The position numbers and the translations under genes were made by a program. From a virus: a DNA stretch of 64,000 bases. The notes under the pieces were generated by a model. The model was not told the DNA's origin, did no database searches, and saw only the letters and a list, made by a program, of their open reading frames with translations. Location of the stretch: IMG/VR virus record IMGVR_UViG_3300042396_000723, positions 32,185-96,184 of that record. One strand, given 5' to 3'. Below are positions 1-64,000 of this stretch, one piece after another; positions within the stretch are counted from its first letter, which is position 1; each line of letters starts with the position of its first letter.

Positions 1-29
1 TAACTCCTATTATAGTACAAATCAAACCC

Positions 30-497
30 TCAATATCTCCGCCTTAAATATTCTGCCAATAATAACGCCTCTGCCCTCCCGTGATGTTTTTCGAGTTTAA
101 GATTGTTAGTTTCACCTGGAAACATCTGCAACGCCATCACCCTTGACGCTTTCTTATCTTTTCCTATTAGGCTGTAGTGCTTTTTCCATGCCTGGGGAGT
201 AACAAACTCCATCGGGATTCCTAGCGTTGCAATAATCCCAAGCCAAATCCCAAAACCCATCCCAAAGTTAAAAGTAGAAGATACCCCTTGCTTGGGCATT
301 GCATGAACATTCTCAATAATTAGGTGAGTATTGATGGTGATCATTTCCTTCAGTCCAGATGCCATTAATGTCGGGTTGGGGCGTATCTTTCCACTAATCT
401 TAATCACTGGACAGTCGAGAAATTTAACCTCACCATTAGAAATCCTACACACTGCCCCCGTCGCTCCGGGGTCAATTCCGATAAATGTTTTAGTCAT
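30..497 (-). CDS. RuvC-like Holliday junction resolvase (phage type)
   Basis: 155 aa ORF with N-terminal FIGIDPGATGA motif typical of RuvC/RNase H-fold resolvases; last gene of the minus-strand early block. Confidence 0.6.
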   Translation of the reverse strand: MTKTFIGIDPGATGAVCRISNGEVKFLDCPVIKISGKIRPNPTLMASGLKEMITINTHLIIENVHAMPKQGVSSTFNFGMGFGIWLGIIATLGIPMEFVTPQAWKKHYSLIGKDKKASRVMALQMFPGETNNLKLEKHHGRAEALLLAEYLRRRY

Positions 498-810
498 TAT
501 CCGTTGTTGTTTGTAAATAGTTGATAACAGATGGGCTATAGTCAGATATTAAAATTCTTTCAATTGCCCAAGAGAAGTTGTATTTATCAATTTTTTCACC
601 AAGTCTTCTGCTTAGAATTTTAAATATTATTCTGATTTTATCGCCAATATAAGCAGATCCATAATTTAGATTTTTGGCAATCTCAGGATAAGTATTGTCG
701 TTTAATATTCCCTCGAGAATCTTTCTAGTCAAGCTATCAAGATGTTTTCCGGTCTCGGAAAATACCAAACTATCAACCAACCAGATATATTCTAACTGTT
801 CCCTAGTCAC
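490..810 (-). CDS. hypothetical protein, possible HTH DNA-binding protein
   Basis: 106 aa ORF in operon context; central segment LTRKILEGILNDNTYPEIAKNL resembles a helix-turn-helix. Assignment by eye only. Confidence 0.35.
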   Translation of the reverse strand: MTREQLEYIWLVDSLVFSETGKHLDSLTRKILEGILNDNTYPEIAKNLNYGSAYIGDKIRIIFKILSRRLGEKIDKYNFSWAIERILISDYSPSVINYLQTTTDND

Positions 811-1135
811 CTATAAAATCTCCCTCCGCATGGTAGATCCCATTATGAATTTTAAAACCTTCAATATTCTCGGTTTCAATATCCGAAAAACTTACCCGTT
901 CACTAACCATCCAGATTAGTAATTTTTCTAAAGTGTCAAAAGCTGGAAGGTGTGGCAGTTCAAGCCTTAATCTATCGGGTGTTCCAAAAGCACCTTTAAA
1001 GTGAGTGCTGAATTTAAAGATAGAATAATGGCGATCGCTTACCCCTCTTGATATTTTTTCCACTTCATCGAGTAGGCATCCTAAGTTTTCCATCCTAAGT
1101 TTTCCATCCTTTCTTAGCACTGTTGGCATCCGCAA
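803..1135 (-). CDS. hypothetical protein
   Basis: 110 aa ORF in co-oriented gene string; true start may be the internal Met near 1093 because the upstream ORF ends at 1095. Confidence 0.3.
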   Translation of the reverse strand: MRMPTVLRKDGKLRMENLGCLLDEVEKISRGVSDRHYSIFKFSTHFKGAFGTPDRLRLELPHLPAFDTLEKLLIWMVSERVSFSDIETENIEGFKIHNGIYHAEGDFIGD

Positions 1136-1370
1136 AAGCTATATGATCTCGCGTTATTTGCCACTCGTAACGAGGTCTTAGTCCCTCTCCAATCCTAACA
1201 CAATCCGAGTCTGTATCAGTCAGAGGAGTCACACCATTCTGATATTTGAACAGGGTCTTAGTCACCCAATTGACATCGGTTAATAATTGATTCCCGCCGC
1301 GTTTTCTGGCAGTGGTAACAACTAACTCGGCAATCTCTGGATAATTTGATTTAACTTTTGACTTTTTCAT
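1095..1370 (-). CDS. hypothetical protein
   Basis: 91 aa ORF tightly packed between neighbours on the same strand. Confidence 0.3.
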   Translation of the reverse strand: MKKSKVKSNYPEIAELVVTTARKRGGNQLLTDVNWVTKTLFKYQNGVTPLTDTDSDCVRIGEGLRPRYEWQITRDHIAFADANSAKKGWKT

Positions 1371-1700
1371 TTAAAATTCTTGATTGTTGTCTATGGTTTT
1401 CTTGAACTCTGAACCAACGGGAGCTAAGTTTTCTCGCCAGCTTAACCATCGGGTTTGTTGGTTTAGTTTGGCGGCGTTATAGTCTTCTAGTGTGATGTTC
1501 CAATCCTCAACAGGAGCAAACTCTAAACCAAGATCAAGAATGGTTTTGACAGCCCCTTCACGGGGGTATTTGGCTTTAGGGTTTGTCGTCCGGTGATAGA
1601 GTGTCATCAAAATAAAGTCTTTGTTTTTGGGGATGGGATTGGGTTCTGGGATTAACAGGATTTGACTGTAGACTGATTCGACTACTTCTGGATATTGCAT
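1371..1700 (-). CDS. hypothetical protein
   Basis: 109 aa ORF abutting the upstream gene start (1370/1371). Confidence 0.35.
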   Translation of the reverse strand: MQYPEVVESVYSQILLIPEPNPIPKNKDFILMTLYHRTTNPKAKYPREGAVKTILDLGLEFAPVEDWNITLEDYNAAKLNQQTRWLSWRENLAPVGSEFKKTIDNNQEF

Positions 1701-1707
1701 GAGGTTA

Positions 1708-2475
1708 TTAAGCTCTTGACGGTATCTTGTTAGTGTTGTCAGATGGAACTATTGAGGTAATACTTGAATCCCCATAATTATTCCACTGAACTATATTTGT
1801 CGCCTGCTTCCAGAGTTGTTGCACTCGGACTTTGTGAGGTAAAAATTCTTCGCTACAAAACTTTCCGAAGTAATCTATATCCCCATCATAACAATCAGTA
1901 ATTAAATCCCTGGGATATTCAAAATCATAAATCCCGTAAATATTGTTAAAGTTTGCATCGGAATGTTTACCAGATCCCTCCCACAAACCAAATTGACCCC
2001 GAAACCACCCTCGACTTATATCTTCTCTCTTTTGGAATTGTTTACGTCTTTGTATCTCGTATTCGTAACCGTCAATCTCGCTACAGTCTTCCTGTTCATC
2101 AGGAGCGTAAAGCATCCCTATTGCTGTTTCCGAGTCAGGATCATAATGTGATGATATCCCGTTATCAAGCAAAGAAATCCCAACTAAAAGAATAAGCCCT
2201 TTGCAATTACAGTTTTCTATATTCTCCTTAATCTTCCGAACAGTTGCATCGTAATCATGGAACGGATAAACGGGTTTAACCTCAACAAATATCAATTCTT
2301 GTCTCCCTACTATCACAAAGTCAGGTATCCATCCATCAAAATCGCAAGGTTCATATTCCCATTTCCAATTAAGTAAATCAAAGAAAGCCGCCCACTTAGC
2401 TTCTAATCTTGACCGGAATTGAATCCCATTATATCGAGTGGGTTTGTTTTTGATGGTGTAGTCAAATCCTTTCAT
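1708..2475 (-). CDS. putative PD-(D/E)XK-like nuclease domain protein
   Basis: 255 aa; N-terminal FRSRLEAKWAAFFD followed by PDFVIVG...ELIFVEVKP, reminiscent of D...E-x-K restriction-endonuclease-fold motifs. Motif-level only. Confidence 0.4.
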   Translation of the reverse strand: MKGFDYTIKNKPTRYNGIQFRSRLEAKWAAFFDLLNWKWEYEPCDFDGWIPDFVIVGRQELIFVEVKPVYPFHDYDATVRKIKENIENCNCKGLILLVGISLLDNGISSHYDPDSETAIGMLYAPDEQEDCSEIDGYEYEIQRRKQFQKREDISRGWFRGQFGLWEGSGKHSDANFNNIYGIYDFEYPRDLITDCYDGDIDYFGKFCSEEFLPHKVRVQQLWKQATNIVQWNNYGDSSITSIVPSDNTNKIPSRA

Positions 2476-2511
2476 GTTTTCCTCTTATTTGCTAATGTTT
2501 GCAATTCAAAA

Positions 2512-3132
2512 TTACCAACTCGGATTACCGCCATTAACGGCATCCGTCATGTATTTAGTTCTACGATGCCAACCCGACTTAAACACGGTTTGAGAAGGTC
2601 TACTGGTATAAATTGAGGTGTAATAACTATCTTGAGACTTGAGATAGTTTAACGCCTGTTCCTGCGGTGTTGACCCTGAGATATCCCACTTTTTACCACT
2701 ATTAACATAACTATTCATAATAGCTAAATTAAGCGGTTTCTGGGCTTTATCTGCACCTGAAGCTATCCAGTAGTCGGTGTGATATATCTTTATTGCTTGG
2801 GGTAAAGTTATTGAGGAAACGTTTAACCCGTGCCGTTTGGCTACACTTTCAATAATACCATACTTGGTTTTCCCACCGCCATCGGCAGGGTGATCCGACC
2901 AACCTCCTTCTACCTTCAAAATGTGACTTATAGCCCATGCAAAACCCTCGTCATTTATACCAGCTTGACTAACAGCTTTCTTAATCTCTTCAGGGGCTTG
3001 TGCTTTGGAAATATCACCGGAAACATTACCCGATGGATTAGCACCCGTTACTGATTGAATTGCGGGGGATTGTAATAAATTGATAAGTGTAAACCCCGTT
3101 ACCCCTAACATCATTAAGTTATTGAAAATCAT
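2512..3132 (-). CDS. GH108-like lysozyme / peptidoglycan hydrolase with N-terminal hydrophobic anchor
   Basis: 206 aa; motif EGGWSDHPADGGGKTKYGI matches the glycoside hydrolase family 108 signature (EGG...D..D.GG.T..GI); hydrophobic N-terminus. Confidence 0.65.
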   Translation of the reverse strand: MIFNNLMMLGVTGFTLINLLQSPAIQSVTGANPSGNVSGDISKAQAPEEIKKAVSQAGINDEGFAWAISHILKVEGGWSDHPADGGGKTKYGIIESVAKRHGLNVSSITLPQAIKIYHTDYWIASGADKAQKPLNLAIMNSYVNSGKKWDISGSTPQEQALNYLKSQDSYYTSIYTSRPSQTVFKSGWHRRTKYMTDAVNGGNPSW

Positions 3133-3725
3133 TTTTTCGGCTCCATTATTGGGATTACTTTTTTAGGGTCAATATATTTCCCGTTGAGTTTTATTCCTAA
3201 GTGCAGGTGATTTCCGGTTGATGTTCCCGTAGTACCAACTAGAGCTATGGGAGTACCTGCTTTGACCGACTGACCCTTTTGAGCTAAAACTTTCGAGGCG
3301 TGGCAGTATTTGGACAGGTAGCCACCTGAGTGATTGATCTCAACTGCATTGCCACAACCGCCCATGTCACCCGCAAAAGACACCTGACCATCGGCAACGG
3401 CTAAGATGTTTGCACCCCCCGGCGCTGCAAAATCAATCCCGTTGTGCATTTTTTGCCCTCCCGTTACAGGATGCTCTCTCATACCAAACCCAGAAGATAT
3501 TGTGTAAGGGGTTGAATGGGGATAGATAAACTTAGGGGCGTTTTTACCTAACGTAATTGTTTCTGATGTTGTTGTTGATTGGGATTGAGGAACTGAGGTA
3601 GAGGGTGATCCAAACTTAAAAATGCTAAAGCCCACAAGCAAAACAGAAACGAAACACCAGAACCAAACATCATCAAGCTGTTCCTCACAATCCCTTATCC
3701 TCTCCTCCAATTTCCGGTTCAACAT
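3129..3725 (-). CDS. M23 family (LytM-like) peptidoglycan endopeptidase
   Basis: 198 aa; HNGIDFAAP and GTTGTSTGNHLHLG motifs (HxxxD and HxH zinc ligands of M23 peptidases); N-terminal TM segment; start overlaps upstream stop. Confidence 0.8.
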   Translation of the reverse strand: MLNRKLEERIRDCEEQLDDVWFWCFVSVLLVGFSIFKFGSPSTSVPQSQSTTTSETITLGKNAPKFIYPHSTPYTISSGFGMREHPVTGGQKMHNGIDFAAPGGANILAVADGQVSFAGDMGGCGNAVEINHSGGYLSKYCHASKVLAQKGQSVKAGTPIALVGTTGTSTGNHLHLGIKLNGKYIDPKKVIPIMEPKK

Positions 3726-3729
3726 TGCC

Positions 3730-4080
3730 TTATTTTCCCCCCATATCTTGCTTGCCTATTTGTTCTGATTTATCGTTTTTGGGAACGTCAAGGTTGTAGC
3801 GCGATCGCAAGCCACCTAATTTAAACTCGCCACTAAATAGGTTTTTAGCTGTCTCTTTCTTTTCGGGTTTAGTGGAATCGGAAGATTTTTTATCATCGGT
3901 TTTGGGTTCTTCTTTAGGTTTTGCCCAGTCCTCCTTGGGTATCTGCCTAGTTATTTCTGGGATGGTTTTTACCGTTTCGGCTACACCCTTTTTAAACCAC
4001 CAAGGGATTGACTGATTCCAACAAAAGTAAATCAGAAATACCCAACCCAGAACAGATCCAAAATAGAATAAAACTCTCAT
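3730..4080 (-). CDS. membrane protein, Lys/Glu-rich tail (possible lysis accessory)
   Basis: 116 aa; N-terminal hydrophobic helix (VLFYFGSVLGWVFLIYF) then charged region; sits between M23 peptidase and another small TM ORF. Confidence 0.4.
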   Translation of the reverse strand: MRVLFYFGSVLGWVFLIYFCWNQSIPWWFKKGVAETVKTIPEITRQIPKEDWAKPKEEPKTDDKKSSDSTKPEKKETAKNLFSGEFKLGGLRSRYNLDVPKNDKSEQIGKQDMGGK

Positions 4081-4316
4081 TATTTAACATCCTCCAGTGA
4101 TTCAATTGGGGTAATGGTTGAATCGGAATCGTCACCTTGACCGGGGGGAAGTTGACGATTATTTGTGGCATTTATAGACCCGCCGAACCAATAGGTTAAA
4201 GTCCCTACACTTTTCTCGAATAATGTCTTGATAGCGGTTTCAACTGTCATCCCTCTGACTCCAAAAAAGACAAGTAAAGTTAGCGCAGAAACGAAAACAA
4301 TTCTTGAGGGTTTCAT
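4080..4316 (-). CDS. small membrane protein (holin-like candidate)
   Basis: 78 aa; single hydrophobic segment IVFVSALTLLVFFGV; start overlaps the downstream gene. Confidence 0.35.
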   Translation of the reverse strand: MKPSRIVFVSALTLLVFFGVRGMTVETAIKTLFEKSVGTLTYWFGGSINATNNRQLPPGQGDDSDSTITPIESLEDVK

Positions 4317-4328
4317 AAGTAAAGGCTC

Positions 4329-5765
4329 CTATTTATTAATTAAGACTTTGGACTGAGAGGACTGAGATAATTGAGACTCCCATGCGGGTTTGAGGTAATT
4401 CGTGTAACGCTTGTTAGTAGAACGCGGCTCTATTCCTAACTCGCTACAAATTTGTTTTAGGGGTGATGGAATCAAACCGTGGGAATATTTAAAAGCCCGA
4501 AGTTCAAGAGAAGATTTAAACAGGGCAGTATTAACCTGCTCCCACCAATCACTATCCGGGTCGGTTGATTTGGCACTGGCAAAGGTAACGTTAAATCCTG
4601 ATAGGTCAGGAATTGAAACTACTCTTGATTGCCCTTTGATTGTGCAGATAGCGGGTCTTTTCCCTTCCTTGAGCAACCTTTCAGCTATCTCTATTAACCC
4701 CGTTTTCTCCCCTGCTAAATACCGTAACTGCGATTCAGGGATTGATGGGTAGCAGATTATTAATTGAGCTAAATTTTCCAGTGTTGCCAAAGTAAAACCA
4801 CCCTCACCGACGGACGCGGATTGACCCACGGGGATTAACTTAATCTTGTAGCCTCTACCCTGCTTAATGATCTCAATTAGCTTATCGAGCCGGGAATTGG
4901 TTTTGTCTGACTTGTATCGTTCCACGATACTGTCAAATTCTTCGCAGATTAGGCAAATCGGAGTCAGGTCAACTTGAATTTCTGATATCTTTTTGGCTCC
5001 GTTTTTGGCTCCGTCAACACAAGCCTTAATCCGTTTATCTAATTGGGCGTGAACGTGATCAATTAGGCTATCAATCTCGTCATCGGGTTGCTTGATCCAT
5101 TCGGTGTCCAACCCAAACCAATTATTAAGATAACCGTCATTATCGGGCTTTCCATAGTTCGGGTCAGCAATAAACAGTTGACCATCGGGGTTATTCTCAA
5201 GCCATTGACTGATTATCAATCCCAGGAGTTTAGATTTTCCCGACCCCGTGCCACCCGTTAGCCTTTGATGTGGCAACGATAGAAATTCGGATACCCAACC
5301 CGAATCATCTTTGATTGATTGAAACTTAGACTTGATTTCCGGTGGGATAGCGCGGATCAACAGTTGAGATGATTTGGCATAACCTTTTTCTCCAAAGTCC
5401 CCTAGACTATCCAAAGCCTGACCAACTCCCCAAACTGTCCAACTAACTGATTTAGCCAAGGTATCGGGGACGGTGCGGGGTAGATCCTCAAGTTTGACCA
5501 TAGACTCATCCCCTAGTATCAACCCCGCTAAAGCACCAAGGCATCCCACGCCCGCTAAATATAGAAGGATTGAATTATTAACGGGTTTACGCTCAATTAC
5601 CAAAACGCTACCCCATTCTCCTTTCTGAGATTGGTGGGGTGAGATACCTTTTAAATCCTCAATCTGAACAGTCGCAGCGCTGAATAAACCAATGGCTGAA
5701 AATCCTAAACTTGCTGCAACGGCAACCCCCCAATTATCCTTAGTGAAGTTATTTGGTCTTGCCAT
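4329..5765 (-). CDS. membrane-anchored FtsK/SpoIIIE-HerA-like P-loop ATPase
   Basis: Walker A GGTGSGKS and Walker B-like ICLICEEFD; two N-terminal hydrophobic segments; first ATG (complement of 5763-5765) is preceded by AGGAGG. The track ORF extends to 5801 on a TTG. Confidence 0.6.
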   Translation of the reverse strand: MARPNNFTKDNWGVAVAASLGFSAIGLFSAATVQIEDLKGISPHQSQKGEWGSVLVIERKPVNNSILLYLAGVGCLGALAGLILGDESMVKLEDLPRTVPDTLAKSVSWTVWGVGQALDSLGDFGEKGYAKSSQLLIRAIPPEIKSKFQSIKDDSGWVSEFLSLPHQRLTGGTGSGKSKLLGLIISQWLENNPDGQLFIADPNYGKPDNDGYLNNWFGLDTEWIKQPDDEIDSLIDHVHAQLDKRIKACVDGAKNGAKKISEIQVDLTPICLICEEFDSIVERYKSDKTNSRLDKLIEIIKQGRGYKIKLIPVGQSASVGEGGFTLATLENLAQLIICYPSIPESQLRYLAGEKTGLIEIAERLLKEGKRPAICTIKGQSRVVSIPDLSGFNVTFASAKSTDPDSDWWEQVNTALFKSSLELRAFKYSHGLIPSPLKQICSELGIEPRSTNKRYTNYLKPAWESQLSQSSQSKVLINK

Positions 5766-6555
5766 CTTTAGCCTCCTTTTCTGCCAATTGTTTAGCCTCA
5801 AGTTCTAATTGCTTTTGAAGGGCCTCAGTCCGCTTCTGCTGCTCGTAGGTTAAAGCTCTAAGTGTCATGGCAACCTCAGAGAACCGACGGACATCACTCG
5901 CCAAAACCGAGACATTAACAGAGGTAAACTTTAATTGAATTTGATCTGCCGATGTAGTTTCCCAATGGCGTTTTAGTGCCAAAAGATTTCCCCAAACCTC
6001 AAACAACAAATCAGCCGCTTGCTTCCGTTCTTTAGGTGAACCGTTAAATTCTCCCTCTAGCGTAGCTTTATCAAGTTTGTTAGCCAGAAAGTTGATTTTC
6101 TTAATCAGAAATAACTCAATAGAAATGGGTTTCTTTTCAATCTCAGAACGAGCTTGCAACAGGAATGTTTCTGCTACCGCTTCACTCAAGTTGTTAACTT
6201 GAAAACCTACCTCGTTTAATGACTTATCTAATAGCTCATTTCGTGCCATTTCTAAGTCAGGGGATGGTTGAAATTCTCCAGAATTATCATTAGCTTCGGT
6301 CGAGGTTTCCCCTGTTGGTTCTACCGTCATTTGCTGAACTTCGGCACTTTCAGCTACGGGAACGTTAGGAGCAAACTTCTTGATAATTCCTGATTTATTC
6401 CCGACTAAGGTAATAAAACTACAAACTGCAATAACTGTTAGTAAAACCGCTACTCGTTTTCGTGTTTTATTAGGCTTTCTAGGTTCCCTCTGAGTGGCTT
6501 CTGAATCCCCACTAAAAGCTGGTAAGTCATCACTAGGCTGTAAACTGTCTAACAT
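5749..6555 (-). CDS. membrane-anchored coiled-coil protein
   Basis: 268 aa; one TM helix (VAVLLTVIAVCSFITLV) followed by a long helical, charged C-terminus (QKQLELEAKQLAEKEAK). Confidence 0.4.
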   Translation of the reverse strand: MLDSLQPSDDLPAFSGDSEATQREPRKPNKTRKRVAVLLTVIAVCSFITLVGNKSGIIKKFAPNVPVAESAEVQQMTVEPTGETSTEANDNSGEFQPSPDLEMARNELLDKSLNEVGFQVNNLSEAVAETFLLQARSEIEKKPISIELFLIKKINFLANKLDKATLEGEFNGSPKERKQAADLLFEVWGNLLALKRHWETTSADQIQLKFTSVNVSVLASDVRRFSEVAMTLRALTYEQQKRTEALQKQLELEAKQLAEKEAKDGKTK

Positions 6556-6560
6556 CTATA

Positions 6561-6986
6561 TCAATCTCCCTGTGCATGGTGTGAGGTTTTGATTTTCTGG
6601 GCGTTGGTGTTTGGAGTGGTGTTTTCGGGCGAAAGTACCTTTCCATAGAGTTCAAGGGCTTCAAAGTATTCAGGACTCCCAGGCTGAAGGCAATTCAGGT
6701 GATTCTCGGTTGCCCTTTGGATCAGTTCACCCAACACAAGGTTAAAGTCTGGTTTTGTGTCTGATCTGTTGGGGCTTGTTTCCTTGTTTGATTGGGTGTT
6801 ATTGCGGGTTGTGATAGCCAAGAGTGCAGTAGTTGTGGAACTAGCTATTAATCCGATAAAACCCCCGTATTGACCCATTCTAACCTCTGATATTTCCGGT
6901 TCTAATGTTAGGGATAACAGGACTGAACTAAGACCACCAATCACAGTTCCAACCATGATCGCCTTAACGGGTTCTGGGATTTTCAT
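6561..6986 (-). CDS. membrane protein
   Basis: 141 aa; two hydrophobic helices near the N-terminus. Confidence 0.4.
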   Translation of the reverse strand: MKIPEPVKAIMVGTVIGGLSSVLLSLTLEPEISEVRMGQYGGFIGLIASSTTTALLAITTRNNTQSNKETSPNRSDTKPDFNLVLGELIQRATENHLNCLQPGSPEYFEALELYGKVLSPENTTPNTNAQKIKTSHHAQGD

Positions 6987-7276
6987 ATTGATAGTTTTGG
7001 GATTGTTCCCTGATTCGACTAAAAACTACTTGATTGCTAAATATTAAAAACCCAATAAAGAATGCTGTTAAATAATAAATAGTATTCATTAGAAACAACC
7101 TCCCATTAAAAAGGGCATTACGTTATGTGAGCAGTAAACTCCAAATAGATTAACCAAGTCGATAACGATTCCCACTTAAAACCCTCCCATTAATAATTCT
7201 AATTGTTGACTGATTTCCTTGGGTTGAGGGATTTTTAGGATAACTTCTATTCTCTCAACCCGTGTTTCTAGTTCGT

Positions 7277-7786
7277 TTATTCTCCGAAAAAACTTCTCAC
7301 AGCTAACTGGGATTTTTTTGACTTTCCCACCGCTTCGTTAAGTTGCTGTTCTAAAGCCTCAATTGAGATTTCTTGATCAAAGTCTAAGAGGTTTCCTAAC
7401 TCATCCCCGGACGCTTGATCAATTGCATTCTTGTACTCAGGAATCCCAACTAATAAAGCCTTGGCGGATTCAATTTCATCGTCTGCAATTTCATTTAAGA
7501 AAGCCAATTGTTTTGCTTTTTTAAATAGTTTAGCATCTTCCCGCCCGGAGTTTTGACCCGCAACAACAACGGCTTTAGTGTTAACAATCGCGTTATCCTT
7601 AGCTTTCTTTTGGGTCTTAACAACTGCATCATTGAGTTGATCTGTTGTACTCCCTTTGGTGATAGCTGATTTAGTCTGCTGTTTCGGCTGTTCCGCCTGG
7701 GTTTGGGGTTTCCGTGAGTTCTGATACAACTCGGTAAGTTCCGGTTGAGTGTTGTTGTCGGTAGCTTGTGATTCTTGATAGGACAT
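7277..7786 (-). CDS. hypothetical protein
   Basis: 169 aa ORF; 5' end overlaps ORF 7671-8144, so one of the two starts is probably downstream of the track value. Confidence 0.3.
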   Translation of the reverse strand: MSYQESQATDNNTQPELTELYQNSRKPQTQAEQPKQQTKSAITKGSTTDQLNDAVVKTQKKAKDNAIVNTKAVVVAGQNSGREDAKLFKKAKQLAFLNEIADDEIESAKALLVGIPEYKNAIDQASGDELGNLLDFDQEISIEALEQQLNEAVGKSKKSQLAVRSFFGE

Positions 7787-8144
7787 CGACTTTAAACTCC
7801 TTAAATAGTTGGGTTGTGTTTAGCATTAACATCTTCTGGAAAACTTCTATCTCGATAGATAAACCGTTGTTTAAACAGTGGTGATAGAGGCTTTGGAACT
7901 GATAGTAGGTATGGTGTGGGTATTTGGAACTAACAAAAATATGCAATAGGTACAAGATGTTTAATTCCGCCCAATCAACAGGTTTTCTTGTTATCCCCAA
8001 AACCCCTTTTCTGTCTGCGATTGTCTGGTGGGAAACCTTGAAAATCAACTGAATCTCTTTTGAGGAAAATGGTTCTAAAGCGTTTTCGTCTCTAAGATCT
8101 ATTGTTTTCCTAATTCCCCCTTGCCTCGATCTAAAATCGCCCAT
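7671..8144 (-). CDS. hypothetical protein
   Basis: 157 aa ORF; overlaps 7277-7786 by about 116 nt at its 3' end. Confidence 0.3.
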   Translation of the reverse strand: MGDFRSRQGGIRKTIDLRDENALEPFSSKEIQLIFKVSHQTIADRKGVLGITRKPVDWAELNILYLLHIFVSSKYPHHTYYQFQSLYHHCLNNGLSIEIEVFQKMLMLNTTQLFKEFKVDVLSRITSYRQQHSTGTYRVVSELTETPNPGGTAETAD

Positions 8145-8267
8145 TCATGGCTTCCTATAGTCCTCCGTTCTGGGTTTACTCAGGCTTGATTTAACCTGAT
8201 GTACCAATAGTAAACCCACCTCTAAGGGTGGGCATAGGGGAAAATACATCTGGGGTGGAATTTGCCA

Positions 8268-8471
8268 CTACTGATTATTCTTTTCCTGCCATTCCATAAC
8301 ATAAAGCGTGTGTTTGCAAAATCGTTTCAATACATCTCGGTCAACCCATAAGTCCACAAAGGTATTATCTTGATTAATCGTTGCAATACAGTATTGACCA
8401 TTAAGGTTTTGCCCTAATTTTATTTCCCCTTTTAGGTGATGGACTTCTTGAGAGTGTGAATAATTGTCCAT
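8268..8471 (-). CDS. hypothetical small protein
   Basis: 67 aa ORF; its stop overlaps the upstream ORF start (8471). Confidence 0.3.
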   Translation of the reverse strand: MDNYSHSQEVHHLKGEIKLGQNLNGQYCIATINQDNTFVDLWVDRDVLKRFCKHTLYVMEWQEKNNQ

Positions 8472-8668
8472 TATATTTTTCCCTCTGATTGTGCTAACAA
8501 ACCTAAGTGGCGACGAAATTGAACGTATTGGGGTTTAGGGTCGTAGCCTTTGCGACGGTGATTTTTTACCGTGTCAGGGTCGGCTCCTGTTAACAATGAA
8601 ATTTGGTTGATGGATTTTCCGGTAAGTAAACGAAATTCATCTACAGATAGTTCTTTTTGTGCAAACAT
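8471..8668 (-). CDS. hypothetical small protein
   Basis: 65 aa ORF at the head of a leftward operon, next to the divergent intergenic region 8669-8793. Confidence 0.3.
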   Translation of the reverse strand: MFAQKELSVDEFRLLTGKSINQISLLTGADPDTVKNHRRKGYDPKPQYVQFRRHLGLLAQSEGKI

Positions 8669-8793
8669 TGTAATAGCCTCAACTGGGTTAAAGAATGGGT
8701 TGGGGTGGGGCTGATCGGCTGATATCCGGTCAGCCCCTTTCAGTATTTGTGTTAATGTTATGCTGATTATATGCTAAACGACATAAAAAAACA

Positions 8794-9045
8794 ATGGACA
8801 AAAGGTATAGAATTACGATTAAGATCCCTGCGTGGCATAATAAGCGATTAAGGGAATGGGCAGCACTCAAGGGTGTAGCACCCACAACCTTGGCGGGTAA
8901 CGTATTGCAAGCTCGAATAGAAGCAAACGACGAACAAATTGTGGCGATGTTAAAGTCTCGGTCTGAGGATGAAGGATTAACTATTGAGGAATTTATTAAA
9001 AAGATTGTCAATGATTCAGATGATCAAGAAAAGCCCACTAGGTAG
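8794..9045 (+). CDS. possible ribbon-helix-helix-like small DNA-binding protein
   Basis: 83 aa; the only plus-strand gene in the minus block; N-terminal beta-strand-like YRITIKIP followed by helices (REWAALKGVAPTTLAGNVLQARIE). Fold assignment speculative. Confidence 0.35.
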   Translation: MDKRYRITIKIPAWHNKRLREWAALKGVAPTTLAGNVLQARIEANDEQIVAMLKSRSEDEGLTIEEFIKKIVNDSDDQEKPTR

Positions 9046-9097
9046 AGTGAGCTTCTTTGGAGTTATCGGGAATAAGGGCAGGAGTTGTAAGATTGTT

Positions 9098-9532
9098 TTA
9101 AATAAGACTGTTCAAACTATTTACAATTTCTTCCTTATTGATTTCATCATCTACAAATCTTTTTGCATTGATTGAATCAATTAAAAATTGAAAAGCTCTT
9201 GATTCAGTAAGATACATTGGGATATTTAAAACGTTGTCAAGTTCACCGTTAAATATTTTATTTGCTATTATCACGGCATCCTCAACATTTAGAACGCCAT
9301 CATGCACCAACAATTCCACAATGCCAATTAATCCCATGTAGAATCCAGCTTTTAATAAATCCGAATAATCGGGTTTTACTATTTTGGCTTTTTCGTTAAT
9401 TTCAACCGTAGATTTATGAGCTAAACTGTATTCTAAACAGTATTTGAAATTATCTGGGTTCAATTGTGAGAGTAAAATAACGCCTTTTTCACTCACAAAC
9501 TTTGAGCCAGAATCTAATTCTTTAATGTCCAT
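9098..9532 (-). CDS. hypothetical protein (AT-rich moron candidate)
   Basis: 144 aa ORF in a visibly AT-rich stretch compared with flanking DNA. Confidence 0.35.
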   Translation of the reverse strand: MDIKELDSGSKFVSEKGVILLSQLNPDNFKYCLEYSLAHKSTVEINEKAKIVKPDYSDLLKAGFYMGLIGIVELLVHDGVLNVEDAVIIANKIFNGELDNVLNIPMYLTESRAFQFLIDSINAKRFVDDEINKEEIVNSLNSLI

Positions 9533-9645
9533 TTTGTCTCCATAATGTTTCCTGTGGGATGCCCCTACTCTGACGGGAATCAGAAATAGGGGCTTTTAAT
9601 TTATTTTATCGCCACCATTGTCCGTCGCTGATGAAGTCTTGATCG

Positions 9646-9975
9646 TTAGATAAACAAACTTAACTGACCCTCACTAGCAACCGCTTTACGTTTTGGATTG
9701 TTCCACGATTCCCCCCGACTGTTGACACGGTTTCGCCAGTGGGGATAGGTTCTGAACGGTTGTTTCAGTGCCACAAATTTAGGAATCAGTTTCAATTCCT
9801 CAAGCCAGATTTTGTAAGGACTGTATTCCCTGGCTCCGAATGGGTAGCGGTCGTTGCAATACTTCCGGGCATCCTTAGAGTTGATCTCTTCGCTCAGACA
9901 AGCGCATTGTGCTTCGTACTCGATCAAAGAGTCTGCAATCTTTGAGATTGAACAATCGCGCCAAGACATTTGCAT
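9646..9975 (-). CDS. hypothetical protein
   Basis: 109 aa ORF, co-oriented with neighbours. Confidence 0.3.
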   Translation of the reverse strand: MQMSWRDCSISKIADSLIEYEAQCACLSEEINSKDARKYCNDRYPFGAREYSPYKIWLEELKLIPKFVALKQPFRTYPHWRNRVNSRGESWNNPKRKAVASEGQLSLFI

Positions 9976-10106
9976 TTCAATTCCCTCCAGAATAATAATT
10001 CAACCAATACCAAAACGTTGTCAGTTGCCACTCGTGGGGTTTTTTACGACTGACAATATTGCGCCATAGTCTGAAGTTGGCTCGAAAGTCACGCAGGCCA
10101 GTCCAA

Positions 10107-10388
10107 TCAATCATGTTTCCTCCTGTGTTTTTTGGGGTTTAGCGATCGCAAATAATCTGCAATCGCTCGGCAATGGTTTGGATCATTAACATCTTCATGA
10201 CACTGAATCCAATGTTTAATCAGTGTCAAATTGTAGCCATACCCCGCCCGATTCCCCCCAGGGCGTTTGTAATAATGAATATTTTCGATCCATTTTTTGT
10301 GAGAGTGTTTAACGGAATCGGGATTTTTTAATCCCAGGAGTTTGACCGCTTCATGTTTGGAGCCAAATTCGTAGGCTGTGGCAATCAT
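10107..10388 (-). CDS. hypothetical protein
   Basis: 93 aa ORF; its start overlaps the stop of the upstream gene (10385-10388). Confidence 0.3.
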   Translation of the reverse strand: MIATAYEFGSKHEAVKLLGLKNPDSVKHSHKKWIENIHYYKRPGGNRAGYGYNLTLIKHWIQCHEDVNDPNHCRAIADYLRSLNPKKHRRKHD

Positions 10389-10774
10389 AAACCTTGAATC
10401 CTTAACTGAATAGGAACCTCGTTAATCTCCAACAATCCTTTTTTAGAAAGTTTTGCCAATTCAACCTGAACATCTTGCACGTCGAATTTAATTTCTTTCT
10501 CCTTCCCCAATGGAGTTACGCCAGAACAGTCAAGTATTGTGATTAGATTTTCTGGTGTAACTTCTAAATCTTTATTGCAGCCATAAAGAAGACGAAGCAT
10601 ATAGAGAATGTAGACAGATTTGTTTATTCCCCCTGCTATTAAATCCGATTGCAAATTATAAACAGATTGGACTAATTTACCCTGTTTATTCATCACTGTC
10701 CCCATATTTTTCTCTGGGGCTTTTAATTGAATGACGTTATCAATTTCAGTGGTTTCAATTTGTTCAACTTGCAT
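10385..10774 (-). CDS. hypothetical protein
   Basis: 129 aa ORF in a tightly packed operon. Confidence 0.35.
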   Translation of the reverse strand: MQVEQIETTEIDNVIQLKAPEKNMGTVMNKQGKLVQSVYNLQSDLIAGGINKSVYILYMLRLLYGCNKDLEVTPENLITILDCSGVTPLGKEKEIKFDVQDVQVELAKLSKKGLLEINEVPIQLRIQGL

Positions 10775-10783
10775 AATCTTCTC

Positions 10784-11077
10784 CTATCTAGTAAAACTGA
10801 TTTGAGCATCCCAGAGGGTTTGAAGCCACTGGTTTTGCGTGGGCATTAAGTGTTGATTTTTTTCTCTTAACGGATGCGGGAACATCCTCCGAGCTAGTTT
10901 AGATGCTGCGATCGCATCTTTTTTAGAATGAAAATACCCAGGGAAACGTCGCCCTGATGCCAAGTGAGTAACCCCCCAGTAATCGTCGTCAATCCGATGT
11001 ACAGCGATCCACTTTCTGATAGTTGCCTTTACTTTCCATCGCCCATAAATAGTATGGGTTACAATCGTTTTTCTCAT
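10784..11077 (-). CDS. hypothetical protein
   Basis: 97 aa ORF; 4-nt overlap with the upstream ORF at 11074-11077. Confidence 0.3.
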   Translation of the reverse strand: MRKTIVTHTIYGRWKVKATIRKWIAVHRIDDDYWGVTHLASGRRFPGYFHSKKDAIAASKLARRMFPHPLREKNQHLMPTQNQWLQTLWDAQISFTR

Positions 11078-11265
11078 GACTCAACCCTTGTTCTTGTGAT
11101 AACTGAAACGGGAACCCCGTCCCAATCTTCCTGGATATAGTATCTGCCAGTGCCAGATTTATTCATTTCCTCGCACTTTTTCCGAGCTTGATTAAATCTC
11201 GGATAAGACGCGATAATAACGCCTTTTCCTAGTTCCCAAATCGCGTAGCCTTTCTGTTTGCTCAT
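11074..11265 (-). CDS. hypothetical small protein
   Basis: 63 aa ORF. Confidence 0.3.
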   Translation of the reverse strand: MSKQKGYAIWELGKGVIIASYPRFNQARKKCEEMNKSGTGRYYIQEDWDGVPVSVITRTRVES

Positions 11266-11357
11266 CTTTCTGTCTTAATGTTAATTTGGCATATTCAATA
11301 GCAAAAAATATGCCCCCTTTATACTGTTTTTCCCTGTATGGATTGGGGGCTTAAACT

Positions 11358-11513
11358 TTAAGCTCGTTTTAATCTCGAACCATATTGAACGTGATGGTAT
11401 AGAGTCTCAACAGTTTTGAACCGATGCCCACAGTCTGGACATTTCCGCTCTCGGTACTCTTTCCTCGTGCCGACTACACAAGTCTTTTCAGCGTTGCATT
11501 TAGGACATTTCAT
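11358..11513 (-). CDS. small zinc-ribbon protein (not in ORF track)
   Basis: My own translation gives 51 aa MKCPKCNAEKTCVVGTRKEYRERKCPDCGHRFKTVETLYHHVQYGSRLKRA with paired CxxC motifs; GGAGGAGG precedes the ATG; its ATG overlaps the stop of a 32-codon upstream ORF (TAATG). Confidence 0.35.
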   Translation of the reverse strand: MKCPKCNAEKTCVVGTRKEYRERKCPDCGHRFKTVETLYHHVQYGSRLKRA

Positions 11514-11714
11514 TACAACACCTCCTCCTTCTTGTTGTAAAAGTCTTTTAGTTCGCTAATGGCTTTAATGAGAAGATCAATTTCTGGAGAATAACGCTTC
11601 GTACTTGACATCTGGTTTCTGGTTAATGGGTTAAAAAAGGGGTGTAGCTAGAGGGCTTTCCACCCCAGGAGATTCTTACTTACACAAACGTTTAAATGAT
11701 TAAACGATTTTTGT

Positions 11715-11870
11715 CTAAACATCACCTCCTTCATCTTCGGCTTCAATATCAATTGAAGCATCCGCTTTTTCTAGCAGCCATTCGATAAATTCTTGGTAGA
11801 TTTCTTCTTTGGTCAAAGAAGGATAATCTATTTCTTCTGTGTCACCACAAGCTCTAAATATTGCTTTCAT
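11715..11870 (-). CDS. small acidic protein (not in ORF track)
   Basis: My own translation gives 51 aa MKAIFRACGDTEEIDYPSLTKEEIYQEFIEWLLEKADASIDIEAEDEGGDV; its ATG overlaps the stop of ORF 11867-12163 (ATGA). Confidence 0.25.
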   Translation of the reverse strand: MKAIFRACGDTEEIDYPSLTKEEIYQEFIEWLLEKADASIDIEAEDEGGDV

Positions 11871-12163
11871 GATTCTCCTTTCTGCTTGATATAATCCCCA
11901 AGCGATAAAACATAAACTTCTGTCCCTTGTTCAATTGTTCCTTCGCTCCATTCAGGCTTGGGGATTCCCTTAGAGATTCCTAACAAAGTAACTGTTACCG
12001 AGGGGACGCTGTTGCCGTATCCGTTGGTAAAGCGGATATGGGTTAGTGGCTTATGAAATCGGGATTGATAGTAAGGTTTAATCTCCCGATATTCCTCTAG
12101 CTTCACGCCGGAGGCTATCATGTCAAACCACTTTTTCTTGATGGCTAGAGTTAAGGTTTTCAT
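11867..12163 (-). CDS. possible ASCH/PUA-like domain protein
   Basis: 98 aa; N-terminus LTLAIKKKWFDMIASGVKLEEYRE resembles ASCH-domain openings. Weak, motif-level. Confidence 0.3.
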   Translation of the reverse strand: MKTLTLAIKKKWFDMIASGVKLEEYREIKPYYQSRFHKPLTHIRFTNGYGNSVPSVTVTLLGISKGIPKPEWSEGTIEQGTEVYVLSLGDYIKQKGES

Positions 12164-12195
12164 AACCCTTTTCCTGCTCTCATAAGTTCATTGAT

Positions 12196-12405
12196 CTAGC
12201 GAGTGCGATCGCGCCCCGCTTGTTGACCATCTTCATAACACCCTTGATCAAGGTGTGCTATTACTTCATCCCCTTTCAGGAGCCACCATTTCCGGTGATA
12301 AGGGACAGAACCCGTAGCGGTTCCCCAGAGTTCAACGCCTTCGGGCATCGCGTAATAATCTTTGTCGTAATTTGAAGCCACCCGTCTAATTTCTGATGCG
12401 TTCAT
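12196..12405 (-). CDS. hypothetical small protein
   Basis: 69 aa ORF. Confidence 0.3.
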   Translation of the reverse strand: MNASEIRRVASNYDKDYYAMPEGVELWGTATGSVPYHRKWWLLKGDEVIAHLDQGCYEDGQQAGRDRTR

Positions 12406-12484
12406 AATTCTCTTATTTATGCTGGGTTTTGAATTGGGGGAATTTCACCCCCGGAGTTAATCAGTCAAGAACCAAGGCAATTAT

Positions 12485-13168
12485 TTAGAAATCGAAATTA
12501 CTTCCAGTGAGAACTTTTACTTCAACAGGTGGCAGCGCCGAGGGGAGTGTGGGAGTTTTGTTCCCAACTAAATAACTCAATTCATCTTGAGCAAGACCAT
12601 CAATGCACTGCATCATCCGAGTCCCTTCCATGTCGGTCATTCGAGACAGATTAGCCGGATCAGCTAAAACCGCCGACGCTTGATCTAACATCGCCCAGTC
12701 GGTGCGCTCCTGCCAAGACCACTTAAGGCTGTAATAATTAACAGGCTTGATAACGTTGTTGGCATCGGGTTTGGAGCTTGACTGTTTGACAAATTCGGGT
12801 ACAAAAATGCCTGTCGCGGGTTCCACACCTCGCGCTTGAACTTCTGTGACGAGGCGGTTAAAATCCCCTAAAGATTGGGTTTTTAAGTACGTCACCATCA
12901 CCACACCTTTAGGCAGTTCCCCCGATTCAGCGACGAACCAAATCTGTCCCCAGGTTGCGCCTTGAGTTTGTCCGAGGTCGCCCCAGAATTTGGAGAATTT
13001 CAGGATTGTCATGGAACATTTAGAGCCATAATCGGTGTCGCCAATTGTCCATTGTCCGGCTTGGCAATTGTTACGAACGGCAATAGGGAAATTGGGAACT
13101 AAGATTGCATCTTTCGGCTTAGCTCCGAAGACGGAAATAGTGGATTTTTCGGCTGCTGTTTTTGTCAT
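12485..13168 (-). CDS. hypothetical protein
   Basis: 227 aa ORF with protein-like composition; no recognisable motif. Confidence 0.4.
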   Translation of the reverse strand: MTKTAAEKSTISVFGAKPKDAILVPNFPIAVRNNCQAGQWTIGDTDYGSKCSMTILKFSKFWGDLGQTQGATWGQIWFVAESGELPKGVVMVTYLKTQSLGDFNRLVTEVQARGVEPATGIFVPEFVKQSSSKPDANNVIKPVNYYSLKWSWQERTDWAMLDQASAVLADPANLSRMTDMEGTRMMQCIDGLAQDELSYLVGNKTPTLPSALPPVEVKVLTGSNFDF

Positions 13169-13261
13169 TTTGTTTTAGCTTGGTTTCTGTTAGTTTAATT
13201 AGGCTTAATCGCACCGCCCCAACGCCTCACAATCGCACTATGAAGCGTAAGGGAAAAACGA

Positions 13262-13498
13262 TTACTGATTACGCTCTTTGTACATATCAAAAGGATAAAA
13301 GTCGTCATCCGGCATTTCGGGAAAGAAGCCGTCGCTACCATCGGCAAATAGAATAATTCCCCCTGAGTTGTTGGGGTTCTTGATAAAAATGTCCCCTTCT
13401 GGATTTGAGAAATAATCCAGACTTAAACTAGATCCACGATCAGATCCGATCTCATAGGCTCTATCTAAATTTTTTCTGTCCATGTTAGTTTTCTCCAA
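13262..13498 (-). CDS. hypothetical small acidic protein
   Basis: 78 aa ORF; overlaps the next ORF start. Confidence 0.3.
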   Translation of the reverse strand: MEKTNMDRKNLDRAYEIGSDRGSSLSLDYFSNPEGDIFIKNPNNSGGIILFADGSDGFFPEMPDDDFYPFDMYKERNQ

Positions 13499-13682
13499 GA
13501 ATTGAATTAATTAATTCGTTAAACTCATTCATTGTTCCCTGTGGAATCTGCTTAATAATTGCAGGGATCAAAACATCGTCAATCTCAATACATCGGTCGT
13601 TATAGGTTTCGTTGAACTCGACAATGAAGTCGCGTTCTTCTATTAATTCGACGAATCTTTCAGCCAACTGCTTAACATCCAT
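13485..13682 (-). CDS. hypothetical small protein
   Basis: 65 aa ORF. Confidence 0.3.
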   Translation of the reverse strand: MDVKQLAERFVELIEERDFIVEFNETYNDRCIEIDDVLIPAIIKQIPQGTMNEFNELINSILGEN

Positions 13683-13912
13683 TACGCCACCTCCTCGTGG
13701 GATTTGTAATATTTCACCGATCCGTTGTCGTAACGATATTCGATCCGATAGACTCGGTTAAATTTATCAGTTTCTTCTTTATTCGGAAATCCTATGATTC
13801 CTTCACATCTGAAGGTGGGATTTTCCCCATTCTCTCCCACCCATTCTTTAAATTCTTGGTAGGTGTCGAAGTTGATGGGTTCGATTCCCAGCGTGATGTA
13901 GTTACTGTTCAT
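13682..13912 (-). CDS. hypothetical small protein
   Basis: 76 aa ORF; 1-nt overlap with the downstream gene. Confidence 0.3.
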   Translation of the reverse strand: MNSNYITLGIEPINFDTYQEFKEWVGENGENPTFRCEGIIGFPNKEETDKFNRVYRIEYRYDNGSVKYYKSHEEVA

Positions 13913-13987
13913 TTTTTTTGCCTTAAATAATTAATGCTTTGTTGAACCTTTTAGGGACTTGTTCAGGTCTCGGTTGTTCTATGGGTA

Positions 13988-14512
13988 TTAATAGCGGTTT
14001 TCCTCCTCAGTCCAACTTTGTTCAACTAAGCAATCAACAGCTAACTGAAACGAACTATGGCGGGACGTACTATACTGAAAACCTTTCCCATGCACCAGCA
14101 TCTCACCGACCGCATAAAACCAGGATTTGTACTGGACTACGAAACCCAACTTACAACCCGTCTCATAAATAACCGTCCCCTGTTGTTTGGCTAAGGAAAC
14201 AATCATTTCTTGAGTTGGTTGATTCGCGTCGATTAATTCCCGTTTTTGGGAACAGATTAGCTCCCAATAGAATGAGAACTGATCCGCACCAATTAGAATT
14301 GCGCCACCATCAGCTAACACAAATTTCAAGATGTCGTGATTGGTAAAGATACCTGTTATCTGTTCGGGCGTGGGATTGATTTGTCCGAATGTGTCCCAAG
14401 CAATGACTTGGGCAGCGATGGTCTTGTCTAGTGCTAACGCCATGATTTCCCCTGAAATCAGAGGGGCGGGCGCTGTCTGAACTTGACTTGTTTGGACGGT
14501 TGTTGCTATCAT
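13988..14512 (-). CDS. hypothetical protein
   Basis: 174 aa ORF downstream of the regulator gene; a palindrome and -10-like element lie upstream at 14590-14620. Confidence 0.35.
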   Translation of the reverse strand: MIATTVQTSQVQTAPAPLISGEIMALALDKTIAAQVIAWDTFGQINPTPEQITGIFTNHDILKFVLADGGAILIGADQFSFYWELICSQKRELIDANQPTQEMIVSLAKQQGTVIYETGCKLGFVVQYKSWFYAVGEMLVHGKGFQYSTSRHSSFQLAVDCLVEQSWTEEENRY

Positions 14513-14731
14513 GGTTTAGTTGGGTTTTGACCCGTAAGGCGGTTGGCACTGATGTTGTAGTCGGGTGCTGACCGCTTTTGGCTTTGTATCTACAATCTTA
14601 TAGTAATCTGATTACTATGTCAAGGGGTTTCGGAAAAATTCTTGTTACTACACAAAAAGAAGTTTAGGTATTGGCGGCAAGGCTTGTACAGAAAGGCATT
14701 TAGCTTATGCGGTTGCAATCGACAATCACTC

Positions 14732-15004
14732 TCATCGCTTCTGACTAAAGGACTTGATTGTCACGGTAGGGAACAGGTCTCGGATATCAGCACCGAGGGT
14801 CTTTAAAACAAAATCCAATCTTTCACGACTAACAGATGCAACTTTTCCCTGTTCCCATTTGAGGATTGTGTCAAAGGAAACCGTTGGCTCCGTAAGGGTT
14901 GCAAGTTTTTTTTGCGATATGTTTTTGGCATTTCTTACATCTTGCAATCTAGTCCCAACGTCCTTATCCCAAGCAATTTGGACAATACAGTTATATGGAA
15001 TCAT
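14732..15004 (-). CDS. XRE-family helix-turn-helix transcriptional regulator (CI/Cro-like)
   Basis: HTH segment ISQKKLATLTEPTVSFDTILKWEQGKVASVS; the internal ATG (complement of 15002-15004) is preceded by AGGAG; first gene of the leftward operon, facing the divergent replication operon. The track ORF extends to 15217. Confidence 0.6.
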   Translation of the reverse strand: MIPYNCIVQIAWDKDVGTRLQDVRNAKNISQKKLATLTEPTVSFDTILKWEQGKVASVSRERLDFVLKTLGADIRDLFPTVTIKSFSQKR

Positions 15005-15446
15005 AATCTCCTCTTCTTGATCTTTCGGTATAGTATTGACATTACTACCTTTTTGTTCTAACATAGCAATATTGTAGGAATCTGGCAAGACCAAATCACC
15101 AGATTCCTGCACCCCCTGAAACAACAAGCCTTGGATCGGCTTTGTAAATCGTAAGGGGAAAAACCCGAAAAGGAAAATGCCTATGGGATGAAACTGAACG
15201 GGCAGATTGTAGAACACCTAAATACCAGAGGGAAGATTCAAGCATTCCCTTTGGTTTCCTAAATAATGAAATGAAAAAAATAGCGATAGCGATTGCGATT
15301 GCGATTTTTGCAGTCATAAATTGTTTATTAATTTTCTGTGATGATTCGCAGAAAATCGGGGAAAATTCCCCGTCGGAAGAGCAACCCAAACGGGGAGATG
15401 GTCGAAGAAGCTGATCATCATTTTCCCTAAAAATTTTGAGGAAAAT
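15005..15446. promoter_or_regulatory. divergent control region between regulator gene and replication operon
   Basis: About 440 bp without a convincing ORF; contains TTGACA at 15044-15049, hexamer repeats GCGATAGCGATTGCGATTGCGATT at 15283-15306 and palindrome CGGGGAAAATTCCCCG at 15357-15372. Confidence 0.4.
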
Positions 15447-15725
15447 ATGAAGATTTCAATTTCAGAAGAATTGGATGACATTGGAATGTCCGCCGAAGCA
15501 TTCCGAGTCTATTTTGCGATCGTTTGCCATATTGCAAATCACGAGACGTTTCCAACGGTTGATCAAATCACGTCAAAATGTTTTTCCAGACGACGCGCGT
15601 CTGGAAAAACGCAGACAAGGCTTGCGTTGCGCGAGCTAATTAAGCTCGGTTTAATTAGCGGTGATATCGAAACGGAAAACTATACCTTAGTTCATCCCAG
15701 TAAGTGGGAAGTGGGGGCTGTATGA
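15447..15725 (+). CDS. winged-helix DNA-binding protein, first gene of replication operon
   Basis: 92 aa; FRVYFAIVCHIANHETFPTVDQITSKC...RLALRELIKLGLI resembles a winged helix; its stop overlaps the next ATG (ATGA at 15722-15725). Confidence 0.45.
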   Translation: MKISISEELDDIGMSAEAFRVYFAIVCHIANHETFPTVDQITSKCFSRRRASGKTQTRLALRELIKLGLISGDIETENYTLVHPSKWEVGAV

Positions 15726-16897
15726 AACCATCTATTCTAGCCGCCTTTGCAGAAGCCGTCCCCTATATCCCCGGACTCAGACAGCAAACAGGGAGCGTAG
15801 TAGCCACGATTCTTATGATGCAACTTGAGTATCGTTTCGCAAAGTATCCAGACGGGTTTTATAAGTTTTTAGAACCCCCTCAAAACGGACATCAGGACTA
15901 CAGGCTTGGGGATAGTTGGGTTGAGGAACTCGCTTTTTCTAAAGAAGAATTTAGGACTGGGTTTGACAAGATTGGAGTCCGTTACAACTCCAAAACCCAG
16001 TATGACGAAGCAAAATCTAGCGGATCGGAATTTGGTTGTAATTACTACTGTTCTTACGTTGACCGGAGGTCGGGGTTAACTTTCTACTTTCGGAATCACA
16101 GCAAGGTAGATGAGCTAATTTCCGATATCGAACCCAGGCAAAAATCAGTGGGTTTTCGCCCACGGAAAACTAGACCCCAAATGGTAGATCCCAATCTACA
16201 GGAAATCGGGAATCCCAATTTACTGAATATGGTAAATCCCAATTTACCATCATCGGGAATCCCAATTTACCAGAGTGGTGAATCCCAATTTCCTATTCCT
16301 TATATAGATATTTCAGAAAAGACTTCAGAAAAGACTCCAGAAAATACCCCCCTTACCCCCCAAGGGGAATCGGAGGAGGGGGGGATTCAGAACGAAGCCG
16401 TTTTGATTTCAAACGAAGACCAGGGGAAAGAGCTTACCGAGGACTCTGCTACACAGCAAAGTCAAAAAGAGAATCACCGACCTGAACAAAATCTTAATCC
16501 GGTGATCAGACATTCCGCCGCCGTCGAGTCCGATCCTCGATTTCTACCAACGGACGCAACAGCAGACAATATGAAAACTTGGAACGCAATTGTGGCGACC
16601 GGAGCCATGAGAGGTGAGCGATCGCCCGACCCTGAGTTTTTGGAATATTACAGGGGGCTATTAAGCAAATGCACTCATTACAGGGGCAAAGACTGTAATT
16701 CAAACCATGCCAAATCTTCCCTTGCTCAGAAATGGAAATCCGAGCCACTAAAAATCCTTGCCGATGCCGAGTCGTGGTTGAAATCAAAAGCCAAGTTTAG
16801 CGGTGGCAAATCAACCCAGACCCGCAATATCAGCGAACTTTCTAGGGATGAACGCCTCGCCATCCTGAGAGCCAAACGCGAACAAAAAGGAGCCTAA
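15722..16897 (+). CDS. putative replication initiation protein with origin repeats embedded in a low-complexity linker
   Basis: Sits directly upstream of the DnaB helicase; the central linker (PNLQEIGNPNLLNMVNPNL...) is encoded by iteron-like direct repeats, the arrangement known for lambda O and its ori. Confidence 0.45.
   Translation: MKPSILAAFAEAVPYIPGLRQQTGSVVATILMMQLEYRFAKYPDGFYKFLEPPQNGHQDYRLGDSWVEELAFSKEEFRTGFDKIGVRYNSKTQYDEAKSSGSEFGCNYYCSYVDRRSGLTFYFRNHSKVDELISDIEPRQKSVGFRPRKTRPQMVDPNLQEIGNPNLLNMVNPNLPSSGIPIYQSGESQFPIPYIDISEKTSEKTPENTPLTPQGESEEGGIQNEAVLISNEDQGKELTEDSATQQSQKENHRPEQNLNPVIRHSAAVESDPRFLPTDATADNMKTWNAIVATGAMRGERSPDPEFLEYYRGLLSKCTHYRGKDCNSNHAKSSLAQKWKSEPLKILADAESWLKSKAKFSGGKSTQTRNISELSRDERLAILRAKREQKGA
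16188..16347. repeat. iteron array plus AT-rich tract and 12-bp tandem repeats (candidate origin of replication)
   Basis: Five direct repeats of (G)AATCCCAATTTAC starting at 16188, 16211, 16235, 16258 and 16281 (23-24 bp spacing), then TTATATAGATA and three copies of TTCAGAAAAGAC-like 12-mers at 16312-16347. Confidence 0.55.
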
Positions 16898-16899
16898 CC

Positions 16900-17487
16900 A
16901 TGACCGAGCTTAACGATGAAATCTTTGATCAGGGAATTGAAAACCTGAAAGAAAATTTTTCCGACGCGATTTTCACCGAACTCAAATATGAAATTTGGTT
17001 CGACAAACTCTCTCAGGAGTTATCAGCTGAAGAATTTGAGACTGCAATCCGTGAGGCAATTTTCAACCTTAGCAAGTGTCCCACGGGAAAAGAGCTTGTA
17101 AGCCTCGTTAAAGAATCCGAACGTGAGTTAGTAAGTAACTGTTGGTCAAGATGCCTAGAATCGCTTGCTAAACGCCTCCCGTTGAATAATTTAGACGATG
17201 CGAGTCAATATGCAATCGTTCAACTCGGAGGGATGTCTCACCTTGGGTCGATTGAAAGTACCCAACTCAACTACCTGAGCAACGATTTCAAGACTCATTG
17301 GCAAGCCTACCGAAAAGCCCCGCGAGAATTTGAGCGTCCCACGCAGGTCATCCCCCGTGAGCAAATCGAGTTCAAGCCCAATGGACTCAAGCCACAGATT
17401 TCAGAGGAACAGAAGTTAAAAAATCAGGAATTTCTAAATAACCTGATCGCCACAAAAATGAATAAAAACTTAAATGGAGCGAAATAA
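16900..17487 (+). CDS. hypothetical protein (position suggests replication-associated, e.g. helicase loader)
   Basis: 195 aa ORF between the initiator-like gene and dnaB; its stop overlaps the dnaB start; no motif recognised. Confidence 0.35.
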   Translation: MTELNDEIFDQGIENLKENFSDAIFTELKYEIWFDKLSQELSAEEFETAIREAIFNLSKCPTGKELVSLVKESERELVSNCWSRCLESLAKRLPLNNLDDASQYAIVQLGGMSHLGSIESTQLNYLSNDFKTHWQAYRKAPREFERPTQVIPREQIEFKPNGLKPQISEEQKLKNQEFLNNLIATKMNKNLNGAK

Positions 17488-18803
17488 TGGAAACAATAAT
17501 CATGCAAAACGTTGAGGCAGAACAAGCCGTTTTGGGAGCGATTCTCTTAGACCCCGAAGCTATGGGGCGAGTTGCGGAAACGCTAACTGCTAAATCTTTT
17601 TCCCTGCGATCGCATCAAACAATCTACAAAGCAGCTTTAGCATTACATTCCGAGGGAATAACCACGGATTTAATGACCGTCACTACCTGGTTATCCGATC
17701 AGAAATTACTTGAAAAAGCCGGGGGACAATTAGGATTAACCCAATTATTAGACCGCACAGTTTCAGCAGTTAACATTGATCAATACGGGCTGTTAATTGC
17801 CGATAAGCAAACTCGAAGAAACCTAATTGAATCTGCCCATAAAATTATTGAATTGGCAGAAGATACCAGTCAACCTTTAGAGACAATTCTCCAAAAGTCA
17901 GAGGAACAAATTGCTAATATTTCCCAATCAAAATCACAACAGGATTTAGTTTCGATTGGTGAAACTTTAATTGATACCTTTCAAGAAATTGAAGACCGGA
18001 GCGAAAGCAAGATTCCCCCCGGTGTCCCCTCTGGATTTTATGACCTCGATGCTATGACTGGAGGATTCCAACACACCGACTTAATTATTGTGGCAGGAAG
18101 ACCTGCAATGGGCAAATCGAGTTTGGCTTTAAATTTTGGATATAACATTGCCAAAAAAGGGCTACCCGTCGCGGTCTTCAGTTTAGAAATGTCTAAAGGT
18201 CAATTAGTCCAAAGACTATTATCGAGCGAAACCAAAATTGAAAGTACCCGCATTCGTTCAGGAAACATTCAGCAAGAGGAATGGGAACCTTTGACAACCG
18301 CAATTAGTTCCTTAGCAGAATTACCGATTTATATTGACGACACCTCGAATATTACCATCACCGAAATGCGTTCTGAAGCTCGAAGATTGCAAGCCGATAA
18401 CGATGGAAAGTTAGGCTTAATTCTAATAGATTATCTGCAATTAATGGACGGAGGAAGTGATAATCGGGTGCAAGAATTGTCAAGAATTACACGGGGATTA
18501 AAGGGAATGGCAAAAGATTTAAACGTTCCTGTAGTTGTCCTGTCTCAGTTGAGTCGTAGCGTCGAACAGCGCACCAATAAACGCCCAATGCTTTCAGACT
18601 TGAGAGAATCGGGCTCAATTGAACAAGACGCGGACTTAGTAATGATGATCTATCGAGATGATTATTATAATCCCAACACTTCGGACGCGGGAATAGCTGA
18701 ATTAATTTTAGCTAAACATCGCAACGGCCCCACCGGAACAGTAAAGCTATTGTTCGATTCTCAATTTACCCAATTTAAAAATTTAGTACGGGGGATGAAC
18801 TAA
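17487..18803 (+). CDS. dnaB: replicative DNA helicase DnaB
   Basis: 438 aa; Walker A GRPAMGKSSLALN, Walker B LILIDYLQLM, and SQLSRSVEQR...SDLRESGSIEQDADLVMMIYRDDYY typical of DnaB-family hexameric helicases. Confidence 0.9.
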   Translation: METIIMQNVEAEQAVLGAILLDPEAMGRVAETLTAKSFSLRSHQTIYKAALALHSEGITTDLMTVTTWLSDQKLLEKAGGQLGLTQLLDRTVSAVNIDQYGLLIADKQTRRNLIESAHKIIELAEDTSQPLETILQKSEEQIANISQSKSQQDLVSIGETLIDTFQEIEDRSESKIPPGVPSGFYDLDAMTGGFQHTDLIIVAGRPAMGKSSLALNFGYNIAKKGLPVAVFSLEMSKGQLVQRLLSSETKIESTRIRSGNIQQEEWEPLTTAISSLAELPIYIDDTSNITITEMRSEARRLQADNDGKLGLILIDYLQLMDGGSDNRVQELSRITRGLKGMAKDLNVPVVVLSQLSRSVEQRTNKRPMLSDLRESGSIEQDADLVMMIYRDDYYNPNTSDAGIAELILAKHRNGPTGTVKLLFDSQFTQFKNLVRGMN

Positions 18804-19232
18804 ATGGACATACTTGGTTGGGAAGACTTAGGAAGTATTATCAATTGGTTTTACGAACAGCAGAGACAAGGCAAAACTTCCTTTAAAGTTCAAGAAATGC
18901 GCGATAAGTTTAATTTGAATATTCCAAATTCAAACACCCGAATAAAACGGTTTCTTAAGTTTGGAATCATTAAACCACTAACTTATGGCAGATACGAAAT
19001 CGAACCACTGTCAGAAGAAAGAATCCAGGAGATTAAAGACAAAATCATCCCCCCTAATCCCATTTTTAAAACCTATTATTTCAGGGGAAGACAACATACC
19101 GTCGAATGGATTTACCAAAACCAAAACCCCCCGATGACCCTCCAATATTTTGCTCAAAGACTTCAACGGGGTTGGTCACTAAAGAAAGCATTAGAAACAC
19201 CGACCCGAAAATACAAAAAAGAGGTTAATTAA
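18804..19232 (+). CDS. hypothetical protein
   Basis: 142 aa ORF starting one base after the dnaB stop. Confidence 0.35.
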   Translation: MDILGWEDLGSIINWFYEQQRQGKTSFKVQEMRDKFNLNIPNSNTRIKRFLKFGIIKPLTYGRYEIEPLSEERIQEIKDKIIPPNPIFKTYYFRGRQHTVEWIYQNQNPPMTLQYFAQRLQRGWSLKKALETPTRKYKKEVN

Positions 19233-19236
19233 CGCC

Positions 19237-19800
19237 ATGACCGCAGCAACCAAGAAGATAATTGAAAGAATCTTAAAAATTGGTGAGTGGGTAGAGATTG
19301 ACCCACATAAACACCGCCCATCTTATCTAATAAGAGGTACAGCATGGCGAGTTGAAAGTTTCAATGTATTAAAACAAACCTGTCAAGTAACTAACGAAAA
19401 AACCAGATCGGAAACCCTAGACTTTGAGGAGGTTTCCGACTCATCCCCATTCAAAAAAACAGATATTGTGCAATTAAAAAAGGATAGCCGTTACATCGGA
19501 CGGGTGATTATGTGCCGGGGGAATAAAATCAAAATTCAGTGGGCGAAAGGATTGGCAGAATCCTTAGACTCGGACAAGATAAAACTATTTATTCAGATGG
19601 TCAAAGGGGAACAAATCCCCCTCGGAAATTACGCTTTCCAGAAAGGCGATCATGTCAAAACTACAGACAAGAATTTTGGCAATGTAATCCTCACTGTAAA
19701 AGAATGCTTACCCTCTGGAATGGTGGTGTTGAGTTCATCAAACGATCCTAATTTATTGCTCCCCGGCTGTGGCTTAACAATTGTTGAGGAGGGTTTCTAA
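19237..19800 (+). CDS. hypothetical protein
   Basis: 187 aa ORF; its stop overlaps the methyltransferase start. Confidence 0.35.
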   Translation: MTAATKKIIERILKIGEWVEIDPHKHRPSYLIRGTAWRVESFNVLKQTCQVTNEKTRSETLDFEEVSDSSPFKKTDIVQLKKDSRYIGRVIMCRGNKIKIQWAKGLAESLDSDKIKLFIQMVKGEQIPLGNYAFQKGDHVKTTDKNFGNVILTVKECLPSGMVVLSSSNDPNLLLPGCGLTIVEEGF

Positions 19801-20831
19801 TGCCAACATTCGCAACATTATTCATGGGCGGAGGCGGTGCAGATTTGGGGTTAGAGGCCGCAGGGTTTAAGTCTTTATGGGGAATTGAAAGAGATCCTAA
19901 AATTGCAGAAGTAGCACGATTAAATTTCCCAAATACCAAAGTATTTAATTCTTGCGCAGGAGACATAAACCCCCGCAGTCTTCCCTATGTTGACCTGCTT
20001 TGGATGAGTCCCCCGTGCCAACAGTATTCAAACGCTAGACGGGGTAATTTAGGCGATCACAAAGACAAGGACGCGGGGCTGTACTGTAGCAGTTATATCG
20101 CAGCGATTGATCCTCGATGGGTAGTTTTAGAAAACGTCCCTGGCTACTCAAAATCACCTGTATTCGAGAAAATCCTACAATCCTTAATTCGCCACGGATA
20201 TCGCTATCATTGGTTAATACTTGACGCGGCGGATCACGGGGTTCCCCAAAACCGGAAACGGTTGATTATGTGGGCAGTTAAAAATGATCAACCTCTCCCC
20301 TATTTCCCCGAATCAAAACCCAAAAAGGGATGGTATCAAGCCATTGCTGACTTAATCCCAGAAATGCAGGACTGTGAGCTTGCAGACTGGCAGATTAAGC
20401 GACTAAATGAATTGGGTTATTTACCAGAAAAAGCCTGGATTGATATTGGGAAACAACTCATTAGACAGGCTACAGTTCGGGAGTCAAACGATCCAAGTTT
20501 TACTATTGTGAGTGGTCATGTTAACTCGCATTCTCCTATCCTGTTAATCCCCCGAGCGGGAGCTTGCATCAAGAATATTCTCCCGACTCCACAGAACAAA
20601 CCCTGCCCAACAATTCGAGCTATGAAGGATGTTTCAACCCATTGGGCGGACATCGTGCAGGGAAGCCAAATTAAACGAATTAGTCAGAAAGCGACGGCAC
20701 GGCTCCAGACTTTCCCCGACTCCTATCAATTCCCAGAATCCAAAACTTTAAGCCAACAAATAATAGGAAACGCCGTGCCTCCGTTATTGGCTAAAGAATT
20801 AGGTCTGGCAATCTTAAAATCAATTAACTAA
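19800..20831 (+). CDS. DNA (cytosine-5)-methyltransferase, orphan
   Basis: 343 aa; motif I FMGGGGADLG, catalytic motif IV SPPCQQYS (PCQ), motif VI LENVPG. No adjacent restriction endonuclease gene recognised. Confidence 0.85.
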   Translation: MPTFATLFMGGGGADLGLEAAGFKSLWGIERDPKIAEVARLNFPNTKVFNSCAGDINPRSLPYVDLLWMSPPCQQYSNARRGNLGDHKDKDAGLYCSSYIAAIDPRWVVLENVPGYSKSPVFEKILQSLIRHGYRYHWLILDAADHGVPQNRKRLIMWAVKNDQPLPYFPESKPKKGWYQAIADLIPEMQDCELADWQIKRLNELGYLPEKAWIDIGKQLIRQATVRESNDPSFTIVSGHVNSHSPILLIPRAGACIKNILPTPQNKPCPTIRAMKDVSTHWADIVQGSQIKRISQKATARLQTFPDSYQFPESKTLSQQIIGNAVPPLLAKELGLAILKSIN

Positions 20832-20833
20832 CC

Positions 20834-21277
20834 ATGAAAACATCAACTAAAGCCAAAACCAAACCCGCTAAAAAAGGATTTCAACCCGCCCCTAAAATTC
20901 ATGACAATGACTTACATATATTTTCTTGTGAGTGCCTTTGGTATGACTCAGAAACCGACGAGGAACTATTGACCGAATTGTGGACAGTCAAACTCGATAA
21001 ACGACGGTTTCGGACTGATGTCAGGCAAGCCATTATTACGGGGTTGATCTATTGCTTTCTTGAAACACCGGAAGCAACGGAACGGCATATTAACAGGGTG
21101 TTTTTTTGGAATAATAAATCCCGTGCCTATGAGCCATTAGGGGCGGTGTCTGACGCGCCGATGGACGGATCTAGTCCGGTTGATTTTGAAGCCGATCCGG
21201 TGGTGGCTTATGAGCGATTAAAAGCCCTTTGTGTCGAGATCGAAGTTATCAAGGTTGACGATTGCTTTTGCTCTTGA
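20834..21277 (+). CDS. hypothetical protein
   Basis: 147 aa ORF immediately after the methyltransferase gene. Confidence 0.35.
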   Translation: MKTSTKAKTKPAKKGFQPAPKIHDNDLHIFSCECLWYDSETDEELLTELWTVKLDKRRFRTDVRQAIITGLIYCFLETPEATERHINRVFFWNNKSRAYEPLGAVSDAPMDGSSPVDFEADPVVAYERLKALCVEIEVIKVDDCFCS

Positions 21278-21288
21278 CCTTTTAAAAA

Positions 21289-21330
21289 TACACAAATAAA
21301 CTTGTTTTTTTTGCGTTATTTGTGTATAAT
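21289..21330 (+). promoter_or_regulatory. 11-bp perfect inverted repeat overlapping a -10-like TATAAT
   Basis: TACACAAATAA (21289-21299), a 16-nt T-rich spacer, then TTATTTGTGTA (21316-21326) running into TGTGTATAAT (TATAAT at 21325-21330). Could act as an operator/promoter or as a terminator hairpin. Confidence 0.3.
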
Positions 21331-21597
21331 GAAAACAGTCAAGAATCAAGGTTTACCAATGTAGTTTGTTGGTAAATAGTTAACCAGTCTAAGCTCTTTA
21401 CTGAGCTACGTTATTGGGAAGTGTTTAAGTTCATACCTTGGGATGCGTTGCCAGTTCCAAGCTCTATAACTAAGTGATTAAACAGATGTACAGCAATTAA
21501 GTCAGCAATACTGCTGATACCCTCTTAATAAGCAGCGATTTCCCACAAATCCCCATAATCTGTTATAACTGGTGAGTAGTTATATGAGGTTGTTTTT

Positions 21598-21798
21598 ATG
21601 GTAAGACCCCACGAACACAGGCAAGAAATCAAAGCCAGACTCAAACCAGAAGATAGGGAGAAGTTGAAAGCCCTCGTCGTTGGCATGGGTTATCGTTATT
21701 GGAGGCAGGAGTCACCGGAACCCGCATGGACTGAGTTTTTGGAGGCGATCGCAACGGGCGATATAATTCTTTACAAAAAAGTCGGGGGAGGGGGTTGA
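21598..21798 (+). CDS. hypothetical small protein
   Basis: 66 aa ORF after a ~320 bp intergenic region. Confidence 0.3.
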   Translation: MVRPHEHRQEIKARLKPEDREKLKALVVGMGYRYWRQESPEPAWTEFLEAIATGDIILYKKVGGGG

Positions 21799-21859
21799 CC
21801 TTTTGGGATAAGTGGGGTACAGTTATAAATGTAGAAGGTTGAAATAAAGGAACAAGACG

Positions 21860-22090
21860 ATGACCACTCAAACCGAGCCAACTAAAATTTACTGCGACCG
21901 GAAATTTTCACTTTACGACGTAACACCCTGGACAGCCGCAAGGCTGACGAATTTCTTTAACTTGGTTGACGATGGTGAAGACGTGAAACGTGCCGTCAAT
22001 GGGTTGAAAACCTGGAAAGGTAGTCAGTCCTACCGCTTGACAATGAGTGACAAAGCTTCGATTGATTACGTTATTGAATGCTACGGTTAA
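21860..22090 (+). CDS. hypothetical small protein
   Basis: 76 aa ORF. Confidence 0.3.
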   Translation: MTTQTEPTKIYCDRKFSLYDVTPWTAARLTNFFNLVDDGEDVKRAVNGLKTWKGSQSYRLTMSDKASIDYVIECYG

Positions 22091-22158
22091 AGATTAATTA
22101 ACCGAGTAAGGTGGCTGCCCTACTCGGTTCGAAGTCAATCATTTAAGAGGAGTATACC

Positions 22159-22668
22159 ATGTCAAGCAAAAAACAGGTCAAGCAATCTTTAGAACTGACA
22201 CTAAGTTTAGCCGAATCACTAGGGCCATTAACACGGTCAGAAGCTAAAGAGTTTTTTGGATTATTGGGAGAACTCAATAAAGTTTTCAGTAAAGTAGTTG
22301 ACCCCGATGCTCACGGCCTAAAACCCGAACCCAGTCCCGAAGTAGTTAAACACCCCATTGATGCCCTACTCAAAAAAGGAAAGGTCGAACTACCAGAGGG
22401 ACGCTACAAACAACTGATTCAGATTCATGACGAGCTTTTAGTCCTCAAGATTAAATTCTTGAGTGCGAAGCAAAATCAGAATGTCACCTGGTTCCCCCTT
22501 GAGTGGAACGGGGATAAGTCAGCCGCGTTGTACTTGTCATCGTCGGAATGGTCTATAGCTCCCATCAAGTACCGAGATGACAACGATTTGACGGGCGAGT
22601 GGGAAGGATTTGATCTTACTGAGTTCATGAGTATGAACTGCCCAGAGTTTGATCAAGACGAATATTGA
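22159..22668 (+). CDS. hypothetical protein
   Basis: 169 aa ORF; AGAGGAG lies upstream of the ATG. Confidence 0.35.
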   Translation: MSSKKQVKQSLELTLSLAESLGPLTRSEAKEFFGLLGELNKVFSKVVDPDAHGLKPEPSPEVVKHPIDALLKKGKVELPEGRYKQLIQIHDELLVLKIKFLSAKQNQNVTWFPLEWNGDKSAALYLSSSEWSIAPIKYRDDNDLTGEWEGFDLTEFMSMNCPEFDQDEY

Positions 22669-22720
22669 TTTCATGGGAGGTCTTACCCTCCCTCCAAGAA
22701 GTAAAGCAGGAGAACAAATT

Positions 22721-22879
22721 ATGCTATATCGCATCACCCGAATCAAAACCGCACCCGACAGAAAAGACCGTCAAGGGTATTATTTAGAAGCCTTGAATGA
22801 GTTAGAGGCTTTGACAAGATTTCATAACCAATTCCCTGAATTTGTAGGGGAAGAATTAGAGTTAGAGGAATGGAATTAA
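22721..22879 (+). CDS. hypothetical small protein
   Basis: 52 aa from the internal ATG at 22721 (preceded by GGAGAA); the track ORF 22649-22879 overlaps the previous gene. Confidence 0.3.
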   Translation: MLYRITRIKTAPDRKDRQGYYLEALNELEALTRFHNQFPEFVGEELELEEWN

Positions 22880-22904
22880 AAGACCTCTAATTCAACTTAA
22901 AACT

Positions 22905-22934
22905 AACCAGGGGTTTATATTCCCTGGTTTTTTG
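22905..22934 (+). terminator. rho-independent terminator candidate
   Basis: Hairpin AACCAGGG / CCCTGGTT with a 9-nt loop followed by TTTTTT, placed between convergent genes (22879 plus, 22939 minus). Confidence 0.5.
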
Positions 22935-22938
22935 CTGT

Positions 22939-23535
22939 TTATCTAATCACAGGGACAGGAATAATCCCCATCAGAATGCCAGATATTTCCTGAAACATTC
23001 GCGTAGTTGTTTGCGTTGCGTCAATTATAATCCAGTTATTTTGCCTAGCCAATTCCAGATATCCGAAGCGAACCCGATCTAAAAAAAGCAAGTCTCGTTC
23101 AACCTTGTCCAGAGGTTTGTCGAGATCGCGGCGCACCGCCACCTCAACAGGACAATCGAACAAAATCACCATATCGGGATCAATTCCCCCCGTCGCCTCG
23201 TGATTTAGCTTCCTTAAATTATCTAAATTAAGCCCGTGCCCATATCCCTGATAGGCAAGTGTTGAATCCGTGTATCGATCACACAATACCAAATCAGAAT
23301 CTTCTAACAAATATCTAATCGTGGGATTGTGTTTAATCCTATCCTTCAGGATTAATTTAAGCTGCTGCTCCGGCGTTAAACACCCATTCTTTAATTCAAA
23401 ACGAACGTCATAATCGCAGGGTTCTCTTGTGATGTAGAACTTTAACTTTAACGCCGTGAAATGGTCGCAAAGTTTTCTAATTTGGGTTGTTTTCCCACTG
23501 CGGTCAATACCTTCAAAAGCAATCAATTTACTCAT
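22939..23535 (-). CDS. tmk: thymidylate kinase (dTMP kinase)
   Basis: P-loop IAFEGIDRSGKTTQ and DRYTDSTLAYQG motifs; first ATG is the complement of 23533-23535. The track ORF extends to 23550 on a TTG. Confidence 0.85.
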   Translation of the reverse strand: MSKLIAFEGIDRSGKTTQIRKLCDHFTALKLKFYITREPCDYDVRFELKNGCLTPEQQLKLILKDRIKHNPTIRYLLEDSDLVLCDRYTDSTLAYQGYGHGLNLDNLRKLNHEATGGIDPDMVILFDCPVEVAVRRDLDKPLDKVERDLLFLDRVRFGYLELARQNNWIIIDATQTTTRMFQEISGILMGIIPVPVIR

Positions 23536-23696
23536 TTCATCCTCATCCAATTTTTAATCAAATCATCTTTAATCATACCTTGCCTTATTAATTCAATTAT
23601 ATATTCTCTAGCTTCCTCCAGTGTCAATATATCCACATTACGTTTAATTATCGCAAGTTTAAATTCTTGCTCCATTGTTAGCTGTGTTGGTTCCAT
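23532..23696 (-). CDS. nblA: NblA-like phycobilisome degradation protein (not in ORF track)
   Basis: My own translation gives 54 aa MEPTQLTMEQEFKLAIIKRNVDILTLEEAREYIIELIRQGMIKDDLIKNWMRMK; its length, predicted two-helix layout, LTxEQEF start and C-terminal KNW fit the NblA pattern (L-[ST]-x-E-Q-[QE]-F ... K-H-Q-W); its stop overlaps the tmk ATG. Confidence 0.5.
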   Translation of the reverse strand: MEPTQLTMEQEFKLAIIKRNVDILTLEEAREYIIELIRQGMIKDDLIKNWMRMK

Positions 23697-23878
23697 TTCC
23701 GTTGTTATAAGAATATCAACACATAGATTATATCAAAAAATATTTTGATTTTTATACCTCTTTAATACAGAATCAAAATATTTTTTTGATTTACCTGTTG
23801 CCAATTGCTCCTGATGATGGATTTAATTTGCCAATGCGTATAGTATAGAAATATATAAATACAGCAGGAGATGGCACA

Positions 23879-24088
23879 ATGCGCGACTATATAAACAGAG
23901 TCCCCGACTATGGGGAAAAGAAAAAGCCTCACAATCTGAGTTTGACCGACACGGCGTGGCAACGGCTTGATAAATTAGCTGCGCTCTTGGGAGTGTCCAG
24001 GAGTGAGTTCGTCGAACGCCTATCCCGTGGAGCGATTGCCCCACAAGACTTACAAGCCTTTTATAAAATTTTTTTAAAAAAAGGTTGA
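23879..24088 (+). CDS. ribbon-helix-helix (CopG/Arc-like) DNA-binding protein
   Basis: 69 aa; LSLTDTAWQRLDKLAALLGVSRSEFVERL is a typical RHH strand-helix-helix signature; the upstream intergenic region carries paired near-palindromes. Confidence 0.5.
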   Translation: MRDYINRVPDYGEKKKPHNLSLTDTAWQRLDKLAALLGVSRSEFVERLSRGAIAPQDLQAFYKIFLKKG

Positions 24089-24114
24089 CAATTTCTAAAG
24101 TATGCGTATATTAT
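24085..24114 (+). promoter_or_regulatory. sigma70-like promoter candidate
   Basis: TTGACA (24085-24090), 18-nt spacer, TATTAT (24109-24114), 30 nt upstream of the ATG at 24144. Confidence 0.4.
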
Positions 24115-24143
24115 AGAATTTGTAAACGCACAGAGGTAACGCC

Positions 24144-24947
24144 ATGACAACCGCAACCACAGCAAAAACCAAAACCGCAGCAAAAACTAAAACCCCTGAG
24201 TGGAAATGGAATAATAATCTGGGGTGTGATGCCCTAAAACTCCCTACAAAGGGATGTCACGTTGACAACAGAGGAAACGTCTGGAAAGACGGCGACTCCA
24301 TTGGTAACGTCACCCCGTTGCCAAATTCAGTTAAGGTGACACCCCTAGAATGGGTTGTCACCCACGAACAAAAACAGGAAGCCGTTTCCTGCGAAAAGCT
24401 ACACGGGAGCTACAAAAAAAACGCGACTCCTGCCCGTCGTAAAGAATCCCCCGATGGGATGCGGGGAGGCAATTCTCAGTGGGGAGAAGTCTCTGGCCCT
24501 AAAGCCCATTTTGTGGCTGATGAGTACGAGGTGATTGTCACCTACACGGCAACTAAAGCCGTCAATCAATTCAGGGAAATTATTGAGGGAAAACCCAAGT
24601 TTCCTTCCCCCACTACCATTGCCTATGAAACGGGCTATGGGAAAGAAACGGAATATACCGTGACCGAGTTGGCCGTCTTAGACTTGCCTACCGAAAAAGT
24701 GGAGAAGGTCTACACAGACCAACGAAAACACCTCTATGGAGAGGCAATCAAGGTTGTCAAAGAATACCTTGACAATTTAGATAAACCCGTTGAAGGGCTG
24801 TTAAAGGTCGGTGACAGCGTGATTCACCCTGTATATGGACAGGGAACTGTCACAAAGGCTTTCGGGACTAAAAACCCCACCTACCAGTCCGTTTGCGCGG
24901 ATTTCCCCTGCGGGAACAAGATGGTAGGAAAATGTGACCTGATATGA
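24144..24947 (+). CDS. hypothetical protein
   Basis: 267 aa ORF with GAGG upstream; N-terminal TTATTAKTKTAAKTKT low-complexity tract. Confidence 0.4.
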   Translation: MTTATTAKTKTAAKTKTPEWKWNNNLGCDALKLPTKGCHVDNRGNVWKDGDSIGNVTPLPNSVKVTPLEWVVTHEQKQEAVSCEKLHGSYKKNATPARRKESPDGMRGGNSQWGEVSGPKAHFVADEYEVIVTYTATKAVNQFREIIEGKPKFPSPTTIAYETGYGKETEYTVTELAVLDLPTEKVEKVYTDQRKHLYGEAIKVVKEYLDNLDKPVEGLLKVGDSVIHPVYGQGTVTKAFGTKNPTYQSVCADFPCGNKMVGKCDLI

Positions 24948-25003
24948 CCTTTTCACTATGATTACCCCACGGAAGCCACAGCTAAAAACAGAGAGGAAAA
25001 ACA

Positions 25004-25501
25004 ATGACAACTTTCACAAAACCAGAAAACCTTTTTGATTCAGTTGATTTTCAAGGATTTGTCGTCGGAGAAGACGACGCGGTAACAACAGTATTGTATC
25101 GGGGTCAAGTCCCCGATTTTAAGCGGAATAAAAAACAGGTCGTAAAGTTTGACTTCGACCTTCACTGCCTAACGGCAAAACACTGGTTTCTAGCTATAGA
25201 GCTATCTACTTCTGACCTTTTGTTTAAGGAGGTAGAAAGTTGTCCTGTTGAACTTCCCAATGAGTTCAAGGATTCAGTTGTCCTGCACCCTGTAAACGGG
25301 AAAGTGGGCGTTTGGGTTGCGCCGATGTCACCCACTGATGTTTCGGGTTGGCAAAAAGCTATGGAAACTACAGCGACAGAGGTAAAAGCCTCTGGTAGTG
25401 TGAAGTTTCGAGGGCTTCACAACCTGTTCAACAGGCTATCCCGCGTTACCCCCAAAACAGGGGTTGTTGGGGGTGCTAAATTCCCGACATGGAGAGACTA
25501 A
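25004..25501 (+). CDS. hypothetical protein
   Basis: 165 aa ORF with GAGAGGAAAAACA before the ATG; lies inside a segment bracketed by direct repeats. Confidence 0.35.
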   Translation: MTTFTKPENLFDSVDFQGFVVGEDDAVTTVLYRGQVPDFKRNKKQVVKFDFDLHCLTAKHWFLAIELSTSDLLFKEVESCPVELPNEFKDSVVLHPVNGKVGVWVAPMSPTDVSGWQKAMETTATEVKASGSVKFRGLHNLFNRLSRVTPKTGVVGGAKFPTWRD

Positions 25502-25506
25502 AAGTA

Positions 25507-25553
25507 GCGATCTCAGGTTAGCTCCTAGCACGGTTCGATTCCGTGCGGTCGCA
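25507..25553 (+). other. tRNA-like 3' fragment (T-arm plus acceptor strand); possible att core or tRNA remnant
   Basis: CACGG-TTCGATT-CCGTG (25529-25545) is a canonical T-stem/loop (GGTTCGATTCC), followed by a 7-nt acceptor-like strand and discriminator A; the element is too short (47 nt) for D and anticodon arms. Confidence 0.4.
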
Positions 25554-25590
25554 TTCCCGAAAGGGATTATTAACTACATAGGCTAAAGCA

Positions 25591-25872
25591 ATGAAGAAAC
25601 ATCAAATCAATGAGCAACTTAGTAAGTTATTGAAACTTACTAACTGCTCTAACCTAGAGGTAACGGTTGACAACAACACCAGGGATTGTATGACCGTCTG
25701 GAAGCTATGGGGTAAAGGTGGGCAAATTGCCCAAGCCGAAGCACGGTTTGGATCGGAATATTCTGATCAACCCGATGGTTTTGCCTTCTATTTAGAAGGC
25801 TACAACTGGACAGATTACTGTCCTACAGTTCAAGATTGTGCCAGCCAACACAAGGAGCGCGCTCTTGTCTAA
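25591..25872 (+). CDS. hypothetical protein
   Basis: 93 aa ORF downstream of the tRNA-like fragment. Confidence 0.3.
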   Translation: MKKHQINEQLSKLLKLTNCSNLEVTVDNNTRDCMTVWKLWGKGGQIAQAEARFGSEYSDQPDGFAFYLEGYNWTDYCPTVQDCASQHKERALV

Positions 25873-25873
25873 T

Positions 25874-26038
25874 ATGACCCATTATTTCGGCTACGAAGTC
25901 GAGATTAAAGATAAATCAGGGAAGTACGCCTGGTTTATCTACCAAGACGGGGTAATCATCTTTTCAAGTGGCTACGATTACCCCACAGAAGCCACAGCCT
26001 ATGACTGCGCTTGCAGTCGCATTGACACATTATTCTAA
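25874..26038 (+). CDS. hypothetical small protein; a decayed partial copy lies at 24945-24982
   Basis: 54 aa from the ATG at 25874; its 5' and 3' segments (ATGACC... and ...GATTACCCCACAGAAGCCACAGC) recur in collapsed form at 24945-24982. Confidence 0.3.
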   Translation: MTHYFGYEVEIKDKSGKYAWFIYQDGVIIFSSGYDYPTEATAYDCACSRIDTLF

Positions 26039-26049
26039 GGAAAAATCAA

Positions 26050-26430
26050 ATGGAAATCATTAACGCTACACCCCATCAAATCGTTATCTGTAGCAACCAA
26101 GGGGTTGTCCAAGATGCAAAGACTAAGCAATTCACAGCTTCGGCTGTTGAGATCCTCCACACCCTGCCACCATCGGGAATCATCCCCCGCGTGGCGATGG
26201 GGAATACCGAATCCGAACCCATTTTAGGTATTCCAGTCCAAAGCGTTCAATATGGCGAGATTGAGGGACTCCCCCCTGCGTCTCCCGATGTTTATTATGT
26301 AGTGTCGGGACTGGTAGCAGCAGCCGCCGTTAAAGTGAACAGGGCTGATTGCCTGGCTCCGGGTGCGCTAGTCCGCAATTCTGCCAACCCATCAGAGGTG
26401 TTAGGCTGTCTTTTTTTGCAAAAGCCCTGA
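26050..26430 (+). CDS. hypothetical protein
   Basis: 126 aa ORF, last intact gene of the plus block. Confidence 0.35.
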   Translation: MEIINATPHQIVICSNQGVVQDAKTKQFTASAVEILHTLPPSGIIPRVAMGNTESEPILGIPVQSVQYGEIEGLPPASPDVYYVVSGLVAAAAVKVNRADCLAPGALVRNSANPSEVLGCLFLQKP

Positions 26431-26432
26431 TT

Positions 26433-26537
26433 GGCGACGGTTGCCCCCGGTGTGGTAGTCATAGGCTGGTTAGATATGGTTACACCGAACACGGTCGCCG
26501 CCGAATGAAATGCAAGGATTGTAATAAATTATTTTAA
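26433..26537 (+). pseudogene. transposase N-terminal zinc-ribbon remnant (IS1/IS1595-like)
   Basis: In-frame GDGCPRCGSHRLVRYGYTEHGRRRMKCKDCNKLF then a stop; the C-x2-C...C-x2-C block matches transposase N-terminal zinc ribbons; no canonical start codon and no catalytic domain follow. Confidence 0.45.
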
Positions 26538-26542
26538 AATCA

Positions 26543-26573
26543 ACCCTCTAAATATTTAGAGGGTTCTTTTTTT
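26543..26573. terminator. bidirectional rho-independent terminator candidate
   Basis: Perfect 10-bp stem ACCCTCTAAA / TTTAGAGGGT with a 2-nt loop, T-run downstream on plus and A/T-rich on minus; sits between convergent gene blocks. Confidence 0.55.
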
Positions 26574-26575
26574 GA

Positions 26576-27265
26576 TTATCTGATAATCGTTAACGTCGTA
26601 GTCTCTGGCAACTTCACCCACGGATAAACGATCCGCCAAACATCGTGACTATAAATATTTTTCGTCATGTACCGGGCGTCGGGAACTTGTTTAATCTCTA
26701 TCCCCATCTTAATACTCATCGCTTTGAGAGGTCGCCAACTGAAGTTAGACTCATGAACTTTATTGAACTTGGCAACCCTGATGATTGACGAATAATCAAA
26801 AAGTTCATCCAAAGCCTCGGACAGTTGATTGTTTTCTTCCTCAAGCAGTGCTTTCTCGGCCTCTAACTTTTCTACCTCTAACGCCAATCGTCCAGCCTCT
26901 AGCAAAGCCTGAGCATAGGTTTGTGGTAACGCAAGCGGGGTCTGAACGTGGTTATTCTTAGCAAGGGAGAAAGCCTCAACTAACCGTTCTTTGCAATCCA
27001 AAACCTGATCACTGTTTCGGGAAAACGTCATCAAAAGTGTTGCTTGTGCTTCATTCAAGAAACAGTAAGAGACTTCGTAAGCCCCACCCTGCGGGCGTCT
27101 CACCACGTCCGTTTTAAACGCGACTGGTGTTTTTCGTTCTAATCGGTCTAAATACTTTGTGATTGTTTGCAGTAAGTTCTTATGTTGAATCCCCAGTTCA
27201 TCAGCAATCAATCGGGAATCGACAACTAAGGTGTCATTCTGTGTGGTAATGTCAAGAATAGCCAT
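26576..27265 (-). CDS. phage regulatory protein, Rha-family N-domain with antirepressor-type C-domain
   Basis: N-terminus LVVDSRLIADELGIQHKNLLQTITKY resembles the Rha family; the C-terminal ~110 aa are about 60% identical to the C-terminus of ORF 49458-50186. Confidence 0.55.
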   Translation of the reverse strand: MAILDITTQNDTLVVDSRLIADELGIQHKNLLQTITKYLDRLERKTPVAFKTDVVRRPQGGAYEVSYCFLNEAQATLLMTFSRNSDQVLDCKERLVEAFSLAKNNHVQTPLALPQTYAQALLEAGRLALEVEKLEAEKALLEEENNQLSEALDELFDYSSIIRVAKFNKVHESNFSWRPLKAMSIKMGIEIKQVPDARYMTKNIYSHDVWRIVYPWVKLPETTTLTIIR

Positions 27266-27420
27266 TGTTTACTCCGTATAAGTAAGTTGTGGTTAGACCC
27301 GTTCAAAAGCCAAAAACTTTTGGCGGGTTGCCTATTTATATTATAATACAAACCCAATATCTTCACCAATAAAAATAACCCAACAATTAATAAATCATCG
27401 GGTGTGTTGTCCAATTTTAA

Positions 27421-27852
27421 TCAGTGTGCATTATTATTATAGCACCCTATTTCATCATCAACCATTGCTGAAACCAAAGGTTTTCTTTCTGGAAATAAAT
27501 CTTTAATTGACCTGACAGCATCAATATAAGACTTACCGAGGTATGTTCCATTCTCTCCAAAACTAACAGGGATATCAGAAACCGCCCACCACCCAGACCG
27601 ACCTCTGAACTCAATATACCAATAACCATAGTTGGTATTTTCTCCCGTTGTTTGGGATATTAAATTATTTAATTGTTCTGTTTTTGTTTGCATTCGCAAC
27701 ATCATTTCCTCTCTAATTTTCCCTTGAAGTTCCCAGATATCTTTTTTTATAATGTCGTTCATCTGATTAGCTAATCTCATCTTGTACCCTGAATCCGTAG
27801 TAGCATTCTCGTACTCGGTTATTAAATTTTTTAATGCTTCCGTATCCATCAT
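27421..27852 (-). CDS. hypothetical protein
   Basis: 143 aa ORF in an AT-rich stretch. Confidence 0.35.
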   Translation of the reverse strand: MMDTEALKNLITEYENATTDSGYKMRLANQMNDIIKKDIWELQGKIREEMMLRMQTKTEQLNNLISQTTGENTNYGYWYIEFRGRSGWWAVSDIPVSFGENGTYLGKSYIDAVRSIKDLFPERKPLVSAMVDDEIGCYNNNAH

Positions 27853-28088
27853 CCCACCTCAAAAGTAACAACATTCCACTTCAATTCTACCTGTAATTCT
27901 ACCTGTAATTTTACCTGTTCTGATATCCATTTATCCATACACGAATTAATAAAAACAGGATAATCATTACGAGATTGTAGCCATTGTTTAGGATACTTAA
28001 CTTTCAATTCCTTAATCGTGAAAGTTTCCTCGGATACGGTAACTTCACGATCCAATGCAATCAGTTTAATTTTAGTTGAATTATTCAT
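27849..28088 (-). CDS. hypothetical small protein
   Basis: 79 aa ORF; 4-nt overlap with the downstream gene. Confidence 0.3.
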   Translation of the reverse strand: MNNSTKIKLIALDREVTVSEETFTIKELKVKYPKQWLQSRNDYPVFINSCMDKWISEQVKLQVELQVELKWNVVTFEVG

Positions 28089-28160
28089 GATAAAAAGGGA
28101 CTGGGTTGTGTTGGTGTTGCATTAAATACAATCTAATGCCCTCCCGTGCAAGAGATTGTC

Positions 28161-28607
28161 TCAGGTTTGATTGCCGTCGTTAGTGTTTGAATTACTTGCA
28201 TTGGTAGATACCCCTTTTAGCTTCTTTATTATTGCAATAGCTTTTTGATGTTCTGAAGCTAAGTGTTGATATTTTTCTTGAATGTTTACTAATTGTTCAG
28301 AAAAATTAGAGTTAGTTTTCTCCTGTAGCGCGGCTATCTTTTCCCTGAGTTCGTTGTTTTCAACCTCAAGCCTGTTTAAATCATTCTCCCTATAATTAGC
28401 CTCCCTCTGAAGGCTTTTAATTTCACTTTGTAATTCAACTATAACCTTGATGTTTTTGGTATCAAAAATTCTATTGATAGCAATACCAATTACACTACTA
28501 CCACCCAACAGAACGGTAATCAAACCAAATACTGATTGAATCGTTTGGTCTGTAGTAGCTGTTGTTGTATTTGATTGGAGAATAACATGAAAAAAAGACA
28601 TCAACAT
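28161..28607 (-). CDS. membrane-anchored coiled-coil protein
   Basis: 148 aa; hydrophobic segment VFGLITVLLGGSSVIGIAI followed by a heptad-like region (LQREANYRENDLNRLEVENNELREKIAALQEK). Confidence 0.35.
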   Translation of the reverse strand: MLMSFFHVILQSNTTTATTDQTIQSVFGLITVLLGGSSVIGIAINRIFDTKNIKVIVELQSEIKSLQREANYRENDLNRLEVENNELREKIAALQEKTNSNFSEQLVNIQEKYQHLASEHQKAIAIIKKLKGVSTNASNSNTNDGNQT

Positions 28608-28624
28608 TTTGATTACGAGGGTAA

Positions 28625-29155
28625 TTAACTTTTGTAGGCATATTTAATTGATAACATAATCTCTGCAAGCATTGAAGAAAACACCCCGCAAGCTAAGGAA
28701 GATATACTGCCATTTTGCTTGATTCCTACAGACAAAAAGAAAACTACTATAAACAATACTGAAAGGATGTGGCAGATATTTAAAAGAATATAGCAAGCAG
28801 TCCAAACAGAGGAGCTAATTTCACTACTAAACTCTTTCTTGAACTTGTAGACGAAACACCAACAAATTATCCCGCCAATCCCCACCCCAAGGGTGATAGC
28901 GTTTAAAAAATCAATACTCTCATTTATCCATCTAATAGATGTTTCTAATGGGGTAAAAATCATTCCAAACAATCCGACCAGAATCATCACCAGGAAATGA
29001 TGATTAAAAAATAATGCCTGAACTATATATTTAATTCTAAAAACAGGGCGTGGCATATTGCAATATTTACCCCCTCTTTCTAAAATCGTAAGACTCACCC
29101 TCTTTTTTTCGCTCTTTGAGTTTTTTGCTACGTTCATAGTGATGCCCCAATACAA
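28625..29155 (-). CDS. multi-pass membrane protein
   Basis: 176 aa with at least four hydrophobic segments; very AT-rich coding sequence. Confidence 0.35.
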   Translation of the reverse strand: MYWGITMNVAKNSKSEKKRVSLTILERGGKYCNMPRPVFRIKYIVQALFFNHHFLVMILVGLFGMIFTPLETSIRWINESIDFLNAITLGVGIGGIICWCFVYKFKKEFSSEISSSVWTACYILLNICHILSVLFIVVFFLSVGIKQNGSISSLACGVFSSMLAEIMLSIKYAYKS

Positions 29156-29426
29156 GGAAAAGCGATAAAAAACTTATAATAATTTGAATTATTAAAGTTG
29201 ATATTTTCATATTATCAAACTTGTCATAACCTATCTTGTTAAAGCTGTCAAACAATAACATCAATCCGTTATTTATCAACAGAGTAGATGACAAGTATTG
29301 ATTCAACTTTCGGTTATCAAATATCAAGGAAAATCCATTAATAATAGAAATCAGTCCGGCAAAGAAAAGCAAGAAGGCATAACCGGACTGGTTGAAAGGG
29401 AGCGAAAAAATTGATATTGATATCAT
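29067..29426 (-). CDS. membrane protein
   Basis: 119 aa with hydrophobic segments; 3' end overlaps ORF 28625-29155, so gene boundaries are uncertain. Confidence 0.3.
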   Translation of the reverse strand: MISISIFSLPFNQSGYAFLLFFAGLISIINGFSLIFDNRKLNQYLSSTLLINNGLMLLFDSFNKIGYDKFDNMKISTLIIQIIISFLSLFLVLGHHYERSKKLKERKKEGESYDFRKRG

Positions 29427-29746
29427 TCTATTGGTGTTAATGGGTTGTTTTTTGACGCTTCAATTGCTGCTTTTCTGGTGGCTATTATTCCCATTGCCTC
29501 TGTAACCAGTGCAATTTTTATCCACTCCATCTTTTCGGAAAATCCTGGATATTTAGTCTCTAATTCATTGGGTGTTCCCAAATTCAAAATACCTTCACCT
29601 GGACTTGTCCCCAAAACTTCTCCAGTCTCAAGATTGACAATCGAATATTGGTGGCACAGTTCAATTACAACATCCAATAAAATCCCACTCACAGGAATCT
29701 GTTGGCTTTGTAATACAAAAAAATGGTCTTTTTTCTCAATAGTCAT
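29423..29746 (-). CDS. hypothetical protein
   Basis: 107 aa ORF directly downstream of the tail-fiber-like gene. Confidence 0.3.
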   Translation of the reverse strand: MTIEKKDHFFVLQSQQIPVSGILLDVVIELCHQYSIVNLETGEVLGTSPGEGILNLGTPNELETKYPGFSEKMEWIKIALVTEAMGIIATRKAAIEASKNNPLTPIE

Positions 29747-29750
29747 GATT

Positions 29751-31874
29751 TTATGCCGTGTAAATTATTGTTATTTTAACTGGTTTTGATAAAATATTTT
29801 CGCTATTTGTTGGATGATTTATTATTTGTATGTCCGCCACTGACACGGACACGGAAAAATGAAGACCAACAAACTGTGTATCATATCCAGACAATACAAA
29901 CGCGTTTGCGCTGAATTCCACTAATACTGTGACGGATACAATTTTTGAAACCGTAACTCCATGAGCTATTAATGCAACCCCCCCTTCAGTTGCAGCCGTA
30001 GTCCCCGTCAAAACTTTAATCTTAATCCCTGGATGATTAGCGTCCCCACCTAAAGAACTGAAACCACCAACATATTGATTTCCTCCAATCCCCTGTCCCC
30101 CAGGAATTACACTAGCTCCCGTGGTGGGAGATGTTGAAGGTGTTGTGGAATTAGTTGATATCACACCTCTTAGGTAGGTATTGGTGATACTTGAATCACC
30201 AATTGTTACGGTGTTTGAGCCGTTACCGGTGGCGTTAAAACAAAATACGTTTTCGTTGGTTGCGTTCTGGGTTCCTTTTGTATTTGCGCCAAAAAAACAA
30301 GAGTTATTTGAGATAGTTAGACCTGTAACGCCGTCAGAAGTGAAGCGTCCTGCACCAACTCCAAAACCTGCCAAATTACTCCCTGTTATATTGCTGAAAA
30401 GCGCACCAACTCCAGAGGCAGTTAAATTATTCCCTGTAGTGTTATTTTCTAAAGCCCCAACGCCAAAAGCAGACGAATTATTCCCTGTAGTATTAGAACG
30501 AAGCGCATTAAGTCCAGCGGCAGTTAAACTACTCCCTGTAATATTGGACAAAAGCGCACTAACTCCAACTGCCGTTGAATAATTCCCTGTGGTGTTATTT
30601 TGTAAAGCCCCAGTTCCAAAACCTGCCAGGCCAATACCTGTGGTATTGGCCTGGAGCACACTAACTCCTGTTATTGTATTTGTGTCTAAACTCCCCCCTC
30701 CTCTCCCAATAGGAATCAAATTATAAGAATTGGCACTAACAGTACCAGCAAAAATAGCACCCGTAACCCCTAAACTAGCGACCCTTAAAGCCCCTGTAGT
30801 TGTTGATGTTGATTGGGTTGATAGGGGAATATGAAATCTCGAACTATCAACAGAGAAATAAGTAGTCGCACCATCTCCCCAGGATTGAATCCCTGTCGAT
30901 ATATCTCTCTCCCACCACGTTCTAGTGGTACTCAGGGGAATGTTAAAGGAAGCATCAACAGCTATCCCGTTATGAAAACTGGTTGTATTCCAGTCTACAC
31001 CATTAGCTTTCCGACAAAGCCAAGTTCTTTCTGTTATTATGTTTCCTGATGCCCCTGTTTTTGAAGATAAAACTTGAAAATCTCCAGATGTACTACCGAG
31101 AGGAGACCCTTGATATAGACTAACTCCTGCACCTAAAGAACCTATTATGTTTCCGTTTACTGCTAGATTCCCCGTGATAGTCCCACCCGCCAATGAAAGA
31201 TAGGAATTAATATCAATTGAATAAGTCCCATCCCCTGTTTTCTTTAGGAATCCTGGGGTGTCGGATAGCGATTGAATAGCAATTAATTCGTTGCCGATAC
31301 TGTTAGTTGAAACCGCAGTTACTTGACCCTTAGCATTGACAGTAATAGCAGGAATTGAACTAGCACTACCGAAAGAACCAGCATTACTATTGACCGTTGC
31401 CAGTGTTATCGCACTTGTAACATTGGCTGAACCATCAAAAGATACTGAATAACTAGCATCCCCCGTTGTTGTAATTGTCCGTGGCGTGGTTAGTTTTAAA
31501 GCCTCTCCCGCAGTAGCAGAACTCGATATCTCAACATAAACAGAACCCGACCATCGGTAAACTTTATTAGTCGTTTCATCAACGTAAATCTTTCCAGTTT
31601 CACCCGTACCTGGGAACCCGGCAAGGTTTGTATAACTCAGGACATCATCAACATAAGACGGTAAAAGCCCAGATGAAATTGTGCCAGACGCGGCGTTTAA
31701 ACTTGTTAAAACTTCGTTACCAGTAGACGCGATCGCACCAACATCAGACGCGGTTAAACTAATCTGAGCTTTAGGAACCTTGGTATTTGAATCCAAGGTA
31801 GCCACACCATTAGCCATTGCTTTCTCTAATTGCAAAACAATCAAAGAATAATCAATATCCGAAAACATTCCCAT
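29751..31874 (-). CDS. tail fiber / receptor-binding protein candidate with tandem Gly/Thr/Asn-rich repeats
   Basis: 707 aa, extremely rich in G/S/T/N/A; contains successive ~19-aa repeats (NTTGNxxTAxGVGALxSNxTGS); typical of phage fibre/spike proteins. Confidence 0.5.
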   Translation of the reverse strand: MGMFSDIDYSLIVLQLEKAMANGVATLDSNTKVPKAQISLTASDVGAIASTGNEVLTSLNAASGTISSGLLPSYVDDVLSYTNLAGFPGTGETGKIYVDETTNKVYRWSGSVYVEISSSATAGEALKLTTPRTITTTGDASYSVSFDGSANVTSAITLATVNSNAGSFGSASSIPAITVNAKGQVTAVSTNSIGNELIAIQSLSDTPGFLKKTGDGTYSIDINSYLSLAGGTITGNLAVNGNIIGSLGAGVSLYQGSPLGSTSGDFQVLSSKTGASGNIITERTWLCRKANGVDWNTTSFHNGIAVDASFNIPLSTTRTWWERDISTGIQSWGDGATTYFSVDSSRFHIPLSTQSTSTTTGALRVASLGVTGAIFAGTVSANSYNLIPIGRGGGSLDTNTITGVSVLQANTTGIGLAGFGTGALQNNTTGNYSTAVGVSALLSNITGSSLTAAGLNALRSNTTGNNSSAFGVGALENNTTGNNLTASGVGALFSNITGSNLAGFGVGAGRFTSDGVTGLTISNNSCFFGANTKGTQNATNENVFCFNATGNGSNTVTIGDSSITNTYLRGVISTNSTTPSTSPTTGASVIPGGQGIGGNQYVGGFSSLGGDANHPGIKIKVLTGTTAATEGGVALIAHGVTVSKIVSVTVLVEFSANAFVLSGYDTQFVGLHFSVSVSVADIQIINHPTNSENILSKPVKITIIYTA
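30300..30660. repeat. in-frame ~57-bp tandem repeats inside the tail-fiber-like gene
   Basis: At least five consecutive degenerate ~57-bp units (e.g. ...GCACCAACTCCAGAGGCAGTTAAATTATTCCCTGTAGTG...) visible on both strands. Confidence 0.5.
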
Positions 31875-31875
31875 G

Positions 31876-32310
31876 TTAATATCCTCTTACTAATCGAACT
31901 GATTTACCACTAGGAATTACCAACTCAATAGCGGGGTATAGAACATTATTAATGGCCTCAAAGTTTAGATTTTCACCGGATGAAAATGTTAATCCATTAA
32001 TAGTTACATCCCCTACGAGTACCTTTAAATAAATGAAATAACTACCAGTTGCAATTGTTGTATTTGTTGTTAGCAATCTACAATCTAACTCGGCGGTTAT
32101 TGTTGGTAAAGAGACTGGGACTCTACCACTTGATAAAGATGGAAGTTTGGCGTTGATCGCACCAAGTGTTGCTTCCGCAGATCCCCCGTCGTTTGAGATA
32201 GCACGATAAATCTCCCAGTAGGGAAGTGTCTGTGCCGGGTTCTCCAGGGCTTCTATTTGCTCTTTAATTAAAGCAGCCGCCTCCGTTTGCTGTGTACTAA
32301 TATCAGGCAT
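31876..32310 (-). CDS. hypothetical protein (tail module)
   Basis: 144 aa ORF between two large structural-type genes. Confidence 0.35.
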   Translation of the reverse strand: MPDISTQQTEAAALIKEQIEALENPAQTLPYWEIYRAISNDGGSAEATLGAINAKLPSLSSGRVPVSLPTITAELDCRLLTTNTTIATGSYFIYLKVLVGDVTINGLTFSSGENLNFEAINNVLYPAIELVIPSGKSVRLVRGY

Positions 32311-32415
32311 CTTTCAAAAATAGAAGGATTTATAATTAATTTTAACCCCTCTTTTATTGATTGCATTTTTAATTTAAGAAAATTCACCCTAGGACTAAAA
32401 GCATAATTTTTAAAA

Positions 32416-34143
32416 TTATCCCAAGACTAAGGCATATTTTTTAGCCGAGTTTTCAATAAAACTCAAAATATCAGAATCCATCTCTAAAATCCCTTGGTGA
32501 GAAATGGCTGTCACAGTGTTTGTGTAGTAATATGCGACTGTGATCAAATAATTCCCACTAGCGAAGCCTGAAGCCCCATTGACGGCAGCTACAGAGTTAA
32601 TTACAGGGCTGTACAATCCCAGTTCCGAATCAGGAACAGTAGTTGCCTCTCCTCCTGATCCAGTTAAGACAATAGTTTGAGTTGCTTCGCCTAGCTGCAC
32701 TGGAGTGCTAAACTTATTTCCCCCTATCCAGATCCATATATCTGTTGCATTGAAATTCCCTTTTGAATTTCCTGCAATAACATCAAGATAGTCGGATCTG
32801 ATATTTGTGGGATGCGTTAGTTTAATCTCTAATTGTTTTGAAGGGCTTAACGTTACACTCCCTGCCACAATTGCTTTTCCACAACCATTTAATGTCCCGA
32901 CTTTAGCCCTCAATACTTGACCTGTTCCTAACCCCGAAACTGCTAAACAAGTCCCATTCCCGTTAATGGCAACGATCTGATTGGCAGTGTTGGCAACTAA
33001 ACCAAATACCCCACGCTCTCCTGCTCCAATAAATGATCGCCCATTGACAATTCCCGATCCCGATAAGGCGATCGCGCTTAAACCCGTATCAGGGACAATT
33101 CGACGTAGATCCAACCCCGCACTAATTAAATTGCCAATGATTGCAGCCACACCCGAATAATAGCCAACACGCTCCCCGATTGATAGACTGACTTCTATCT
33201 GAGCATTCTCGGCTACCCTCCCCCCTAAACTTGCCACGTCAACCTGAATCTCCACAGCAACTAGATAGGCATATCCCGATAGCAAATCTTTTTCTAAAAT
33301 TAATCCCGAATTGTTGTTGGTATAAGTAATTCTTTGATTAATTCCCGTCATCTCCCCACCTCCAGAGGCGGAGGTATCCAGAGATCCATCGGTCAAGTTG
33401 ACGTATCCTAAAAATGTCAAATTGACCGCACCCGCACCAAAAAACAGATCAGTTAAGTCTGTATCCCCCCACGATATCCCTACTGATATGGATCTCCCCG
33501 CAAAATAGGGAGATGTCGTTTCGTTTCTTAGCCAAAATTTGACGGGCTCGGAATAACTTCTGTCAACTGCATAATCGGGACGGATAATAATTTCTTTTTG
33601 CTCATCTGTGAACTCAGAAAGCAACCTATCACAGCCGTTTACCGAACGAGTTGATGTAACTAAGGTTTGGAATTCTTGGGGATAAACCCTCAGCCACTGA
33701 CTGTCTTGCCATTCTCTGATTTCTCCCCATTCGTCAACGTAAACCCGCATCCCGTCGATTTTATTAACAGGGATTTGAGAGGTATTCGCTACGCTTTTTT
33801 GGGTAACGAAGTATTCATTTTTGTTAAGTGTTAGCGTCCCAGGTAAAGTATCTGAAGCTGAGTAAGTGGCTATAACATAAGCAGCTAAATAGGTATTTGT
33901 CGGGGAGAATGACAGCACATAGGAGACTGGATCATACCCCTCACAGTTACAGTTAGGCACAATTACAGTCACACCTTGACCCGTTGTTAAATTGATGGCG
34001 GTTGGAGGGGAATACAGGTTAAATCCTTGGCGGTTCCGCATCTGCCAATACAACGAACCCGAAACCGGAGTTGTTAAACTTCCCGAAATTACTGAGACAA
34101 CCGGAGCAGGAATTTGAGAGGGAATACCAGCGTAAGTCAGCAT
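32416..34143 (-). CDS. tail structural protein candidate
   Basis: 575 aa, rich in G/S/T/N/A; lies in a block of large structural-type genes. Confidence 0.4.
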   Translation of the reverse strand: MLTYAGIPSQIPAPVVSVISGSLTTPVSGSLYWQMRNRQGFNLYSPPTAINLTTGQGVTVIVPNCNCEGYDPVSYVLSFSPTNTYLAAYVIATYSASDTLPGTLTLNKNEYFVTQKSVANTSQIPVNKIDGMRVYVDEWGEIREWQDSQWLRVYPQEFQTLVTSTRSVNGCDRLLSEFTDEQKEIIIRPDYAVDRSYSEPVKFWLRNETTSPYFAGRSISVGISWGDTDLTDLFFGAGAVNLTFLGYVNLTDGSLDTSASGGGEMTGINQRITYTNNNSGLILEKDLLSGYAYLVAVEIQVDVASLGGRVAENAQIEVSLSIGERVGYYSGVAAIIGNLISAGLDLRRIVPDTGLSAIALSGSGIVNGRSFIGAGERGVFGLVANTANQIVAINGNGTCLAVSGLGTGQVLRAKVGTLNGCGKAIVAGSVTLSPSKQLEIKLTHPTNIRSDYLDVIAGNSKGNFNATDIWIWIGGNKFSTPVQLGEATQTIVLTGSGGEATTVPDSELGLYSPVINSVAAVNGASGFASGNYLITVAYYYTNTVTAISHQGILEMDSDILSFIENSAKKYALVLG

Positions 34144-34169
34144 ATTTTATTGTTTACCCTTGTACTCAT

Positions 34170-34376
34170 TTATCCTTGAATTACTTGCCATTTACCATTG
34201 TGTTTAAAGGCGATCGCATTCCCTGTAACCACACCTTTAGCTACAAAACTTTTACCCATCCCAGAGAATACAGATCCACTATTCCCCAGAGGGTAAGCCT
34301 TGCCAATTAACACTGATTTGTTAAGAGCGTTTAATCGACTTAAAGCCTGAGATGCGATTTGATTTACCGTCGCCAT
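34170..34376 (-). CDS. hypothetical small protein
   Basis: 68 aa ORF between two large structural genes. Confidence 0.25.
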   Translation of the reverse strand: MATVNQIASQALSRLNALNKSVLIGKAYPLGNSGSVFSGMGKSFVAKGVVTGNAIAFKHNGKWQVIQG

Positions 34377-34537
34377 GCTACTGATTCCCTTAACGTTCTG
34401 GTTCGGTTTGTTGCTCTTACAGTTTTCCCTCCATATCTGCCCGTGATGGAACTTCCTGAAATATTCCAGGTTGGCTGTCCACTGCTTAATATTCTTAAAA
34501 GTTTGGCTGCTAATTCTCTTTCTTTTGGGGACGACAT

Positions 34538-36904
34538 TTAATTCCTCCGACCGGGGACAGTTGAGGGTAAAACCCCTCCTAAAGTAATTATAGTGGCATT
34601 ATTGTCTACCTTTGGATCTTCCCCTTGGTTATTGTCCGAACCTTCGTTAGATGGAACGATATCTTCTATTGTTTCAATACGAATAGATCGACTGTCCGAC
34701 AATCCTAGTGTTAGCTTTGTGCCGTCCGTTTTACAGATTGGATCTAATCCGTAGGCATTCTGACTTCCATCATATTCAAGGGTATAAGAAGCCGACAAGA
34801 CTCTAAATCTTCCCTGAAACCTGTTTCCACTAAAAGTGCAAAAATCCCCGCCTTCAATATTTGGGAAGTGCCAGCTAACCGTTCGGGTTTCTTGGGTGCT
34901 TTGAAGGGTGTTAATTGTAAGTTGAGTTTCGGCTGCTTTTTTTGCTTGCTCAAGGGTAGAAGCAGCCCCAAAACTTAGACTCTCTCCCCCCTCTGTTGCC
35001 CATTCAGGGATTGAATCAGAGTAGACAAAGTAGCGTTTTCCGACACCTTCTTTTGTCGTTACAACACTTTTTGTATAGGTTTTTTTGGGTTGCTGTTGCT
35101 CCCATGTTGTTTTCCTGTATTGAGCTTCTGGGGGTCTACCCTGAATCTCCCGATATCGAACATTCTCAACCCCATCAACAAACCCTGCTCCCGATGCGGT
35201 TAACTCCACTATTTTCTCGGTTGAATATTCGTCGTTCTTTTTAGTCCAAATTGATTGATAGTAACTTTCCTCTCCTGTAACAAGTGCTGGCAGAGGATCT
35301 TCGCTGGTTGAGTCGGGGTGAGCCATTGTTGCGATAGACGAGGCTTGGCGAGATTCTGTCCAAACCAGCATCGGCTCCACAAAATCCATGTCAGCAGTAA
35401 GCAAGCCCACTTTCAACCTTCGATTAAAGCCCTCTTTTGGGGGTGTAACCTTTGTGAACATCTTTCGCTGCATTTCCTCATCCATTTCATCCCAAAAAAC
35501 CCACTCAATGCTGTAAGGGACTGTATCCTGTCCATAGTCTGCGCGCATTGATTTGATGTAAAAGCTGGTTACATCTTGCCTGTTTATCTTTTTAAAGGTA
35601 ACCACTGGAGCCCAAGGCCCTATGAGATTCCCGTTGTTATCTACCTCCATCTGACTTGTATCAGTATCCCCTCCTGGTTCTTCCTGTTGAAATCGGCTTA
35701 ATTTCCATCCAGACGTGACAATACTTGTCAAGTATTTAGCATTTGAAACCTTAGATTGAAGCCCCTTCAATGAATCACCACGTCCTAAATATTCTTCATA
35801 ATCTGGATGCACAGTTAACTGATATTCTATTTCTTTTGTGTTCTTAGGTGTAGTAAGTGTGTAAGTCGGTGGTTCTACTGCCTGATAATAATAGCGAGTT
35901 TCTTGAAATTCGATTAATTTCCAGAAGTTTACTGGATCGAGAATCATTAATCCATCGGGCGTTTCAATAAAGTCTTTTAAATAATAAGCAAATCCCCAGG
36001 TTTCAATAACCTCTCTGTCTGTTTGCCCGTCAATTGAGTAGGTTGTTCTCCTGACTTTCTTTGGGCCGGATTGGTCTAAGTTGCTATCTAAACTCCTTAA
36101 AATAGCTGTTCCTTTTGGTGGGTTTGTTACATCTTGGTCGTATTCATATTCGGTTTTAAGTTCAGGTTCTTTTTCCTCGAATTCGGGAGGTGAATTTGGG
36201 TCAACTTGCTCTTTATTACTTTCCCTTGGAGTCCATGTCAACGCGGCTCCATTGTAATAGGGTGCGACACCTAACTGGTTAGATCCGTCCGCTATTTGTT
36301 CTCCCCAACTAAAACTATAAGAAGAGCCAGAATTGATATTCTTCAATGCGACAAACTGCCCATAATGGACGTAACAGCCCTCTACTAAGGCATATTCCTC
36401 CAATACATCATCCAGGGAAATCATAGAGTCTTCGCCAACTTCATCAATGAAGATGTCAAACCCACCAGACAAATTGACACCCGCCTTGGATGCCAACCGA
36501 CTCGCCGATAATGTCCCCGTGGCAATATTAACCAAAGGCTTGATTTTCACCGACCGTGAACAATAAACCTTCCACCATCCTTCTAGGTTGATTGAGACAG
36601 TATAAACATTTATTTTTTTGGTTCCTTTATATAAATATCCAGTTCTTTCGTAGCTATAACCGCCATCGGGAGCAACTCTAAATGGAATCCCGTCTATGGT
36701 GATTCTTGTATTCCTTGAAGGATTATAAACCTGCTCGTAACTGCTAATATCTTCTTCTGTAATCCCTTCATAGGTAATTGAGGCACTGGGATGATCTTGG
36801 AAGTTCTTTGTAACAGTTAATGATCCCAGTTTTATCGGAACTGGAAGGCTAGGGGGATTTTTGACAATATTACTTTTAAATAATGGACGGGAAACAATAG
36901 GCAT
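34538..36904 (-). CDS. large virion structural protein candidate (tail or baseplate)
   Basis: 788 aa ORF with uniform coding character; positional inference only. Confidence 0.4.
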   Translation of the reverse strand: MPIVSRPLFKSNIVKNPPSLPVPIKLGSLTVTKNFQDHPSASITYEGITEEDISSYEQVYNPSRNTRITIDGIPFRVAPDGGYSYERTGYLYKGTKKINVYTVSINLEGWWKVYCSRSVKIKPLVNIATGTLSASRLASKAGVNLSGGFDIFIDEVGEDSMISLDDVLEEYALVEGCYVHYGQFVALKNINSGSSYSFSWGEQIADGSNQLGVAPYYNGAALTWTPRESNKEQVDPNSPPEFEEKEPELKTEYEYDQDVTNPPKGTAILRSLDSNLDQSGPKKVRRTTYSIDGQTDREVIETWGFAYYLKDFIETPDGLMILDPVNFWKLIEFQETRYYYQAVEPPTYTLTTPKNTKEIEYQLTVHPDYEEYLGRGDSLKGLQSKVSNAKYLTSIVTSGWKLSRFQQEEPGGDTDTSQMEVDNNGNLIGPWAPVVTFKKINRQDVTSFYIKSMRADYGQDTVPYSIEWVFWDEMDEEMQRKMFTKVTPPKEGFNRRLKVGLLTADMDFVEPMLVWTESRQASSIATMAHPDSTSEDPLPALVTGEESYYQSIWTKKNDEYSTEKIVELTASGAGFVDGVENVRYREIQGRPPEAQYRKTTWEQQQPKKTYTKSVVTTKEGVGKRYFVYSDSIPEWATEGGESLSFGAASTLEQAKKAAETQLTINTLQSTQETRTVSWHFPNIEGGDFCTFSGNRFQGRFRVLSASYTLEYDGSQNAYGLDPICKTDGTKLTLGLSDSRSIRIETIEDIVPSNEGSDNNQGEDPKVDNNATIITLGGVLPSTVPGRRN

Positions 36905-36908
36905 AATA

Positions 36909-37628
36909 TCAAGTGATTAATTTTAAAGATTGAATGGCATCATCCCAGAAAAACTGACCAGGTGTAAATTCTCCCTGTTGCTCAACAAACCGTCTACCCC
37001 TCCATTCTACATAATCAATAAATCCCAAGTTCTCCCCAATATTAAAGACATTGAGTTTACCAATTAGCTCCTGATGTGCGGTATATTGCCCTGTCATCTC
37101 CAAAGTTTCCCCTCCTCTAATCCGACAGCAGGAATTAGAGCAATCAATCACAACTCGCTCCCCTACTTGCCCAAAATTAAGAGGGACACCTCTATTTAAA
37201 ACTTGAGATACAATCATTCCCAACGGAACAGATACTATCAACTCACACATTACCCTGGGGATAGGGGCGTTAAATTCTATGGTTAAATTAATACTATCAG
37301 GAACGGTATTAGTCGCAAAATAGACAGTAGTATTTTGTAAATAGAATCTTTGCCCAGTCAATCTATCTGGGTTTGTGGCTTGAATAAAATTGTTTATCCC
37401 GACCCGTAGAACAGCTAAAAAAGGCAGATTTATTTTATAAAGGGTAAAGACGGCATCAGGGGTTGTTAGCTCTGTTGGGGAAGGGTTAACGCCAGGGTAT
37501 TTGTGAAATGTTTTAGTTTGAAATAAAGGAGCTAATGTCTGATTTCCTTGTGCAGACAAAATAGGAGCCGATAAATTAAATGGACTCAGGATTGTTGCGG
37601 GTAAGTTAGAATTAGAGAGCGTGAACAT
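36909..37628 (-). CDS. virion structural protein candidate
   Basis: 239 aa ORF upstream of the 788-aa gene. Confidence 0.35.
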   Translation of the reverse strand: MFTLSNSNLPATILSPFNLSAPILSAQGNQTLAPLFQTKTFHKYPGVNPSPTELTTPDAVFTLYKINLPFLAVLRVGINNFIQATNPDRLTGQRFYLQNTTVYFATNTVPDSINLTIEFNAPIPRVMCELIVSVPLGMIVSQVLNRGVPLNFGQVGERVVIDCSNSCCRIRGGETLEMTGQYTAHQELIGKLNVFNIGENLGFIDYVEWRGRRFVEQQGEFTPGQFFWDDAIQSLKLIT

Positions 37629-37659
37629 AAAAAATTAATTTAACTACTAATATTATCCC

Positions 37660-38076
37660 GTGAATTATCGCCAAGAATTAAAACAGACCATAGAATTGTT
37701 TGTCCCTCAAGTTGAACAAGCATTTCTCAAAGCATTCTTTCTAAAAGACCTCGATTTTGGGCGGGATTTAATGGTGGGGGAGCGGACGGGTGCGATAGAT
37801 TGGTATACCTCTGACCTGGGATCTCTTGTAGGAAACGTGATGATTTCGATGGGTTGTAGCTCCCGATTAAATGCCGAGATAGAAAAAGCAACCGAGGCGA
37901 TTTATGCCAGACACGGGATATTTTCCATCAACGAGGAGGTTGTTAGAGCCATAGAGCTTTCAACCGCCAAGGTACAGCTAAAAGGGGAAGTGAATGCTAC
38001 AACAGTGCAACAAACTTCTTCTCGGCTCTGGGTAGCAATTTCCACGTTTCAAATTGACTGTTTTATTGGGTTGTGA
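37660..38076 (+). CDS. hypothetical protein (opposite-strand insert between minus-strand genes)
   Basis: 138 aa plus-strand ORF filling the gap between 37628 and 38078. Confidence 0.3.
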   Translation: MNYRQELKQTIELFVPQVEQAFLKAFFLKDLDFGRDLMVGERTGAIDWYTSDLGSLVGNVMISMGCSSRLNAEIEKATEAIYARHGIFSINEEVVRAIELSTAKVQLKGEVNATTVQQTSSRLWVAISTFQIDCFIGL

Positions 38077-38077
38077 T

Positions 38078-39682
38078 CTATTTTTTCATCCAATCAGCCA
38101 GTCCTTCTCGGTAAGTTTTAGCAAACGCATAGCATACCGCATCGGCTAAGTTAGGCGATCGCCCGATAATACGCTTAATATCATCTTTTTTGGTAATCAT
38201 TATTGTTTTCCCAGACTCCCACCACCGGAATGCACAGAGTTCTTCTTTTAATTGATCGTCGGGAGGTAAACAGATCGGGATTTGATTCTTGGGGTCTAAT
38301 AAGTCTCGCAGATTCCAGTACCAATAAGTCCGCATATTAGCAAAAGTCAAGAGTCCGCTTTTGTCTTTCAAATACTCGCCGTTTCCATCCTTCGCGGCTT
38401 CACTTCCTTTCAAGGGAATAACGTGCATTTTCATCCCTCGACAGGTATCGTGAACCGCAGCGCCCACCCCAATTACGTCAATTTGTACCTTTACCCCAAT
38501 GTTCGCCATACAGGAGGCAATCTGCTGCGCGACAATATTGCTGTCTGGGGTCTGGCTTCCATCAAATTCCCTGAGTCTATCAAGCCAGTTGTCCCATCGC
38601 AGAGCCAACACTGTCTTATCTATCCCACCCCGCGCCACATCCACACCAATATGGGACATTTTTAAGGTTTGAGGATAGTCAACCCATCGTTGCATCGCCA
38701 AAGTGACCCAATCCCCAGGAATAACTTGATAGGGGTCTGATTCTGGCTCGATGGTCATGTCGCCATAGAGAAGCTGCGATCGCAAAGGTTCAGGGAGAGA
38801 TTGCAGCACCCCTCTATATCCTGAATCTTTCAGGAAAGGATTGTCGTCTAGTGTCGCTCGAATAAATGTGCGGGATCGGGGTTCTAAGTCTTCGTCTCCA
38901 ATTCTGATCTTTTTAGGCTTGGGATAATAGAGTTTTCCCTCAACCTTTACAGGATCAAGAGAAGAAACCTCGTGGATTTCCTTGCCAATCGTGAGATAAA
39001 AGCTATCAACATCTACTTCTTGGTCTTTCCCGTTCACCCCCACAAACCAACGCAACTCACCTGGTTCGGCAAGGTGTCTTCCTGTCTGAGATTCATATTT
39101 TGGATCAAGCCAGGGAGCCAGGTAGCCGATAATCCATCGCCCACTTACTTGACTGGGAGGATTAAACGTAAAGATTACTCGGCATTTTTGATGGGGATCG
39201 GGACTTCTGCACCAACCTGTTAAAAAGAGGAATTGCTCAAGGGAGAACTCTGTCACCTCGTCTACTGCCTTGAGATCGTGTTCAATCCCTCGCCAGTTTT
39301 CAATATCACTTTCATGTTGCGCCGCACCAAACTTTAGAGTTCTCCCTCCGGGTATTTTCCTCCATAGCTTTTCGTTACTATTGTAAGTCGCCCCACTCCC
39401 CCGTAATAATAGCCGCGATTTTTCAATAATATCTAGCAGCCGAGGATACTCTCGCCGGAAAACAATTGATTTCCGGTGTTGTGTCACCGCCATAATCTGA
39501 ATGATTGCGGTTTTCCCCCCTCCAGCACTCCCCCCAAACCCAATAATGTCAGCATGGGAAGACAAAGCCATTCTTTGTGGTTCACTTTTGGGTTCCCAAG
39601 GGTTCCAGTTTGCAATACTCTGTCCAGTAAATCCTAATTTGTCTAATACAGAAGGGTAGCCACTATGTCTTTGTTTTGTCAC
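38078..39682 (-). CDS. terminase large subunit
   Basis: 534 aa; N-terminal Walker A-like GFGGSAGGGKT (ATPase) and an acidic-residue-rich C-terminal half consistent with an RNase H-like nuclease; size and position fit TerL. Confidence 0.75.
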   Translation of the reverse strand: MTKQRHSGYPSVLDKLGFTGQSIANWNPWEPKSEPQRMALSSHADIIGFGGSAGGGKTAIIQIMAVTQHRKSIVFRREYPRLLDIIEKSRLLLRGSGATYNSNEKLWRKIPGGRTLKFGAAQHESDIENWRGIEHDLKAVDEVTEFSLEQFLFLTGWCRSPDPHQKCRVIFTFNPPSQVSGRWIIGYLAPWLDPKYESQTGRHLAEPGELRWFVGVNGKDQEVDVDSFYLTIGKEIHEVSSLDPVKVEGKLYYPKPKKIRIGDEDLEPRSRTFIRATLDDNPFLKDSGYRGVLQSLPEPLRSQLLYGDMTIEPESDPYQVIPGDWVTLAMQRWVDYPQTLKMSHIGVDVARGGIDKTVLALRWDNWLDRLREFDGSQTPDSNIVAQQIASCMANIGVKVQIDVIGVGAAVHDTCRGMKMHVIPLKGSEAAKDGNGEYLKDKSGLLTFANMRTYWYWNLRDLLDPKNQIPICLPPDDQLKEELCAFRWWESGKTIMITKKDDIKRIIGRSPNLADAVCYAFAKTYREGLADWMKK

Positions 39683-39774
39683 CTATCTTCCCCGTATAAC
39701 CAATTGTGATTTTAATTTTTATCCTTCCCTTTGAAGATGGTCTAGTTGCTCTATTTAGAACAATTCTTTCCATA

Positions 39775-40434
39775 TTAAAACTCCGTAGGAACACTTACCC
39801 CAAAATTAATTAACCAGTTATATAACCTAGACCTATCCTTAACAAAATCATCGTCCAATGGTTCGTTTTCTAAGTTTTCATCCCCACCTGTTGTTTCCCC
39901 TTTGGCTAACTCCTCCGCCTGTTTTAGTCTATCATTTGCTTGTTTACATAGCTTTGCCAAATCATCTAAAGAGTAATGATTTTCAAGTCCTCCCACCTTA
40001 AATATTAAGATAGCATCCGCTATAATATCAAGGGCTAAATCTCCCGTTGTAATAAGCTCCTGGGGAAGTAATTTAGAGTCTGTCCCATCTTCGGGATACT
40101 TGTAACCCAATAATTGTTCTAGTAAACTCAATCCTGGGATTAGCTGCTCTCGATAGGTGATCGGCTCCGTTGCTATAAAAAAATGATGGCGTGATTCTTG
40201 AGTTAATTGGTCAGGATCAAACTCAAAAAAATGAGCTATTTTTAAATAATGACAACGAAACCGAGGGAAAAGGTAATCATCCATTTTCTCTGGGTAAATG
40301 TGAAGCCCTGCAATGGACTTCTTTAAATCCAAAAGATATGCAGATAGTTTCCTAGACTCTCTAATAGCCACAGGGAAAACCAAGATAAAATTCCCAGTCT
40401 GATAATTTAATCGGAAGTGCAACATTAAAGCCAC
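39775..40434 (-). CDS. hypothetical protein (possible terminase small subunit, by position only)
   Basis: 219 aa ORF immediately upstream of the large terminase; acidic C-terminus. Confidence 0.3.
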   Translation of the reverse strand: MALMLHFRLNYQTGNFILVFPVAIRESRKLSAYLLDLKKSIAGLHIYPEKMDDYLFPRFRCHYLKIAHFFEFDPDQLTQESRHHFFIATEPITYREQLIPGLSLLEQLLGYKYPEDGTDSKLLPQELITTGDLALDIIADAILIFKVGGLENHYSLDDLAKLCKQANDRLKQAEELAKGETTGGDENLENEPLDDDFVKDRSRLYNWLINFGVSVPTEF

Positions 40435-41066
40435 TCCTCCTGACTATCTTGCCAATTAACTAACTTGATTCTATTGCCAAATAATGGCTCGAATTCGCAT
40501 TGTTTTAATTCCAAATATCGCCACCTTCGATTTAGGGATTCCCCTTCCTTGAAGACAAGATGGGCATCTAGTTTTTCTATGGGTTCCTGTAGCTCTTGGG
40601 TCGCTTCACGGTAAATCACCTGCGTCCTAATTTTTACCGTTTGCCCAGAAAGATTGGGAGAAGCATAGATTTTCCCGCCTTCTTCAACCACGATTTGAGA
40701 TTGACCTGTAATCCTATCTACTAATTCTACTGTTAGAGGCGATTTATTATCGGCATTTGGGAAGTAATAAGCGATCGCCTCGCTATCTGGTTTAGGGATT
40801 TTAATATCATATTTTGAAGCATTGCCAGAGAGGGATAATTGCCCACCATTCCCCGATAACCTCGCCTCTAAGAGCGTAAAGTCCAGAAATTCAGGGGTAA
40901 CAGCCCATCGTTTTTTCCTGCGCAATGCTGCGACTAATGGATGACCAGCTAACTTTAACTCGATTTTATCTTCGTCAACCTTGACAGAAGAAGGCAACAC
41001 CAAATCAGGAGGGGTGTACAACTCGCCTCCTGACTCCTTTACCCAAGCTCGGCAAACTTTACGCAT
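40425..41066 (-). CDS. hypothetical protein
   Basis: ORF with a likely start at the internal ATG (complement near 41066); the track ORF extends to 41198 and overlaps the upstream gene. Confidence 0.35.
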   Translation of the reverse strand: MRKVCRAWVKESGGELYTPPDLVLPSSVKVDEDKIELKLAGHPLVAALRRKKRWAVTPEFLDFTLLEARLSGNGGQLSLSGNASKYDIKIPKPDSEAIAYYFPNADNKSPLTVELVDRITGQSQIVVEEGGKIYASPNLSGQTVKIRTQVIYREATQELQEPIEKLDAHLVFKEGESLNRRWRYLELKQCEFEPLFGNRIKLVNWQDSQEEWL

Positions 41067-41742
41067 TAACAGAAGCGGAGATCGCCTCCATGCTTGTAGG
41101 GTGATTTGCGAGGGTTTCAGTGCCTGTCCGTGAAACAGTAGGAGGGTTTCCCCCGTCATAAAAAACGGCTTGTGAAACCCCTGCAATATTCCGCCCACCA
41201 GAGGGGAGAATGAAGTACGTTTTTATCTCTCCTATTTTTCGCATTTTTGCGGTTCCCGATGCAGCAGTGGTTTGGGCGACAACAATATTACTAGGCGTGG
41301 TAGACCCACCTACATCGTAAGTAATTGTTACCCCAGGCAAGTCAGAAGTAAGGGTTAAAACATTGGTCGCTGCCGTTCCTGAAACCAAAGCAGATGCAGA
41401 AGGAACTCCATTAATCTCCTCTAAAAGTCTTGTTGCAATTGTGGTCGCAGTATCACCTGACCTTTGGGTGTGGGAGACAATAGCCGAGTTACCCCCGGCA
41501 GTGATTCCTATTAGGTAGTCATCCCCTGTACTCCCTGCTGTGATGGTCATGGTATTCACTTGAGACACCGCGCCACCAAAATCTGCCCAGGCTTCTAACA
41601 CATCCTTTACCACCCCCCCTTCAGTAATTTGTGTCCGTACCCTTTTAAAAGGGATTGTTACCGTCAGGTCGGGTTGGGATGCAGGATAACTAATTGAGCC
41701 AATTGAAGAAGTCATTTGTTTTGAGTAATAACTTATTAACAA
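41059..41742 (-). CDS. hypothetical protein, Thr/Ser/Gly-rich
   Basis: 227 aa ORF, first gene of the leftward late operon. Confidence 0.35.
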   Translation of the reverse strand: MLISYYSKQMTSSIGSISYPASQPDLTVTIPFKRVRTQITEGGVVKDVLEAWADFGGAVSQVNTMTITAGSTGDDYLIGITAGGNSAIVSHTQRSGDTATTIATRLLEEINGVPSASALVSGTAATNVLTLTSDLPGVTITYDVGGSTTPSNIVVAQTTAASGTAKMRKIGEIKTYFILPSGGRNIAGVSQAVFYDGGNPPTVSRTGTETLANHPTSMEAISASVNA

Positions 41743-41813
41743 TATTATAATTATAATTATGCCTTAAACTCAAAGATAATTCCGCAAAAAAATACCAATA
41801 ACTTTATATAAAA

Positions 41814-43802
41814 ATGACCGCCCAATCATCCGAGACAACAAAAAAAGAAACCACCACAGAGATTGTGAATCGTTATAGAGAAGACTCTCGCGTCATGATG
41901 CAAGCGTTAGCGGAGAGTGCCGACGCAAGTTCGATGCGAAATCCTCTCCCTGTAACGGGAAGAATCCAGCCTTTCTCTCAACAGCAAGTAGAAAACTGTT
42001 TAGCAGACGCGATCTTAAAACGAATTGCATGGAGCCTTCCATCTTCGTCAACCCAAAAGATGTGGCAGTTATCCTTGGGGGATGACTTCTCTAGTAAGAC
42101 GGGTTCTAAATTAGTCCGAGATTATTATGCCTATCACGAAAGATTGAAAACCATATCACAATTTAGAAAAGCATTGCAGTTCTCTCGCTCTCATGGTGGG
42201 ACAGTTATTATTCTCAAGATTAACGATGGAAGACATTATTCCGAACCTGTTGATGAAGGCAAGATTAAATCAATCTCTGGGTTAATCGTTCGTCACCGAT
42301 GGCAAGTTGCTCCTTCGGTGAGAACGGCTGCTAGTATATTTGACCTTGATGACATTGAACATTATGAAATCCTAACAATTGACCAACAAATAAAACAAAA
42401 ATTACTATTTAACGGAACAAATTCCAAGCAGGATGATCGCCTGATTCATCGGTCAAGAATCCTCCGGTTTAATGGGGCATTAATGCCTGATGATTGGATG
42501 ATTTCCTATAACAATGGATGGGGATTGAGTGTCTTTGACGAGGTTTGGAAATATTATAAAAACTATACGAATGGACTCAATGCAGTAGGCGAATTAATTA
42601 AAACCCAATCAGTTCTACAGCATTCTTTTGAAGGACTGCGGGAACTGATGATGGCATCTGATGAAGAAAGTATCGCAGCTATTAAGCAAACCATGAAATC
42701 AATCCGACTAATGTTTGATCTATATGGCATGGTTCTCCACGACTCCCGTGAACAATTCAACTGGAATGCCCGCCCCGTCGTCGGGATGGATTCACTCGTG
42801 CAAGTACAGAAGGATGGGGTAACAGGAGCCTCTGGGATGCCTCACACGATAGTTTGGGGAGAAAGCCCTGGGGGTTTGGGGCGTGATGGCAAGGAGACCC
42901 AAATCAACTATGCTAACTCGGTGGCAGAGTACCAAGGAGAGAGCTTAGATCCTAGCGCAGCTATTCTTGATCGTTATATCTTCTTGGCTAAAGACGGCCC
43001 CACAAAAGGCAAAATCCCCGACAACTACCAGAGGCAGTACCCTTCTATCTTGAGGATGACCATCGAGGATCTCCGCTCTGGACGCTCATCTGATATTCAG
43101 GCATTGGCTTCAGGTATTCAAGCCGGATTCATCACGACAGATGAAGCTCGGACAGTGCCTTCTAACTCCGGTTGGTGGCCAGAGCTTAATCTTGATCAAA
43201 AAGCATGGGAAGAAGCCAGGAAAAAAGCAGAAGAACAAGCAAACTCCCTTGGTGGTTTTGATATGGGAGCATTAGGAGGAGAGGAAGTTGCCCCACCCAC
43301 TGAAGAACCCGTCGAAGAAGAATCTATAACTCAAATGGACAGTGCTGTTTACACCCCAATAAAGCGGGTTCTTAATTGGCACGGGCTATCAATTGGGGTC
43401 ACTCACGATAAAGGGGATCTTCGCTATAACAAAACGATGAAGGTAGGGTATGGGCATATTAGACGCAGCTATGGACACGCGGAGGACGCAAAAGCAATCG
43501 ACGTTTATATCAAAAATCCAAACTCACCTAGTCTCTGGAAGGTTCGGCAACTCAACACAACAACAGGGGAGATTGACGAAACAAAGTATTTCTTGGGTTT
43601 TGATTCCCCCAAAGAAGTGCGCGATTGCTATTACTATCATGCCGGATTAGATCGTTTTGGAGGAGTGGAGAAGTGCGATCCTACGGAATTAAACCAATAT
43701 CGCCAAGATGCAGAAGAATTGGAGGGAGTTAATGAAGTTTATCAAAATAAGATATTAACAGATGTAGCAAATAGAATCAATCAACAAACTCAATTAGATT
43801 AA
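41814..43802 (+). CDS. portal protein candidate
   Basis: 662 aa, first gene of the rightward head operon, divergent from the terminase operon; size and position fit a portal. No motif confirmed. Confidence 0.4.
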   Translation: MTAQSSETTKKETTTEIVNRYREDSRVMMQALAESADASSMRNPLPVTGRIQPFSQQQVENCLADAILKRIAWSLPSSSTQKMWQLSLGDDFSSKTGSKLVRDYYAYHERLKTISQFRKALQFSRSHGGTVIILKINDGRHYSEPVDEGKIKSISGLIVRHRWQVAPSVRTAASIFDLDDIEHYEILTIDQQIKQKLLFNGTNSKQDDRLIHRSRILRFNGALMPDDWMISYNNGWGLSVFDEVWKYYKNYTNGLNAVGELIKTQSVLQHSFEGLRELMMASDEESIAAIKQTMKSIRLMFDLYGMVLHDSREQFNWNARPVVGMDSLVQVQKDGVTGASGMPHTIVWGESPGGLGRDGKETQINYANSVAEYQGESLDPSAAILDRYIFLAKDGPTKGKIPDNYQRQYPSILRMTIEDLRSGRSSDIQALASGIQAGFITTDEARTVPSNSGWWPELNLDQKAWEEARKKAEEQANSLGGFDMGALGGEEVAPPTEEPVEEESITQMDSAVYTPIKRVLNWHGLSIGVTHDKGDLRYNKTMKVGYGHIRRSYGHAEDAKAIDVYIKNPNSPSLWKVRQLNTTTGEIDETKYFLGFDSPKEVRDCYYYHAGLDRFGGVEKCDPTELNQYRQDAEELEGVNEVYQNKILTDVANRINQQTQLD

Positions 43803-44047
43803 TTTTAAATTAATTGGTTTTTGAATGCAACTTAGTCAGCCCATTTTATTTCACTAGGGTTGGCTAAGTTGTCTAAACTGTTACATCAAATCTTTGTCAG
43901 TTCCTGATTTACGGGCTACGTAAATCTATGTATAGGTTAAGGTAGTTTGGCAACAATTGGCACTTCGGACAGTAAGGACACCCCAGACCCACTGCAACGG
44001 TCTGTCTCCCGCCTATTCACCAAGAAATCAATACAATAAAAAAGGTG

Positions 44048-44072
44048 TGATTTTCTTATATAGAAATTATTT
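44048..44072 (+). promoter_or_regulatory. conserved 25-bp element GATTTTCTTATATAGAAATTATTTT, copy 1
   Basis: Exact 25-bp identity with 51066-51090; lies 75 bp upstream of the ATG at 44147; contains a TATATAG core. Confidence 0.4.
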
Positions 44073-44146
44073 TATAAAGTCCCGTTGATCTATAAGAATT
44101 TAACCTTAAAATTATAGTAATAACTTCTGATCAGAAGGGTTTTATC

Positions 44147-44539
44147 ATGCCAATTCCTGTTAGTTTTTTCAAGATTACAAGAGCCGGAAAGGATTACGCC
44201 TTCAAGCCCGAAGACATCTCGTTTGGGGACGACGACACTCTTGAGGTTAAATTAAATCAAGGGGGAGATATAGCGGTCATCCCTCTTGTAAAAAAATCCG
44301 TGACATTAACAATTCAGGGTGCTGTTGACACTGATCTTGATACGTTTGAAACCGAGAGAACCCAAAATGTCCAAAACTTAATTGACAATCAGCCGGTTGG
44401 CGCAAACATGGCTTTTGCAAACTATATTATTTACAGTGCTTACTTGCGAAAAGTAACCCCCACTGCCCCAATTACCGTGTCAGGGAAGACCTTGTTTGAC
44501 ACAATTGAGTTAGAGTTTGCCTCTCGCGTTTACGTTTAA
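44147..44539 (+). CDS. hypothetical protein
   Basis: 130 aa ORF downstream of the conserved 25-bp element. Confidence 0.35.
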   Translation: MPIPVSFFKITRAGKDYAFKPEDISFGDDDTLEVKLNQGGDIAVIPLVKKSVTLTIQGAVDTDLDTFETERTQNVQNLIDNQPVGANMAFANYIIYSAYLRKVTPTAPITVSGKTLFDTIELEFASRVYV

Positions 44540-44589
44540 ATTTATACTGCCTAAGCCAATCAAGGTTTAGGTAGTAGCCCCTAAAATCT

Positions 44590-45555
44590 ATGTATAAAAA
44601 GATGACACCAACAGAAACTTCAGTAAAATTAGCGATTGCACAAGTCTTGTCAATGCCTTCTGTTTTTAACGCACCTCTTTACGTCTTGGATTTTAACATT
44701 GACGAAAAAGGGACGGTATCAGGAAGGTTTAGAGATGCTGCTAGACCCCGTGTATTTAGCTATGAGATTGCAGACGATGGAATAACCTTTAGTCCCTTTG
44801 TCCCTGGAAGAATGGATAGCAGTGACTGGAAAGTAGAAGACTGGGAGAAGTTTTCAGATGGCTATTCGTTTAGGATTGACGCAGGGATGCAAAAACGAAC
44901 CGACAAGCCAAAATGTAATCCGGCTGTTTCTTTTTCTTGTGGAAAGGCTTGTGTTAGTTTAAAAAAGAAATGCAAAACAGATCCTCAAGATCCGACTTCT
45001 GTAGCCAAGAAAGAAAAATTAAAAGCTGTTATTAAAGAGGTTACAGTTACCGACAAGACGAGCAAAATTAAAGTCAGTAAGGATAAATCTAGTAAGCCCA
45101 AAGCCAATAAATTGATCAATGACCTAGAACCCTTAGAGCCATTAAACACCTCTCGGACACCCACTGAAACCGTGTTACCTGAGCTAAGTTCTAACAATGT
45201 TGTTAAGGGTCTTGGTGGTAAAGTGGGCAGAGGAAAATATTCAGGCGATGCGGGTAGGGATTTTGAAGATACTGGCAAGATGATGAACTACCCACTAAAA
45301 AGCGTTGTAGCCACAAAGGACATGAAAGGGAAGGAAAAAGAAGTGGCAGACGTAGCAAAAATGTTGAAAGAATCCGAGAGAAATTGGCTCCCTGTTTATG
45401 TCAAAGAAGTTAGACCTTACGAGTATGAAGTTGTCGGAAATCATTTGACCCATGCAGCAGCAATAAAAGCAGGGTTTGAGAGGATTTGGACTATTCCGGT
45501 TGATTCAGATCCGGCTACTCTCAAACAGATTCAAATGTTAACAAACGGTAATTAA
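44590..45555 (+). CDS. modular family member A: conserved N-domain, 4-Cys linker, ParB/Srx-like C-terminus (tentative)
   Basis: N-domain (KLAIAQVLSMP...GRFRDAARPRVFSYEI...GYSFRIDA) and KPKCNPAVSFSCGKACVSLKKKCKTDPQD shared with the paralogs; C-terminus LPVYVKEV...YEVVGNHLTHAAAIKAGFERIWTIPV resembles ParB-like domains. Confidence 0.5.
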   Translation: MYKKMTPTETSVKLAIAQVLSMPSVFNAPLYVLDFNIDEKGTVSGRFRDAARPRVFSYEIADDGITFSPFVPGRMDSSDWKVEDWEKFSDGYSFRIDAGMQKRTDKPKCNPAVSFSCGKACVSLKKKCKTDPQDPTSVAKKEKLKAVIKEVTVTDKTSKIKVSKDKSSKPKANKLINDLEPLEPLNTSRTPTETVLPELSSNNVVKGLGGKVGRGKYSGDAGRDFEDTGKMMNYPLKSVVATKDMKGKEKEVADVAKMLKESERNWLPVYVKEVRPYEYEVVGNHLTHAAAIKAGFERIWTIPVDSDPATLKQIQMLTNGN

Positions 45556-45596
45556 TTCCTGTGTTTATTTTACAATCTTATAAATTAAGATTTGAT

Positions 45597-45672
45597 GCTC
45601 CGCCAACAGAAATCCAGGCGAAATTAGCGATCGCCAAAGTACATCTCAATATTGGTAGAAGTGAACTTAATT
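45597..45672 (+). pseudogene. decayed remnant of the family N-domain start
   Basis: One frame reads APPTEIQAKLAIAKVHLNIGRSELN then stop, matching the paralog N-domain opening (APTExQMKLxIAQxLSM...) but truncated. Confidence 0.35.
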
Positions 45673-45723
45673 AAGCAAAAACAAAGTACAATAGACTCAT
45701 CGCATTAAAAAGGAAAATCAATC

Positions 45724-45948
45724 ATGAAAGCTAAAAAAACTGCTGTTGAAGGACAGAAGAAAATTAAAACCGTTCCCCCTGCTGTTGTAGATGAAGATGA
45801 GGATGTTTTAGGGGAAGGGGAGACATTGCAGGAATTTGACAAGAGAATGGAGAAAAAATATCCGAAAAGAAGTTATGACGATTTGACAGAAGAAGAAAAA
45901 CGCGAACGTGCCAAACGTTTTGTAGCTCAAGGGCCGGAAGACTGGTAA
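45724..45948 (+). CDS. hypothetical small charged protein
   Basis: 74 aa, Lys/Glu-rich, between family members A and B. Confidence 0.3.
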   Translation: MKAKKTAVEGQKKIKTVPPAVVDEDEDVLGEGETLQEFDKRMEKKYPKRSYDDLTEEEKRERAKRFVAQGPEDW

Positions 45949-45997
45949 ACTCCCCAGCCCGCACCCGTACAAAAAAATTTAGTTTATCTCAAAAACA

Positions 45998-48900
45998 ATG
46001 GTCACAACCTTAAACCGTCAAAATCCCCGTCGCCTTGATGCTGCTCCTACGGAAGTGCAGATGAAACTTGGTATTTCTCAAGTTTTGTCGATGCCATTTG
46101 CCTACAACTCTCCGGTTATCGTTCTGGATTTTGAAGTAGGCAATAAAAACATCATCAAGGGACGGTTTAAGGATGCCATTAGATCCCGTGTTTTTGAGTT
46201 TGAGATTGGGGATTCTATCACGTTCAAGCCGTTCACCTGGAGGCGAACGGATAGCGACGTTGACCCGATGGCATGGGAAGACTTCTCTAAAGGGTATTGC
46301 TACCGATTCGATGCAGTCAAGACCGTCAGAAAGGAAAAACCTAAGTGTGGCAATACTTCTTATAACTGCGGTAAAGCCTGCATTGGCTTAAACAAGAATT
46401 GCAAATCAGATCCCCCCGATAAACCGTCCCAGGAGAAAGTTGATAAACTCAGAGCCGCGGCAGGGGAGTTTAAAGCTGTTCAGGGCGATCCAACCAAGAA
46501 GCAAGAGGATAATAAGTTAACGCCAAAACCACAGGAAGTTAAGGAAGTCGCGCCCACCCCCTCTCCCGATAAAGCAGAAGTCCCTGTCACCGACCTTGCT
46601 AAACAGCCACCTGTTGCCTTAAAAATTGGTAAAAAATCAGTCAACCTAAAAGACGACCTTGATTCCTACAAAGATTTAAGAATAACCGCCGATCCCGTTT
46701 TAGGTTGGCAAGTTATCAATAAGAATGGGAACGTACTGAGAGAACCGCCCAAGGGCAACACGGCTCCAAGTCATAGATTCAAGAAAAGAGAGCAGGCTGA
46801 AAAGTTTGCTAACGATGTGATGACACGGGTTGAGAAGTTGCAGAAGGCTCAACCAAAACCGGATGCTGATGTAAGTGACTCTGATAAAAGGTCATTTGAA
46901 AGTCTTTACACCACAAAATTATCATCCGCCCAACAGTTGCTTAACTTAGAAAAAAACGCAAAAATAGCGCGAATATCTCCCAGTGAAGATCAAAAAAATT
47001 ATGACAAAAAACAACCCGACCTCAATATTGATTCGGGGCCAGGAATAATGGAAGGTTGGAGGACTGCGAAACCAGACGGATCTGTCCAGGGAATCCCTTG
47101 GTCTGTCAAGGCGGAGGGTCAAGAAAAGTCACGGGCTATCGTGGGTGCTAGATTAACGGATCATCCAGCCAGCCCTAATTTAAAAAGACTCAGGTTATAC
47201 GACGCAGACGGACGTAATGAGACAATTGACTTCAAAAAGGGTGATAGAAACGCATCTCTTAGGGCTAGAAGACTTGTTAGAGAAATCGCACAAGGAAAGT
47301 CTCAAGAGATGGAATCTGGCGACATAAAAGCGTTGATTGAGGGAGGTAAAGAGGGTTTAGCTAAAAGAAAAGTGGAAAAGGCAAGATTAGCTGCTGAAGA
47401 CAAGCAATTTAAAGCAGCCTTAGATGATTATTTAAAATCAAAAAACCTAACAAGAGAAAGCATTAAAGGTTTGACCGATATCGGAATGGACGATCTTATC
47501 GAAAAAGTTGAGAAATACCAGAAATCACGATCTCAAACCCCCAATTCAGCAGGGGATAAGGGTGCGGGGGGTAAAACGTTTGACCTAAATGATTTATGGC
47601 GACAAACCGCCGACGCTGCTTATTCTAAAAACAAAGATGGTGTCTCAAAAAATCTTGAGCAATGGAAGGAAGTTGTAAAAAAATTAGAGTCAGGAGAAGG
47701 GATCTCTAAAGACGTTAACTTAAACGAATACGAAAAGTTAATGGATAATTTAGAAAAAAAATTAGTCCTCGATCCCAAAGATCCGTCTAATGTTGAATTT
47801 AAAAAGATTACGGGATCTATTTCTAAGATTCTTAGTAAAGCAGGCAGTCTCAACCCGTTAACACAAGAAGACCTAGAAAAAGCTCACCCTAACTTTAGAC
47901 CAATCATGCAACGAATTAATAAAACCGTTGCTAAGGATTATGAATTATTTGACAAAAAAGAGCGAGTTCAAAAAGAGTTAAATAGCCTAAAACAAGAAAA
48001 ATCTTATAACGAGGCTGTGATATTAAATAATTCAAAACGATTCCGAGAAATAGGTATTAATAATAACGAGGTAGAAATTCAAAGACTTTCCAAGAAAAAA
48101 CCGAGCGATTCAGTTGAGGTTAGAAATCCTGTCTCAAATTTACCAGAAAGGACTATTTCGGCATCCAAACGGATTAAGGAACTTCAAGATGAAATTGGGG
48201 AATTGAATAATAGTGAAAAAGCTAAAATAGAAGAAGACAGGGCTAGAAAAGAAATAGCCCGATTGCAAAGCCCAATGAAGGATGCAGAGAGTAGAATAAA
48301 CGCCATTTTAGACGAGAAGAAAAAATTAAGGGAATCTCGCGGCGGATCTAGTTCACAATCAGAACCCAAGCAAACCCCAAATTCAGTAGGGGTTGATGGT
48401 GCGGGGGGTAAATCAGTTGATCAACAATATAAGGATATAATTGCTAAGTCGAAAGATCCAAAGGGAACAGAGGAAGTTTTATCGTCAGCATTAAGAGGTG
48501 GGTTTGGTGACTTTGAAAGAAAAAATTATAACGAATATTCAACCGCTATAAAATCTGGGACTGTTCCAAAAGGAATGGGGAACTATTATCAAAAACAAGT
48601 CGACAAATATAAACCCATTATTGAGGCGGAAGATTTTATTAACGAAAGGAAGAAAAAAGCAATTAGTGGAGACTATGAAACAGAACAAGAAGCTGGGGTT
48701 TATGTTCTTAATAAATTAAAGCAAAAAGGCTACAAAGAACACGAATATTATGACAGTCCAGACTATGAAAAAGATTATGGAAAATTGGTGGGGGTAATGA
48801 AATCTGTTAAACTTCCTCCGCCGTTGTCTGGTATCGTCCCCGGTAAAGAATTAAAACAGACATTAACTCCGGGTGACAAACTACTTGTTAAAGAGGATAC

Positions 48901-49282
48901 TTATTCGTTAATGAGTAGTGGAAATACCCCTACTGGCTATCGAATAGTTGATGGTGGCGAAGTTTTAAAGGTTAATGTCAAGAATGTTAAAACCCGCGTT
49001 AGAGGCGAATACATGGGGAAACCCTACGAGAACGAGCCGTCTCTCGCTCTTGATAAAGTTACCCACGTCATCCGAGATGGTAAACGTTACAAGGTAGATG
49101 ATTCTGATAGATCCCCCAATGACTTAAAGTCGGAATCCTCCAAATCCCAGAAAGCAGTAAAACAAAAGGCAGTAAAACAGAAAGCAATAAAAGTTCAAGG
49201 GGAGCGATCGCAAAAACAAGAATCCCCTCTAATTCCGAAAGAGGAAATAGTTAAAGATGCTCCAATACTGATGTTAAGGTAA
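45998..49282 (+). CDS. modular family member B: N-domain, 4-Cys linker, long Lys/Glu-rich helical C-terminal region
   Basis: 1094 aa; N-domain and KPKCGNTSYNCGKACIGLNKNCKSDPPD shared with paralogs; C-terminal region has internal repeats (SAGDKGAGGKTFD / SVGVDGAGGKSVD; QKAVKQKAVKQKAIK). Confidence 0.5.
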   Translation: MVTTLNRQNPRRLDAAPTEVQMKLGISQVLSMPFAYNSPVIVLDFEVGNKNIIKGRFKDAIRSRVFEFEIGDSITFKPFTWRRTDSDVDPMAWEDFSKGYCYRFDAVKTVRKEKPKCGNTSYNCGKACIGLNKNCKSDPPDKPSQEKVDKLRAAAGEFKAVQGDPTKKQEDNKLTPKPQEVKEVAPTPSPDKAEVPVTDLAKQPPVALKIGKKSVNLKDDLDSYKDLRITADPVLGWQVINKNGNVLREPPKGNTAPSHRFKKREQAEKFANDVMTRVEKLQKAQPKPDADVSDSDKRSFESLYTTKLSSAQQLLNLEKNAKIARISPSEDQKNYDKKQPDLNIDSGPGIMEGWRTAKPDGSVQGIPWSVKAEGQEKSRAIVGARLTDHPASPNLKRLRLYDADGRNETIDFKKGDRNASLRARRLVREIAQGKSQEMESGDIKALIEGGKEGLAKRKVEKARLAAEDKQFKAALDDYLKSKNLTRESIKGLTDIGMDDLIEKVEKYQKSRSQTPNSAGDKGAGGKTFDLNDLWRQTADAAYSKNKDGVSKNLEQWKEVVKKLESGEGISKDVNLNEYEKLMDNLEKKLVLDPKDPSNVEFKKITGSISKILSKAGSLNPLTQEDLEKAHPNFRPIMQRINKTVAKDYELFDKKERVQKELNSLKQEKSYNEAVILNNSKRFREIGINNNEVEIQRLSKKKPSDSVEVRNPVSNLPERTISASKRIKELQDEIGELNNSEKAKIEEDRARKEIARLQSPMKDAESRINAILDEKKKLRESRGGSSSQSEPKQTPNSVGVDGAGGKSVDQQYKDIIAKSKDPKGTEEVLSSALRGGFGDFERKNYNEYSTAIKSGTVPKGMGNYYQKQVDKYKPIIEAEDFINERKKKAISGDYETEQEAGVYVLNKLKQKGYKEHEYYDSPDYEKDYGKLVGVMKSVKLPPPLSGIVPGKELKQTLTPGDKLLVKEDTYSLMSSGNTPTGYRIVDGGEVLKVNVKNVKTRVRGEYMGKPYENEPSLALDKVTHVIRDGKRYKVDDSDRSPNDLKSESSKSQKAVKQKAVKQKAIKVQGERSQKQESPLIPKEEIVKDAPILMLR

Positions 49283-49457
49283 CAGATAGAGATGGAATTA
49301 TTCTTGTGGAAGCCGAAGAAGTATAGAAAATTAACAATAAATTAGTGGTTTTGCTTCTGTTTTGCCCAAAATAAAACTGTTATAATTAATAATAACAAAC
49401 GCCTCTCGCGGTGCGCTAACACCCAGAGGCAGTAGATCCTATCCAAGAGGAACCACA

Positions 49458-50186
49458 ATGACTAATTTATCATTATTACCTGACGATATTCGTTCTGAAT
49501 TTTCCGTTAACGATCAAGGTCAGGCTTTTGCGAGTAGACGGGCGATCGCACGGTTGGCAGGCGTTTCTCATGTGTCCATCGGGAATCTATTGGATAAAAT
49601 CGCTGTTAACCTAGACCTCCCCGAAAGCATTGAAATCCTTGGAGGGCAGGACTTTGAGGGTGTTAACCTGATCCCTGATACCGTTGCCTCCCGGATTATT
49701 GAGTATTACGCTTTTGATGCTAAACGTTATTGCACAGAACAAGCCAAGCGAGTTTATAAAGCATTCGGGGCTATCGGGTTTCGGTCGTGGGTACAAACTG
49801 AATTAGGTTGGCAATATTCACAACCTAAGTTACCTCAGACTTATGCTGAGGCATTACTGGAGGCGGGACGGTTAGCGTTAGAAGTGGAGAAGTTGGAAGC
49901 CGAGAAAACATTGCTTGAGCAAGAGAATGGCGAACTCTCCAAAAATTTAGATGAGTTATTTGATTATTCCTCTATTGTTCGGATTGCCAAGTTTAACCAA
50001 ATCTCAGAGAAAATCTTTAACTGGCGGTTACTCAAGGCATTGAGTCTTAAAATGGGGTTAGAAATTAAAAAAGTCCCGTGTCCCAGGTTTGAGACAAAAA
50101 GCCTATATTCTCACGATGTCTGGCGTGTTGCTTATCCTGAAATGAAGCTACCAGAAACGACAACGCTAGTTATTAACAGAGGATAA
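49458..50186 (+). CDS. antirepressor-like protein, paralogous in its C-domain to the Rha-family gene at 26576-27265
   Basis: C-terminus PQTYAEALLEAGRLALEVEKLEAEK...YSHDVWRVAYPEMKLPETTTL is near-identical in pattern to 26576-27265; the N-terminal domain is different. Confidence 0.5.
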   Translation: MTNLSLLPDDIRSEFSVNDQGQAFASRRAIARLAGVSHVSIGNLLDKIAVNLDLPESIEILGGQDFEGVNLIPDTVASRIIEYYAFDAKRYCTEQAKRVYKAFGAIGFRSWVQTELGWQYSQPKLPQTYAEALLEAGRLALEVEKLEAEKTLLEQENGELSKNLDELFDYSSIVRIAKFNQISEKIFNWRLLKALSLKMGLEIKKVPCPRFETKSLYSHDVWRVAYPEMKLPETTTLVINRG

Positions 50187-50262
50187 CCAAAACAGTAGGA
50201 GGGATGCGTTAAAACATCCTTTCTCTGTACTAAGATCGGGGTATATCCTACTTTTTAACCCC

Positions 50263-50682
50263 ATGCTATCCCTAAGATTTAACGCCAATCAAGTCCGAAA
50301 TTATCTAAATAAATTAATTAAAAAGTTTCAGAATCTTAACCCCGAACTGCATAAAGTTGGGCAGTTTATGGTGGCATCAACCGATGAGAACTTCCAAAAG
50401 GAACAGAGTCCTTATGGGGAGAAATGGGAACACTTAGCACCATCAACCCTCAAATACAAGGCAAGTCGGGGTTTTATTATGCAAATATTACAACGCCAAG
50501 GATTGTTGCGATCTTCTATTCGGTATCGGATTGAAAAAGGAAGGGTTGAGGTAGGGAGTCCATTGCCCTATGCCTCCTATTTACAAGAAGGCACTAAGAA
50601 AATGCCTAAACGTCAATTTTTAGGAGTAAGTCAACGCGATCGCAGGGAGATTATCGCTATTCTAAAGGATTCTCTTCGTTGA
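50263..50682 (+). CDS. virion morphogenesis protein candidate (Mu G-like)
   Basis: 139 aa; C-terminal LPYASYLQEGTKKMPKRQFLG resembles the Mu gpG-type signature; located in the head module. Confidence 0.4.
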   Translation: MLSLRFNANQVRNYLNKLIKKFQNLNPELHKVGQFMVASTDENFQKEQSPYGEKWEHLAPSTLKYKASRGFIMQILQRQGLLRSSIRYRIEKGRVEVGSPLPYASYLQEGTKKMPKRQFLGVSQRDRREIIAILKDSLR

Positions 50683-51031
50683 TCTCGACGAGTTTATCAA
50701 TAAGACCTGGGTTGATTTCTTGAGGGATTTCTTGCTCAATAATCTTTAAAGTTTCCTTAGTCCAAGCAAGGATCAATCGTTCTGCCTCCGATTGATCCTC
50801 AGAAATTAACGAAGCGATAATCAATAGTTCTACGAAATCCGTCCGTCGCTCCCCCATTAAAATCCGTCGAATTGTCTGCCAATCCCATCCACTTTTTTCA
50901 CTAAATTCCATCATCCCAAAATTTGCATTTATAAGATCCCGTCGAATTGACCGACCAAGAGCGCGATAGGGAGCCAACGCACCAGATCCTAGTGTCTTCT
51001 TAGAAGGATACTCTCTTTTGATAGTAGTCAT
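50657..51031 (-). CDS. HTH-containing small protein, antisense insert in the head module
   Basis: 124 aa minus-strand ORF converging on the previous gene; segment FSEKSGWDWQTIRRILMGERRTD resembles an HTH. Confidence 0.35.
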   Translation of the reverse strand: MTTIKREYPSKKTLGSGALAPYRALGRSIRRDLINANFGMMEFSEKSGWDWQTIRRILMGERRTDFVELLIIASLISEDQSEAERLILAWTKETLKIIEQEIPQEINPGLIDKLVEINEENPLE

Positions 51032-51065
51032 TATTTATATCTAAATCATTGGTTTAATTTTAGTC

Positions 51066-51090
51066 GATTTTCTTATATAGAAATTATTTT
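51066..51090 (+). promoter_or_regulatory. conserved 25-bp element GATTTTCTTATATAGAAATTATTTT, copy 2
   Basis: Exact repeat of 44048-44072; lies 71 bp upstream of the ATG at 51161. Confidence 0.4.
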
Positions 51091-51160
51091 TTTACACCAT
51101 CTTTAAATGACTGATAAGGTGCGTTATTCTTTAACAAGAATTATTTTTTTGTATTGAGAA

Positions 51161-52675
51161 ATGGTTGAAATCAGGCTTGATGCTCCAGCTAAATTTAGGG
51201 TAATCAGAACTGATGATGGTCGCCTCCATTGTGAGGGGTCTTTTTGTCGTGATGGGGTGTTGGAATATCGTCAGCCTGATGGCTCCATAGTCCACGAACT
51301 CAGGAGACCGGAAACCAATGCAGAACTAGCCACAGTGGAGAGTTTTAAGCTCCTCCCCCTGGTAATTGAACATCCCCATGTTGGGCTTCTTAATAGCGAA
51401 AGTTATAAGGATTACGCAGTCGGGATGACTGATTCTTCTGCTTATTACAACAAGGCTGAAGGGGTGATCGAAGGCTTGGTGTCGTTTTTTGATGCTAAAG
51501 CGATCGCCCTAATTGATTCAAGGGAAAAGGAACAGTTGTCTGCGGGATATACCTGCGATATCAAACAAGGGGCAGGGGTATGGAATGGTCAACACTACGA
51601 CAGAGAACAGATTAATGTTCGTGCTAACCATTTGGCTTTAACGAGCCGAGGAAGGGCAGGAGAAGATGCCCGTCTCCGATTAGATAGTGCTGCGGGGATT
51701 GGGCAAGCTGTTGCAGGGCAAGCTGTTGAAAACCCTAGTAACCCCAACAAAACCAAAGATAATGGAGATAATGAACAGCGCATGGCAATAATTAGATGCG
51801 ATGGAGTCGAATATTCAGGAATCCCTGAAGTTTTCGCTTCTATTAGTGGTACTCGATTCCGTGAATTAAAAGAATTAAAGGAACGCCACGATTCGCTTGT
51901 TACACGGTTTGACGCTACGATTCGGGAGAATCGGAAGCTAGAAGCCGCACAAGAGAACTACCAGTTTCGGTTGGATAACCTGGAAATCATTGTGGACAAT
52001 GCTGACAATGTCCTTGGTGAATTAGGTTATTACCGGAACGACATGGGGCAATACGTCCGTGTTGATGGGGGCAAAAAGAAAATGATGTCTCTTGTTCCCG
52101 AAGATGAAGAAATGATGGAAGATGAGGACAATGAAGATGAAGAAATGATGGAAGATGAGGTTATGGAAGAAAAAGAAACCATGACTTCCAGAAAGAAAAA
52201 AAAGTCCAAACCTCGTGCTGATGGCGACGATGAAGGCGAGAGTGATTACCGGGGTGATTCAATCGGGGATCTGTTGGCGATTTGGAAGGAAGCCGACAGT
52301 TTGTTACCAGGGTTCTCTGACACTCGGTTTGATAGTGGCTTCTCCACTAGCGATATCAAGCGCACTTTGTTGGCTGAAATCGAACCCAATATGGATTTGA
52401 CGTTCCGATCCGATTCTTATGTAGACGGGGTTTTTGCCTACATTCAGGAGAATTATGATTCCTCCCCCACCGATCCAGGTGACGAAGAAGAAGGGGATGA
52501 CGAGGAGGAAGACGATGGAGACTCGGAGGAGTTTTCCCATCGCCTTGATTCGGTACTCAAAAGACCTGCTCAATCTACCTACGGAGATGAACTCACCGAA
52601 TGGGAAAGACGACGGGTAGATGCCTATAAGCAGCCTTTAACGATAGGAAAAACACGCACGGGGTTTACTAGATAA
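51161..52675 (+). CDS. capsid scaffolding / head maturation protein candidate
   Basis: 504 aa; acidic low-complexity C-terminal half (MMEDEDNEDEEMMEDEVMEE, DEEEGDDEEEDDGD) typical of scaffolding proteins; lies immediately upstream of capsid-like genes. Confidence 0.4.
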   Translation: MVEIRLDAPAKFRVIRTDDGRLHCEGSFCRDGVLEYRQPDGSIVHELRRPETNAELATVESFKLLPLVIEHPHVGLLNSESYKDYAVGMTDSSAYYNKAEGVIEGLVSFFDAKAIALIDSREKEQLSAGYTCDIKQGAGVWNGQHYDREQINVRANHLALTSRGRAGEDARLRLDSAAGIGQAVAGQAVENPSNPNKTKDNGDNEQRMAIIRCDGVEYSGIPEVFASISGTRFRELKELKERHDSLVTRFDATIRENRKLEAAQENYQFRLDNLEIIVDNADNVLGELGYYRNDMGQYVRVDGGKKKMMSLVPEDEEMMEDEDNEDEEMMEDEVMEEKETMTSRKKKKSKPRADGDDEGESDYRGDSIGDLLAIWKEADSLLPGFSDTRFDSGFSTSDIKRTLLAEIEPNMDLTFRSDSYVDGVFAYIQENYDSSPTDPGDEEEGDDEEEDDGDSEEFSHRLDSVLKRPAQSTYGDELTEWERRRVDAYKQPLTIGKTRTGFTR

Positions 52676-53505
52676 TGCGGTACAATTACAATCTTCAATT
52701 TGATCGGGCGACTCCTGGCATGGGCGAGGGATCTATTAATTTTCCGAGGGTCAAAGCCCTTGTTTCTGTCAAGAATGCTGTTAAAGAGGTCTGGACTCTG
52801 GCGGTTCCTGCCTCCCCCACTTCTAGCACTACATATACCGTCAAATTAAACAACGGACTAGGTACGGCACGTTTTACAACCGACGCTAGTGCCACTCAAG
52901 CGGAACTGCAAGCTGGTTTATTGAATGCAATCCGAATAAACCCTGCTTTTGGGCGACGAGGGATTGCTGCTGTTAGTGGGAATAATGTGTTGTTTACAGC
53001 ACTGGAATATGGTATCGAAAATATCCTAACAGTTACTGGTGCTAGTTTAACAGCAACTAAAACTACGGCGATGACCATACCTCTTCCTGTCCCCTTCGGT
53101 CGGTTTGTCGCCAGAGCAAACACTGAAACCGATCCCAAAGTTGCAGGGCTTCCTACTGCTATTACTGACGTAATCCTGGGCATTACTCGAATCGTCAAAG
53201 ATATCGAAATGCAGCCTTTGATAAATCAAGGTGCAAGCTATGGTGGAACGACTTACCCATATCAAGATGTGATGGACGTGGTTGACCGGACAGGAGAATC
53301 GTCAGGGATCTGGGTTGAATGTGTCGAGACGGATATCACAATTAATGATGCCGTCTATGTCTCTATTGCTGCGGGACACGAGGGGAAAGCAACAAAGGTG
53401 ACAAGTGGCACGATTAATATCTCCACGAAGGCTGAGTTCAAGTGTTCCCCCGTAGTCACTAGCACTGGTGCGGTGTGCGTTTTGATCGGCTTCAATGTTC
53501 CCTAA
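52675..53505 (+). CDS. head structural protein candidate
   Basis: 276 aa, Thr/Ala/Gly-rich; start overlaps the scaffold-like gene stop. Confidence 0.35.
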   Translation: MRYNYNLQFDRATPGMGEGSINFPRVKALVSVKNAVKEVWTLAVPASPTSSTTYTVKLNNGLGTARFTTDASATQAELQAGLLNAIRINPAFGRRGIAAVSGNNVLFTALEYGIENILTVTGASLTATKTTAMTIPLPVPFGRFVARANTETDPKVAGLPTAITDVILGITRIVKDIEMQPLINQGASYGGTTYPYQDVMDVVDRTGESSGIWVECVETDITINDAVYVSIAAGHEGKATKVTSGTINISTKAEFKCSPVVTSTGAVCVLIGFNVP

Positions 53506-53530
53506 TTTGTATAGAAAGAATTTATAAACT

Positions 53531-54484
53531 ATGATGAACTTTTCTGGGACTACAAGGTTAGATGCTGATGAAATCGGCACGTTCTTTGGCTCTCTGATGG
53601 ATTTAGAGGCTCAGATAGATAAGGAATTTGACCTTGCGGACTATCCTTTCGCTGCTGGAGTCATTTGCCCTCTGAATATCCAAAACAAGCCCTGGGCAAA
53701 AACCTGGGGGTATCGGTGGCTCCGCCACGTTGGGCAGTTCAAGTTAATCCGAAACTACACCACAGACCTTCCCGAAGTGGAACTGGTCTATGGCGAGATG
53801 AAGATGCCGATTCATAAATGGGGACAAGGCTATAGCGTCTCTGAGGATGATATCGCGGCTGTTAGTCGGATGGGCGAGAGTATTGAAGAAGACAAAATCT
53901 GGACAATTCAAGAAGCCGCACAACAAAAAATCAATCAGTTGGTGGCAAACGGGGATTTAGAAACAGGAATGCCCGGTTTCTTGAATCATCCCCAAGCACT
54001 GCGGTCTTATGCTCCCTTCCCTTTGAACGGGTCAGCAACATCACAGCAAAAACTGAGTGTATTGAATGATTGTGTTAATGCTCCGACTCGGCTGACCAAT
54101 AACCGAGAGAAGCCGGACACATTGTTGATGGATTCGGAAACTTACGAACACCTCTCCTCGGATATTATTCAAATCGGCACATCCGCATTGGATCGTACGG
54201 TGTTAGAGCATTTCTTAAAAGTCAACCCTAATATCAAAGAAGTCGGCGTTGTGTCCGAGATGGCTCCTGACTATTTAGAGTCGATTGGTTTAGCTCCCAC
54301 CCGCTTTATTCAGGCTTTCCGTCGAGATCCCAAAAAAGTCTCTGCTAAGATTTATCAACCGTTAAAGTGGACTGATACTCGCCCCATTGGTGTTGATTCT
54401 TTCTGGCGTGGTGCCAAGTTTAAGTTTGGGGGAATTGATCTCAAACGCCCATTCTCCATGCACGTTGTAGTATTACCTGAATAA
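53531..54484 (+). CDS. major capsid protein candidate
   Basis: 317 aa ORF downstream of the scaffold-like gene, with a strong RBS context; assignment by position and size. Confidence 0.4.
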   Translation: MMNFSGTTRLDADEIGTFFGSLMDLEAQIDKEFDLADYPFAAGVICPLNIQNKPWAKTWGYRWLRHVGQFKLIRNYTTDLPEVELVYGEMKMPIHKWGQGYSVSEDDIAAVSRMGESIEEDKIWTIQEAAQQKINQLVANGDLETGMPGFLNHPQALRSYAPFPLNGSATSQQKLSVLNDCVNAPTRLTNNREKPDTLLMDSETYEHLSSDIIQIGTSALDRTVLEHFLKVNPNIKEVGVVSEMAPDYLESIGLAPTRFIQAFRRDPKKVSAKIYQPLKWTDTRPIGVDSFWRGAKFKFGGIDLKRPFSMHVVVLPE

Positions 54485-54486
54485 AA

Positions 54487-54966
54487 ATGTCTAAAACTAT
54501 CATCTTTGACCCCAAACTAAATCCTCACAATCCACGCATTCCCTATGGAATATCAGTGGAGGCTATCACTTCGCCGATTCGTTTTTCCCGTCCCATTAAT
54601 CGTGGGGGAACCAAGAAAACTTCCTTAGATGCGGTAGAAACACGGGGGAGTTGGATTCTTCCTGGGACTAATTTAGAACTTCCCGACGAGGACTATGAGT
54701 ATATTACTCGGCATCCTCTCGGATTACAACTTATTAATTGCGGAGCATTCAGAATCATCTCTCCCACACTAGAGGAAGGGAAGTTTCCCACTGAAACAAC
54801 CCTTGATTATATTGAAAAAGATGCCCTCGATCTGATTCGCAATTCTAGCGATATTGATTGGTTAGAACGATCCGAGAAAAGAGAAGGTCGTCCCGCTATT
54901 TCTAGGGCAATAGCAGAGCAAATCAAGAATATCAAGTCAGTCAATACTATGAACATCCGGGGGTAG
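54487..54966 (+). CDS. head-associated protein candidate
   Basis: 159 aa ORF following the capsid-like gene. Confidence 0.35.
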   Translation: MSKTIIFDPKLNPHNPRIPYGISVEAITSPIRFSRPINRGGTKKTSLDAVETRGSWILPGTNLELPDEDYEYITRHPLGLQLINCGAFRIISPTLEEGKFPTETTLDYIEKDALDLIRNSSDIDWLERSEKREGRPAISRAIAEQIKNIKSVNTMNIRG

Positions 54967-54969
54967 TAA

Positions 54970-55305
54970 ATGGTTCTCCCTTCCGAATTTTTAGCGGTTT
55001 ATCCTCAGTTCGCTGTGGTCGAATCTTCTGTGATTCAATACAGTTTAAACTTTGCCGAGAATAATTACTGCGCTGGTTGGGCAGATCCCAAGAGAACGGA
55101 TGGAATTATGTTGATTGCTGCCCATCGAATCAGCGTTGATTGGTTCCAACAGGCGGATATTGCCTCTAGTGTTACGGGAATCGCATCGGGGTCAGGGAGT
55201 TCCACCCCTTCTGGCTCCGAGAATGATTGGTCTTTAACGACTTACGGGAGGCAATATATCCACCTCCGCAATACTATCTTCACTCCCCCTATTTTGGTCT
55301 TATGA
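54970..55305 (+). CDS. hypothetical protein (head completion region)
   Basis: 111 aa ORF. Confidence 0.3.
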   Translation: MVLPSEFLAVYPQFAVVESSVIQYSLNFAENNYCAGWADPKRTDGIMLIAAHRISVDWFQQADIASSVTGIASGSGSSTPSGSENDWSLTTYGRQYIHLRNTIFTPPILVL

Positions 55306-55487
55306 AAGTACAGTTCCCTGATTTCTCAGTTGATAATGGTCGAGTTACTTCTGCCGGGATGGTAACTCCTGCTTCCCCAGAATTGCAAGCTATGGCAGCG
55401 ATTTATGTGGTGTTACAAGAAATTAACGAGAAGTTAGACAAATCAGACCACGCCCCGGTTTCTCATACTCCTAAAGAGAAGAAATGA
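55302..55487 (+). CDS. hypothetical small protein
   Basis: From the internal ATG at 55302, which overlaps the upstream stop (ATGA); the track ORF starts at 55227. Confidence 0.3.
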   Translation: MKVQFPDFSVDNGRVTSAGMVTPASPELQAMAAIYVVLQEINEKLDKSDHAPVSHTPKEKK

Positions 55488-55903
55488 GTCAATCTTTCGT
55501 TGAGCAAATGATAGCCCTAAGAGACCGAATCTCTCCCCTTGCGGGGGGATTTGGCAATCCCAACATTCAAAACCTCGTCGTTCGCACAAGAGTGGGCGAT
55601 GGGTACGAATATTTGGAGATTTCCCCAACTCCGGTTATCCAAAAACAATTCCCAAACAAGGAGGGGATTGAAAACCTAAGCTCAGTGGAGGGGATAACTA
55701 GATCCTATTCAGTTAAAGGGATTTCACGGCGTTATTTAGAGGTGCAATTGAAAGGGGAGGGGGTTGACTATCTAGTCGGAGCCGATACTACTTATTACCC
55801 TCCTGATGGCGTTGTTTGTAACTTAGTCTCACTAACAGAAAATGTTGTGACGTGGGACATGGAGTTAGTTGAGAAGATTAGCTCACAAGGTTTTTATTTG
55901 TGA
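55484..55903 (+). CDS. hypothetical protein
   Basis: 139 aa ORF; start overlaps the previous stop. Confidence 0.35.
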   Translation: MSQSFVEQMIALRDRISPLAGGFGNPNIQNLVVRTRVGDGYEYLEISPTPVIQKQFPNKEGIENLSSVEGITRSYSVKGISRRYLEVQLKGEGVDYLVGADTTYYPPDGVVCNLVSLTENVVTWDMELVEKISSQGFYL

Positions 55904-55940
55904 TTAACTCACAAGGTTTCTATTTATAAAAGGTAAAATC

Positions 55941-57365
55941 ATGCTGAAATCAAAACCAAGTTCTTTGTATCGGGTTGATGAAGATGAAGTAGCAATGGGA
56001 AGTGGTGGGAGAGGAACTGCACCAACCGAAGCCCAAATGAAGCTATTTATTGCCCAAACTTTGTCAATGAACTTCGCCTATAACGCCCCAGTTGTTGTGC
56101 TTAAATTTGATGTTGCCGAGAATGGGAATATTGCCGGATTATTTAAAGATGCGGCACGTCCACGGATGTTTTCCTTTACCTTAGACGGGGAGTCCGTAAC
56201 TTATAAGCCTTACAAACCTGGTAAAATGGACAGCTTGGAATCAGACGAGGATGTCCAAGAATGGGAGGCATTTTCAGAGGGGTACGGGTTCCGCGTAGAT
56301 GCGGGGGTAGGGGGCAAAAAAAAGCCTCAATGCGTTAAGCCCACCGCTTACAATTGTGGGAGTGCCTGTATTAATGTGATGAAGGACTGTAAGACTAACG
56401 CCAAAGATGCAGTTTCTAAGGATAGGCTTAAAAAGTTGAAAGGTGTGGCGATGTCTTATTACAAGGAATTTGAGAAACTTGATAAGACAGAAAGAGGCAG
56501 TGACAAACAGAAGGGATTTGGCGACAAATCAAATCAAGCTAGTCGGAAAAGAGTTGAATTGATGGAGCAATCCAAAAGCAAAAAGGGGGTAAAGTCGGAC
56601 GAACCCCAGATCAAGCCCAAGGCAGAAAGTAAAAAGCCTTCTACTCAAAAATTATCAACACAGAAAACGGTAGAACCCGAAGTTAAAACCAAGCCAAACG
56701 TAGAACCTAAAAAGACGGAATCCAAGCCAAAGTCCAAAGCCAATCCCTTTTATAGTGACGAACCAATTAAGGATTATGAGACTTTTAAAAAGGAAATACC
56801 AAAAGAACTGGCTAGGTTTAATTTTGAATACAATATGGACGGGTTGATCCCTATTCCAAGAATGAGAGAGGAATTAAAAGGGAGAGTAAAAGCAGAGGAC
56901 TTTGATAAGTGGATGCTACAGTCTCAAGCCGATAATGATAATATTCGACTTAGTGAAGGGCAAAAGAAAATGCCAGGGGGGATAAAAACCGAACTAGGAA
57001 ACCACAGGGATAACATTCGATTTTTTGACAAAGAGGCTATGGAAAAAGCTAGGACTGAAACGAAAAGAAAACCCGGTCAAATAATAGATCCAAAAGAATT
57101 TGAAGACGTGGCAATGAAGTCCTTAACCGATCTTGATAAGGACGGGAAATATGGCAATCTCATCCCTATTCATGAACTCAGAAAAACCCTTGGCGACAAA
57201 GTAAGTCGAGGGGATTTCAATAATTTATTGATGGAAATGCAGGCAAATGACAAGGTTCAATTAATTGGGGGTCAAATGACAGATGCCACCCCAAAAAAAG
57301 TGGAGGACTCTGTTGTATCAGAGCTGGGGGCATATCGTTATTACGTTAAAATCCTCAAGGATTAA
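55941..57365 (+). CDS. modular family member C: N-domain, 4-Cys linker, duplicated C-terminal domain
   Basis: 474 aa; KPQCVKPTAYNCGSACINVMKDCKTNAKD; the C-terminus carries two related ~45-aa units (GLIPIPRMREELKGRVKAEDFDKWMLQSQADNDNIRL / GNLIPIHELRKTLGDKVSRGDFNNLLMEMQANDKVQL). Confidence 0.5.
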   Translation: MLKSKPSSLYRVDEDEVAMGSGGRGTAPTEAQMKLFIAQTLSMNFAYNAPVVVLKFDVAENGNIAGLFKDAARPRMFSFTLDGESVTYKPYKPGKMDSLESDEDVQEWEAFSEGYGFRVDAGVGGKKKPQCVKPTAYNCGSACINVMKDCKTNAKDAVSKDRLKKLKGVAMSYYKEFEKLDKTERGSDKQKGFGDKSNQASRKRVELMEQSKSKKGVKSDEPQIKPKAESKKPSTQKLSTQKTVEPEVKTKPNVEPKKTESKPKSKANPFYSDEPIKDYETFKKEIPKELARFNFEYNMDGLIPIPRMREELKGRVKAEDFDKWMLQSQADNDNIRLSEGQKKMPGGIKTELGNHRDNIRFFDKEAMEKARTETKRKPGQIIDPKEFEDVAMKSLTDLDKDGKYGNLIPIHELRKTLGDKVSRGDFNNLLMEMQANDKVQLIGGQMTDATPKKVEDSVVSELGAYRYYVKILKD

Positions 57366-57466
57366 ACAAGATCAAATAGCTACAAGCCGAAAGTGTTAAA
57401 AGAAATAGCAGTAGGAACATATAGAAATCCTTAATTAAGTTACAGGCAAAAGGAATATCAAAAAAC

Positions 57467-59332
57467 ATGATCATAGAGACTAAATCAGCCCCAACAAAAG
57501 CTCAAATGCAAGCAGCGATCGCCCAGACTCTTGCTCTTCCTTTTGCCTATAACTCCCCAGTGGATGTGATGGACTTTAAGGTAGATGGCACGGGTAAAAT
57601 ATCAGGGCGATTCAAGGATTCTGCCCGTCCAAGGGTGTTTGATTTTGAGTTAGATGGAAATACCGTCAACTTCAAACCTTACACGACAGGACGTATGGAT
57701 TCGGACGATGCAGTGGAACAATGGGAGGAGTTCTCGTCAGGGTATTCCTATCGTTTTGATGCTAAGGCAAAAGCCAAGGCGAAAAGCAAGACAGGAGACT
57801 CCAAGAAACCCCAATGCGTTAAACCCACAGCATATAATTGCGGAAAAGCCTGTATAAATATTAATAATAATTGTAAATCCAACCCCGACGATGCTAACTC
57901 AAAGGATCGTTTAGAAAAACTGAAAGCTGCTGGTATTGATTACGCTAAAGAAACTAAGAAATCCACTCCTAAATCTACCGCAAAAACCAAGAAAGAGGTA
58001 GAAAAACCACCGGAAATAGATAAAACCCCTAAAATAGATAAAACCCCTGAAAAGATAGAGGGAAAGGCTACCGAGTCCAAATCCCTTAATTTAGTAGGAA
58101 AAGGGGATCACGAGTCCGTCCCCAAAGATGCGAATGAATACTATGAAGCAATGAAAACATCGGGCAATCCTATCTCTTATGACGATGCCATAAAGATTAC
58201 CGGAGCCGTTAGAGAGTGGACGGAGGATGCTTCTTATATTAGGGAATCTCAAAAAGCAGGGAAATACAGCATTATTGCCGACCGGATTAATGATTACGTT
58301 AAAAGTTCAACGCCATTCAAGGGCGAAATTTATCGAGGCATCTCCTTCGGATCAACAGATGAGGCTTTGAGTTGGGCTAAGGGAGATAGTGATGGGATAT
58401 TAGATAATCAGAATGCCCATGCTTCTTGGACTTCTAACTGGGATAAAGCCAGAAAGTTTGCTGGTAACAATTCGGTAAACGACTTTACATCGCAACCTGT
58501 CATTATCAAAACAAATAATAAGTCGGGTGCCTCCATCAAAAACCTAAGCAACATTGGCACAGAAGATGAGGTAGTGGTTGTCAAAGACACTCGCCATCGG
58601 GTTAAGAATGTTGTATACGAAGATGGTGTTTTGATCGTTGAGACAGAAGAAGTTTCTCCAGATGAGGGAAAGAAAGCGCCTGAACCATCACCAGAAATAA
58701 CTAAACCCCAAAAAGAATCCGAGGAAAAGGCAGTTAAACAACCCGAAAATAAACCCAAAAACCTTAATTTAGTGGGCAAAGGCGATCATGAATCCATGCC
58801 ATCAAGCCACAAAGAGTATTATAAAGCACTGAAAAAAGCAGGGGTCAATATTTCTGAGAAGGAGGCAGCAGCCACCACTACAGCCATCTATAAATGGACG
58901 AGGAATGCTAACGACATCCGAGCCGATCAAAAGGCAGGAGAGGAGAACGAAGATGCAAATCGAATCTCTAATTATGTCAGGAACTCAACCCCATACAAAG
59001 GCGAAGTTTACCGAGGGATTCACTTTGAAACCAAAGAGGAGGCTTTAAACTGGACTAAAGGCGACAAGGATGGAGTGCTAGATAATCAAGGTGCTCACGC
59101 CTCTTGGTCATCTAGCCTTAAAACAGCAGAAGAATTTTCAGACGATTTCTTTATTGAGGAAAAAAGATATCCTGTTGTCATTAAATCAATCAACAAATCA
59201 GGTGCTTCTATTAAGAATTTAAGCAACATCAAAGAAGAAGACGAGGTTATGGTTTTAAAGGATACTCGCCATCGGGTTAAAAGTGTCAGGGAAGAAAACG
59301 GACGGATTATTGTTGAAGCTGAGGAAGTATAG
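57467..59332 (+). CDS. modular family member D: N-domain, 4-Cys linker, two tandem ADP-ribosyltransferase-like domains
   Basis: 621 aa; each duplicated C-terminal unit has INDYV / ISNYV, YRG (KGEIYRGISF / KGEVYRGIHF), an STS-like HASWTS / HASWSS, and ExE followed by hydrophobics (TEDEVVVV / EEDEVMVL), matching the R-S-E ART motif order. Confidence 0.55.
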   Translation: MIIETKSAPTKAQMQAAIAQTLALPFAYNSPVDVMDFKVDGTGKISGRFKDSARPRVFDFELDGNTVNFKPYTTGRMDSDDAVEQWEEFSSGYSYRFDAKAKAKAKSKTGDSKKPQCVKPTAYNCGKACININNNCKSNPDDANSKDRLEKLKAAGIDYAKETKKSTPKSTAKTKKEVEKPPEIDKTPKIDKTPEKIEGKATESKSLNLVGKGDHESVPKDANEYYEAMKTSGNPISYDDAIKITGAVREWTEDASYIRESQKAGKYSIIADRINDYVKSSTPFKGEIYRGISFGSTDEALSWAKGDSDGILDNQNAHASWTSNWDKARKFAGNNSVNDFTSQPVIIKTNNKSGASIKNLSNIGTEDEVVVVKDTRHRVKNVVYEDGVLIVETEEVSPDEGKKAPEPSPEITKPQKESEEKAVKQPENKPKNLNLVGKGDHESMPSSHKEYYKALKKAGVNISEKEAAATTTAIYKWTRNANDIRADQKAGEENEDANRISNYVRNSTPYKGEVYRGIHFETKEEALNWTKGDKDGVLDNQGAHASWSSSLKTAEEFSDDFFIEEKRYPVVIKSINKSGASIKNLSNIKEEDEVMVLKDTRHRVKSVREENGRIIVEAEEV

Positions 59333-59343
59333 GAGATTTAACT

Positions 59344-59436
59344 ATGAGTTTAACGACTAGAAAAGATGCCATGCTAACGGAATCTCAGATGAAGTTGGCG
59401 ATCGCCCAGACTCTTGCCCTTCCTTTTATGTTCTGA
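59344..59436 (+). pseudogene. truncated N-domain remnant upstream of family member E
   Basis: Reads MSLTTRKDAMLTESQMKLAIAQTLALPFMF then stop; identical in pattern to the opening of members D and G but ends after ~30 codons, indicating a deletion of the rest of the N-domain. Confidence 0.4.
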
Positions 59437-59437
59437 A

Positions 59438-60532
59438 ATGAAAAAACCCCAATGCGTAAAGCCAACATCATATAACTGCGGAGCGGCTTGTATCAACGTT
59501 TCCAAATCTTGCCAACAAGTCCCTTCTGAATCTTTTGGGCGATCGCGTCTTCAGAAGTTAAAACAAATTGCTTCTATTTATGCGAAGCAAAACACAGCAA
59601 AATCTCAAAGACAAGGGGCTACGGCTAACAAGATCATAGGATCAATTGAAGAAAAAAGGAAAACTGAAGCGACATCTTTGGCACAAGACAGAAAAGTTAT
59701 TAACCAAGACCGTAGAAAAGCTAGGTTAAAAGCCGAAGCAAAAGCCAAGAGAGAGCAACTATTAAAGATGTATGAAGATGTTAGTAAAACGTCAACATCA
59801 AAAGGCAATGTCCCCAAACTTTTGAATACAGAAGCTCCTGACAGGGAGCTAACAAGGTTAAAAAATAAGTACGAAAAGCAATCGGTTGAAACGGCAAAGA
59901 CCAACCTACAAAAAGCCGAGAGAGCGCTAAGTAGTGCGCTTAAAACTATAGGGGAGATGAAACAGGAGTCTGATAAATTCCTAGAAGAAACCCGAAAACT
60001 GGTACAGGTAGACAAACCTACTAAATTAAACTCATCGGTCAAAACCGGAACCCCTAACGCCCATAAAAAAGGTGTTGAGGCGTTCCAAAAAATGATCTCA
60101 ATTCCAGGCTTGGACACTCCAGTTAGTATTGTGGAAACCCCTCCAGAAAGGAAGGGGAGAAGTTGCTACAAACCCAAGACAAATAATGTATTCATGGGTA
60201 ATTCCGACCCTGCCGTTGTAGTTCATGAGATGAGTCACTGGCTAGAGGAGAAAGTACCAGGAATCAGAGAGGAAGTTCAGGAGTTTTATAATAAGAGAAC
60301 CCAAGGCGAGAAAAATATTAAACTAAGTGAAGTTACTGGCAATAAAAACTATGGGGATAGAGAGGTTACAAAGGTTGATAAATGGTTAAATCCTTACATG
60401 GGCAAGGAATACAAAAACGCCTCTGAAATCCTTTCTATGGGAATGGAAATAATGTACCGCAACCCTGCTTATTTAGCCAAGAATGACCCCGAAATGTTCG
60501 ACTTTATTTATAGTGTTGTGAGGAGAGGATGA
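59438..60532 (+). CDS. modular family member E: 4-Cys linker plus HExxH domain, N-domain deleted
   Basis: Starts at ATG 59438 (MKKPQCVKPTSYNCGAACINVSKSC...); C-terminal VVVHEMSHWLE ... SMGMEIMYRNPAYLAKNDPEMFDFIYSVVRRG shared with F and G. Confidence 0.5.
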   Translation: MKKPQCVKPTSYNCGAACINVSKSCQQVPSESFGRSRLQKLKQIASIYAKQNTAKSQRQGATANKIIGSIEEKRKTEATSLAQDRKVINQDRRKARLKAEAKAKREQLLKMYEDVSKTSTSKGNVPKLLNTEAPDRELTRLKNKYEKQSVETAKTNLQKAERALSSALKTIGEMKQESDKFLEETRKLVQVDKPTKLNSSVKTGTPNAHKKGVEAFQKMISIPGLDTPVSIVETPPERKGRSCYKPKTNNVFMGNSDPAVVVHEMSHWLEEKVPGIREEVQEFYNKRTQGEKNIKLSEVTGNKNYGDREVTKVDKWLNPYMGKEYKNASEILSMGMEIMYRNPAYLAKNDPEMFDFIYSVVRRG

Positions 60533-61668
60533 TTAAATACAGAGAAGACAAGAGGGAAAAGAAAGCTCAATGCGTGAAGACTACTTCCTATAATTGCGGT
60601 CTATCTTGCATTAATGTTAAGAAAAATTGCAGGATAGTCCCGAATGATTCAAGGTCAAAGGATAGGCTTGAAAAGCTGAAAACAATGGGGATTGATTACG
60701 CTAAAATTAGACCCTCAAAGTCTAAAGTTAAGCCGACACCAACCCCTATTCCGGTCATTCCCGCGCCAGTGATACCCGCGCCAGTCGTAATGCCAGAACC
60801 CGAAGTTAAAGAGACTCCAGAGCAAAGGAAAGCGAGGTTACAAATAGAATCAAGAGTTGTTCGGCAACGACTCGTGGGGATGTATGATGATCTTGAGCAT
60901 GAAGAGAAAAGAAATCCAATCAAAGCCAATCAAAATGCCATAATAGCAATTAACGAAGAAAACCCCAAAAAGTTTTTAACTAGCAGGATAAAATTCTCTA
61001 ATTCAAGAGCGAAGGATTATATTAAAACAAATCCAGAAAAAGCTCAGACATATGTGGATGCTGCCAAAATCGACCTAGAACCTGCACTAGCTAAAGTTAA
61101 CGATCTTTTGGGTGAAGCCAGAAAATTAGTTGAAGTAAAGAATCCGTCATCATTTAATATAAAACAAAAAGGGGATAATATAATCCTTTACAAACACTTG
61201 TTAGATAAAGGAATTGACGCTTTTCAGAGGTTGGTCGATGTACCAAAATTGAGAAGTCCTGTCTCCATCGTAGTAACAGAACCATTGGGAAGCAGAAGCT
61301 CTTATTCTGACGCTGCAAAGAAAATCACACTAGGAACTGATGACCCGTCTGCCATTGTCCATGAGTTAGCGCATTGGTTGGATTTGTCTGACAATGGGGT
61401 CAAAAAAGAAGTTTTAGAATTTTACAATAAAAGAACGGAGGGAGAAAAAACGGTAAAGTTAAGTGATGTTAGCAAAAACCCATATAGTAATGATGAAGTA
61501 ACTAAAGTTGATAAGTGGTTAAATCTTTATATGGGAAAAGTTTATCCTGACAAGTCAACGGAAATCCTCTCAATGGGTTTAGAATTAATGTATAAGAACC
61601 CAGTATATCTAGCAAAAAAAGACCCCGAAATGTTTGACTTTATTTACTCAGTAGTTAGGAGAGGTTAG
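60529..61668 (+). CDS. modular family member F: 4-Cys linker plus HExxH domain, no N-domain
   Basis: 379 aa; AQCVKTTSYNCGLSCINVKKNCRIVPND; Pro-rich PVIPAPVIPAPVV tract; C-terminal IVHELAHWLD ... SMGLELMYKNPVYLAKKDPEMFDFIYSVVRRG; its ATG overlaps the E stop. Confidence 0.5.
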   Translation: MIKYREDKREKKAQCVKTTSYNCGLSCINVKKNCRIVPNDSRSKDRLEKLKTMGIDYAKIRPSKSKVKPTPTPIPVIPAPVIPAPVVMPEPEVKETPEQRKARLQIESRVVRQRLVGMYDDLEHEEKRNPIKANQNAIIAINEENPKKFLTSRIKFSNSRAKDYIKTNPEKAQTYVDAAKIDLEPALAKVNDLLGEARKLVEVKNPSSFNIKQKGDNIILYKHLLDKGIDAFQRLVDVPKLRSPVSIVVTEPLGSRSSYSDAAKKITLGTDDPSAIVHELAHWLDLSDNGVKKEVLEFYNKRTEGEKTVKLSDVSKNPYSNDEVTKVDKWLNLYMGKVYPDKSTEILSMGLELMYKNPVYLAKKDPEMFDFIYSVVRRG

Positions 61669-61669
61669 C

Positions 61670-61945
61670 ATGGCTTATCGCGTTAAAATCAATGGTGTAG
61701 TGGCAATTGTTGAAAATGGCGTTTGGTCATCCTCAACACCCCATTATGCCGAAATTCTAAATAACGTCTTGGCAATGGAGAAATTGGCAGCCATAGACCC
61801 TGATTCGCCTTTTTTCTGGCTTAATTCCCCTGCAACACCCGACCCAGATTGGTTAATTGCCACCGAAATAGCCAAAACCTTTGAGGGGACGGTGATGGAT
61901 CAACCGATTACTCCTCTGACAACAGACGAAGATATTATTTATTAA
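61670..61945 (+). CDS. hypothetical small protein following an HExxH-domain gene
   Basis: 91 aa ORF starting 2 nt after the F stop; possible accessory or immunity-type partner (speculative). Confidence 0.3.
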   Translation: MAYRVKINGVVAIVENGVWSSSTPHYAEILNNVLAMEKLAAIDPDSPFFWLNSPATPDPDWLIATEIAKTFEGTVMDQPITPLTTDEDIIY

Positions 61946-61949
61946 TGCG

Positions 61950-63401
61950 ATGAAGTTCAATCCAAATGCTACGGTTTCCGAGACTCAAATGAAGTTAGCG
62001 ATCGCTCAAACGTTATCGCTCCCATTTGCCTATAATTCGCCCGTGATGGTGTTGGATTTTGATTTAGGGGATAAGGATAGTAACAAGATAACAGGGCGAT
62101 TCAAAGACTTATCCCGTCCCCGCGTGTTCAGTTTTGAGATAACCAAGAAGTCAGTTGTCTATAAACCCTTCGTGGCTCGAACTGATAGCACGGAATTGGA
62201 TGCTAAATCGTGGGAAGATTTCTCGAAAGGTTACTCTTATCGAGTTGATAGTCAAGGCTTGAGAAAGGAAAAAGCTCAATGTGTCAAGCCGACTTCTTAT
62301 AACTGTGGGAGTATTTGTATTAATATTAAGAAAAACTGTAAGGCTAATGCTGATGATGACTTTTCGGAAGAACGGATTGACAAGCTATTTAAGTTAAGAA
62401 GATATTATACAGACAAATTATTGGAAATAAATCCAAGTACACAAAGAGAAGAAGAGACTCTCCTTGAAGAAAAAGTCCGAGAAGTCTCTCGACTACTTAA
62501 ACCATACAATGATCGTCAAAAAGAGCTAGAGAAACAAAAACAGGAGCAAATCAAAGAACAAAGAAGCCGTCAAATAGAAGTATTGAAGTCCGAAGCTCAA
62601 TCGAAAAGAACGCAATTAATGGCATTGTCAAATGAATTAGATAGCAATCAAAAAATATCTTCTGATGCAAGAATTAAGGCATCAGTTCACCTTGAATTCG
62701 ATGATCCAGAAAGCGGAATAAAAAGGGATCTTAAATTTGCTGAAAGTGTTGCTCTAAAACTGAATAAAAATGGACAAAAAGAAGCCGAGATATTCTCCCA
62801 AAATGAGTTAAAAATTGCCATAGAAGCAAAAAAAGAAATTGATAATATTTTAGACAAAGCTCGTGAGTTGATAAAGGTTGAGAAACCAGTTGATATTGGT
62901 GTAGCGTTTGATTCTAAGAATGTAAGAAAACCAGATGAATATAAGAAAGGGCTTGAGATGTTTTCTGAAATGATTTCGGTTCCCAATTTAAAAGAAACAT
63001 TAGAAGTTAAAGAGACAGATTCGGGAAGAAGTTATTACAAACAGGGAGCTATACACATGGCAAATCCAGATCCGGCGACAATCATCCACGAATCAGGGCA
63101 TTGGCTAGAGGCTCGGAATATTCAGGTAAGGAGAGAAGTTAAAGAATTTTATAATAAAAGGACAGAAGGAGAGCCTATTGTCAAATTGAGCGAATCAACG
63201 GGTGATCTCTATGAAGACTATGAAGTTACCAAGGTCGATAAATGGCTTCATCATTACATAGGGAAGTTTTATGGAAACCAGCCTAGTTCCGAGGTTCTGT
63301 CAATGGGATTAGAGATGATGTATAAAAACCCCATTTACTTAGCCAAAAACGATCCCGAAATGTTTGATTTTATCTATTCTGTAGTTAGGCAAGGGAATTG
63401 A
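61950..63401 (+). CDS. modular family member G: N-domain, 4-Cys linker, coiled-coil, HExxH domain
   Basis: 483 aa; KLAIAQTLSLPFAYNSPVMVLDF...GRFKDLSRPRVFSFEI; AQCVKPTSYNCGSICINIKKNCKANADD; C-terminal IIHESGHWLE ... SMGLEMMYKNPIYLAKNDPEMFDFIYSVVRQG. Confidence 0.5.
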   Translation: MKFNPNATVSETQMKLAIAQTLSLPFAYNSPVMVLDFDLGDKDSNKITGRFKDLSRPRVFSFEITKKSVVYKPFVARTDSTELDAKSWEDFSKGYSYRVDSQGLRKEKAQCVKPTSYNCGSICINIKKNCKANADDDFSEERIDKLFKLRRYYTDKLLEINPSTQREEETLLEEKVREVSRLLKPYNDRQKELEKQKQEQIKEQRSRQIEVLKSEAQSKRTQLMALSNELDSNQKISSDARIKASVHLEFDDPESGIKRDLKFAESVALKLNKNGQKEAEIFSQNELKIAIEAKKEIDNILDKARELIKVEKPVDIGVAFDSKNVRKPDEYKKGLEMFSEMISVPNLKETLEVKETDSGRSYYKQGAIHMANPDPATIIHESGHWLEARNIQVRREVKEFYNKRTEGEPIVKLSESTGDLYEDYEVTKVDKWLHHYIGKFYGNQPSSEVLSMGLEMMYKNPIYLAKNDPEMFDFIYSVVRQGN

Positions 63402-63474
63402 AGTTAATGGGTCAATCAAAGCAACAAAGCAAACGCTAAAATGTCTTCCTTGGAGAAAATATAGGAGGGTGGGA

Positions 63475-64000
63475 ATGCTAATAGATAAATCAACTGAAGA
63501 AGACTATCTCAATGGTCGTACTTTTGCTCAGGGTTATTTTTTGCGGATTGACGCAGCTAGAGCCGACGCAGCTAGAGCCACCCCAAAATGCAAGAATGGG
63601 GTTTCTTATAGCTGTGGGAAGTCCTGTATTAGCCTTAAGAAAAATTGCAAGTCAGAACCGCAAGATGAAAAAGGGAAACAAATTCTTAAGGCAGTAAAAT
63701 CCAAGGCTTCTGAGTTTGCTAAAACAAAAGCAAAAACACCCAAAGCTACTCCAGTTAAGCCTACTGAAATTAAGCCAGATGTAGAAGCTCCTCCCCCTCC
63801 CCAAGGTGATATAAAGGTTAAGGCATCTAAATCAAAAACCAAGGTATCAAAACCCGTCGCAGTGGAAGCAGAGAAAAAAGCGACTCCTGCCAAAACCAAA
63901 AAAGCAAAACCCTCAACAAAGCTTAGTGAAGTTAGCAAAGAGCAGAAGAAAGTGGAGGCGATCGCAAAACCATCCAAAACAATAGGAGATGGAACTCATG
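63475..64000 (+). CDS. modular family member H (partial, runs off window): truncated N-domain, 4-Cys linker, Lys-rich region
   Basis: ATG at 63475 preceded by AGGAGG; FAQGYFLRIDAARADAARATPKCKNGVSYSCGKSCISLKKNCKSEPQD; contains a 15-bp tandem duplication (GACGCAGCTAGAGCC x2); no stop before the window end. Confidence 0.45.
   Translation, partial: MLIDKSTEEDYLNGRTFAQGYFLRIDAARADAARATPKCKNGVSYSCGKSCISLKKNCKSEPQDEKGKQILKAVKSKASEFAKTKAKTPKATPVKPTEIKPDVEAPPPPQGDIKVKASKSKTKVSKPVAVEAEKKATPAKTKKAKPSTKLSEVSKEQKKVEAIAKPSKTIGDGTH

Follow-up and report, generated by a model that had tools for sequence, protein, structure and literature searches.

The window, meaning here the whole 64,000-nt stretch that was analysed, encodes TerL, a portal protein and DnaB. 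Homology to annotated genes of PaV-LD (HQ683709/NC_016564), a phage isolate with a complete linear record of 95.3 kb and P. agardhii as host, identified the genes for the prohead protease and the major capsid protein as well. The window is collinear with this record from approximately 83.6 kb across the record ends to approximately 59.6 kb, in blocks of 75–97% identity. The gene order is the same, the structural module is 93–97% identical, and C5-cytosine methyltransferase (C5-MTase), DnaB and TerL are found in both. However, the left arm is merely 75–94% identical, and the window lacks the region of PaV-LD at 7.9–11.6 kb, integrase included, as well as most of that at 15–22 kb (toxin-antitoxin, ABC transporter, kinase/phosphatase). 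It carries inserts of its own at approximately 10.5–15.0 kb and in parts of 24.9–32 kb, and its DnaB is without an insertion of approximately 141 aa that the PaV-LD protein has. The window is thus about 64 kb of a PaV-LD-like Planktothrix cyanophage, which would be approximately two-thirds of the genome if the latter is PaV-LD-sized (95 kb). Eighteen IMG/VR relatives were found via TerL and two further contigs via an exact pattern, one of which matches the window at 100% identity along 10.8 kb.

An exact search located the octamer GCGATCGC (Highly Iterated Palindrome 1, HIP1) 24 times in the window (Table 1). The original prediction, which had counted at least 23 copies by eye, was accurate in this respect, and all of its 13 example coordinates lead to true sites, 0–8 bases off the real start. 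The expected number was 0.26 for 100 dinucleotide shuffles (maximum 2), 0.32 for 300 shuffles and 0.46 for an order-3 Markov model, lower than the single chance copy that had been assumed. The observed/expected ratio (O/E) is 52–92-fold across these models (0.26–0.46), well past the 5-fold below which the prediction was to be abandoned, and among the 8-mers of the window HIP1 has both the top z and the top count. The over-representation is confirmed for the exact word, while its one-mismatch variants, which were to be checked against shuffles as well, are not enriched as a class in the window (13 vs 8.6 expected). GATC occurs near expectation (231 vs 243). CGATCG outside HIP1 is depleted, because 24 of the 25 copies of this hexamer in the window fall inside the octamer; the remaining copy compares with 7.2 expected, and only 1 of 300 shuffles gave a value as low.

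Table 1. HIP1 sites and related features of the window, with ORF strands in parentheses and the state of each site in PaV-LD (record positions) and other relatives (L numbers).
Feature	Position	Strand	Context	State in relatives
HIP1	1031..1038		ORF 803–1135(−), frame x-Asp-Arg	no relatives aligned at site
HIP1	3801..3808		ORF 3730–4080(−), frame Arg-Ser	homologous PaV-LD position TTGACCGC
HIP1	10142..10149		ORF 10107–10388(−)	common to PaV-LD 92432
HIP1	10908..10915		ORF 10784–11077(−), frame Ala-Ile-Ala	kept in L022
HIP1	12205..12212		ORF 12196–12405(−)	
HIP1	16618..16625		replication-initiator homologue 15704–16897(+)	
HIP1	17606..17613		DnaB helicase gene 17487–18803(+)	common to PaV-LD 3778
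HIP1	21745..21752		small ORF 21641–21871(−)	common to PaV-LD 11734
HIP1	31729..31736		head-decoration-like gene 29751–31874(−)	intact in L013; local 8-mers there 7% conserved
HIP1	33068..33075		ORF 32416–34143(−)	kept in 13/13 aligned relatives
HIP1	34210..34217		ORF 34170–34376(−)	intact in 13/14 relatives; L019 GAGATCGC
HIP1	38155..38162		large terminase gene 38078–39682(−)	kept in 19/19 aligned relatives
HIP1	38776..38783		large terminase gene 38078–39682(−)	intact in 15/16 relatives; L017 GTGATCGC
HIP1	40771..40778		ORF 40425–41198(−)	kept in 15/15 aligned relatives
HIP1	45627..45634		intergenic, ORF end 45555 to ORF start 45724	kept in 8 relatives
HIP1	49204..49211		close to 3′ end of 1094-aa minor-head-like gene 45998–49282(+)	
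HIP1	49542..49549		ORF 49458–50186(+)	region specific to window
HIP1	50636..50643		ORF 50263–50682(+)	HIP1 in PaV-LD; L011, L012 GGAATCGT
HIP1	51500..51507		prohead-protease homologue 51161–52675(+)	
HIP1	57515..57522		ORF 57467–59332(+)	common to PaV-LD 53703
HIP1	59398..59405		intergenic, 16 nt upstream of ORF 59414–60532	common to PaV-LD 55590
HIP1	59539..59546		ORF 59414–60532(+)	common to PaV-LD 55731
HIP1	61998..62005		ORF 61950–63401(+)	common to PaV-LD 58207
HIP1	63958..63965			PaV-LD: one-transition variant GCGATTGC
Sole non-HIP1 CGATCG, GCGATCGT	15516..15523			
C5-MTase, 343 aa	19800..20831	+	listed for context	

The sites lie in all three frames (0/1/2 = 10/3/9) of the ORFs that hold 22 of them, their flanks are diverse, and their spacing in the window is random. 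The genes that bear them are unrelated to each other and include TerL, with two sites, DnaB and the protease homologue. HIP1 is equally dense in the sequence that aligns to PaV-LD (18 sites in 46.9 kb) and in that which does not (6 sites in 17.1 kb). Sixteen of the 18 sites with an aligned PaV-LD counterpart are common to both, and wherever homologous sites differ, they do so by substitutions and never by indels; therefore, the sites arise in place. The 24 copies are single sites made by point substitutions within phage genes. Neither a mobile repeat nor a peptide motif accounts for them, and nor do imported host genes. The last of these would have the octamer arrive with recently transferred host genes and so reflect gene content, and the PaV-LD annotation does list host-like genes (nblA, thymidylate kinase, PAPS reductase and others). 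However, this explanation is largely refuted: the host-like tmk gene has no HIP1, conserved core and variable regions are alike in density, homologous positions changed in place, and sites sit in the hallmark phage genes for TerL (two), the prohead-protease homologue, the head-decoration-like and minor-head-like proteins, DnaB and the replication-initiator homologue.

A second possibility is that the window is host chromosome with an integrated prophage, its HIP1 content simply reflecting long residence in the chromosome. Since genes for an integrase and a ParB-like protein are present in PaV-LD, the lineage could conceivably pass through a temperate or episomal phase, and long residence would account for a fully host-like composition. 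This reading is nevertheless very improbable, as collinearity with the PaV-LD phage genome extends over the whole 64 kb, across the record ends too, the integrase region is missing from the window, and no flanking host-type genes, tRNAs or rRNAs were found. Moreover, the relatives come from viral contig collections, and a scan of reference genomes for the C5-MTase found close relatives on no more than two short contigs, both binned into non-cyanobacterial Lake Mendota MAGs.

From its collinearity with PaV-LD and its phage genes, it follows that the window represents a mobile element whose host is a HIP1-rich cyanobacterium. CRISPR spacers link PaV-LD-like contigs to P. agardhii (PMC10343443). 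HIP1 reaches 0.375 per kb (O/E 52) in the window, 0.48 per kb (O/E 63; 46 copies in 95.3 kb) in PaV-LD, and 0.30 and 0.70 per kb (O/E 57) in plasmids of P. agardhii NIES-204, the host sample being 150 kb of plasmid sequence from this one strain. The comparison with a candidate host therefore gave matching density and O/E. HIP1 richness is a trait of the lineage as well: the relatives hold 118 copies in 262 kb, with 1 of 119 CGATCG outside HIP1, and PaV-LD has 2 such copies vs 10.1 expected. Both phage and host DNA avoid approximately 19 six-base palindromes as well as GGWCC and GGCC, and this common avoidance is an independent host signature. The cyanobacterial host originally proposed is thus supported by the PaV-LD collinearity, the host-level density and the matching avoided palindromes, which makes HIP1 in the window a correct yet largely expected host signature.

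Among other cyanophages, HIP1 is top-ranked or strongly enriched in CL131, 2AV2 and A1, and no enrichment was seen in A-4L, Pf-WMP3, Ma-LMM01 and the marine S-PM2. The first three of the latter infect freshwater cyanobacteria and have 0–1 copies each, so that replication in a freshwater cyanobacterium alone is insufficient; Microcystis is documented as HIP1-rich. Possession of a phage-encoded DNA polymerase does not account for this difference, since A1 has PolB yet is HIP1-rich. The presence of HIP1 indicates a cyanobacterial host, but its absence does not rule one out.

Once made, the sites are held at the nucleotide level beyond background conservation. In the comparison across 21 relatives, the most divergent aligned relative retained 19 of 22 sites, where 11.25 were expected (P = 9e-5). 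In the flanks, third-codon positions had changed in 529 of 2320 cases, but inside HIP1 in 4 of 49 (P = 0.007). The likeliest cause, which we consider quite probable, is that the HIP1-generating force of the host, be it biased methyl-directed repair or selection, also works on the DNA of the phage. Phage DNA that is methylated and replicated or repaired in a HIP1-rich cyanobacterium would be exposed to the force that builds and keeps these sites there, and HIP1 would accumulate to the density of Planktothrix DNA. In cyanobacteria, the orphan m5C methylase DmtC methylates CGATCG and DmtA methylates GATC. The model of Elhai (PMC4390886) regards methyl-directed mismatch repair as a ratchet from CGATCG via GCGATCG to GCGATCGC, the finished site then being protected, and it predicts the end state seen here, with non-HIP1 CGATCG scarce and one-off variants not enriched. 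Extrapolating from this one published hypothesis, a host DmtC, if Planktothrix has one, or mismatch repair may act on the phage DNA. Alternatively, the host force could consist in selecting directly for some function linked to HIP1; Xu et al. 2018 (PMC5861425) read the conservation of HIP1 sites as selection, not biased repair. Our conservation results fit repair and selection alike, since conservation is also what a ratchet would predict if it protects finished sites.

Selection could also operate in the phage itself, with HIP1 kept as recombination hot spots for module exchange with co-infecting phages or host DNA, or as a methylated "self" mark with which the DNA gets past discrimination by the host. 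The conservation past local background, synonymous positions included, would agree with this, and around the junctions of homology blocks between window and relatives, HIP1 is found more often than random positions are (7 vs 2.5 expected within 60 bp, P = 0.011). A 2026 bioRxiv preprint and PMC9239245 cite work on Synechococcus PCC 7002, where HIP1 raises the integration of incoming DNA in a manner dependent on DmtC methylation, and reports of plasmid recombination associated with HIP1. However, the junction signal is weak, as four distance cut-offs were tried and the distances are 10–60 bp, never zero, and junctions and HIP1 sites alike lean to gene ends. With the random spacing, several successful cyanophages of freshwater hosts that do without HIP1, and a conservation that the repair ratchet predicts just as well, we regard a phage function as rather unlikely.

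The phage C5-MTase belongs to the enzyme class of cyanobacterial DmtC, the methylase of CGATCG within HIP1, and its own gene contains no HIP1. It could methylate CGATCG/HIP1 and, together with host repair, drive and keep the sites independently of DmtC. Full-length versions, in approximately 35 protein clusters at ≥75% identity, are kept in the PaV-LD lineage; an N6-adenine MTase is present in PaV-LD too, and the HIP1-rich CL131 has a C5-MTase adjoining an N4/N6 MTase. Yet among solved relatives the best over the full length is M.HaeIII, an enzyme with GGCC as its target, and the CL131 enzyme aligns with that of the window in the catalytic motifs but not in the target-recognition region. No close homologue was found in the cyanobacterial reference genomes scanned. 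Furthermore, no palindrome was found that is avoided by the host yet tolerated by the phage, and therefore the C5-MTase relieves no visible avoidance. Such a phage-autonomous origin is hardly to be expected.

HIP1 in the window closely resembles cyanobacterial HIP1 as described (Robinson 1995; Elhai 2015, PMC4390886; Xu, Lawrence and Durand 2018, PMC5861425). The octamer is identical, the O/E of 52–92 and the 375 copies per Mb fall within the published 15–300 and 300–2700 per Mb, sites occur in and between ORFs in every frame, CGATCG outside HIP1 is not over-represented, and sites are kept beyond background. In contrast, HIP1 is carried here by a viral genome of about 95 kb rather than by a chromosome, and CGATCG is more fully embedded in HIP1 than in the host plasmids (24/25 vs 65/95). 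Neither of the two key HIP1 papers mentions phages, and plasmids were left out by Xu et al. (PMC5861425). The chromosome-scale periodicity of 10–90 kb, proposed as a functional clue for HIP1, is not applicable in the same way to a phage, and spacing is random here.

Other short words are shaped by repair or uptake, namely the CCWGG bias from very-short-patch repair in E. coli, the DNA uptake sequences of Neisseria and Haemophilus, and Chi sites. Uptake signals and Chi have been raised as analogies (PMC3497702). As in these cases, a short exact word stands at high copy across coding DNA, which there stems from repair bias or a DNA-processing function. For HIP1, none of these mechanisms is known to operate, and the window gave no sign of uptake or of recognition of the RecBCD type.

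Phage–host oligonucleotide mimicry and restriction-site avoidance form the basis of k-mer methods for host prediction. The window phage conforms to both, having the over-represented word of its host and sharing its avoided palindromes, GGWCC and GGCC. Unlike the diffuse compositional similarity of such mimicry, however, it displays a single extreme 8-mer that is kept at synonymous sites.

An exact search recovered 24 copies of HIP1 (GCGATCGC) in the 64-kb window, where dinucleotide-preserving shuffles predicted 0.26 or 0.32 copies and an order-3 Markov model 0.46. This is equivalent to an enrichment of 52- to 92-fold, which lies within the published range of 15- to 300-fold and well beyond the 5-fold line that had been drawn for over-representation in the original prediction; the 13 example coordinates listed there were all true sites, placed 0 to 8 bases off the real start. 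With 375 copies per Mb, the octamer was the top 8-mer of the window by score and by frequency. Elhai (2012, PMC3497702) uses as a criterion that HIP1 be the commonest 8-mer with at least 180 copies per Mb, and HIP1-rich cyanobacteria cover 300 to 2700 copies per Mb in the range published by Elhai. The 24 one-mismatch variants of HIP1, taken as a class, were not enriched in the window (13 vs. 8.6 expected), and GATC was found close to expectation (231 vs. 243). The inner hexamer CGATCG occurred 25 times, 24 of these within HIP1, and was depleted outside of it (1 vs. 7.2 expected).

An excess of GCGATTGC/GCAATCGC (6 vs. approximately 1 expected) was considered as decayed HIP1, but only two cases in the pair of window and PaV-LD align to a HIP1 in the other phage, and the excess was not seen in other HIP1-rich phages. 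Two of the six matches stem from a short (GCGATW)n hexamer repeat with approximately 4–5 copies of GCGATA/GCGATT, located upstream of the replication genes and downstream of a divergent HTH-regulator gene. A perfect inverted repeat follows, apparently inside a small ORF homologous to PaV-LD ORF004R, and both repeats may be operator or origin elements. Their coordinates are collected with those of the other features in the table below.

Coordinates of genes, repeats, and sites within the window
Feature	Position	Strand	Basis or counterpart
DnaB helicase	17487-18803		PHROG/Pfam scans
C5-cytosine DNA methyltransferase	19800-20831	plus	PHROG/Pfam scans
Large terminase (TerL)	38078-39682	minus	PHROG/Pfam scans
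Portal	41814-43802		PHROG/Pfam scans
Rha-family regulator	26576-27265		
Mosaic accessory region	21263-22948 and 24940-32195		PaV-LD 7.9-11.6 kb and 15-22 kb
Position of the insertion in PaV-LD DnaB	18613/18614		PaV-LD sequence L001, 4785-5209
Hexamer repeat, GCGATA/GCGATT	15281-15310		
13-nt perfect inverted repeat, GTTTTTCCAGACG/CGTCTGGAAAAAC	15580-15610		
HIP1 sites near homology-block boundaries	1031, 12205, 21745, 31729, 38776, 45627, 49204		
ACCGGAAA/TTTCCGGT, sites include	746, 3211, 3711, 5336, 6893, 20251, 39470, 51307, 58009		

The ORF map of the window is phage-like, and neither tRNAs nor Rfam families were found within it. Beyond the tabulated genes, the PHROG/Pfam scans returned an FtsK-like protein, a Rha-type regulator, and an HTH regulator, while the MCP and the protease were recognized via homology to annotated genes of the Planktothrix phage PaV-LD (HQ683709 / NC_016564; 95,299 bp, host P. 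agardhii HAB637). In a tblastn search of DnaB against phages, PaV-LD was the only close relative among isolates. Both sequences are collinear (megablast, blastn) from 83.6 kb of PaV-LD through the end of its record and then from its start to 59.6 kb, with 46.9 of the 64 kb aligned in blocks of 75–97% identity that comprise structural and replication modules. Two stretches of PaV-LD are missing from the window, 7.9–11.6 kb, where the integrase is encoded, and the greater part of 15–22 kb, and the window has its own inserts. Within IMG/VR, 18 contigs carry TerL genes with 87–100% identity, and IMGVR_UViG_3300042882_001391 shares 10.8 kb with the window at 100% identity. Judged from these alignments, and provided that the whole genome has the size of PaV-LD, the window makes up approximately two-thirds of the genome of a PaV-LD-like cyanophage, recovered from a lake metagenome. 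We infer that this phage infects Planktothrix from its relatedness to the isolate, its composition, which is identical to that of P. agardhii plasmids, and published CRISPR spacers that tie PaV-LD-like contigs to P. agardhii (PMC10343443). A search for thymidylate-kinase homologues returned no named host proteins.

With regard to gene content, the accessory region is mosaic. A block of PaV-LD with genes for a toxin-antitoxin system, an ABC transporter, and a Ser/Thr kinase-phosphatase is missing from the window, and other small genes, including the Rha-family regulator, replace this block and the integrase region. Furthermore, DnaB comprises 579 aa in PaV-LD and 438 aa in the window, the difference being an insertion of approximately 141 aa (424 bp) in PaV-LD, which may be a mini-intein that is absent from the window.

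The HIP1 sites were distributed over the window much like its coding sequence, with 22 of 24 located in ORFs and two between genes, which fits a coding density of approximately 93%. All three frames were used (10, 3, and 9 sites in frames 0, 1, and 2; Ala-Ile-Ala 10, Arg-Ser 9, Asp-Arg 3), and the genes concerned are unrelated, among them TerL with two sites, DnaB, a replication-initiator homologue, a prohead-protease homologue, and head proteins. These two observations rule out a peptide motif as the source of the octamer. A longer repeat or mobile element is ruled out likewise, since the flanks are varied with no longer repeat around the sites, and homologous positions that differ among relatives do so by one to several substitutions each time and never by an insertion. 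The density was alike in DNA that aligns to PaV-LD (18 sites in 46.9 kb) and in DNA that does not (6 sites in 17.1 kb). The spacing showed no regularity, the CV of the gaps being 0.86 where randomly placed sites gave 0.95 (P=0.32), although 64 kb is too short for the periods of 10–90 kb reported for HIP1 along cyanobacterial chromosomes (Xu 2018, PMC5861425). A tendency toward gene ends was weak and inconsistent (P=0.017 at 100 bp in the window, P=0.15 in PaV-LD). Taken together, the anatomy of the sites, that is frames, genes, flanks, density, substitutions, and spacing, identifies HIP1 here as a word at the DNA level that is made in place by point substitution, which sets it apart from a peptide motif, from a repeat that moves, and from a mark of imported host genes.

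Once present, the sites are retained. In the comparison with PaV-LD only, 16 of 18 aligned sites were intact, where 13 were expected (P about 0.05–0.07). With 21 relatives, and counting per site only the most divergent aligned relative, 19 of 22 sites were intact, where the conservation of 8-mers in the surrounding sequence predicted 11.25 (P=9e-5). Third-codon changes amounted to 4 of 49 inside HIP1 (8%) and 529 of 2320 in the flanks (23%, P=0.007), and this lower rate places the constraint at the nucleotide level.

HIP1 is a lineage trait of the PaV-LD-like phages. PaV-LD itself contains 46 copies (0.48 per kb; 0.44 expected, O/E 63), and 46 of its 48 CGATCG lie within HIP1; the IMG/VR relatives hold 118 copies in 262 kb, which account for 118 of 119 CGATCG. 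For the host, 150 kb of plasmid DNA from P. agardhii NIES-204 served as the sample in place of the chromosome. Here, HIP1 was the top octamer as well, with 0.30 and 0.70 copies per kb on plasmids 1 and 2 and an O/E of approximately 57, beside 0.375 copies per kb and an O/E of 52 in the window. The phages therefore carry HIP1 at the level of host plasmid DNA. On plasmid 1, 23 of the 24 CGATCG outside HIP1 fall into a single biosynthetic island of approximately 30 kb (37.8–67.9 kb) with genes for a sulfotransferase, a P450, glycosyltransferases, and others, while CGATCG on the rest of the plasmid is nearly always part of HIP1, as in the phage. This suggests that the island is recently acquired DNA in which the conversion to HIP1 is still pending.

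The avoidance of palindromes is a second imprint of the host on the phage. Approximately 19 six-base palindromes were absent or nearly so in the window, including TCTAGA (0 vs. 10.5 expected), GGATCC (0 vs. 12.6), TCCGGA (0 vs. 13.9), CTGCAG (0 vs. 8.1), ACCGGT, TTCGAA, ACTAGT, GCTAGC, CTCGAG, ATGCAT, GACGTC, AGTACT, GGTACC, and others, and the same applied to GGWCC (0 vs. 51 expected) and, with an O/E of 0.13, to GGCC. The same palindromes, GGWCC, and GGCC are missing from PaV-LD and the P. agardhii plasmids, and no palindrome was avoided by the Planktothrix plasmids yet tolerated in the window. Given its likeness to PaV-LD and the match of both HIP1 and the avoided palindromes to host plasmids, the window had been correctly flagged when HIP1 was taken as a pointer to a cyanobacterial host. 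The second most over-represented word of the window was ACCGGAAA/TTTCCGGT (13 vs. 1.5 expected; 8 copies in PaV-LD), with 12 of 13 copies in coding-sense orientation and every frame used. Its excess may be a by-product, as fewer contexts are left for CCGG where ACCGGT and TCCGGA are avoided.

The origin of HIP1 has been a question for 30 years, and the main candidates are biased repair (Elhai 2015, PMC4390886) and a chromosomal function under selection (Xu 2018). In Synechocystis, HIP1 holds the targets of two orphan methylases, DmtC (m5C, CGATCG) and DmtA (m6A, GATC), as described in a 2026 bioRxiv preprint. Elhai (2015) proposed a ratchet of methyl-directed mismatch repair that converts CGATCG stepwise into GCGATCGC and shields each completed site thereafter, and noted that this would account for CGATCG not being over-represented outside HIP1. 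The phage displays the end state of such a ratchet, with CGATCG almost exclusively in HIP1, no general excess of one-off variants, a density at the host level, and stable sites. Phage DNA would meet the same HIP1-building force as host DNA, and a force shared by both, either biased repair or selection, is the most economical reading of our data. As both alternatives predict conservation, the retention of sites does not tell them apart.

The C5-cytosine methyltransferase encoded by the phage is a tempting link to HIP1. Its fold is well supported (PF00145, 3e-54; TIGR00675, 137.6 bits, above the cut-off of 100.65), yet nothing ties the predicted enzyme to the octamer. Orthology with DmtC/M.Ssp6803I, the orphan enzyme kept in cyanobacterial chromosomes, was not found, with no close cyanobacterial homologue and no Planktothrix locus among the matches of the genome scan; the best full-length cyanobacterial match was 34% identical, and the close matches were phage-like contigs. 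The best full-length structural relative is M.HaeIII, a GGCC enzyme, and only catalytic motifs are shared with the enzyme of Aphanizomenon phage CL131. The target-recognition region gave no informative match, and solved structures, the CL131 enzyme, genome homologues, and palindromes tolerated by the phage but avoided by the host offered no clue to the target. The only close relatives of the gene in the genome collection, with 90% and 84% identity, are located on contigs of 3–6 kb (JBIPMC010000388.1 and JBIPLY010000602.1) binned to Lake Mendota MAGs labeled Terrimicrobiaceae and Acetobacteraceae. Most likely, these contigs are PaV-LD-like phage fragments that were mis-binned into unrelated genomes.

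A role of HIP1 in recombination, or as a marker of its junctions, is weakly hinted at by the position of some sites. Seven sites lie within 60 bp of the edge of a block of homology that the window shares with its relatives, where 2.5 were expected (P about 0.01), an excess that reached this level at two of four cut-offs and is confounded by gene boundaries.

For comparison, HIP1 counts of further cyanophages are summarized in the second table.

HIP1 in other cyanophages, including a marine control
Phage	HIP1 copies	DNA covered	Remark
Aphanizomenon phage CL131	70	50 kb	top 8-mer
Nodularia phage 2AV2	12	25 kb	top 8-mer
Nostoc phage A1	16	25 kb	
Microcystis phage Ma-LMM01	1	50 kb	
Anabaena podovirus A-4L	0	41.7 kb	GATC also 0
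Pf-WMP3, T7-like	0	25 kb	
S-PM2, marine (control)	0	50 kb	

Since HIP1-rich and HIP1-free cyanophages exist side by side, the presence of HIP1 indicates a cyanobacterial host, while its absence does not exclude one. A rule by which phages without their own DNA polymerase acquire HIP1 through copying by the host replisome is fitted by the PaV-LD-like phages, by CL131, which is without a catalytic polymerase, and by A-4L and Pf-WMP3, which have their own polymerase and no HIP1. However, it is contradicted by Nostoc phage A1, which encodes PolB and is nevertheless HIP1-rich. In A-4L (positions 1–41750), CGATCG is absent too, and the avoidance of GATC, of which more than 100 copies would be expected by a rough estimate, is complete; the host group of this phage methylates GATC.

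The HIP1 motif, its cyanobacterial specificity, and the compositional mimicry of hosts by phages are already well known. Regarding HIP1 in cyanophage genomes, full-text searches, which did not cover Delaye et al. 2011, found no paper examining it; neither Elhai 2015 nor Xu 2018 mentions phages, and the papers containing HIP1 or GCGATCGC did not include the one on the CL131 genome. For metagenomic viral contigs from blooms, HIP1 enrichment together with matching avoided palindromes provides a strong and cheap host signature, albeit a one-directional one because several cyanophages lack HIP1. The finding is correct and useful for host assignment. A phage lineage with conserved HIP1 at the host level, beside other cyanophages that are free of it, may also serve as a comparative system for the question of its origin. 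A virus of approximately 95 kb has no use for the chromosome-scale organizing role proposed for HIP1. It is a tentative and rather doubtful idea that HIP1 is made and kept by a cell-wide DNA-processing force acting on any DNA that lives long enough in these cells, for which methyl-directed repair or a function in self/non-self discrimination or recombination would be candidates. If this were true, the genomes of PaV-LD-like phages, CL131, 2AV2, and A1, with HIP1 as dense as in host DNA, nearly every CGATCG turned into GCGATCGC, and sites kept even at synonymous positions, would form a natural experiment, and the contrast with A-4L, Pf-WMP3, and Ma-LMM01 could pinpoint the responsible step of DNA metabolism. 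The conservation of HIP1 that Xu et al. (2018) described for cyanobacterial chromosomes is reproduced here in a virus.

Follow-up and report, generated by a model that had tools for sequence, protein, structure and literature searches.

What would a phage do with a motor ATPase that is anchored in the membrane and encoded among small membrane proteins and cell-wall hydrolases? This question is raised by a stretch of 64,000 nucleotides (the window) from IMG/VR virus record IMGVR_UViG_3300042396_000723, which is a relative of Planktothrix phage PaV-LD. An earlier note on this DNA had called such a membrane translocase unusual for a tailed phage, and database searches bear this out: when IMG/VR was scanned with a pattern built on the aligned ATPases, all contigs that came up were PaV-LD-like, and PaV-LD was the only match in a tblastn search of the phage collection. 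The note had missed the kinship with PaV-LD, the published endopeptidase and holin among the neighbours of the ATPase (PMC9096620) and the sharing of the cassette with plasmids. The cassette seems to be a borrowed machine for the passage of DNA through the cell envelope, beyond a lysis kit of the virus.

On the minus strand, positions 6986 to 2512 hold seven translationally coupled genes (window ORF list) with spacings of 5, -17, 12, -1, 4 and -4 nt. The genes overlap or abut, which indicates one operon. N-terminal hydrophobic segments are present in all proteins of the cassette (Kyte-Doolittle hydropathy), and the order of the seven genes is unchanged in 16 phage relatives. The operon sits amid DNA-metabolism genes, not 3' of the tail genes. 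TerL, portal and prohead protease are encoded separately in the window, which rules out the ATPase as packaging motor; PaV-LD likewise has its own terminase and portal. Besides the ATPase, the large NTPases recognised in the window are TerL and DnaB. Reading the sequence together with the ORF list also revealed an unannotated ORF of 41 amino acids with one transmembrane (TM) segment (MNTIYYLTAFFIGFLIFSNQ..., 6964 to 7089, minus strand), which has a GGGAGG ribosome-binding site upstream and overlaps the start of the next gene. Its amino-acid conservation is 70-100% in 15 of the 16 phage relatives (tblastn), the most divergent of them (L038) giving no significant tblastn match. The ORF is unannotated in PaV-LD as well, where the tblastn alignment ends after 34 residues. 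It is a probable eighth member of the cassette.

The ATPase gene (5765 to 4329, minus strand) encodes 478 amino acids and is the equivalent of PaV-LD ORF127L. Its ATG at 5765 is preceded by AAAAGGAGG; an alternative TTG start at 5801 would yield 490 amino acids, the length in relatives being 473-478. The features from which the note had deduced a membrane-anchored FtsK/HerA-like ATPase are all present on the minus strand, namely the Walker A motif GGTGSGKS (residues 171-178, nt 5232-5255), the Walker B motif LICEEFD (residues 272-278, nt 4932-4952) and two N-terminal TM helices. Hydropathy peaks at residues 13-31 (1.75) and 66-84 (2.36), and the AlphaFold model (pLDDT 76) predicts helices at 9-31 and 65-84 (TM1, nt 5673-5741; TM2, nt 5514-5573) with a periplasmic beta-hairpin between them. 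They are followed by a single RecA-like domain (nt 4611-5342), which includes the motif DPNYGKP seen in the family alignment (nt 5145-5165), and in the AlphaFold layout by an orphan four-helix bundle as C-terminal domain (nt 4335-4559).

Judged by profile, predicted fold and motifs, the protein belongs to the FtsK-HerA superfamily, with FtsK and EccC as its nearest relatives. It combines a Walker A of the form GxxGxGK[ST], a Walker B with the catalytic Glu and a RecA-like core. When the family profile was compared with the PDB, EccC (2.9e-12) and EssC (1.6e-11) came first, followed by HerA (4e-10), FtsK (2.8e-7) and the coupling protein TcpA (1.7e-4). The AlphaFold model was matched by Foldseek best to the FtsK motor on double-stranded DNA (6t8g, 1.3e-5), then to HerA (2e-5), EccC (5.8e-5), VirB4 (1.8e-4) and TcpA (1.7e-3). 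The closest proteins outside the family carry FtsK_alpha and FtsK_SpoIIIE domains, and the PaV-LD copy of the gene is already annotated as FtsK/SpoIIIE. The window protein stays under the Pfam cut-off for DUF87 (PF01935; 18 bits versus 23.2) and does not match PF01580. The family is small (about 100 clusters), and only 9 and 11 of 59 members have weak or sub-threshold matches to FtsK_SpoIIIE (PF01580) and DUF87-HerA (PF01935), respectively. All 59 members have G176, K177, D201 and E276, and at least 90% of them have Q315; instead of the Walker B Asp, the phage lineage and several of the plasmid members have Glu. With a dN/dS of 0.047 against PaV-LD, the lowest of the cassette genes, the ATPase is under purifying selection. 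Thus superfamily and membrane topology were correctly predicted, and a soluble helicase- or recombinase-type reading does not apply; of the other clades considered in the note, VirD4/TraG is unlikely and the packaging ATPases are ruled out. Short-repeat arrays like clt or KOPS/SRS (at least 4 copies of an 8-mer within 300 bp) were found neither in positions 1-16000 of the window nor at the PaV-LD locus, which counts against the transfer of DNA favoured below.

Upstream of the ATPase, two membrane proteins are encoded. The 141-aa protein (6986 to 6561, minus strand; PaV-LD ORF129L equivalent) has one strong and one weaker TM segment by hydropathy, and a jackhmmer search connects it with the 2-TM ORF that occupies the corresponding place in plasmid loci (1.6e-41 for L046, 1.1e-30 for L045, 1e-9 to 1e-15 in Oscillatoria/Laspinema, 5e-5 for L017). 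The gene of the 268-aa bitopic protein (6555 to 5749, minus strand; ORF128L equivalent) runs 17 nt into the start of the ATPase gene; the protein comprises a basic stretch, a TM segment at residues 35-53 and about 215 C-terminal residues that are probably periplasmic and helical or coiled-coil. PDB and Pfam searches gave no match for it; it is homologous to the plasmid bitopic protein whose gene overlaps the ATPase start there (phmmer 7e-7 for L017; hhalign of phage versus plasmid, probability 86.5%, E 4.6e-6). Downstream of the ATPase follows a small bitopic protein of 78 amino acids with one strong N-terminal hydrophobic segment (4316 to 4080, minus strand; ORF125L equivalent), which is tied to small TM ORFs of the plasmids by position and topology only, hhalign being not significant. 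The next gene (4080 to 3730, minus strand) encodes a 116-aa bitopic protein with a Lys/Glu/Pro-rich tail, 69% identical to PaV-LD ORF124L, the published 'holin'. ORF124 localises to the membrane and is weakly bacteriostatic, and in E. coli and Synechocystis it and ORF123 act synergistically (PMC9096620).

The published 'endopeptidase', PaV-LD ORF123L, is 83% identical to the 198-aa M23 (LytM-type) peptidoglycan endopeptidase of the window (3725 to 3129, minus strand), which is anchored by a TM segment at residues 20-38. The M23 assignment is based on Pfam (4.2e-32; 110.7 bits versus a cut-off of 28.7), NCBIfam (MepM/ShyA-like, 1e-29) and a PHROG endolysin family (7e-38), and both zinc motifs are intact, HxxxD as HNGID (residue 94, nt 3432-3446) and HxH as HLH (residue 173, nt 3201-3209). 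Its gene overlaps by 4 nt that of a 206-aa GH108 N-acetylmuramidase-type hydrolase (3132 to 2512, minus strand; ORF122L equivalent), which matches Pfam with 3.4e-18 (66.4 bits versus a cut-off of 21.2) and a PHROG endolysin family with 6e-40; the PG_binding_3 part is below threshold (17.9 versus 24.6). The GH108 motif EGG...D.GG.T..GI is intact as EGGWSDHPADGGGKTKYGI at residues 75-93 (nt 2854-2910). The flanking membrane and hydrolase genes with N-terminal anchors described in the note are thus there, except that the segment of the GH108 enzyme is weakly hydrophobic (1.52) and therefore signal- or SAR-like rather than an anchor. In the PaV-LD genome, including the region after the tail genes, the M23 and GH108 enzymes were the only peptidoglycan hydrolases found.

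The synteny of the cassette with plasmid elements is a new result of our analysis. In filamentous cyanobacteria, about ten extrachromosomal elements that are divergent from one another have the same succession of a 2-TM protein, a bitopic partner, the ATPase, small TM proteins and an M23 and/or GH108 hydrolase with an anchor. Two complete plasmids of Oscillatoria acuminata encode a 2-TM ORF, a bitopic protein of 364 amino acids, the ATPase, proteins of 144 and 83 amino acids and a TM-anchored M23-GH108 fusion, adjoining ParM and a D5-type primase. Their ATPase is 26% identical to the window ATPase over the full length (E 1e-44), and the window GH108 and the C-terminal half of the fusion share 33% identity. 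The same order was found in Laspinema, Thermoleptolyngbya, Elainellaceae, Spirulina and several unassigned contigs, with ATPase identities of 20-40%. Wherever a lineage offers 3 kb or more of sequence beyond the cassette ATPase and its small partners, an M23 and/or GH108 hydrolase is encoded there; hydrolase and ATPase are conserved together on plasmids and plasmid-like contigs, and the module is not a phage-specific one that does without a motor ATPase. The domain matches and the synteny seen elsewhere go far beyond chance. Among the 72,556 plasmids of PLSDB, the cassette is present in Oscillatoria only. Every cyanobacterial host that has a name is a filamentous form without heterocysts (Planktothrix, Oscillatoria/Laspinema, Thermoleptolyngbya, Elainellaceae, Spirulina and Kastovskya); for many family members the host name was taken from a metagenome bin, in one case a bin with the label Actinomycetota, and most of the roughly 100 clusters carry no host name. 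In several plasmid loci strings of 60-80-aa helical proteins are encoded just upstream of the cassette, and in one plasmid-like locus (L021) ten GTCGCA motifs lie right behind the ATPase stop, which we regard as a lead only.

On both complete Oscillatoria plasmids no VirB4, other T4SS protein or virion gene is annotated, and a relaxase (MOBP) is annotated on only one of the two. No VirB4 was seen in the flanks of the other cassette loci, and VirB4 and relaxase are absent from the scanned window ORFs and from the PaV-LD annotation. Since T4SS genes are not annotated, the cassette, if it is a transfer system, would be TraB-like and not T4SS-like. In Streptomyces, TraB and small Spd membrane proteins constitute a DNA-translocation complex for spreading across septa (PMC4447253, PMC5365140). 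The reading that we favour, tentatively and just short of calling it probable, is that the cassette is a plasmid-derived envelope translocation apparatus, most likely for a TraB/Spd-like transfer of DNA between the cells of a filament, with hydrolases that also lyse the cell in the phage. The PaV-LD lineage probably acquired it from plasmid-like elements of filamentous cyanobacteria.

Such an apparatus would be built around the FtsK-HerA-type ATPase, tethered to the cytoplasmic membrane by its two N-terminal helices and presumably a ring-shaped motor. Produced along with it would be the bitopic partner, whose long helical domain would lie in the periplasm, as well as several small proteins with one or two TM segments, and two periplasm-facing hydrolases would complete the set, M23 acting on the peptide cross-links and GH108 on the glycan strands. 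The motor would drive the double-stranded DNA of the element, plasmid or phage genome, out via the membrane complex, the hydrolases would open the wall locally, and the DNA would cross the septum into the adjacent cell of the trichome. At the septum an outer-membrane component would be unneeded, and the cassette encodes none. In the phage, the hydrolases and the small pore-forming protein may, when abundant, also lyse the cell, and this dual use would account for the published endopeptidase and holin phenotypes. Since no other hydrolase was found in PaV-LD and ORF123 and ORF124 are lytic upon heterologous expression, lysis may even be the main job of the cassette in the phage. Of the functions suggested in the note, a non-canonical lysis or secretion module and the movement of DNA across the envelope come closest to the evidence.

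It might also be possible that the operon is simply a phage lysis cassette, in which an ORF124-like holin acts with M23 and GH108 as membrane-tethered or SAR-type endolysins and the ATPase and remaining membrane proteins are accessory, for example in the timing or regulation of lysis, or unrelated passengers. Muralytic enzymes with intact motifs, both matching PHROG endolysin families, are encoded beside a small membrane protein, PaV-LD has no other annotated or detected lysin, and its ORF123 and ORF124 inhibit growth and damage membranes synergistically in E. coli and Synechocystis, with their TM segments required (PMC9096620). However, over-expression of the Streptomyces transfer protein SpdB2 is likewise toxic (PMC4447253), and plasmids without annotated virion genes carry the cassette with its hydrolase and have nothing to release. 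The ATPase is also the most constrained gene and is translationally coupled to its neighbours, and the operon is not located behind the tail genes. We know of no ATPase in canonical holin-endolysin-spanin systems, and we regard lysis as the sole function as unlikely. The best profile relatives of the ATPase in the PDB, EccC and EssC, are protein-secreting ATPases that also rank near the top by fold, which counts against a DNA pump. They would suit a minimal T7SS-like system in which an EssC/EccC-type ATPase works with membrane partners and a wall hydrolase like EssH of S. aureus, or a holin/endolysin-assisted export of small element-encoded proteins as by TtsA (GH108) of Salmonella or ChiWX of Serratia. 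EssC has two N-terminal TM helices as well, GH108 enzymes serve toxin secretion in Salmonella, and the small helical proteins upstream of several plasmid cassettes could be the cargo. However, most of these small proteins are devoid of a WxG motif, and the cassette and 12 flanking ORFs scanned in the window gave no WXG100/EsxA-type Pfam match. The protein has a single ATPase domain where three or four would be expected, and it lacks an FHA domain; the hydrolases bear their own export signals, and a position in the plasmid backbone near replication and partition genes better suits propagation of the element. Protein secretion is thus rather improbable in our view.

There is little probability that the motor acts as a type IV coupling protein of the TcpA-like FtsK type feeding a host-encoded T4SS, with the hydrolase as a wall opener like VirB1, TcpG or CwlT. 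Two N-terminal TM helices and a nucleotide-binding domain are the topology of coupling proteins, the matches to TcpA by profile and Foldseek point weakly in this direction, and one partial phage copy is named 'type IV secretory system conjugative DNA transfer family protein' by NCBI. Bifunctional hydrolases with peptidase and muramidase domains are typical of Gram-positive conjugation systems, and one Oscillatoria plasmid has the MOBP relaxase; the second plasmid, the PaV-LD annotation and the scanned window ORFs, however, revealed none. Among the 59 family members no T4SS-DNA_transf or TrwB-type Pfam match was obtained, only one having a marginal match to the TraG P-loop (0.006), and TrwB-type structures are not among the top PDB matches by profile or Foldseek. 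VirB4, the one ubiquitous T4SS protein (PMC4027160), is annotated neither on the two complete plasmids nor in the flanks of the other loci. Superinfection exclusion, which the note had also suggested, or anti-phage or anti-plasmid defence at the membrane is very improbable. HerA/FtsK-type ATPases are part of several defence systems, toxin-antitoxin and Abi genes occur in plasmid neighbourhoods, and PADLOC reported a weak match of the ATPase to mad8 (1.9e-7, 29 bits); however, apart from such weak generic matches of the ATPases, the seven window proteins and three plasmid counterparts scanned match no defence model, and nothing points to exclusion. The ATPase is constantly accompanied by wall hydrolases and bitopic membrane proteins instead of nucleases or sirtuins, and the cassette belongs to the conserved backbone beside par and rep genes, not to variable islands.

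The proposed apparatus shares features with several known systems. As in lysis cassettes of phages, two genes are direct orthologues (83% and 69%) of the lytic ORF123 and ORF124 of PaV-LD (PMC9096620); however, canonical holin-endolysin cassettes are not known to include an ATPase and are not conserved modules of plasmid backbones, whereas the 'lysis' genes here make up the distal end of an operon of seven to eight genes that is shared with plasmids. EccC/EssC systems likewise have two N-terminal membrane helices, bitopic partners and a wall hydrolase (S. aureus), but their ATPases carry N-terminal FHA/DUF domains and three to four ATPase domains in tandem and handle WXG100-type substrates; the cassette ATPase has a single such domain, and the cassette and the neighbouring ORFs scanned yielded no WXG100 gene. 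In the 'transjugation' of Thermus thermophilus, the element-encoded TdtA (ICEth1), a membrane-associating FtsK-HerA-type ATPase without a recognisable DNA-binding domain, is required for the donor to push out its DNA, with no T4SS involved (PMC5365140). Unlike the cassette ATPase, TdtA is HerA-like, has the nuclease NurA and a restriction enzyme as partners and is devoid of TM helices and wall hydrolases, and uptake depends on the competence of the recipient. The Tcp system of Clostridium perfringens pCW3 (also ICEBs1 with ConQ/CwlT) has an FtsK-like ATPase with two N-terminal TM helices (TcpA), a bitopic partner of about 300 amino acids (TcpC), small membrane proteins (TcpD/E) and a membrane-anchored two-domain wall hydrolase with peptidase and glycosidase (the bifunctional peptidoglycan hydrolase TcpG). 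The resemblance is looser than that to TraB/Spd. Tcp and ICEBs1 are true T4SSs with VirB4 (TcpF/ConE), VirB6 (TcpH/ConG) and relaxase, none of which is in the cassette, and their hydrolase domains come from other families.

TraB itself differs from the cassette ATPase in being larger, in matching Pfam FtsK_SpoIIIE and in reading 8-bp clt repeats with a C-terminal winged helix, whereas the cassette ATPase stays below the Pfam thresholds and is predicted to end in the orphan helical bundle, and no repeat array was seen in positions 1-16000 of the window or at the PaV-LD locus. The hosts of TraB/Spd are Gram-positive, unlike those of the cassette, and to our knowledge Streptomyces plasmids do not encode M23 or GH108 hydrolases. 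Like the TraB/Spd systems of pSVH1 and pIJ101 (PMC4447253), however, the cassette has a single membrane-associated FtsK-type ATPase and no VirB4, and it is a tight operon with several small, poorly conserved membrane proteins in a plasmid backbone beside rep genes. Both are found in multicellular, septate hosts, and a relaxase is not required. In addition, Streptomyces SpdB2 forms pores and promotes spheroplasting (PMC4447253, PMC5365140), a holin-like phenotype that resembles that of the PaV-LD 'holin'.

The ORF list places seven genes of the cassette on the minus strand. They encode proteins of 141 aa (6986..6561) and 268 aa (6555..5749), the ATPase of 478 aa (5765..4329), proteins of 78 aa (4316..4080) and 116 aa (4080..3730), an M23 peptidase (3725..3129; Pfam E 4e-32, HxxxD and HxH intact) and a GH108 hydrolase (3132..2512; Pfam E 3e-18, EGG...D.GG.T..GI motif present). 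Since the spacings between these ORFs are only 5, -17, 12, -1, 4 and -4 nt, the seven genes are translationally coupled and form one operon. The ATPase most likely starts with the ATG at 5765, which is preceded by AAAAGGAGG, and its 478 aa are in line with relatives of 473-478 aa. By hydropathy, the four small and medium-sized proteins and the M23 peptidase each have a single strong TM segment at the N terminus, the ATPase has two TM segments, and the GH108 hydrolase has a weak segment that is signal- or SAR-like. The earlier note had described a membrane-anchored ATPase flanked by membrane proteins and by M23 and GH108 hydrolases, and this observation was confirmed, since hydropathy, hydrolase motifs and Pfam E-values agree.

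An extra ORF of 41 aa (7089..6964, minus strand) overlaps the start of the first cassette gene; it contains one hydrophobic segment and has GGGAGG as its ribosome-binding site. It is conserved at 70-100% on the amino acid level in 15 of the 16 phage relatives and is missing from the PaV-LD annotation. The intergenic region upstream of the cassette (6987-7276) contains TTAATGGGAGG twice on the minus strand, 84 nt apart; one copy is the ribosome-binding site of the 41-aa ORF and the other lies just before a tiny GTG ORF. This region with its repeat pair could serve as the operon's promoter, operator or leader. Scans for promoters and terminators there yielded counts no higher than expected from shuffled sequence, and Rfam and tRNA scans of the window gave no matches. 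Directly downstream of the cassette a 255-aa ORF is located (1708-2475, minus strand), which among the 16 phage relatives is present only in the identical IMG/VR contig L024. The N-terminal part of its product hits PHROG 21138 (4e-18) and, at a weak level, an endonuclease family; the ORF is possibly a mobile nuclease gene that was inserted there.

Searches with the ATPase as a single sequence gave weak matches: Pfam DUF87/HerA with 18 bits, which is under the cut-off, PHROG "FtsK/SpoIIIE-like" with 3e-10 and EccC5 in the PDB with 0.04. A word-indexed protein search retrieved almost exclusively close phage relatives. phmmer, run exhaustively against 1.84 billion cluster representatives, found only 100 relatives at E < 1e-3, showing that the family is small and distinct; nearly all of them are 380-520 aa long, the exceptions being some fragments and a few longer proteins. 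Among 59 aligned members no variation was observed at G176/K177 (Walker A), D201, E276 (Walker B) and P386, and Q315 was conserved in at least 90%. D201 is part of a family-specific D-x-N-Y-G-K-P motif, and a conserved C-terminal motif reads DPDxxWW...SPLK...RY...KPxWE. The family profile matched EccC (2.9e-12), EssC, HerA (4e-10), FtsK (2.8e-7) and the clostridial coupling protein TcpA (1.7e-4) in the PDB, and the closest proteins outside the family in a large protein database carry FtsK_alpha and FtsK_SpoIIIE domains. The AlphaFold model (pLDDT 76) has TM1 (9-31), a beta-hairpin (34-61) and TM2 (65-84); a long helix and a disordered linker come next, then the RecA-like domain (142-385) and finally a C-terminal domain of four helices (403-477), which is an orphan. 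The top Foldseek match of the model is the FtsK motor on dsDNA (1.3e-5), followed by HerA, EccC, VirB4, the STIV packaging ATPase and TcpA. The profile, domain and fold evidence therefore upholds the proposed FtsK/HerA-like assignment: the ATPase is membrane-anchored, belongs to the FtsK-HerA superfamily, lies nearest to the FtsK/EccC branch and is too divergent for membership in a Pfam family. A VirD4/TrwB-type coupling protein was ruled out by a Pfam scan of the family.

The ATPase is 81% identical to PaV-LD ORF127L ("FtsK/SpoIIIE protein"), and every neighbour is syntenic. L024 is 100% identical over eight query genes, the seven cassette genes and the downstream 255-aa ORF. A pattern scan of viruses, derived from the ATPase alignment, found PaV-LD-like contigs only (15 loci, 79-100% identity), and a viral scan with the divergent family member P0059 gave no matches. 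All seven cassette genes are kept in unchanged order in 16 of 16 phage relatives, with dN/dS values against PaV-LD of 0.047 for the ATPase, 0.08 for the 268-aa partner and about 0.1 for the hydrolases. Identities of single genes vary independently among the relatives, thus the cassette is a recombination mosaic. The window also encodes a terminase large subunit, a portal, a prohead protease and a DnaB helicase. Given the terminase, portal and prohead protease, it belongs to a phage of the head-tail type that encodes a packaging motor of its own, and this motor is distinct from the FtsK-like protein. The packaging ATPase of a membrane-containing tailless virus was ruled out as well, both by these genes and by the occurrence of the ATPase on plasmids.

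Several smaller differences were observed within the phage lineage. ORF126L (~400 bp, one TM segment) is located between the ATPase gene and the 78-aa gene in PaV-LD and most relatives (L001 8297-8723, L025/L026 and others) and is missing from the window (4316-4329) and from L024. PaV-LD has a 23-nt tandem duplication (AATAAATAGGAGTATCTGTTGTG twice) directly past the ATPase stop. In the window, an exact 12-nt tandem duplication at 4990-5013 (TTTTTGGCTCCG twice) encodes GAKNGAKK (ATPase residues 252-259), which lies in a surface stretch that is variable and in which PaV-LD has one diverged copy. An exact 14-nt tandem duplication (CATCCTAAGTTTTC twice) is found at 1077-1104, where the ORFs 803..1135 and 1095..1370 overlap. 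Homologues of PaV-LD nblA, encoding a phycobilisome degradation protein (23538-23696, minus strand, 94% identical), and of its thymidine kinase gene (22948-23535, minus strand, 92% identical) are present; the PaV-LD genes for integrase (ORF018R), PAPS reductase, ABC transporter, kinase and phosphatase are unmatched within the 64-kb window.

The main new result is that the cassette is not phage-specific. A tblastn search of 72,556 plasmids gave matches in two plasmids only, both from Oscillatoria acuminata PCC 6304. Their ATPase is 26% identical to that of the window over the full length, including the TM region and the C-terminal domain (E 1e-44). The gene order in O. acuminata is a 95-aa ORF with two TM segments, a 364-aa bitopic protein overlapping the ATPase start, the ATPase, proteins of 144 aa and 83 aa with one TM segment each and a 375-aa TM-anchored M23-GH108 fusion; in the phage, the M23 and GH108 domains are encoded in the same order by two overlapping genes. 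On both plasmids the cassette is located directly behind a ParM gene and close to a D5/DUF5906 primase-helicase gene. No VirB4-type T4SS or virion genes are annotated on either plasmid, and one of the two has a relaxase. The arrangement was also found in Laspinema genomes, in a Tara contig (L017, next to KfrA and RHH genes), in Thermoleptolyngbya (L019) and its relative L041, in Spirulina (L047), in an 85-kb Elainellaceae contig (L045) and in the loci L021, L043, L046, L048 and L049; the ATPases of these loci are merely 20-40% identical. Two metagenome scans for a wider cassette context gave no matches. Every lineage with at least ~3 kb of downstream sequence has a TM-anchored M23 and/or GH108 protein downstream, with one to four ORFs, mostly for small TM proteins, between ATPase and hydrolase.

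Sequence comparison supports homology beyond ATPase and hydrolases for two partners, the bitopic and the 2-TM protein. Phage and plasmid bitopic proteins are linked by phmmer (7e-7) and hhalign (86.5%, E 4.6e-6), and the 2-TM protein of the phage is linked to the plasmid loci by jackhmmer. The 78-aa and 116-aa proteins agree with the small plasmid ORFs in position and topology alone, hhalign and jackhmmer being not significant, and the bitopic partner has no matches in PDB and Pfam. The named cyanobacterial hosts (Planktothrix, Oscillatoria/Laspinema, Thermoleptolyngbya, Elainellaceae, Spirulina and Kastovskya) are all filamentous and non-heterocystous; one metagenome bin with a family member carries an Actinomycetota label.

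In L045 (JBNPEB010000003.1, 7208-21440) the cassette follows a gene for a ParM-like actin, with Baseplate_J and Collar (tail-fibre) genes ~3 kb away, and this contig may be a second, unrelated phage, tailocin or phage-plasmid with the same cassette. The sequence just past the ATPase stop varies: L019, L041 and L002 have terminator-like hairpins, L017 has a short ATTACA(A) repeat in three to four copies, and L021 has ten GTCGCA/TGCGAC copies in both orientations within ~150 nt (5000-5150). The latter array resembles protein-binding repeats such as clt, operators or iterons; apart from the short L017 repeat, the remaining plasmid loci that were inspected have nothing comparable there. The 8-mer TGACGGGT occurs in four to five copies within ~90 nt in L002 (1543-1630), L023 (11552-11638) and L048 (17981-18060), each time within the D5/DUF5906 primase-helicase gene; the cassette-bearing plasmids concerned are unrelated, and the 8-mer forms either an iteron/origin-like array or a conserved coding repeat.

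The M23 peptidase is 83% identical to PaV-LD ORF123 and the 116-aa protein 69% identical to ORF124, which have been named endopeptidase and holin, respectively (PMC9096620). In E. coli or Synechocystis the two proteins inhibited growth and damaged the envelope synergistically, and their TM segments were needed (PMC9096620). Our literature search found nothing published on the ATPase, nor on the operon as a unit. No second lysin or other peptidoglycan hydrolase was found in PaV-LD, neither after the tail genes nor in the annotation, thus the M23/GH108 hydrolases very probably lyse the host in the phage, in line with the published experiments. That they are the sole peptidoglycan hydrolases found there also favours a pure lysis role with the ATPase as an accessory, which we nevertheless consider unlikely. 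Dual use for lysis and transfer is the simplest reconciliation.

For the transfer part, we propose that the cassette would move dsDNA through the septum without a relaxase, spreading plasmids and, in the phage, the genome into adjacent cells. The apparatus, independent of relaxase and T4SS, would be built from one membrane motor of the FtsK type, bitopic partners and M23/GH108 hydrolases that cut the septum. Plasmids and the PaV-LD-lineage phage genome would pass from cell to cell along the trichome inside the shared outer membrane. The cyanobacterial filament has a continuous outer membrane and periplasm, and this continuity together with the filamentous hosts is the reason for proposing septal transfer. 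The cassette encodes no outer-membrane component, which because of the same continuity would be no handicap for transfer to a neighbouring cell. DNA transfer as the function is a tentative reading, with a chance slightly below even, and movement of plasmids and phage genome from cell to cell of the trichome is more doubtful. Against a settled DNA-transfer reading stand the orphan C-terminal domain and the lack of clt-like repeats in the phage, where a repeat search and an 8-mer cluster scan found no clt/KOPS-like repeats. In addition, the best profile matches, EccC and EssC, move proteins, which speaks for protein secretion, in our opinion an improbable function here. A further observation bears on secretion: six to seven acidic, apparently helical proteins of 60-90 aa are encoded right upstream of the cassette in the Thermoleptolyngbya-type elements L019 (2798-4267) and L041 (7604-9094), some of them paralogous between the loci, with no TM segment and no WxG motif. 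The ATPase might also serve as coupling protein for a T4SS supplied in trans, which seems very improbable. Least credible is defence or exclusion, with a PADLOC match that is weak and concerns generic mad8/HerA only.

The individual parts are not new, since the PaV-LD gene was already annotated as FtsK/SpoIIIE and two neighbours have been characterised as lysis proteins. What appears to be new is that the parts form one conserved cassette of seven to eight genes common to a phage and plasmids of filamentous cyanobacteria, and that the ATPase is the founding member of a small, divergent family whose set of partners is fixed. If the cells of a filament do exchange DNA through the cassette, this would be a conjugation-like route, previously unrecognised, in a major phylum of bacteria whose plasmid transfer mechanisms are poorly understood, and a phage would for the first time be seen to spread between cells as naked DNA. 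A bloom-controlling cyanophage would then spread within the trichome without an extracellular step, and infection dynamics, burst size and resistance would be modelled differently for Planktothrix blooms. The 'holin/endolysin' pair of PaV-LD, which has been considered as an algicidal tool, is recast as components of a larger, conserved machinery. Should the substrate prove to be protein, or the job lysis, the cassette is still a compact, uncharacterised FtsK-type system whose components are clear and testable.

An FtsK-type ATPase anchored in the membrane, bitopic membrane partners and periplasm-facing wall hydrolases that are inherited together on plasmid backbones are the signature of a machine moving macromolecules through cytoplasmic membrane and peptidoglycan. 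The parts list is similar to that of type VII secretion and of Gram-positive conjugation loci such as Tcp of pCW3. The cassette is not a T4SS, because no VirB4 was found among the window ORFs scanned or in the annotations of PaV-LD and the two plasmids, and not a T7SS, because the ATPase has a single ATPase domain and no WXG100 genes were found in the cassette or the flanking window ORFs scanned. The parts also resemble the TraB/Spd system of Streptomyces with one FtsK-like motor and small membrane proteins, which transfers dsDNA and spreads it across hyphal septa, and in which SpdB2 forms pores and promotes spheroplasting (PMC4447253; summarised in PMC5365140). The proposed apparatus would thus be a Gram-negative analogue of TraB/Spd spreading in Streptomyces.

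What the first reader, a model, noticed from the sequence alone, without database searches (positions are those of the whole stretch)
15005..15446. Long divergent control region with hexamer repeats and a 16-bp palindrome
Between the XRE-type regulator and the replication operon lie about 440 bp with no convincing ORF, containing (GCGATW)x4 at 15283-15306 and CGGGGAAAATTCCCCG at 15357-15372, plus promoter-like hexamers. This is the expected location of a lysis/lysogeny-type genetic switch.
Basis: partly seen in the sequence, partly recalled or inferred. Interest (0 to 1): 0.45.

Follow-up and report, generated by a model that had tools for sequence, protein, structure and literature searches.

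The report
Cyanophage switch region hiding small gene
Only the left fifth of this "control region" is a phage repressor/promoter switch. The repeats and palindrome that drew attention are codons of an unannotated 47-amino-acid membrane-protein gene, and most relatives of that protein carry the cyanobacterial RGSGR cell-signalling motif.

Summary
The window is a relative of Planktothrix phage PaV-LD. The 442-bp gap (15005-15446) is not one non-coding switch.

1. 15005-15090 holds overlapping divergent promoters and one operator, ATAGTA-N7-TACTA (15030-15047). Its twin lies at 14600-14617, on the other side of the XRE gene. Four repressor alleles in relatives each carry their own palindrome at exactly these two places.
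2. 15068-15262 is a structured leader. Its last hairpin (15224-15255) is kept by compensatory changes in 11 of 12 lineages.
3. 15271-15414 is an unannotated 47-codon gene.

Both flagged features lie inside that gene. The hexamers encode (Ala-Ile)4 of a hydrophobic helix and are absent from relatives. The "palindrome" is imperfect, not beyond chance, and encodes Gly-Glu-Asn-Ser-Pro. Coding is supported by a 6/6/19 split of variable sites across codon positions, by in-frame indels only, and by a rescued start codon.

The protein belongs to a narrow family that always lies between an XRE gene and replication genes. Its members share an N-terminal hydrophobic helix and a C-terminal GDGRR. Most also have [N/E/H]RGSGR, the PatS/PatX HetR-inhibitor motif, but this copy has only RGDGR.

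The features it relied on are not switch elements.

The parts
14600..14617 (.). Left operator O_L, ATAGTAATCTGATTACTA (TAGTA-N7-TACTA palindrome). It lies in the spacer of the leftward promoter P_L, abutting its -35.
   Evidence: One of only two sites in 64 kb (expected 0.59). In relatives the palindrome at this spot changes together with the repressor allele.
14595..14623 (-). Promoter-like P_L for the leftward operon: TTGACA-17-TAAGAT.
   Evidence: Consensus scan, 10 of 12. TGTCAAGG is conserved in all immunity types. No transcription start site has been mapped.
14732..15004 (-). XRE/CI-like repressor gene (90 aa).
   Evidence: HTH_3 and HTH_26; PHROG transcriptional repressor. The M[IV]PY start is conserved in 11 alleles, and a GAGGAG Shine-Dalgarno lies 5 nt upstream.
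15030..15047 (.). Right operator O_R, ATAGTATTGACATTACTA. Its N7 spacer contains the -35 of P_R.
   Evidence: In every immunity type the right copy has the form half-site / TTGACA[TC] / half-site.
15036..15064 (+). Promoter-like P_R for the rightward early transcript: TTGACA-17-TAACAT.
   Evidence: Consensus scan, 10 of 12. TTGACA and TANCAT are conserved in all types.
15060..15088 (-). Promoter-like site for the XRE gene: TTGCCA-17-TATGTT with an upstream TG. Its -10 overlaps the -10 of P_R.
   Evidence: TTGCCAA and CAT[AG][AG]CAATA are conserved across all lineages.
15073..15111 (+). Leader hairpin 1: 13-bp stem including one G.U pair, 13-nt loop.
   Evidence: -20 kcal/mol, z = -6.5. Invariant in the close relatives. 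L040 carries a C-G to T-A double change. L029/L031/L038 form a different hairpin at the same place, with a T-A to C-G change (read by eye).
15113..15158 (+). Leader hairpin 2: outer stem CCCCU/AGGGG enclosing AAGCC...GGCUU.
   Evidence: Minimum-energy fold. An 8-nt insertion in relatives falls in the inner loop. CCCC...GGGG with a variable interior recurs in distant leaders.
15224..15261 (+). Leader hairpin 3 (ACCAGAGGGAA / UUCCCUUUGGU) plus a UUUCCU tail. Attenuator- or terminator-like.
   Evidence: -16.2 kcal/mol. Present in 11 of 12 lineages with different stems. 92% of cells paired, 3 of 6 pairs with changes on both sides, covariation score reached by 1 of 500 shuffles; G.U pairs occur on the + strand only.
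15271..15414 (+). Unannotated gene for a 47-aa protein, MKKIAIAIAIAIFAVINCLLIFCDDSQKIGENSPSEEQPKRGDGRRS: an N-terminal hydrophobic helix and a charged tail.
   Evidence: ORF. Seven alleles: variable sites 6/6/19 by codon position, all indels in-frame, start codon rescued in L008. Kyte-Doolittle maximum 2.9. Family found.
15283..15306 (+). The flagged (GCGATW)x4, which is codons 5-12, (Ala-Ile)4, of the hydrophobic helix.
   Evidence: It is replaced by ASLIAI, AISLAI, GMWVAI or IIAI in relatives.
15357..15372 (+). The flagged imperfect palindrome: codons (AT)C GGG GAA AAT TCC CCG for Ile-Gly-Glu-Asn-Ser-Pro.
   Evidence: The 'GEN' aligns with ...RGSGRGENK... of the L010-type proteins.
15391..15408 (+). 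Codons for the C-terminal RGDGRR, the motif that defines the family (G[DES]GRR).
   Evidence: The only RG[STDE]GR in the six frames of the window. Invariant G-x-G-R columns in the family alignment.
15420..15446 (+). Inverted repeat AUUUUCCCUAAAA / UUUUGAGGAAAAU, which can sequester the GAGGA Shine-Dalgarno (15438-15442) of the next gene.
   Evidence: I13; fold -8.6 kcal/mol, z = -1.6. Conserved ahead of three unrelated downstream genes. Its function is inferred.
15447..15725 (+). First annotated gene of the replication module (92 aa).
   Evidence: Weak PHROG match to the N-terminus of a replication initiator. Homologue of PaV-LD ORF004R.

Best explanation
The gap between the XRE gene and the replication module is the early control region of a PaV-LD-like cyanophage. 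It has three parts.

1. 15005-15090. Two overlapping, divergent sigma-70-type promoters sit here: P_R rightward, and the XRE gene's own promoter leftward. A single 18-bp operator (15030-15047) covers the -35 of P_R. An identical-type operator (14600-14617) sits in the leftward promoter P_L, beyond the other end of the repressor gene. The XRE dimer is inferred to bind both operators, shutting P_R and P_L and damping its own promoter.

2. 15068-15262. When P_R fires it makes a leader of about 190 nt with three hairpins. The last hairpin and its U-rich tail are conserved by compensatory change. It most likely attenuates, or otherwise gates, read-through into the genes downstream.

3. 15271-15414. 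The first gene of the rightward operon is an unannotated 47-codon gene for a small membrane-anchored or exported protein. The replication genes follow.

The hexamer repeat is simply (Ala-Ile)4 codons in the protein's hydrophobic helix, and the palindrome is Gly-Glu-Asn-Ser-Pro codons. Neither is a binding site.

Shown: the sequence anatomy, the co-variation of operator and repressor, the coding signature, the hairpin covariation and the synteny. Inferred: promoter use, repressor binding, attenuation and the protein's function.
For: Identity and mosaicism. The region is 83% identical to PaV-LD over the parts of the query that align (35% of it). Fifteen IMG/VR contigs share a block, about 15050-15465, at 95% identity or more. 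The XRE gene on its left and the gene on its right are swapped for other alleles or for unrelated genes.

Operators. ATAGTA-N7-TACTA occurs only twice in 64 kb, against 0.59 expected. Each of four repressor types carries exactly two copies of its own palindrome at the same two positions:
- TAGTA-N7-TACTA
- CTTATA-N7-TATAAG
- ACGTA-N7-TACGT
- GGGATA-N7-TATCCC
Alleles that share the recognition-helix sequence SEPTIIKLE share the operator. The promoter hexamers are conserved in all types.

Leader. The + strand folds at -60.7 kcal/mol, z = -4.0, against z = -2.4 for the minus strand. Hairpin 1 has z = -6.5. Hairpin 3 is present in 11 of 12 lineages, with 92% of cells paired, 3 of 6 pairs with double changes, and 1 of 500 shuffles reaching its covariation score. 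Leader indels are 8, 1, 2, 3 and -2 nt, so the leader is non-coding.

Small gene. Seven alleles give a 6/6/19 split of variable sites by codon position, and every indel is a multiple of 3. In L008 a 2-nt deletion that removes the ATG brings an upstream ATG into frame. Homologues sit directly upstream of the replication module in every lineage examined, including an integrated prophage of Planktothrix tepida. In some lineages the stop codon overlaps the next start, ATGA.
Against: - No transcription start, terminator read-out, or protein evidence exists.
- The small ORF has no Shine-Dalgarno sequence.
- It was not found as a predicted protein with a single-sequence search. It surfaced only inside an over-long 139-aa gene call, P0045.
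- The U-tract after hairpin 3 is weak (UUUCCU), and the terminator scan did not list it.
- Hairpin 3 is missing in one lineage, L038.
- The very high DNA identity of the block among close relatives could reflect recent recombination rather than constraint.
- No integrase was found in the window ORFs scanned, so the 'lysogeny' role of the repressor is unproven.
Confidence: 0.75

Rival explanations
1. First reader's view. The whole 442 bp is non-coding. The hexamer array and the palindrome are protein-binding sites (iterons or operators) of a lysis/lysogeny switch.
For: The repeat is statistically real. The palindrome is invariant in the seven close alleles, including at third codon positions. 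On the minus strand it resembles a terminator.
Against: Both features lie in an ORF with a clear coding signature. The hexamer array is absent from PaV-LD, L008, L009, L022 and L028, where other hydrophobic codons stand in its place. The palindrome is imperfect and within chance. Distant family members have no palindrome there. The real operators are elsewhere.
Confidence: 0.04
2. The small protein is a phage-encoded mimic of the PatS/PatX/HetN peptides. It would be exported or membrane-anchored, then processed to an RGxGR-type peptide that binds host HetR in the infected cell or in neighbouring cells of the filament.
For: Most family members carry [N/E/H]RGSGR straight after the hydrophobic helix. 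ERGSGR is exactly PatS-6, and HRGSGR is close to PatX-6, HRGTGR.

The architecture, a hydrophobic N-terminus with the motif near the C-terminus, parallels PatX.

Planktothrix genomes have hetR, patX and patP.

A GGG-N5-CCC box lies 22-29 nt upstream of the gene in six lineages. In L050 it reads GGGGGTCAAACCCCTC, which resembles the HetR site GAGGGGTCTAACCCCTC.
Against: This window's copy lacks RGSGR and has only RGDGR, and PaV-LD has RGDDR. In the HetR-PatS6 structure the Ser hydrogen-bonds Glu253, so an Asp there should be unfavourable. The window also lacks the GGG-N5-CCC box. No member matches the NCBIfam PatX model. The evidence is at motif level only.
Confidence: 0.25
3. The small protein is a generic phage membrane peptide, for example for superinfection exclusion, a holin- or type-I-toxin-like membrane effector, or a membrane anchor for replication. 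Alternatively it is mainly a translational coupler for the downstream gene.
For: It has a strong hydrophobic helix. Its position next to the repressor is typical for exclusion genes. The stop and next start overlap (ATGA) in the L010 and L040 types. A hairpin that can sequester the Shine-Dalgarno follows right after its stop.
Against: This does not explain the conserved RGSGR and GDGRR motifs. No antisense promoter was found. There are no PHROG, Pfam or NCBIfam matches.
Confidence: 0.3
4. Hairpin 3 and its conserved tail (GGYUUYCUUAAAAA) are not an attenuator. They are a nut-like (boxB-boxA) antitermination site, or the terminator of a discrete leader sRNA of about 190 nt.
For: A variable hairpin followed by a conserved linear motif is the arrangement seen in nut sites. 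The core CCUU[A/G]AAAA resembles the cyanobacterial rrn boxA, GAACCUUGAAAA. An invariant single-stranded stretch, GGGCAGAUUGUAGAACACC, lies between the hairpins.
Against: The resemblance covers only about 9 nt and is weaker in this window (UCCUAAAUAA). No equivalent site was seen in the leftward leader. There is no Rfam match. The same DNA can also be read as a conserved peptide...P-x-G-F-L-K-K.
Confidence: 0.15

Closest known systems
Lambdoid / TP901-1-type phage immunity region (CI-like XRE repressor with operators at divergent early promoters)
   Same: A small HTH_3 repressor is transcribed away from the early replication operon. Palindromic operators overlap the early promoters on both sides of the repressor gene. 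Repressor and operators are swapped together as a module between otherwise near-identical phages, the pattern seen in heteroimmune phages.
   Different: There is one operator per promoter rather than tripartite O_R/O_L. The repressor is only 86-95 aa and has no recognisable C-terminal oligomerisation or autocleavage domain. No clear Cro and no integrase were found in the window. A long structured leader and a small membrane-protein gene lie between P_R and the replication genes.
PatS / PatX / HetN RG(S/T)GR peptides of filamentous cyanobacteria (HetR inhibitors)
   Same: Family members are 55-80 aa. They have an N-terminal hydrophobic, signal-like segment and an exact RGSGR, preceded by E, H or N as in PatS-6 and PatX-6. 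A second R/P-G-[DES]-G-R-R lies at the C-terminus. The hosts possess HetR, PatX and PatP.
   Different: There is no detectable homology to PatX (the NCBIfam model NF047413 is not hit). The genes are encoded by phages or prophages next to a repressor, not next to hetR. The copy in this window has lost RGSGR and keeps only RGDGR.
Arbitrium AimP / Phr-type phage and Bacillus signalling pro-peptides
   Same: A pre-pro-peptide of about 45 aa with an N-terminal signal-like helix and its conserved motif at the extreme C-terminus, encoded at the lysis-lysogeny control region. There is a weak sub-threshold hit to the Phr N-terminal signal model (E = 0.029).
   Different: No AimR/Rap-type TPR receptor gene is adjacent. 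The host is a cyanobacterium, not a Firmicute. No processing or uptake evidence exists.
Lambda tR1/nutR-type control of read-through from P_R
   Same: A conserved stem-loop with a U-rich tail stands in the leader between the early promoter and the replication genes.
   Different: No N- or Q-like protein was identified. The U-tract is weak, and the boxA resemblance covers only about 9 nt.

Membership tests
CI/Cro-type phage immunity module | HTH (XRE/HTH_3) repressor gene divergent from the early/replication operon | tested here: met
   HTH_3 at 2.6e-6; PHROG repressor families; gene order.
CI/Cro-type phage immunity module | Repeated palindromic operators overlapping the early promoters and specific to the repressor allele | tested here: met
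   Two sites only in the window, 0.59 expected. Four allele/operator types, each with two copies per locus.
CI/Cro-type phage immunity module | Repressor binds the operators, represses the early promoters and confers immunity | not testable with these tools
   Needs EMSA or footprinting, reporter fusions and superinfection assays.
CI/Cro-type phage immunity module | Lysogeny functions (integrase or partition) in the same genome | tested here: inconclusive
   None among the roughly 30 window ORFs scanned; not all ORFs were scanned. A relative in P. tepida is chromosomal and lies next to an Arm-DNA-bind_2 protein.
   It lies inside a coding ORF and is absent from five of seven alleles.
PatS/PatX/HetN RG(S/T)GR peptides | RG[ST]GR pentapeptide | tested here: not met
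   The window copy has RGDGR only. By contrast, 17 of the 23 aligned relatives have an exact RGSGR after the helix (19 if the C-terminal copies in P0012 and P0019 are counted).
PatS/PatX/HetN RG(S/T)GR peptides | N-terminal Sec-type signal or hydrophobic segment (PatX) | tested here: met
   A 20-residue hydrophobic stretch after MKK; Kyte-Doolittle maximum 2.9. Weak Phr signal-model hit. Cleavage and export were not tested.
PatS/PatX/HetN RG(S/T)GR peptides | Match to the curated PatX model (NCBIfam NF047413) | tested here: not met
   No hit for 10 family members at E up to 10. The model's existence is documented.
PatS/PatX/HetN RG(S/T)GR peptides | Host encodes the target HetR (and the PatP peptidase) | tested here: met
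   Table S3 of PMC12756182 lists hetR = 1, patX = 1-2 and patP = 1 for P. agardhii, P. rubescens and P. tepida.
PatS/PatX/HetN RG(S/T)GR peptides | Peptide binds HetR and blocks its DNA binding | not testable with these tools
   Needs ITC or EMSA with Planktothrix HetR.
Arbitrium AimP / Phr pro-peptides | Adjacent TPR receptor gene (AimR/Rap) | tested here: not met
   The neighbours are a 90-aa XRE protein and replication proteins, with no TPR domain.
Bacterial lipoprotein | Lipobox [LVI][ASTVI][GAS]C at the end of the signal peptide | tested here: not met
   VINC and LIFC have Asn or Phe at position -1. Many relatives have no Cys at all.
Intrinsic terminator/attenuator (hairpin 3) | Stable stem-loop maintained by compensatory change | tested here: met
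Intrinsic terminator/attenuator (hairpin 3) | Run of at least 5 U immediately after the stem | tested here: inconclusive
   The window has UUUCCU and relatives have CUUCCUU or UUUCUU. The site was not listed by the scan. An A-tract upstream gives better T-runs on the opposite strand in some relatives.
Any Rfam RNA family | Score at or above the family's gathering threshold | tested here: not met
   No hits at gathering thresholds. Only chance-level hits at E up to 5.
Type I toxin-antitoxin | Overlapping antisense RNA with its own promoter | tested here: not met
   There is a terminator-like site on the minus strand at 15372..15357, but no minus-strand promoter-like site downstream of it.

The most novel reading that the evidence does not exclude
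PaV-LD-like cyanophages and Planktothrix prophages place a small exported or membrane-anchored pro-peptide gene as the first gene under their immunity repressor. In most lineages that peptide carries the exact HetR-inhibitor motif of filamentous cyanobacteria (ERGSGR, HRGSGR or NRGSGR) and is preceded by a HetR-box-like GGG-N5-CCC palindrome.

On this reading the phage both senses and antagonises the host's multicellularity regulator HetR, and may signal along the filament. The 47-aa copy in this window would be a trimmed derivative that keeps only the C-terminal RGDGRR.
Probability: 0.25. Interest if true: 0.8.

Novelty: new variant of a known kind. Interest (0 to 1): 0.5.

Why it matters
PaV-LD is the reference phage of the bloom-forming, toxin-producing genus Planktothrix, and its early control region has not been described in the papers searched. 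This work gives a concrete map that can be tested: two operators, three promoters, a structured leader, and a missed gene that is also unannotated in the PaV-LD record.

The repressor and its operators come in at least four interchangeable specificities. This points to selection for superinfection immunity in phages usually treated as lytic.

The missed gene defines a narrow family, only 17 cluster representatives among 1.84 billion proteins. Most of its members carry RGSGR, the peptide signal that controls HetR in filamentous cyanobacteria. No paper linking RGSGR peptides to phages came up in the literature search. If the link is real, it would be a case of a virus copying a host developmental morphogen, and a handful of peptide-binding assays could test it.

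Tried and rejected
- Structured RNA of a known family: Rfam gives nothing at gathering thresholds for the whole window and nothing meaningful at E up to 5 for 14400-15800. No tRNA or tmRNA.
- Plasmid relatives: none.
- Species-representative genomes: one useless fragment only.
- Single-sequence search with the 47-aa protein: nothing. The family was reached only through an alignment that included distant copies read from metagenome loci.
- Long minus-strand ORFs (97 aa at 15096-15389; the 161-aa GTG extension of the XRE gene): rejected, because leader indels of 8, 1 and 2 nt break them in relatives.
- A 24-aa micro-ORF at 15188-15262 (MKLNGQIVEHL...). It looked promising: +3 indels in two relatives, and a compensating new ATG in L022. 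It is frame-shifted or lacks a start in L013/L037 and L028, and is truncated in L043. Not supported.
- An N-terminal extension or upstream ORF in the frame of the small gene, encoding ...IPFGFLNNE. The motif P-x-G-F-L-K-K recurs upstream of the gene in many lineages and is fused in frame in P0025, P0027 and L028. The window has no ATG, GTG or TTG in that frame, and the same DNA is the 3' arm of hairpin 3. Left unresolved.
- Lipoprotein: no lipobox.
- Replication origin or iterons: the repeat is not conserved.
- Helical phasing of the two operators: spacings of 330-430 bp correspond to 31.4-41.0 helical turns, which is not consistently integral. No claim is made.
- The 10-mer AGATTGTAGA occurs in the same orientation at P_L and in the P_R leader (I18). 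It is extended to 12 nt in L040 but absent in other types. Unexplained, possibly chance.

Full report
WHAT IS THERE

The window is a relative of Planktothrix phage PaV-LD. Window 13900-17500 matches PaV-LD at 83% identity over the parts that align (35% of the query). The window also carries a portal protein, a major capsid protein, a DnaB helicase and a C5-methylase.

The finding's coordinates are correct. A 90-aa HTH_3/XRE gene lies on the minus strand at 14732-15004, and a 92-aa gene starts at 15447.

The hexamer array is real and unique: GCGATA GCGATT GCGATT GCGATT at 15283-15306.

The '16-bp palindrome' at 15357-15372 is imperfect. It is two 7-nt arms around a central AA. Such a pattern appears by chance in 22 of 100 shuffles. 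It folds no better than shuffled sequence, z about -1.8 on either strand.

THE FLAGGED FEATURES ARE CODONS

A 47-codon ORF at 15271-15414 contains both features. It encodes MKKIAIAIAIAIFAVINCLLIFCDDSQKIGENSPSEEQPKRGDGRRS.

PaV-LD has an unannotated 44-codon counterpart between its ORF003L and ORF004R.

I collected relatives from IMG/VR and from metagenomes. These gave seven distinct alleles of this ORF.
- Variable nucleotide positions fall 6/6/19 on codon positions 1, 2 and 3.
- Seven variable codon columns are purely synonymous.
- Every indel inside the ORF is a multiple of three.
- In L008 a 2-nt deletion removes the usual ATG and at the same stroke brings an upstream ATG into frame.

Indels in the 200 nt upstream are different: 8, 1, 2, 3 and -2 nt.

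The hexamer array encodes (Ala-Ile)4 in the hydrophobic helix. Relatives have ASLIAI, AISLAI, GMWVAI or IIAI in its place, so the repeat as such is not conserved. The palindrome encodes Ile-Gly-Glu-Asn-Ser-Pro. Its GGGG...CCCC symmetry comes from the Gly and Ser-Pro codons.

THE REAL SWITCH ELEMENTS

A different palindrome, ATAGTA-N7-TACTA, occurs exactly twice in the 64 kb, against 0.59 expected.
- One copy is at 15030-15047. Its 7-nt spacer contains the TTGACA -35 of a rightward promoter-like site, TTGACA-17-TAACAT.
- The other copy is at 14600-14617, inside a leftward promoter-like site, TTGACA-17-TAAGAT. This lies on the far side of the repressor gene.

Relatives anchored on the conserved flanks show at least four repressor alleles. 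Each has its own palindrome at precisely these two places, and only there:
- TAGTA-N7-TACTA
- CTTATA-N7-TATAAG
- ACGTA-N7-TACGT
- GGGATA-N7-TATCCC

Alleles that share the helix-3 sequence SEPTIIKLE share the operator. This co-variation is strong comparative evidence that these are the repressor's operators.

A leftward TTGCCA-17-TATGTT site with an upstream TG lies at 15088..15060 and is conserved in all lineages. Its -10 overlaps the -10 of P_R. Binding, repression and start sites are all inferred.

THE LEADER

From about 15068 to 15262 the + strand folds into three hairpins at -60.7 kcal/mol, z = -4.0. The minus strand gives z = -2.4.

Hairpin 1 (15073-15111) has z = -6.5. Distant types keep a hairpin at this position, with double substitutions that preserve pairing (read by eye).

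Hairpin 3 (15224-15255) is found in 11 of 12 lineages with quite different stems, for example CCAGGGG/CCCCUGG and CCUGGGG/CCCCAGG.
- 92% of cells are paired.
- 3 of 6 pairs carry changes on both sides.
- Only 1 of 500 shuffles reaches the covariation score.
- G.U pairs occur on the + strand only.

Hairpin 3 is followed by a conserved U-rich motif, GGYUUYCUUAAAAA. I read it as an attenuator-like element in the P_R leader.

Other readings cannot be excluded: a nut-like boxB-boxA site, the end of a leader sRNA, or part of a small upstream reading frame encoding P-x-G-F-L-K-K. No Rfam family matches.

THE SMALL PROTEIN FAMILY

The same position holds a small gene in all more distant loci examined. 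That position is just downstream of an XRE-type regulator and just upstream of the replication genes (DnaB, Prim-Pol/VapE or D5-type helicase). In some loci the small gene's stop codon overlaps the next start.

A profile search found 42 proteins. All are 'hypothetical' and none has a Pfam domain. An exhaustive search of 1.84 billion cluster representatives found only 17.

The consensus has four parts:
- an N-terminal hydrophobic helix;
- [V/I][N/H/E]RGSGR straight after the helix;
- a linker rich in Thr, Glu and Pro;
- a C-terminal [K/E][R/P]G[D/E/S]GRR.

One member lies in the Planktothrix tepida chromosome in a prophage-like region. It has the same XRE / 340-nt gap / small gene / replication layout, and an Arm-DNA-binding protein lies nearby.

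WHY THE MOTIF IS NOTABLE

RGSGR (PatS-5), ERGSGR (PatS-6) and HRGTGR (PatX-6) are the peptides that bind and inactivate HetR in filamentous cyanobacteria. PatX has a Sec signal peptide, is exported, and is cut by the peptidase PatP. Planktothrix genomes carry hetR, patX and patP.

In six phage lineages a GGG-N5-CCC palindrome lies 22-29 nt upstream of the small gene's ATG. In L050 it reads GGGGGTCAAACCCCTC, and L043 has GGGTCTAACCC. This matches the stated HetR requirement, GGGnnnnnCCC, and resembles the hetP site GAGGGGTCTAACCCCTC.

That suggests a phage-borne HetR-responsive HetR antagonist. There are four cautions.
- The copy in this window, like PaV-LD's, has lost the RGSGR motif and the box. 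It keeps only RGDGRR, and PaV-LD has RGDDRR.
- In the HetR-PatS6 structure the Ser contacts Glu253, so an Asp at that position is not an obvious substitute.
- No member hits the curated PatX model.
- All of this evidence is at motif level.

I therefore give this as the most novel reading, at a probability of about 0.25, and not as the best explanation.

VERDICT

The region is a lambda-like immunity and early-control region joined to a missed small gene. The hexamers and the palindrome are by-products of coding sequence.

What is new is the two-operator architecture with at least four specificities in PaV-LD-like cyanophages, the conserved leader hairpin, and the unannotated protein family bearing GDGRR and, in most members, RGSGR.

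Noticed in passing
window 14519-14592 (+), with a promoter-like site at 14483-14512 (+): A strong hairpin, GCGGUUGGCAC...GUGCUGACCGC, is followed by UUUUGGCUUUG on the + strand. That strand is antisense to the 5' end of the leftward operon. It folds at -30.5 kcal/mol (z = -4.9) on the + strand against -18.1 on the minus strand.

In relatives the 3' arm varies (CUGAC, CCAGC, CCAAC, UCAGC, CCGGC) yet always pairs through G.U on the + strand only. The 5' arm was fixed by my own search pattern, so its constancy says nothing.

A TTGACT-18-TATCAT site sits about 65 nt upstream. This is a candidate antisense sRNA of about 70 nt covering the start of the 174-aa gene, comparable to P22 sar or lambda OOP.
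   Followed up: partly
related loci L042, L043, L044, L047, L050, L051 (22-29 nt upstream of the small gene's ATG); L029/L031/L038 at -75/-89: A GGG-N5-CCC inverted repeat, often extended (L050 GGGGGTCAAACCCCTC; L051 GGGGGTTAAACCCCTC; L043 GGGTCTAACCC), resembles the HetR binding site GAGGGGTCTAACCCCTC. It is absent from the window and from PaV-LD.
   Followed up: partly
window 15232-15270, and the equivalent DNA in L028, L029, L038, L040, L043, L044, L042: In the frame of the small gene the DNA upstream reads ...REDSSIPFGFLNNE. A motif [L/I][S/P]xGFLK[K/N] recurs upstream of the small gene in distant lineages. It is sometimes a separate ORF, sometimes fused in frame (P0025, P0027, L028).

The differences between lineages fall at third codon positions (GGT TTC CTA AAT against GGC TTT CTT AAA). 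The window has no start codon in that frame, and the same bases form the 3' arm and tail of hairpin 3. Whether this is coding or RNA is unresolved.
   Followed up: partly
window about 15050-15465 against its flanks: Mosaic structure. This block is at least 95% identical in 15 viral contigs. The repressor module on its left has at least three alleles. The gene on its right comes in three unrelated types that share only their first 15 or so nt (ATGAAGATTTCAATT). It looks like a recombination joint between exchangeable modules.
   Followed up: partly
window 15420-15446: The inverted repeat AUUUUCCCUAAAA / UUUUGAGGAAAAU can pair with the Shine-Dalgarno of the 92-aa gene. It lies 6 nt after the small gene's stop codon, so translational coupling is possible. 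The fold is weak, z = -1.6.
   Followed up: partly
window 14589-14598 and 15204-15213: The 10-mer AGATTGTAGA occurs in the same orientation relative to transcription at the -10/+1 of P_L and in the single-stranded part of the P_R leader. L040 has a 12-nt version in both places. Other immunity types lack it.
   Followed up: no
window 15580-15610: A perfect 13-nt inverted repeat, GTTTTTCCAGACG / CGTCTGGAAAAAC with a 5-nt spacer, lies inside the 92-aa gene. The 5' arm differs in PaV-LD, so the repeat is not conserved.
   Followed up: no
L036 (metagenome contig JACCDJ010300543.1): One contig carries two complete copies of the left hairpin / regulator / small-gene unit 3.1 kb apart. They have different regulator types: an XRE with the CTTATA operator, and a + strand 65-aa regulator. 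This may be a tandem arrangement or an assembly chimera.
   Followed up: no
L010, L036 (second copy), L039: In these relatives the minus-strand XRE gene is replaced by a + strand 65-74-aa protein (MVTKKRERPDEWVHGEKK...LGITKSEVLERAIRSGG). That protein is encoded directly upstream of the RGSGR-protein gene, next to a different palindrome, ATAAATTT...AAATTTAT.
   Followed up: no
window 26576-27265 (-), 22939-23550 (-), 41814-43802 (+), 57467-59332 (+): Other genes noted while checking the context: a Rha-family phage regulator, a thymidylate kinase, a portal protein fused to an inorganic-pyrophosphatase-like domain, and a protein with a weak ADP-ribosyltransferase domain.
   Followed up: no
Table S3 of PMC12756182: Some Planktothrix genomes (P. 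agardhii 'GCF3', P. rubescens NIVA-CYA 18) are listed with two patX homologues. The second might be a prophage copy of the family described here. This could not be checked because the stored table is cut.
   Followed up: no
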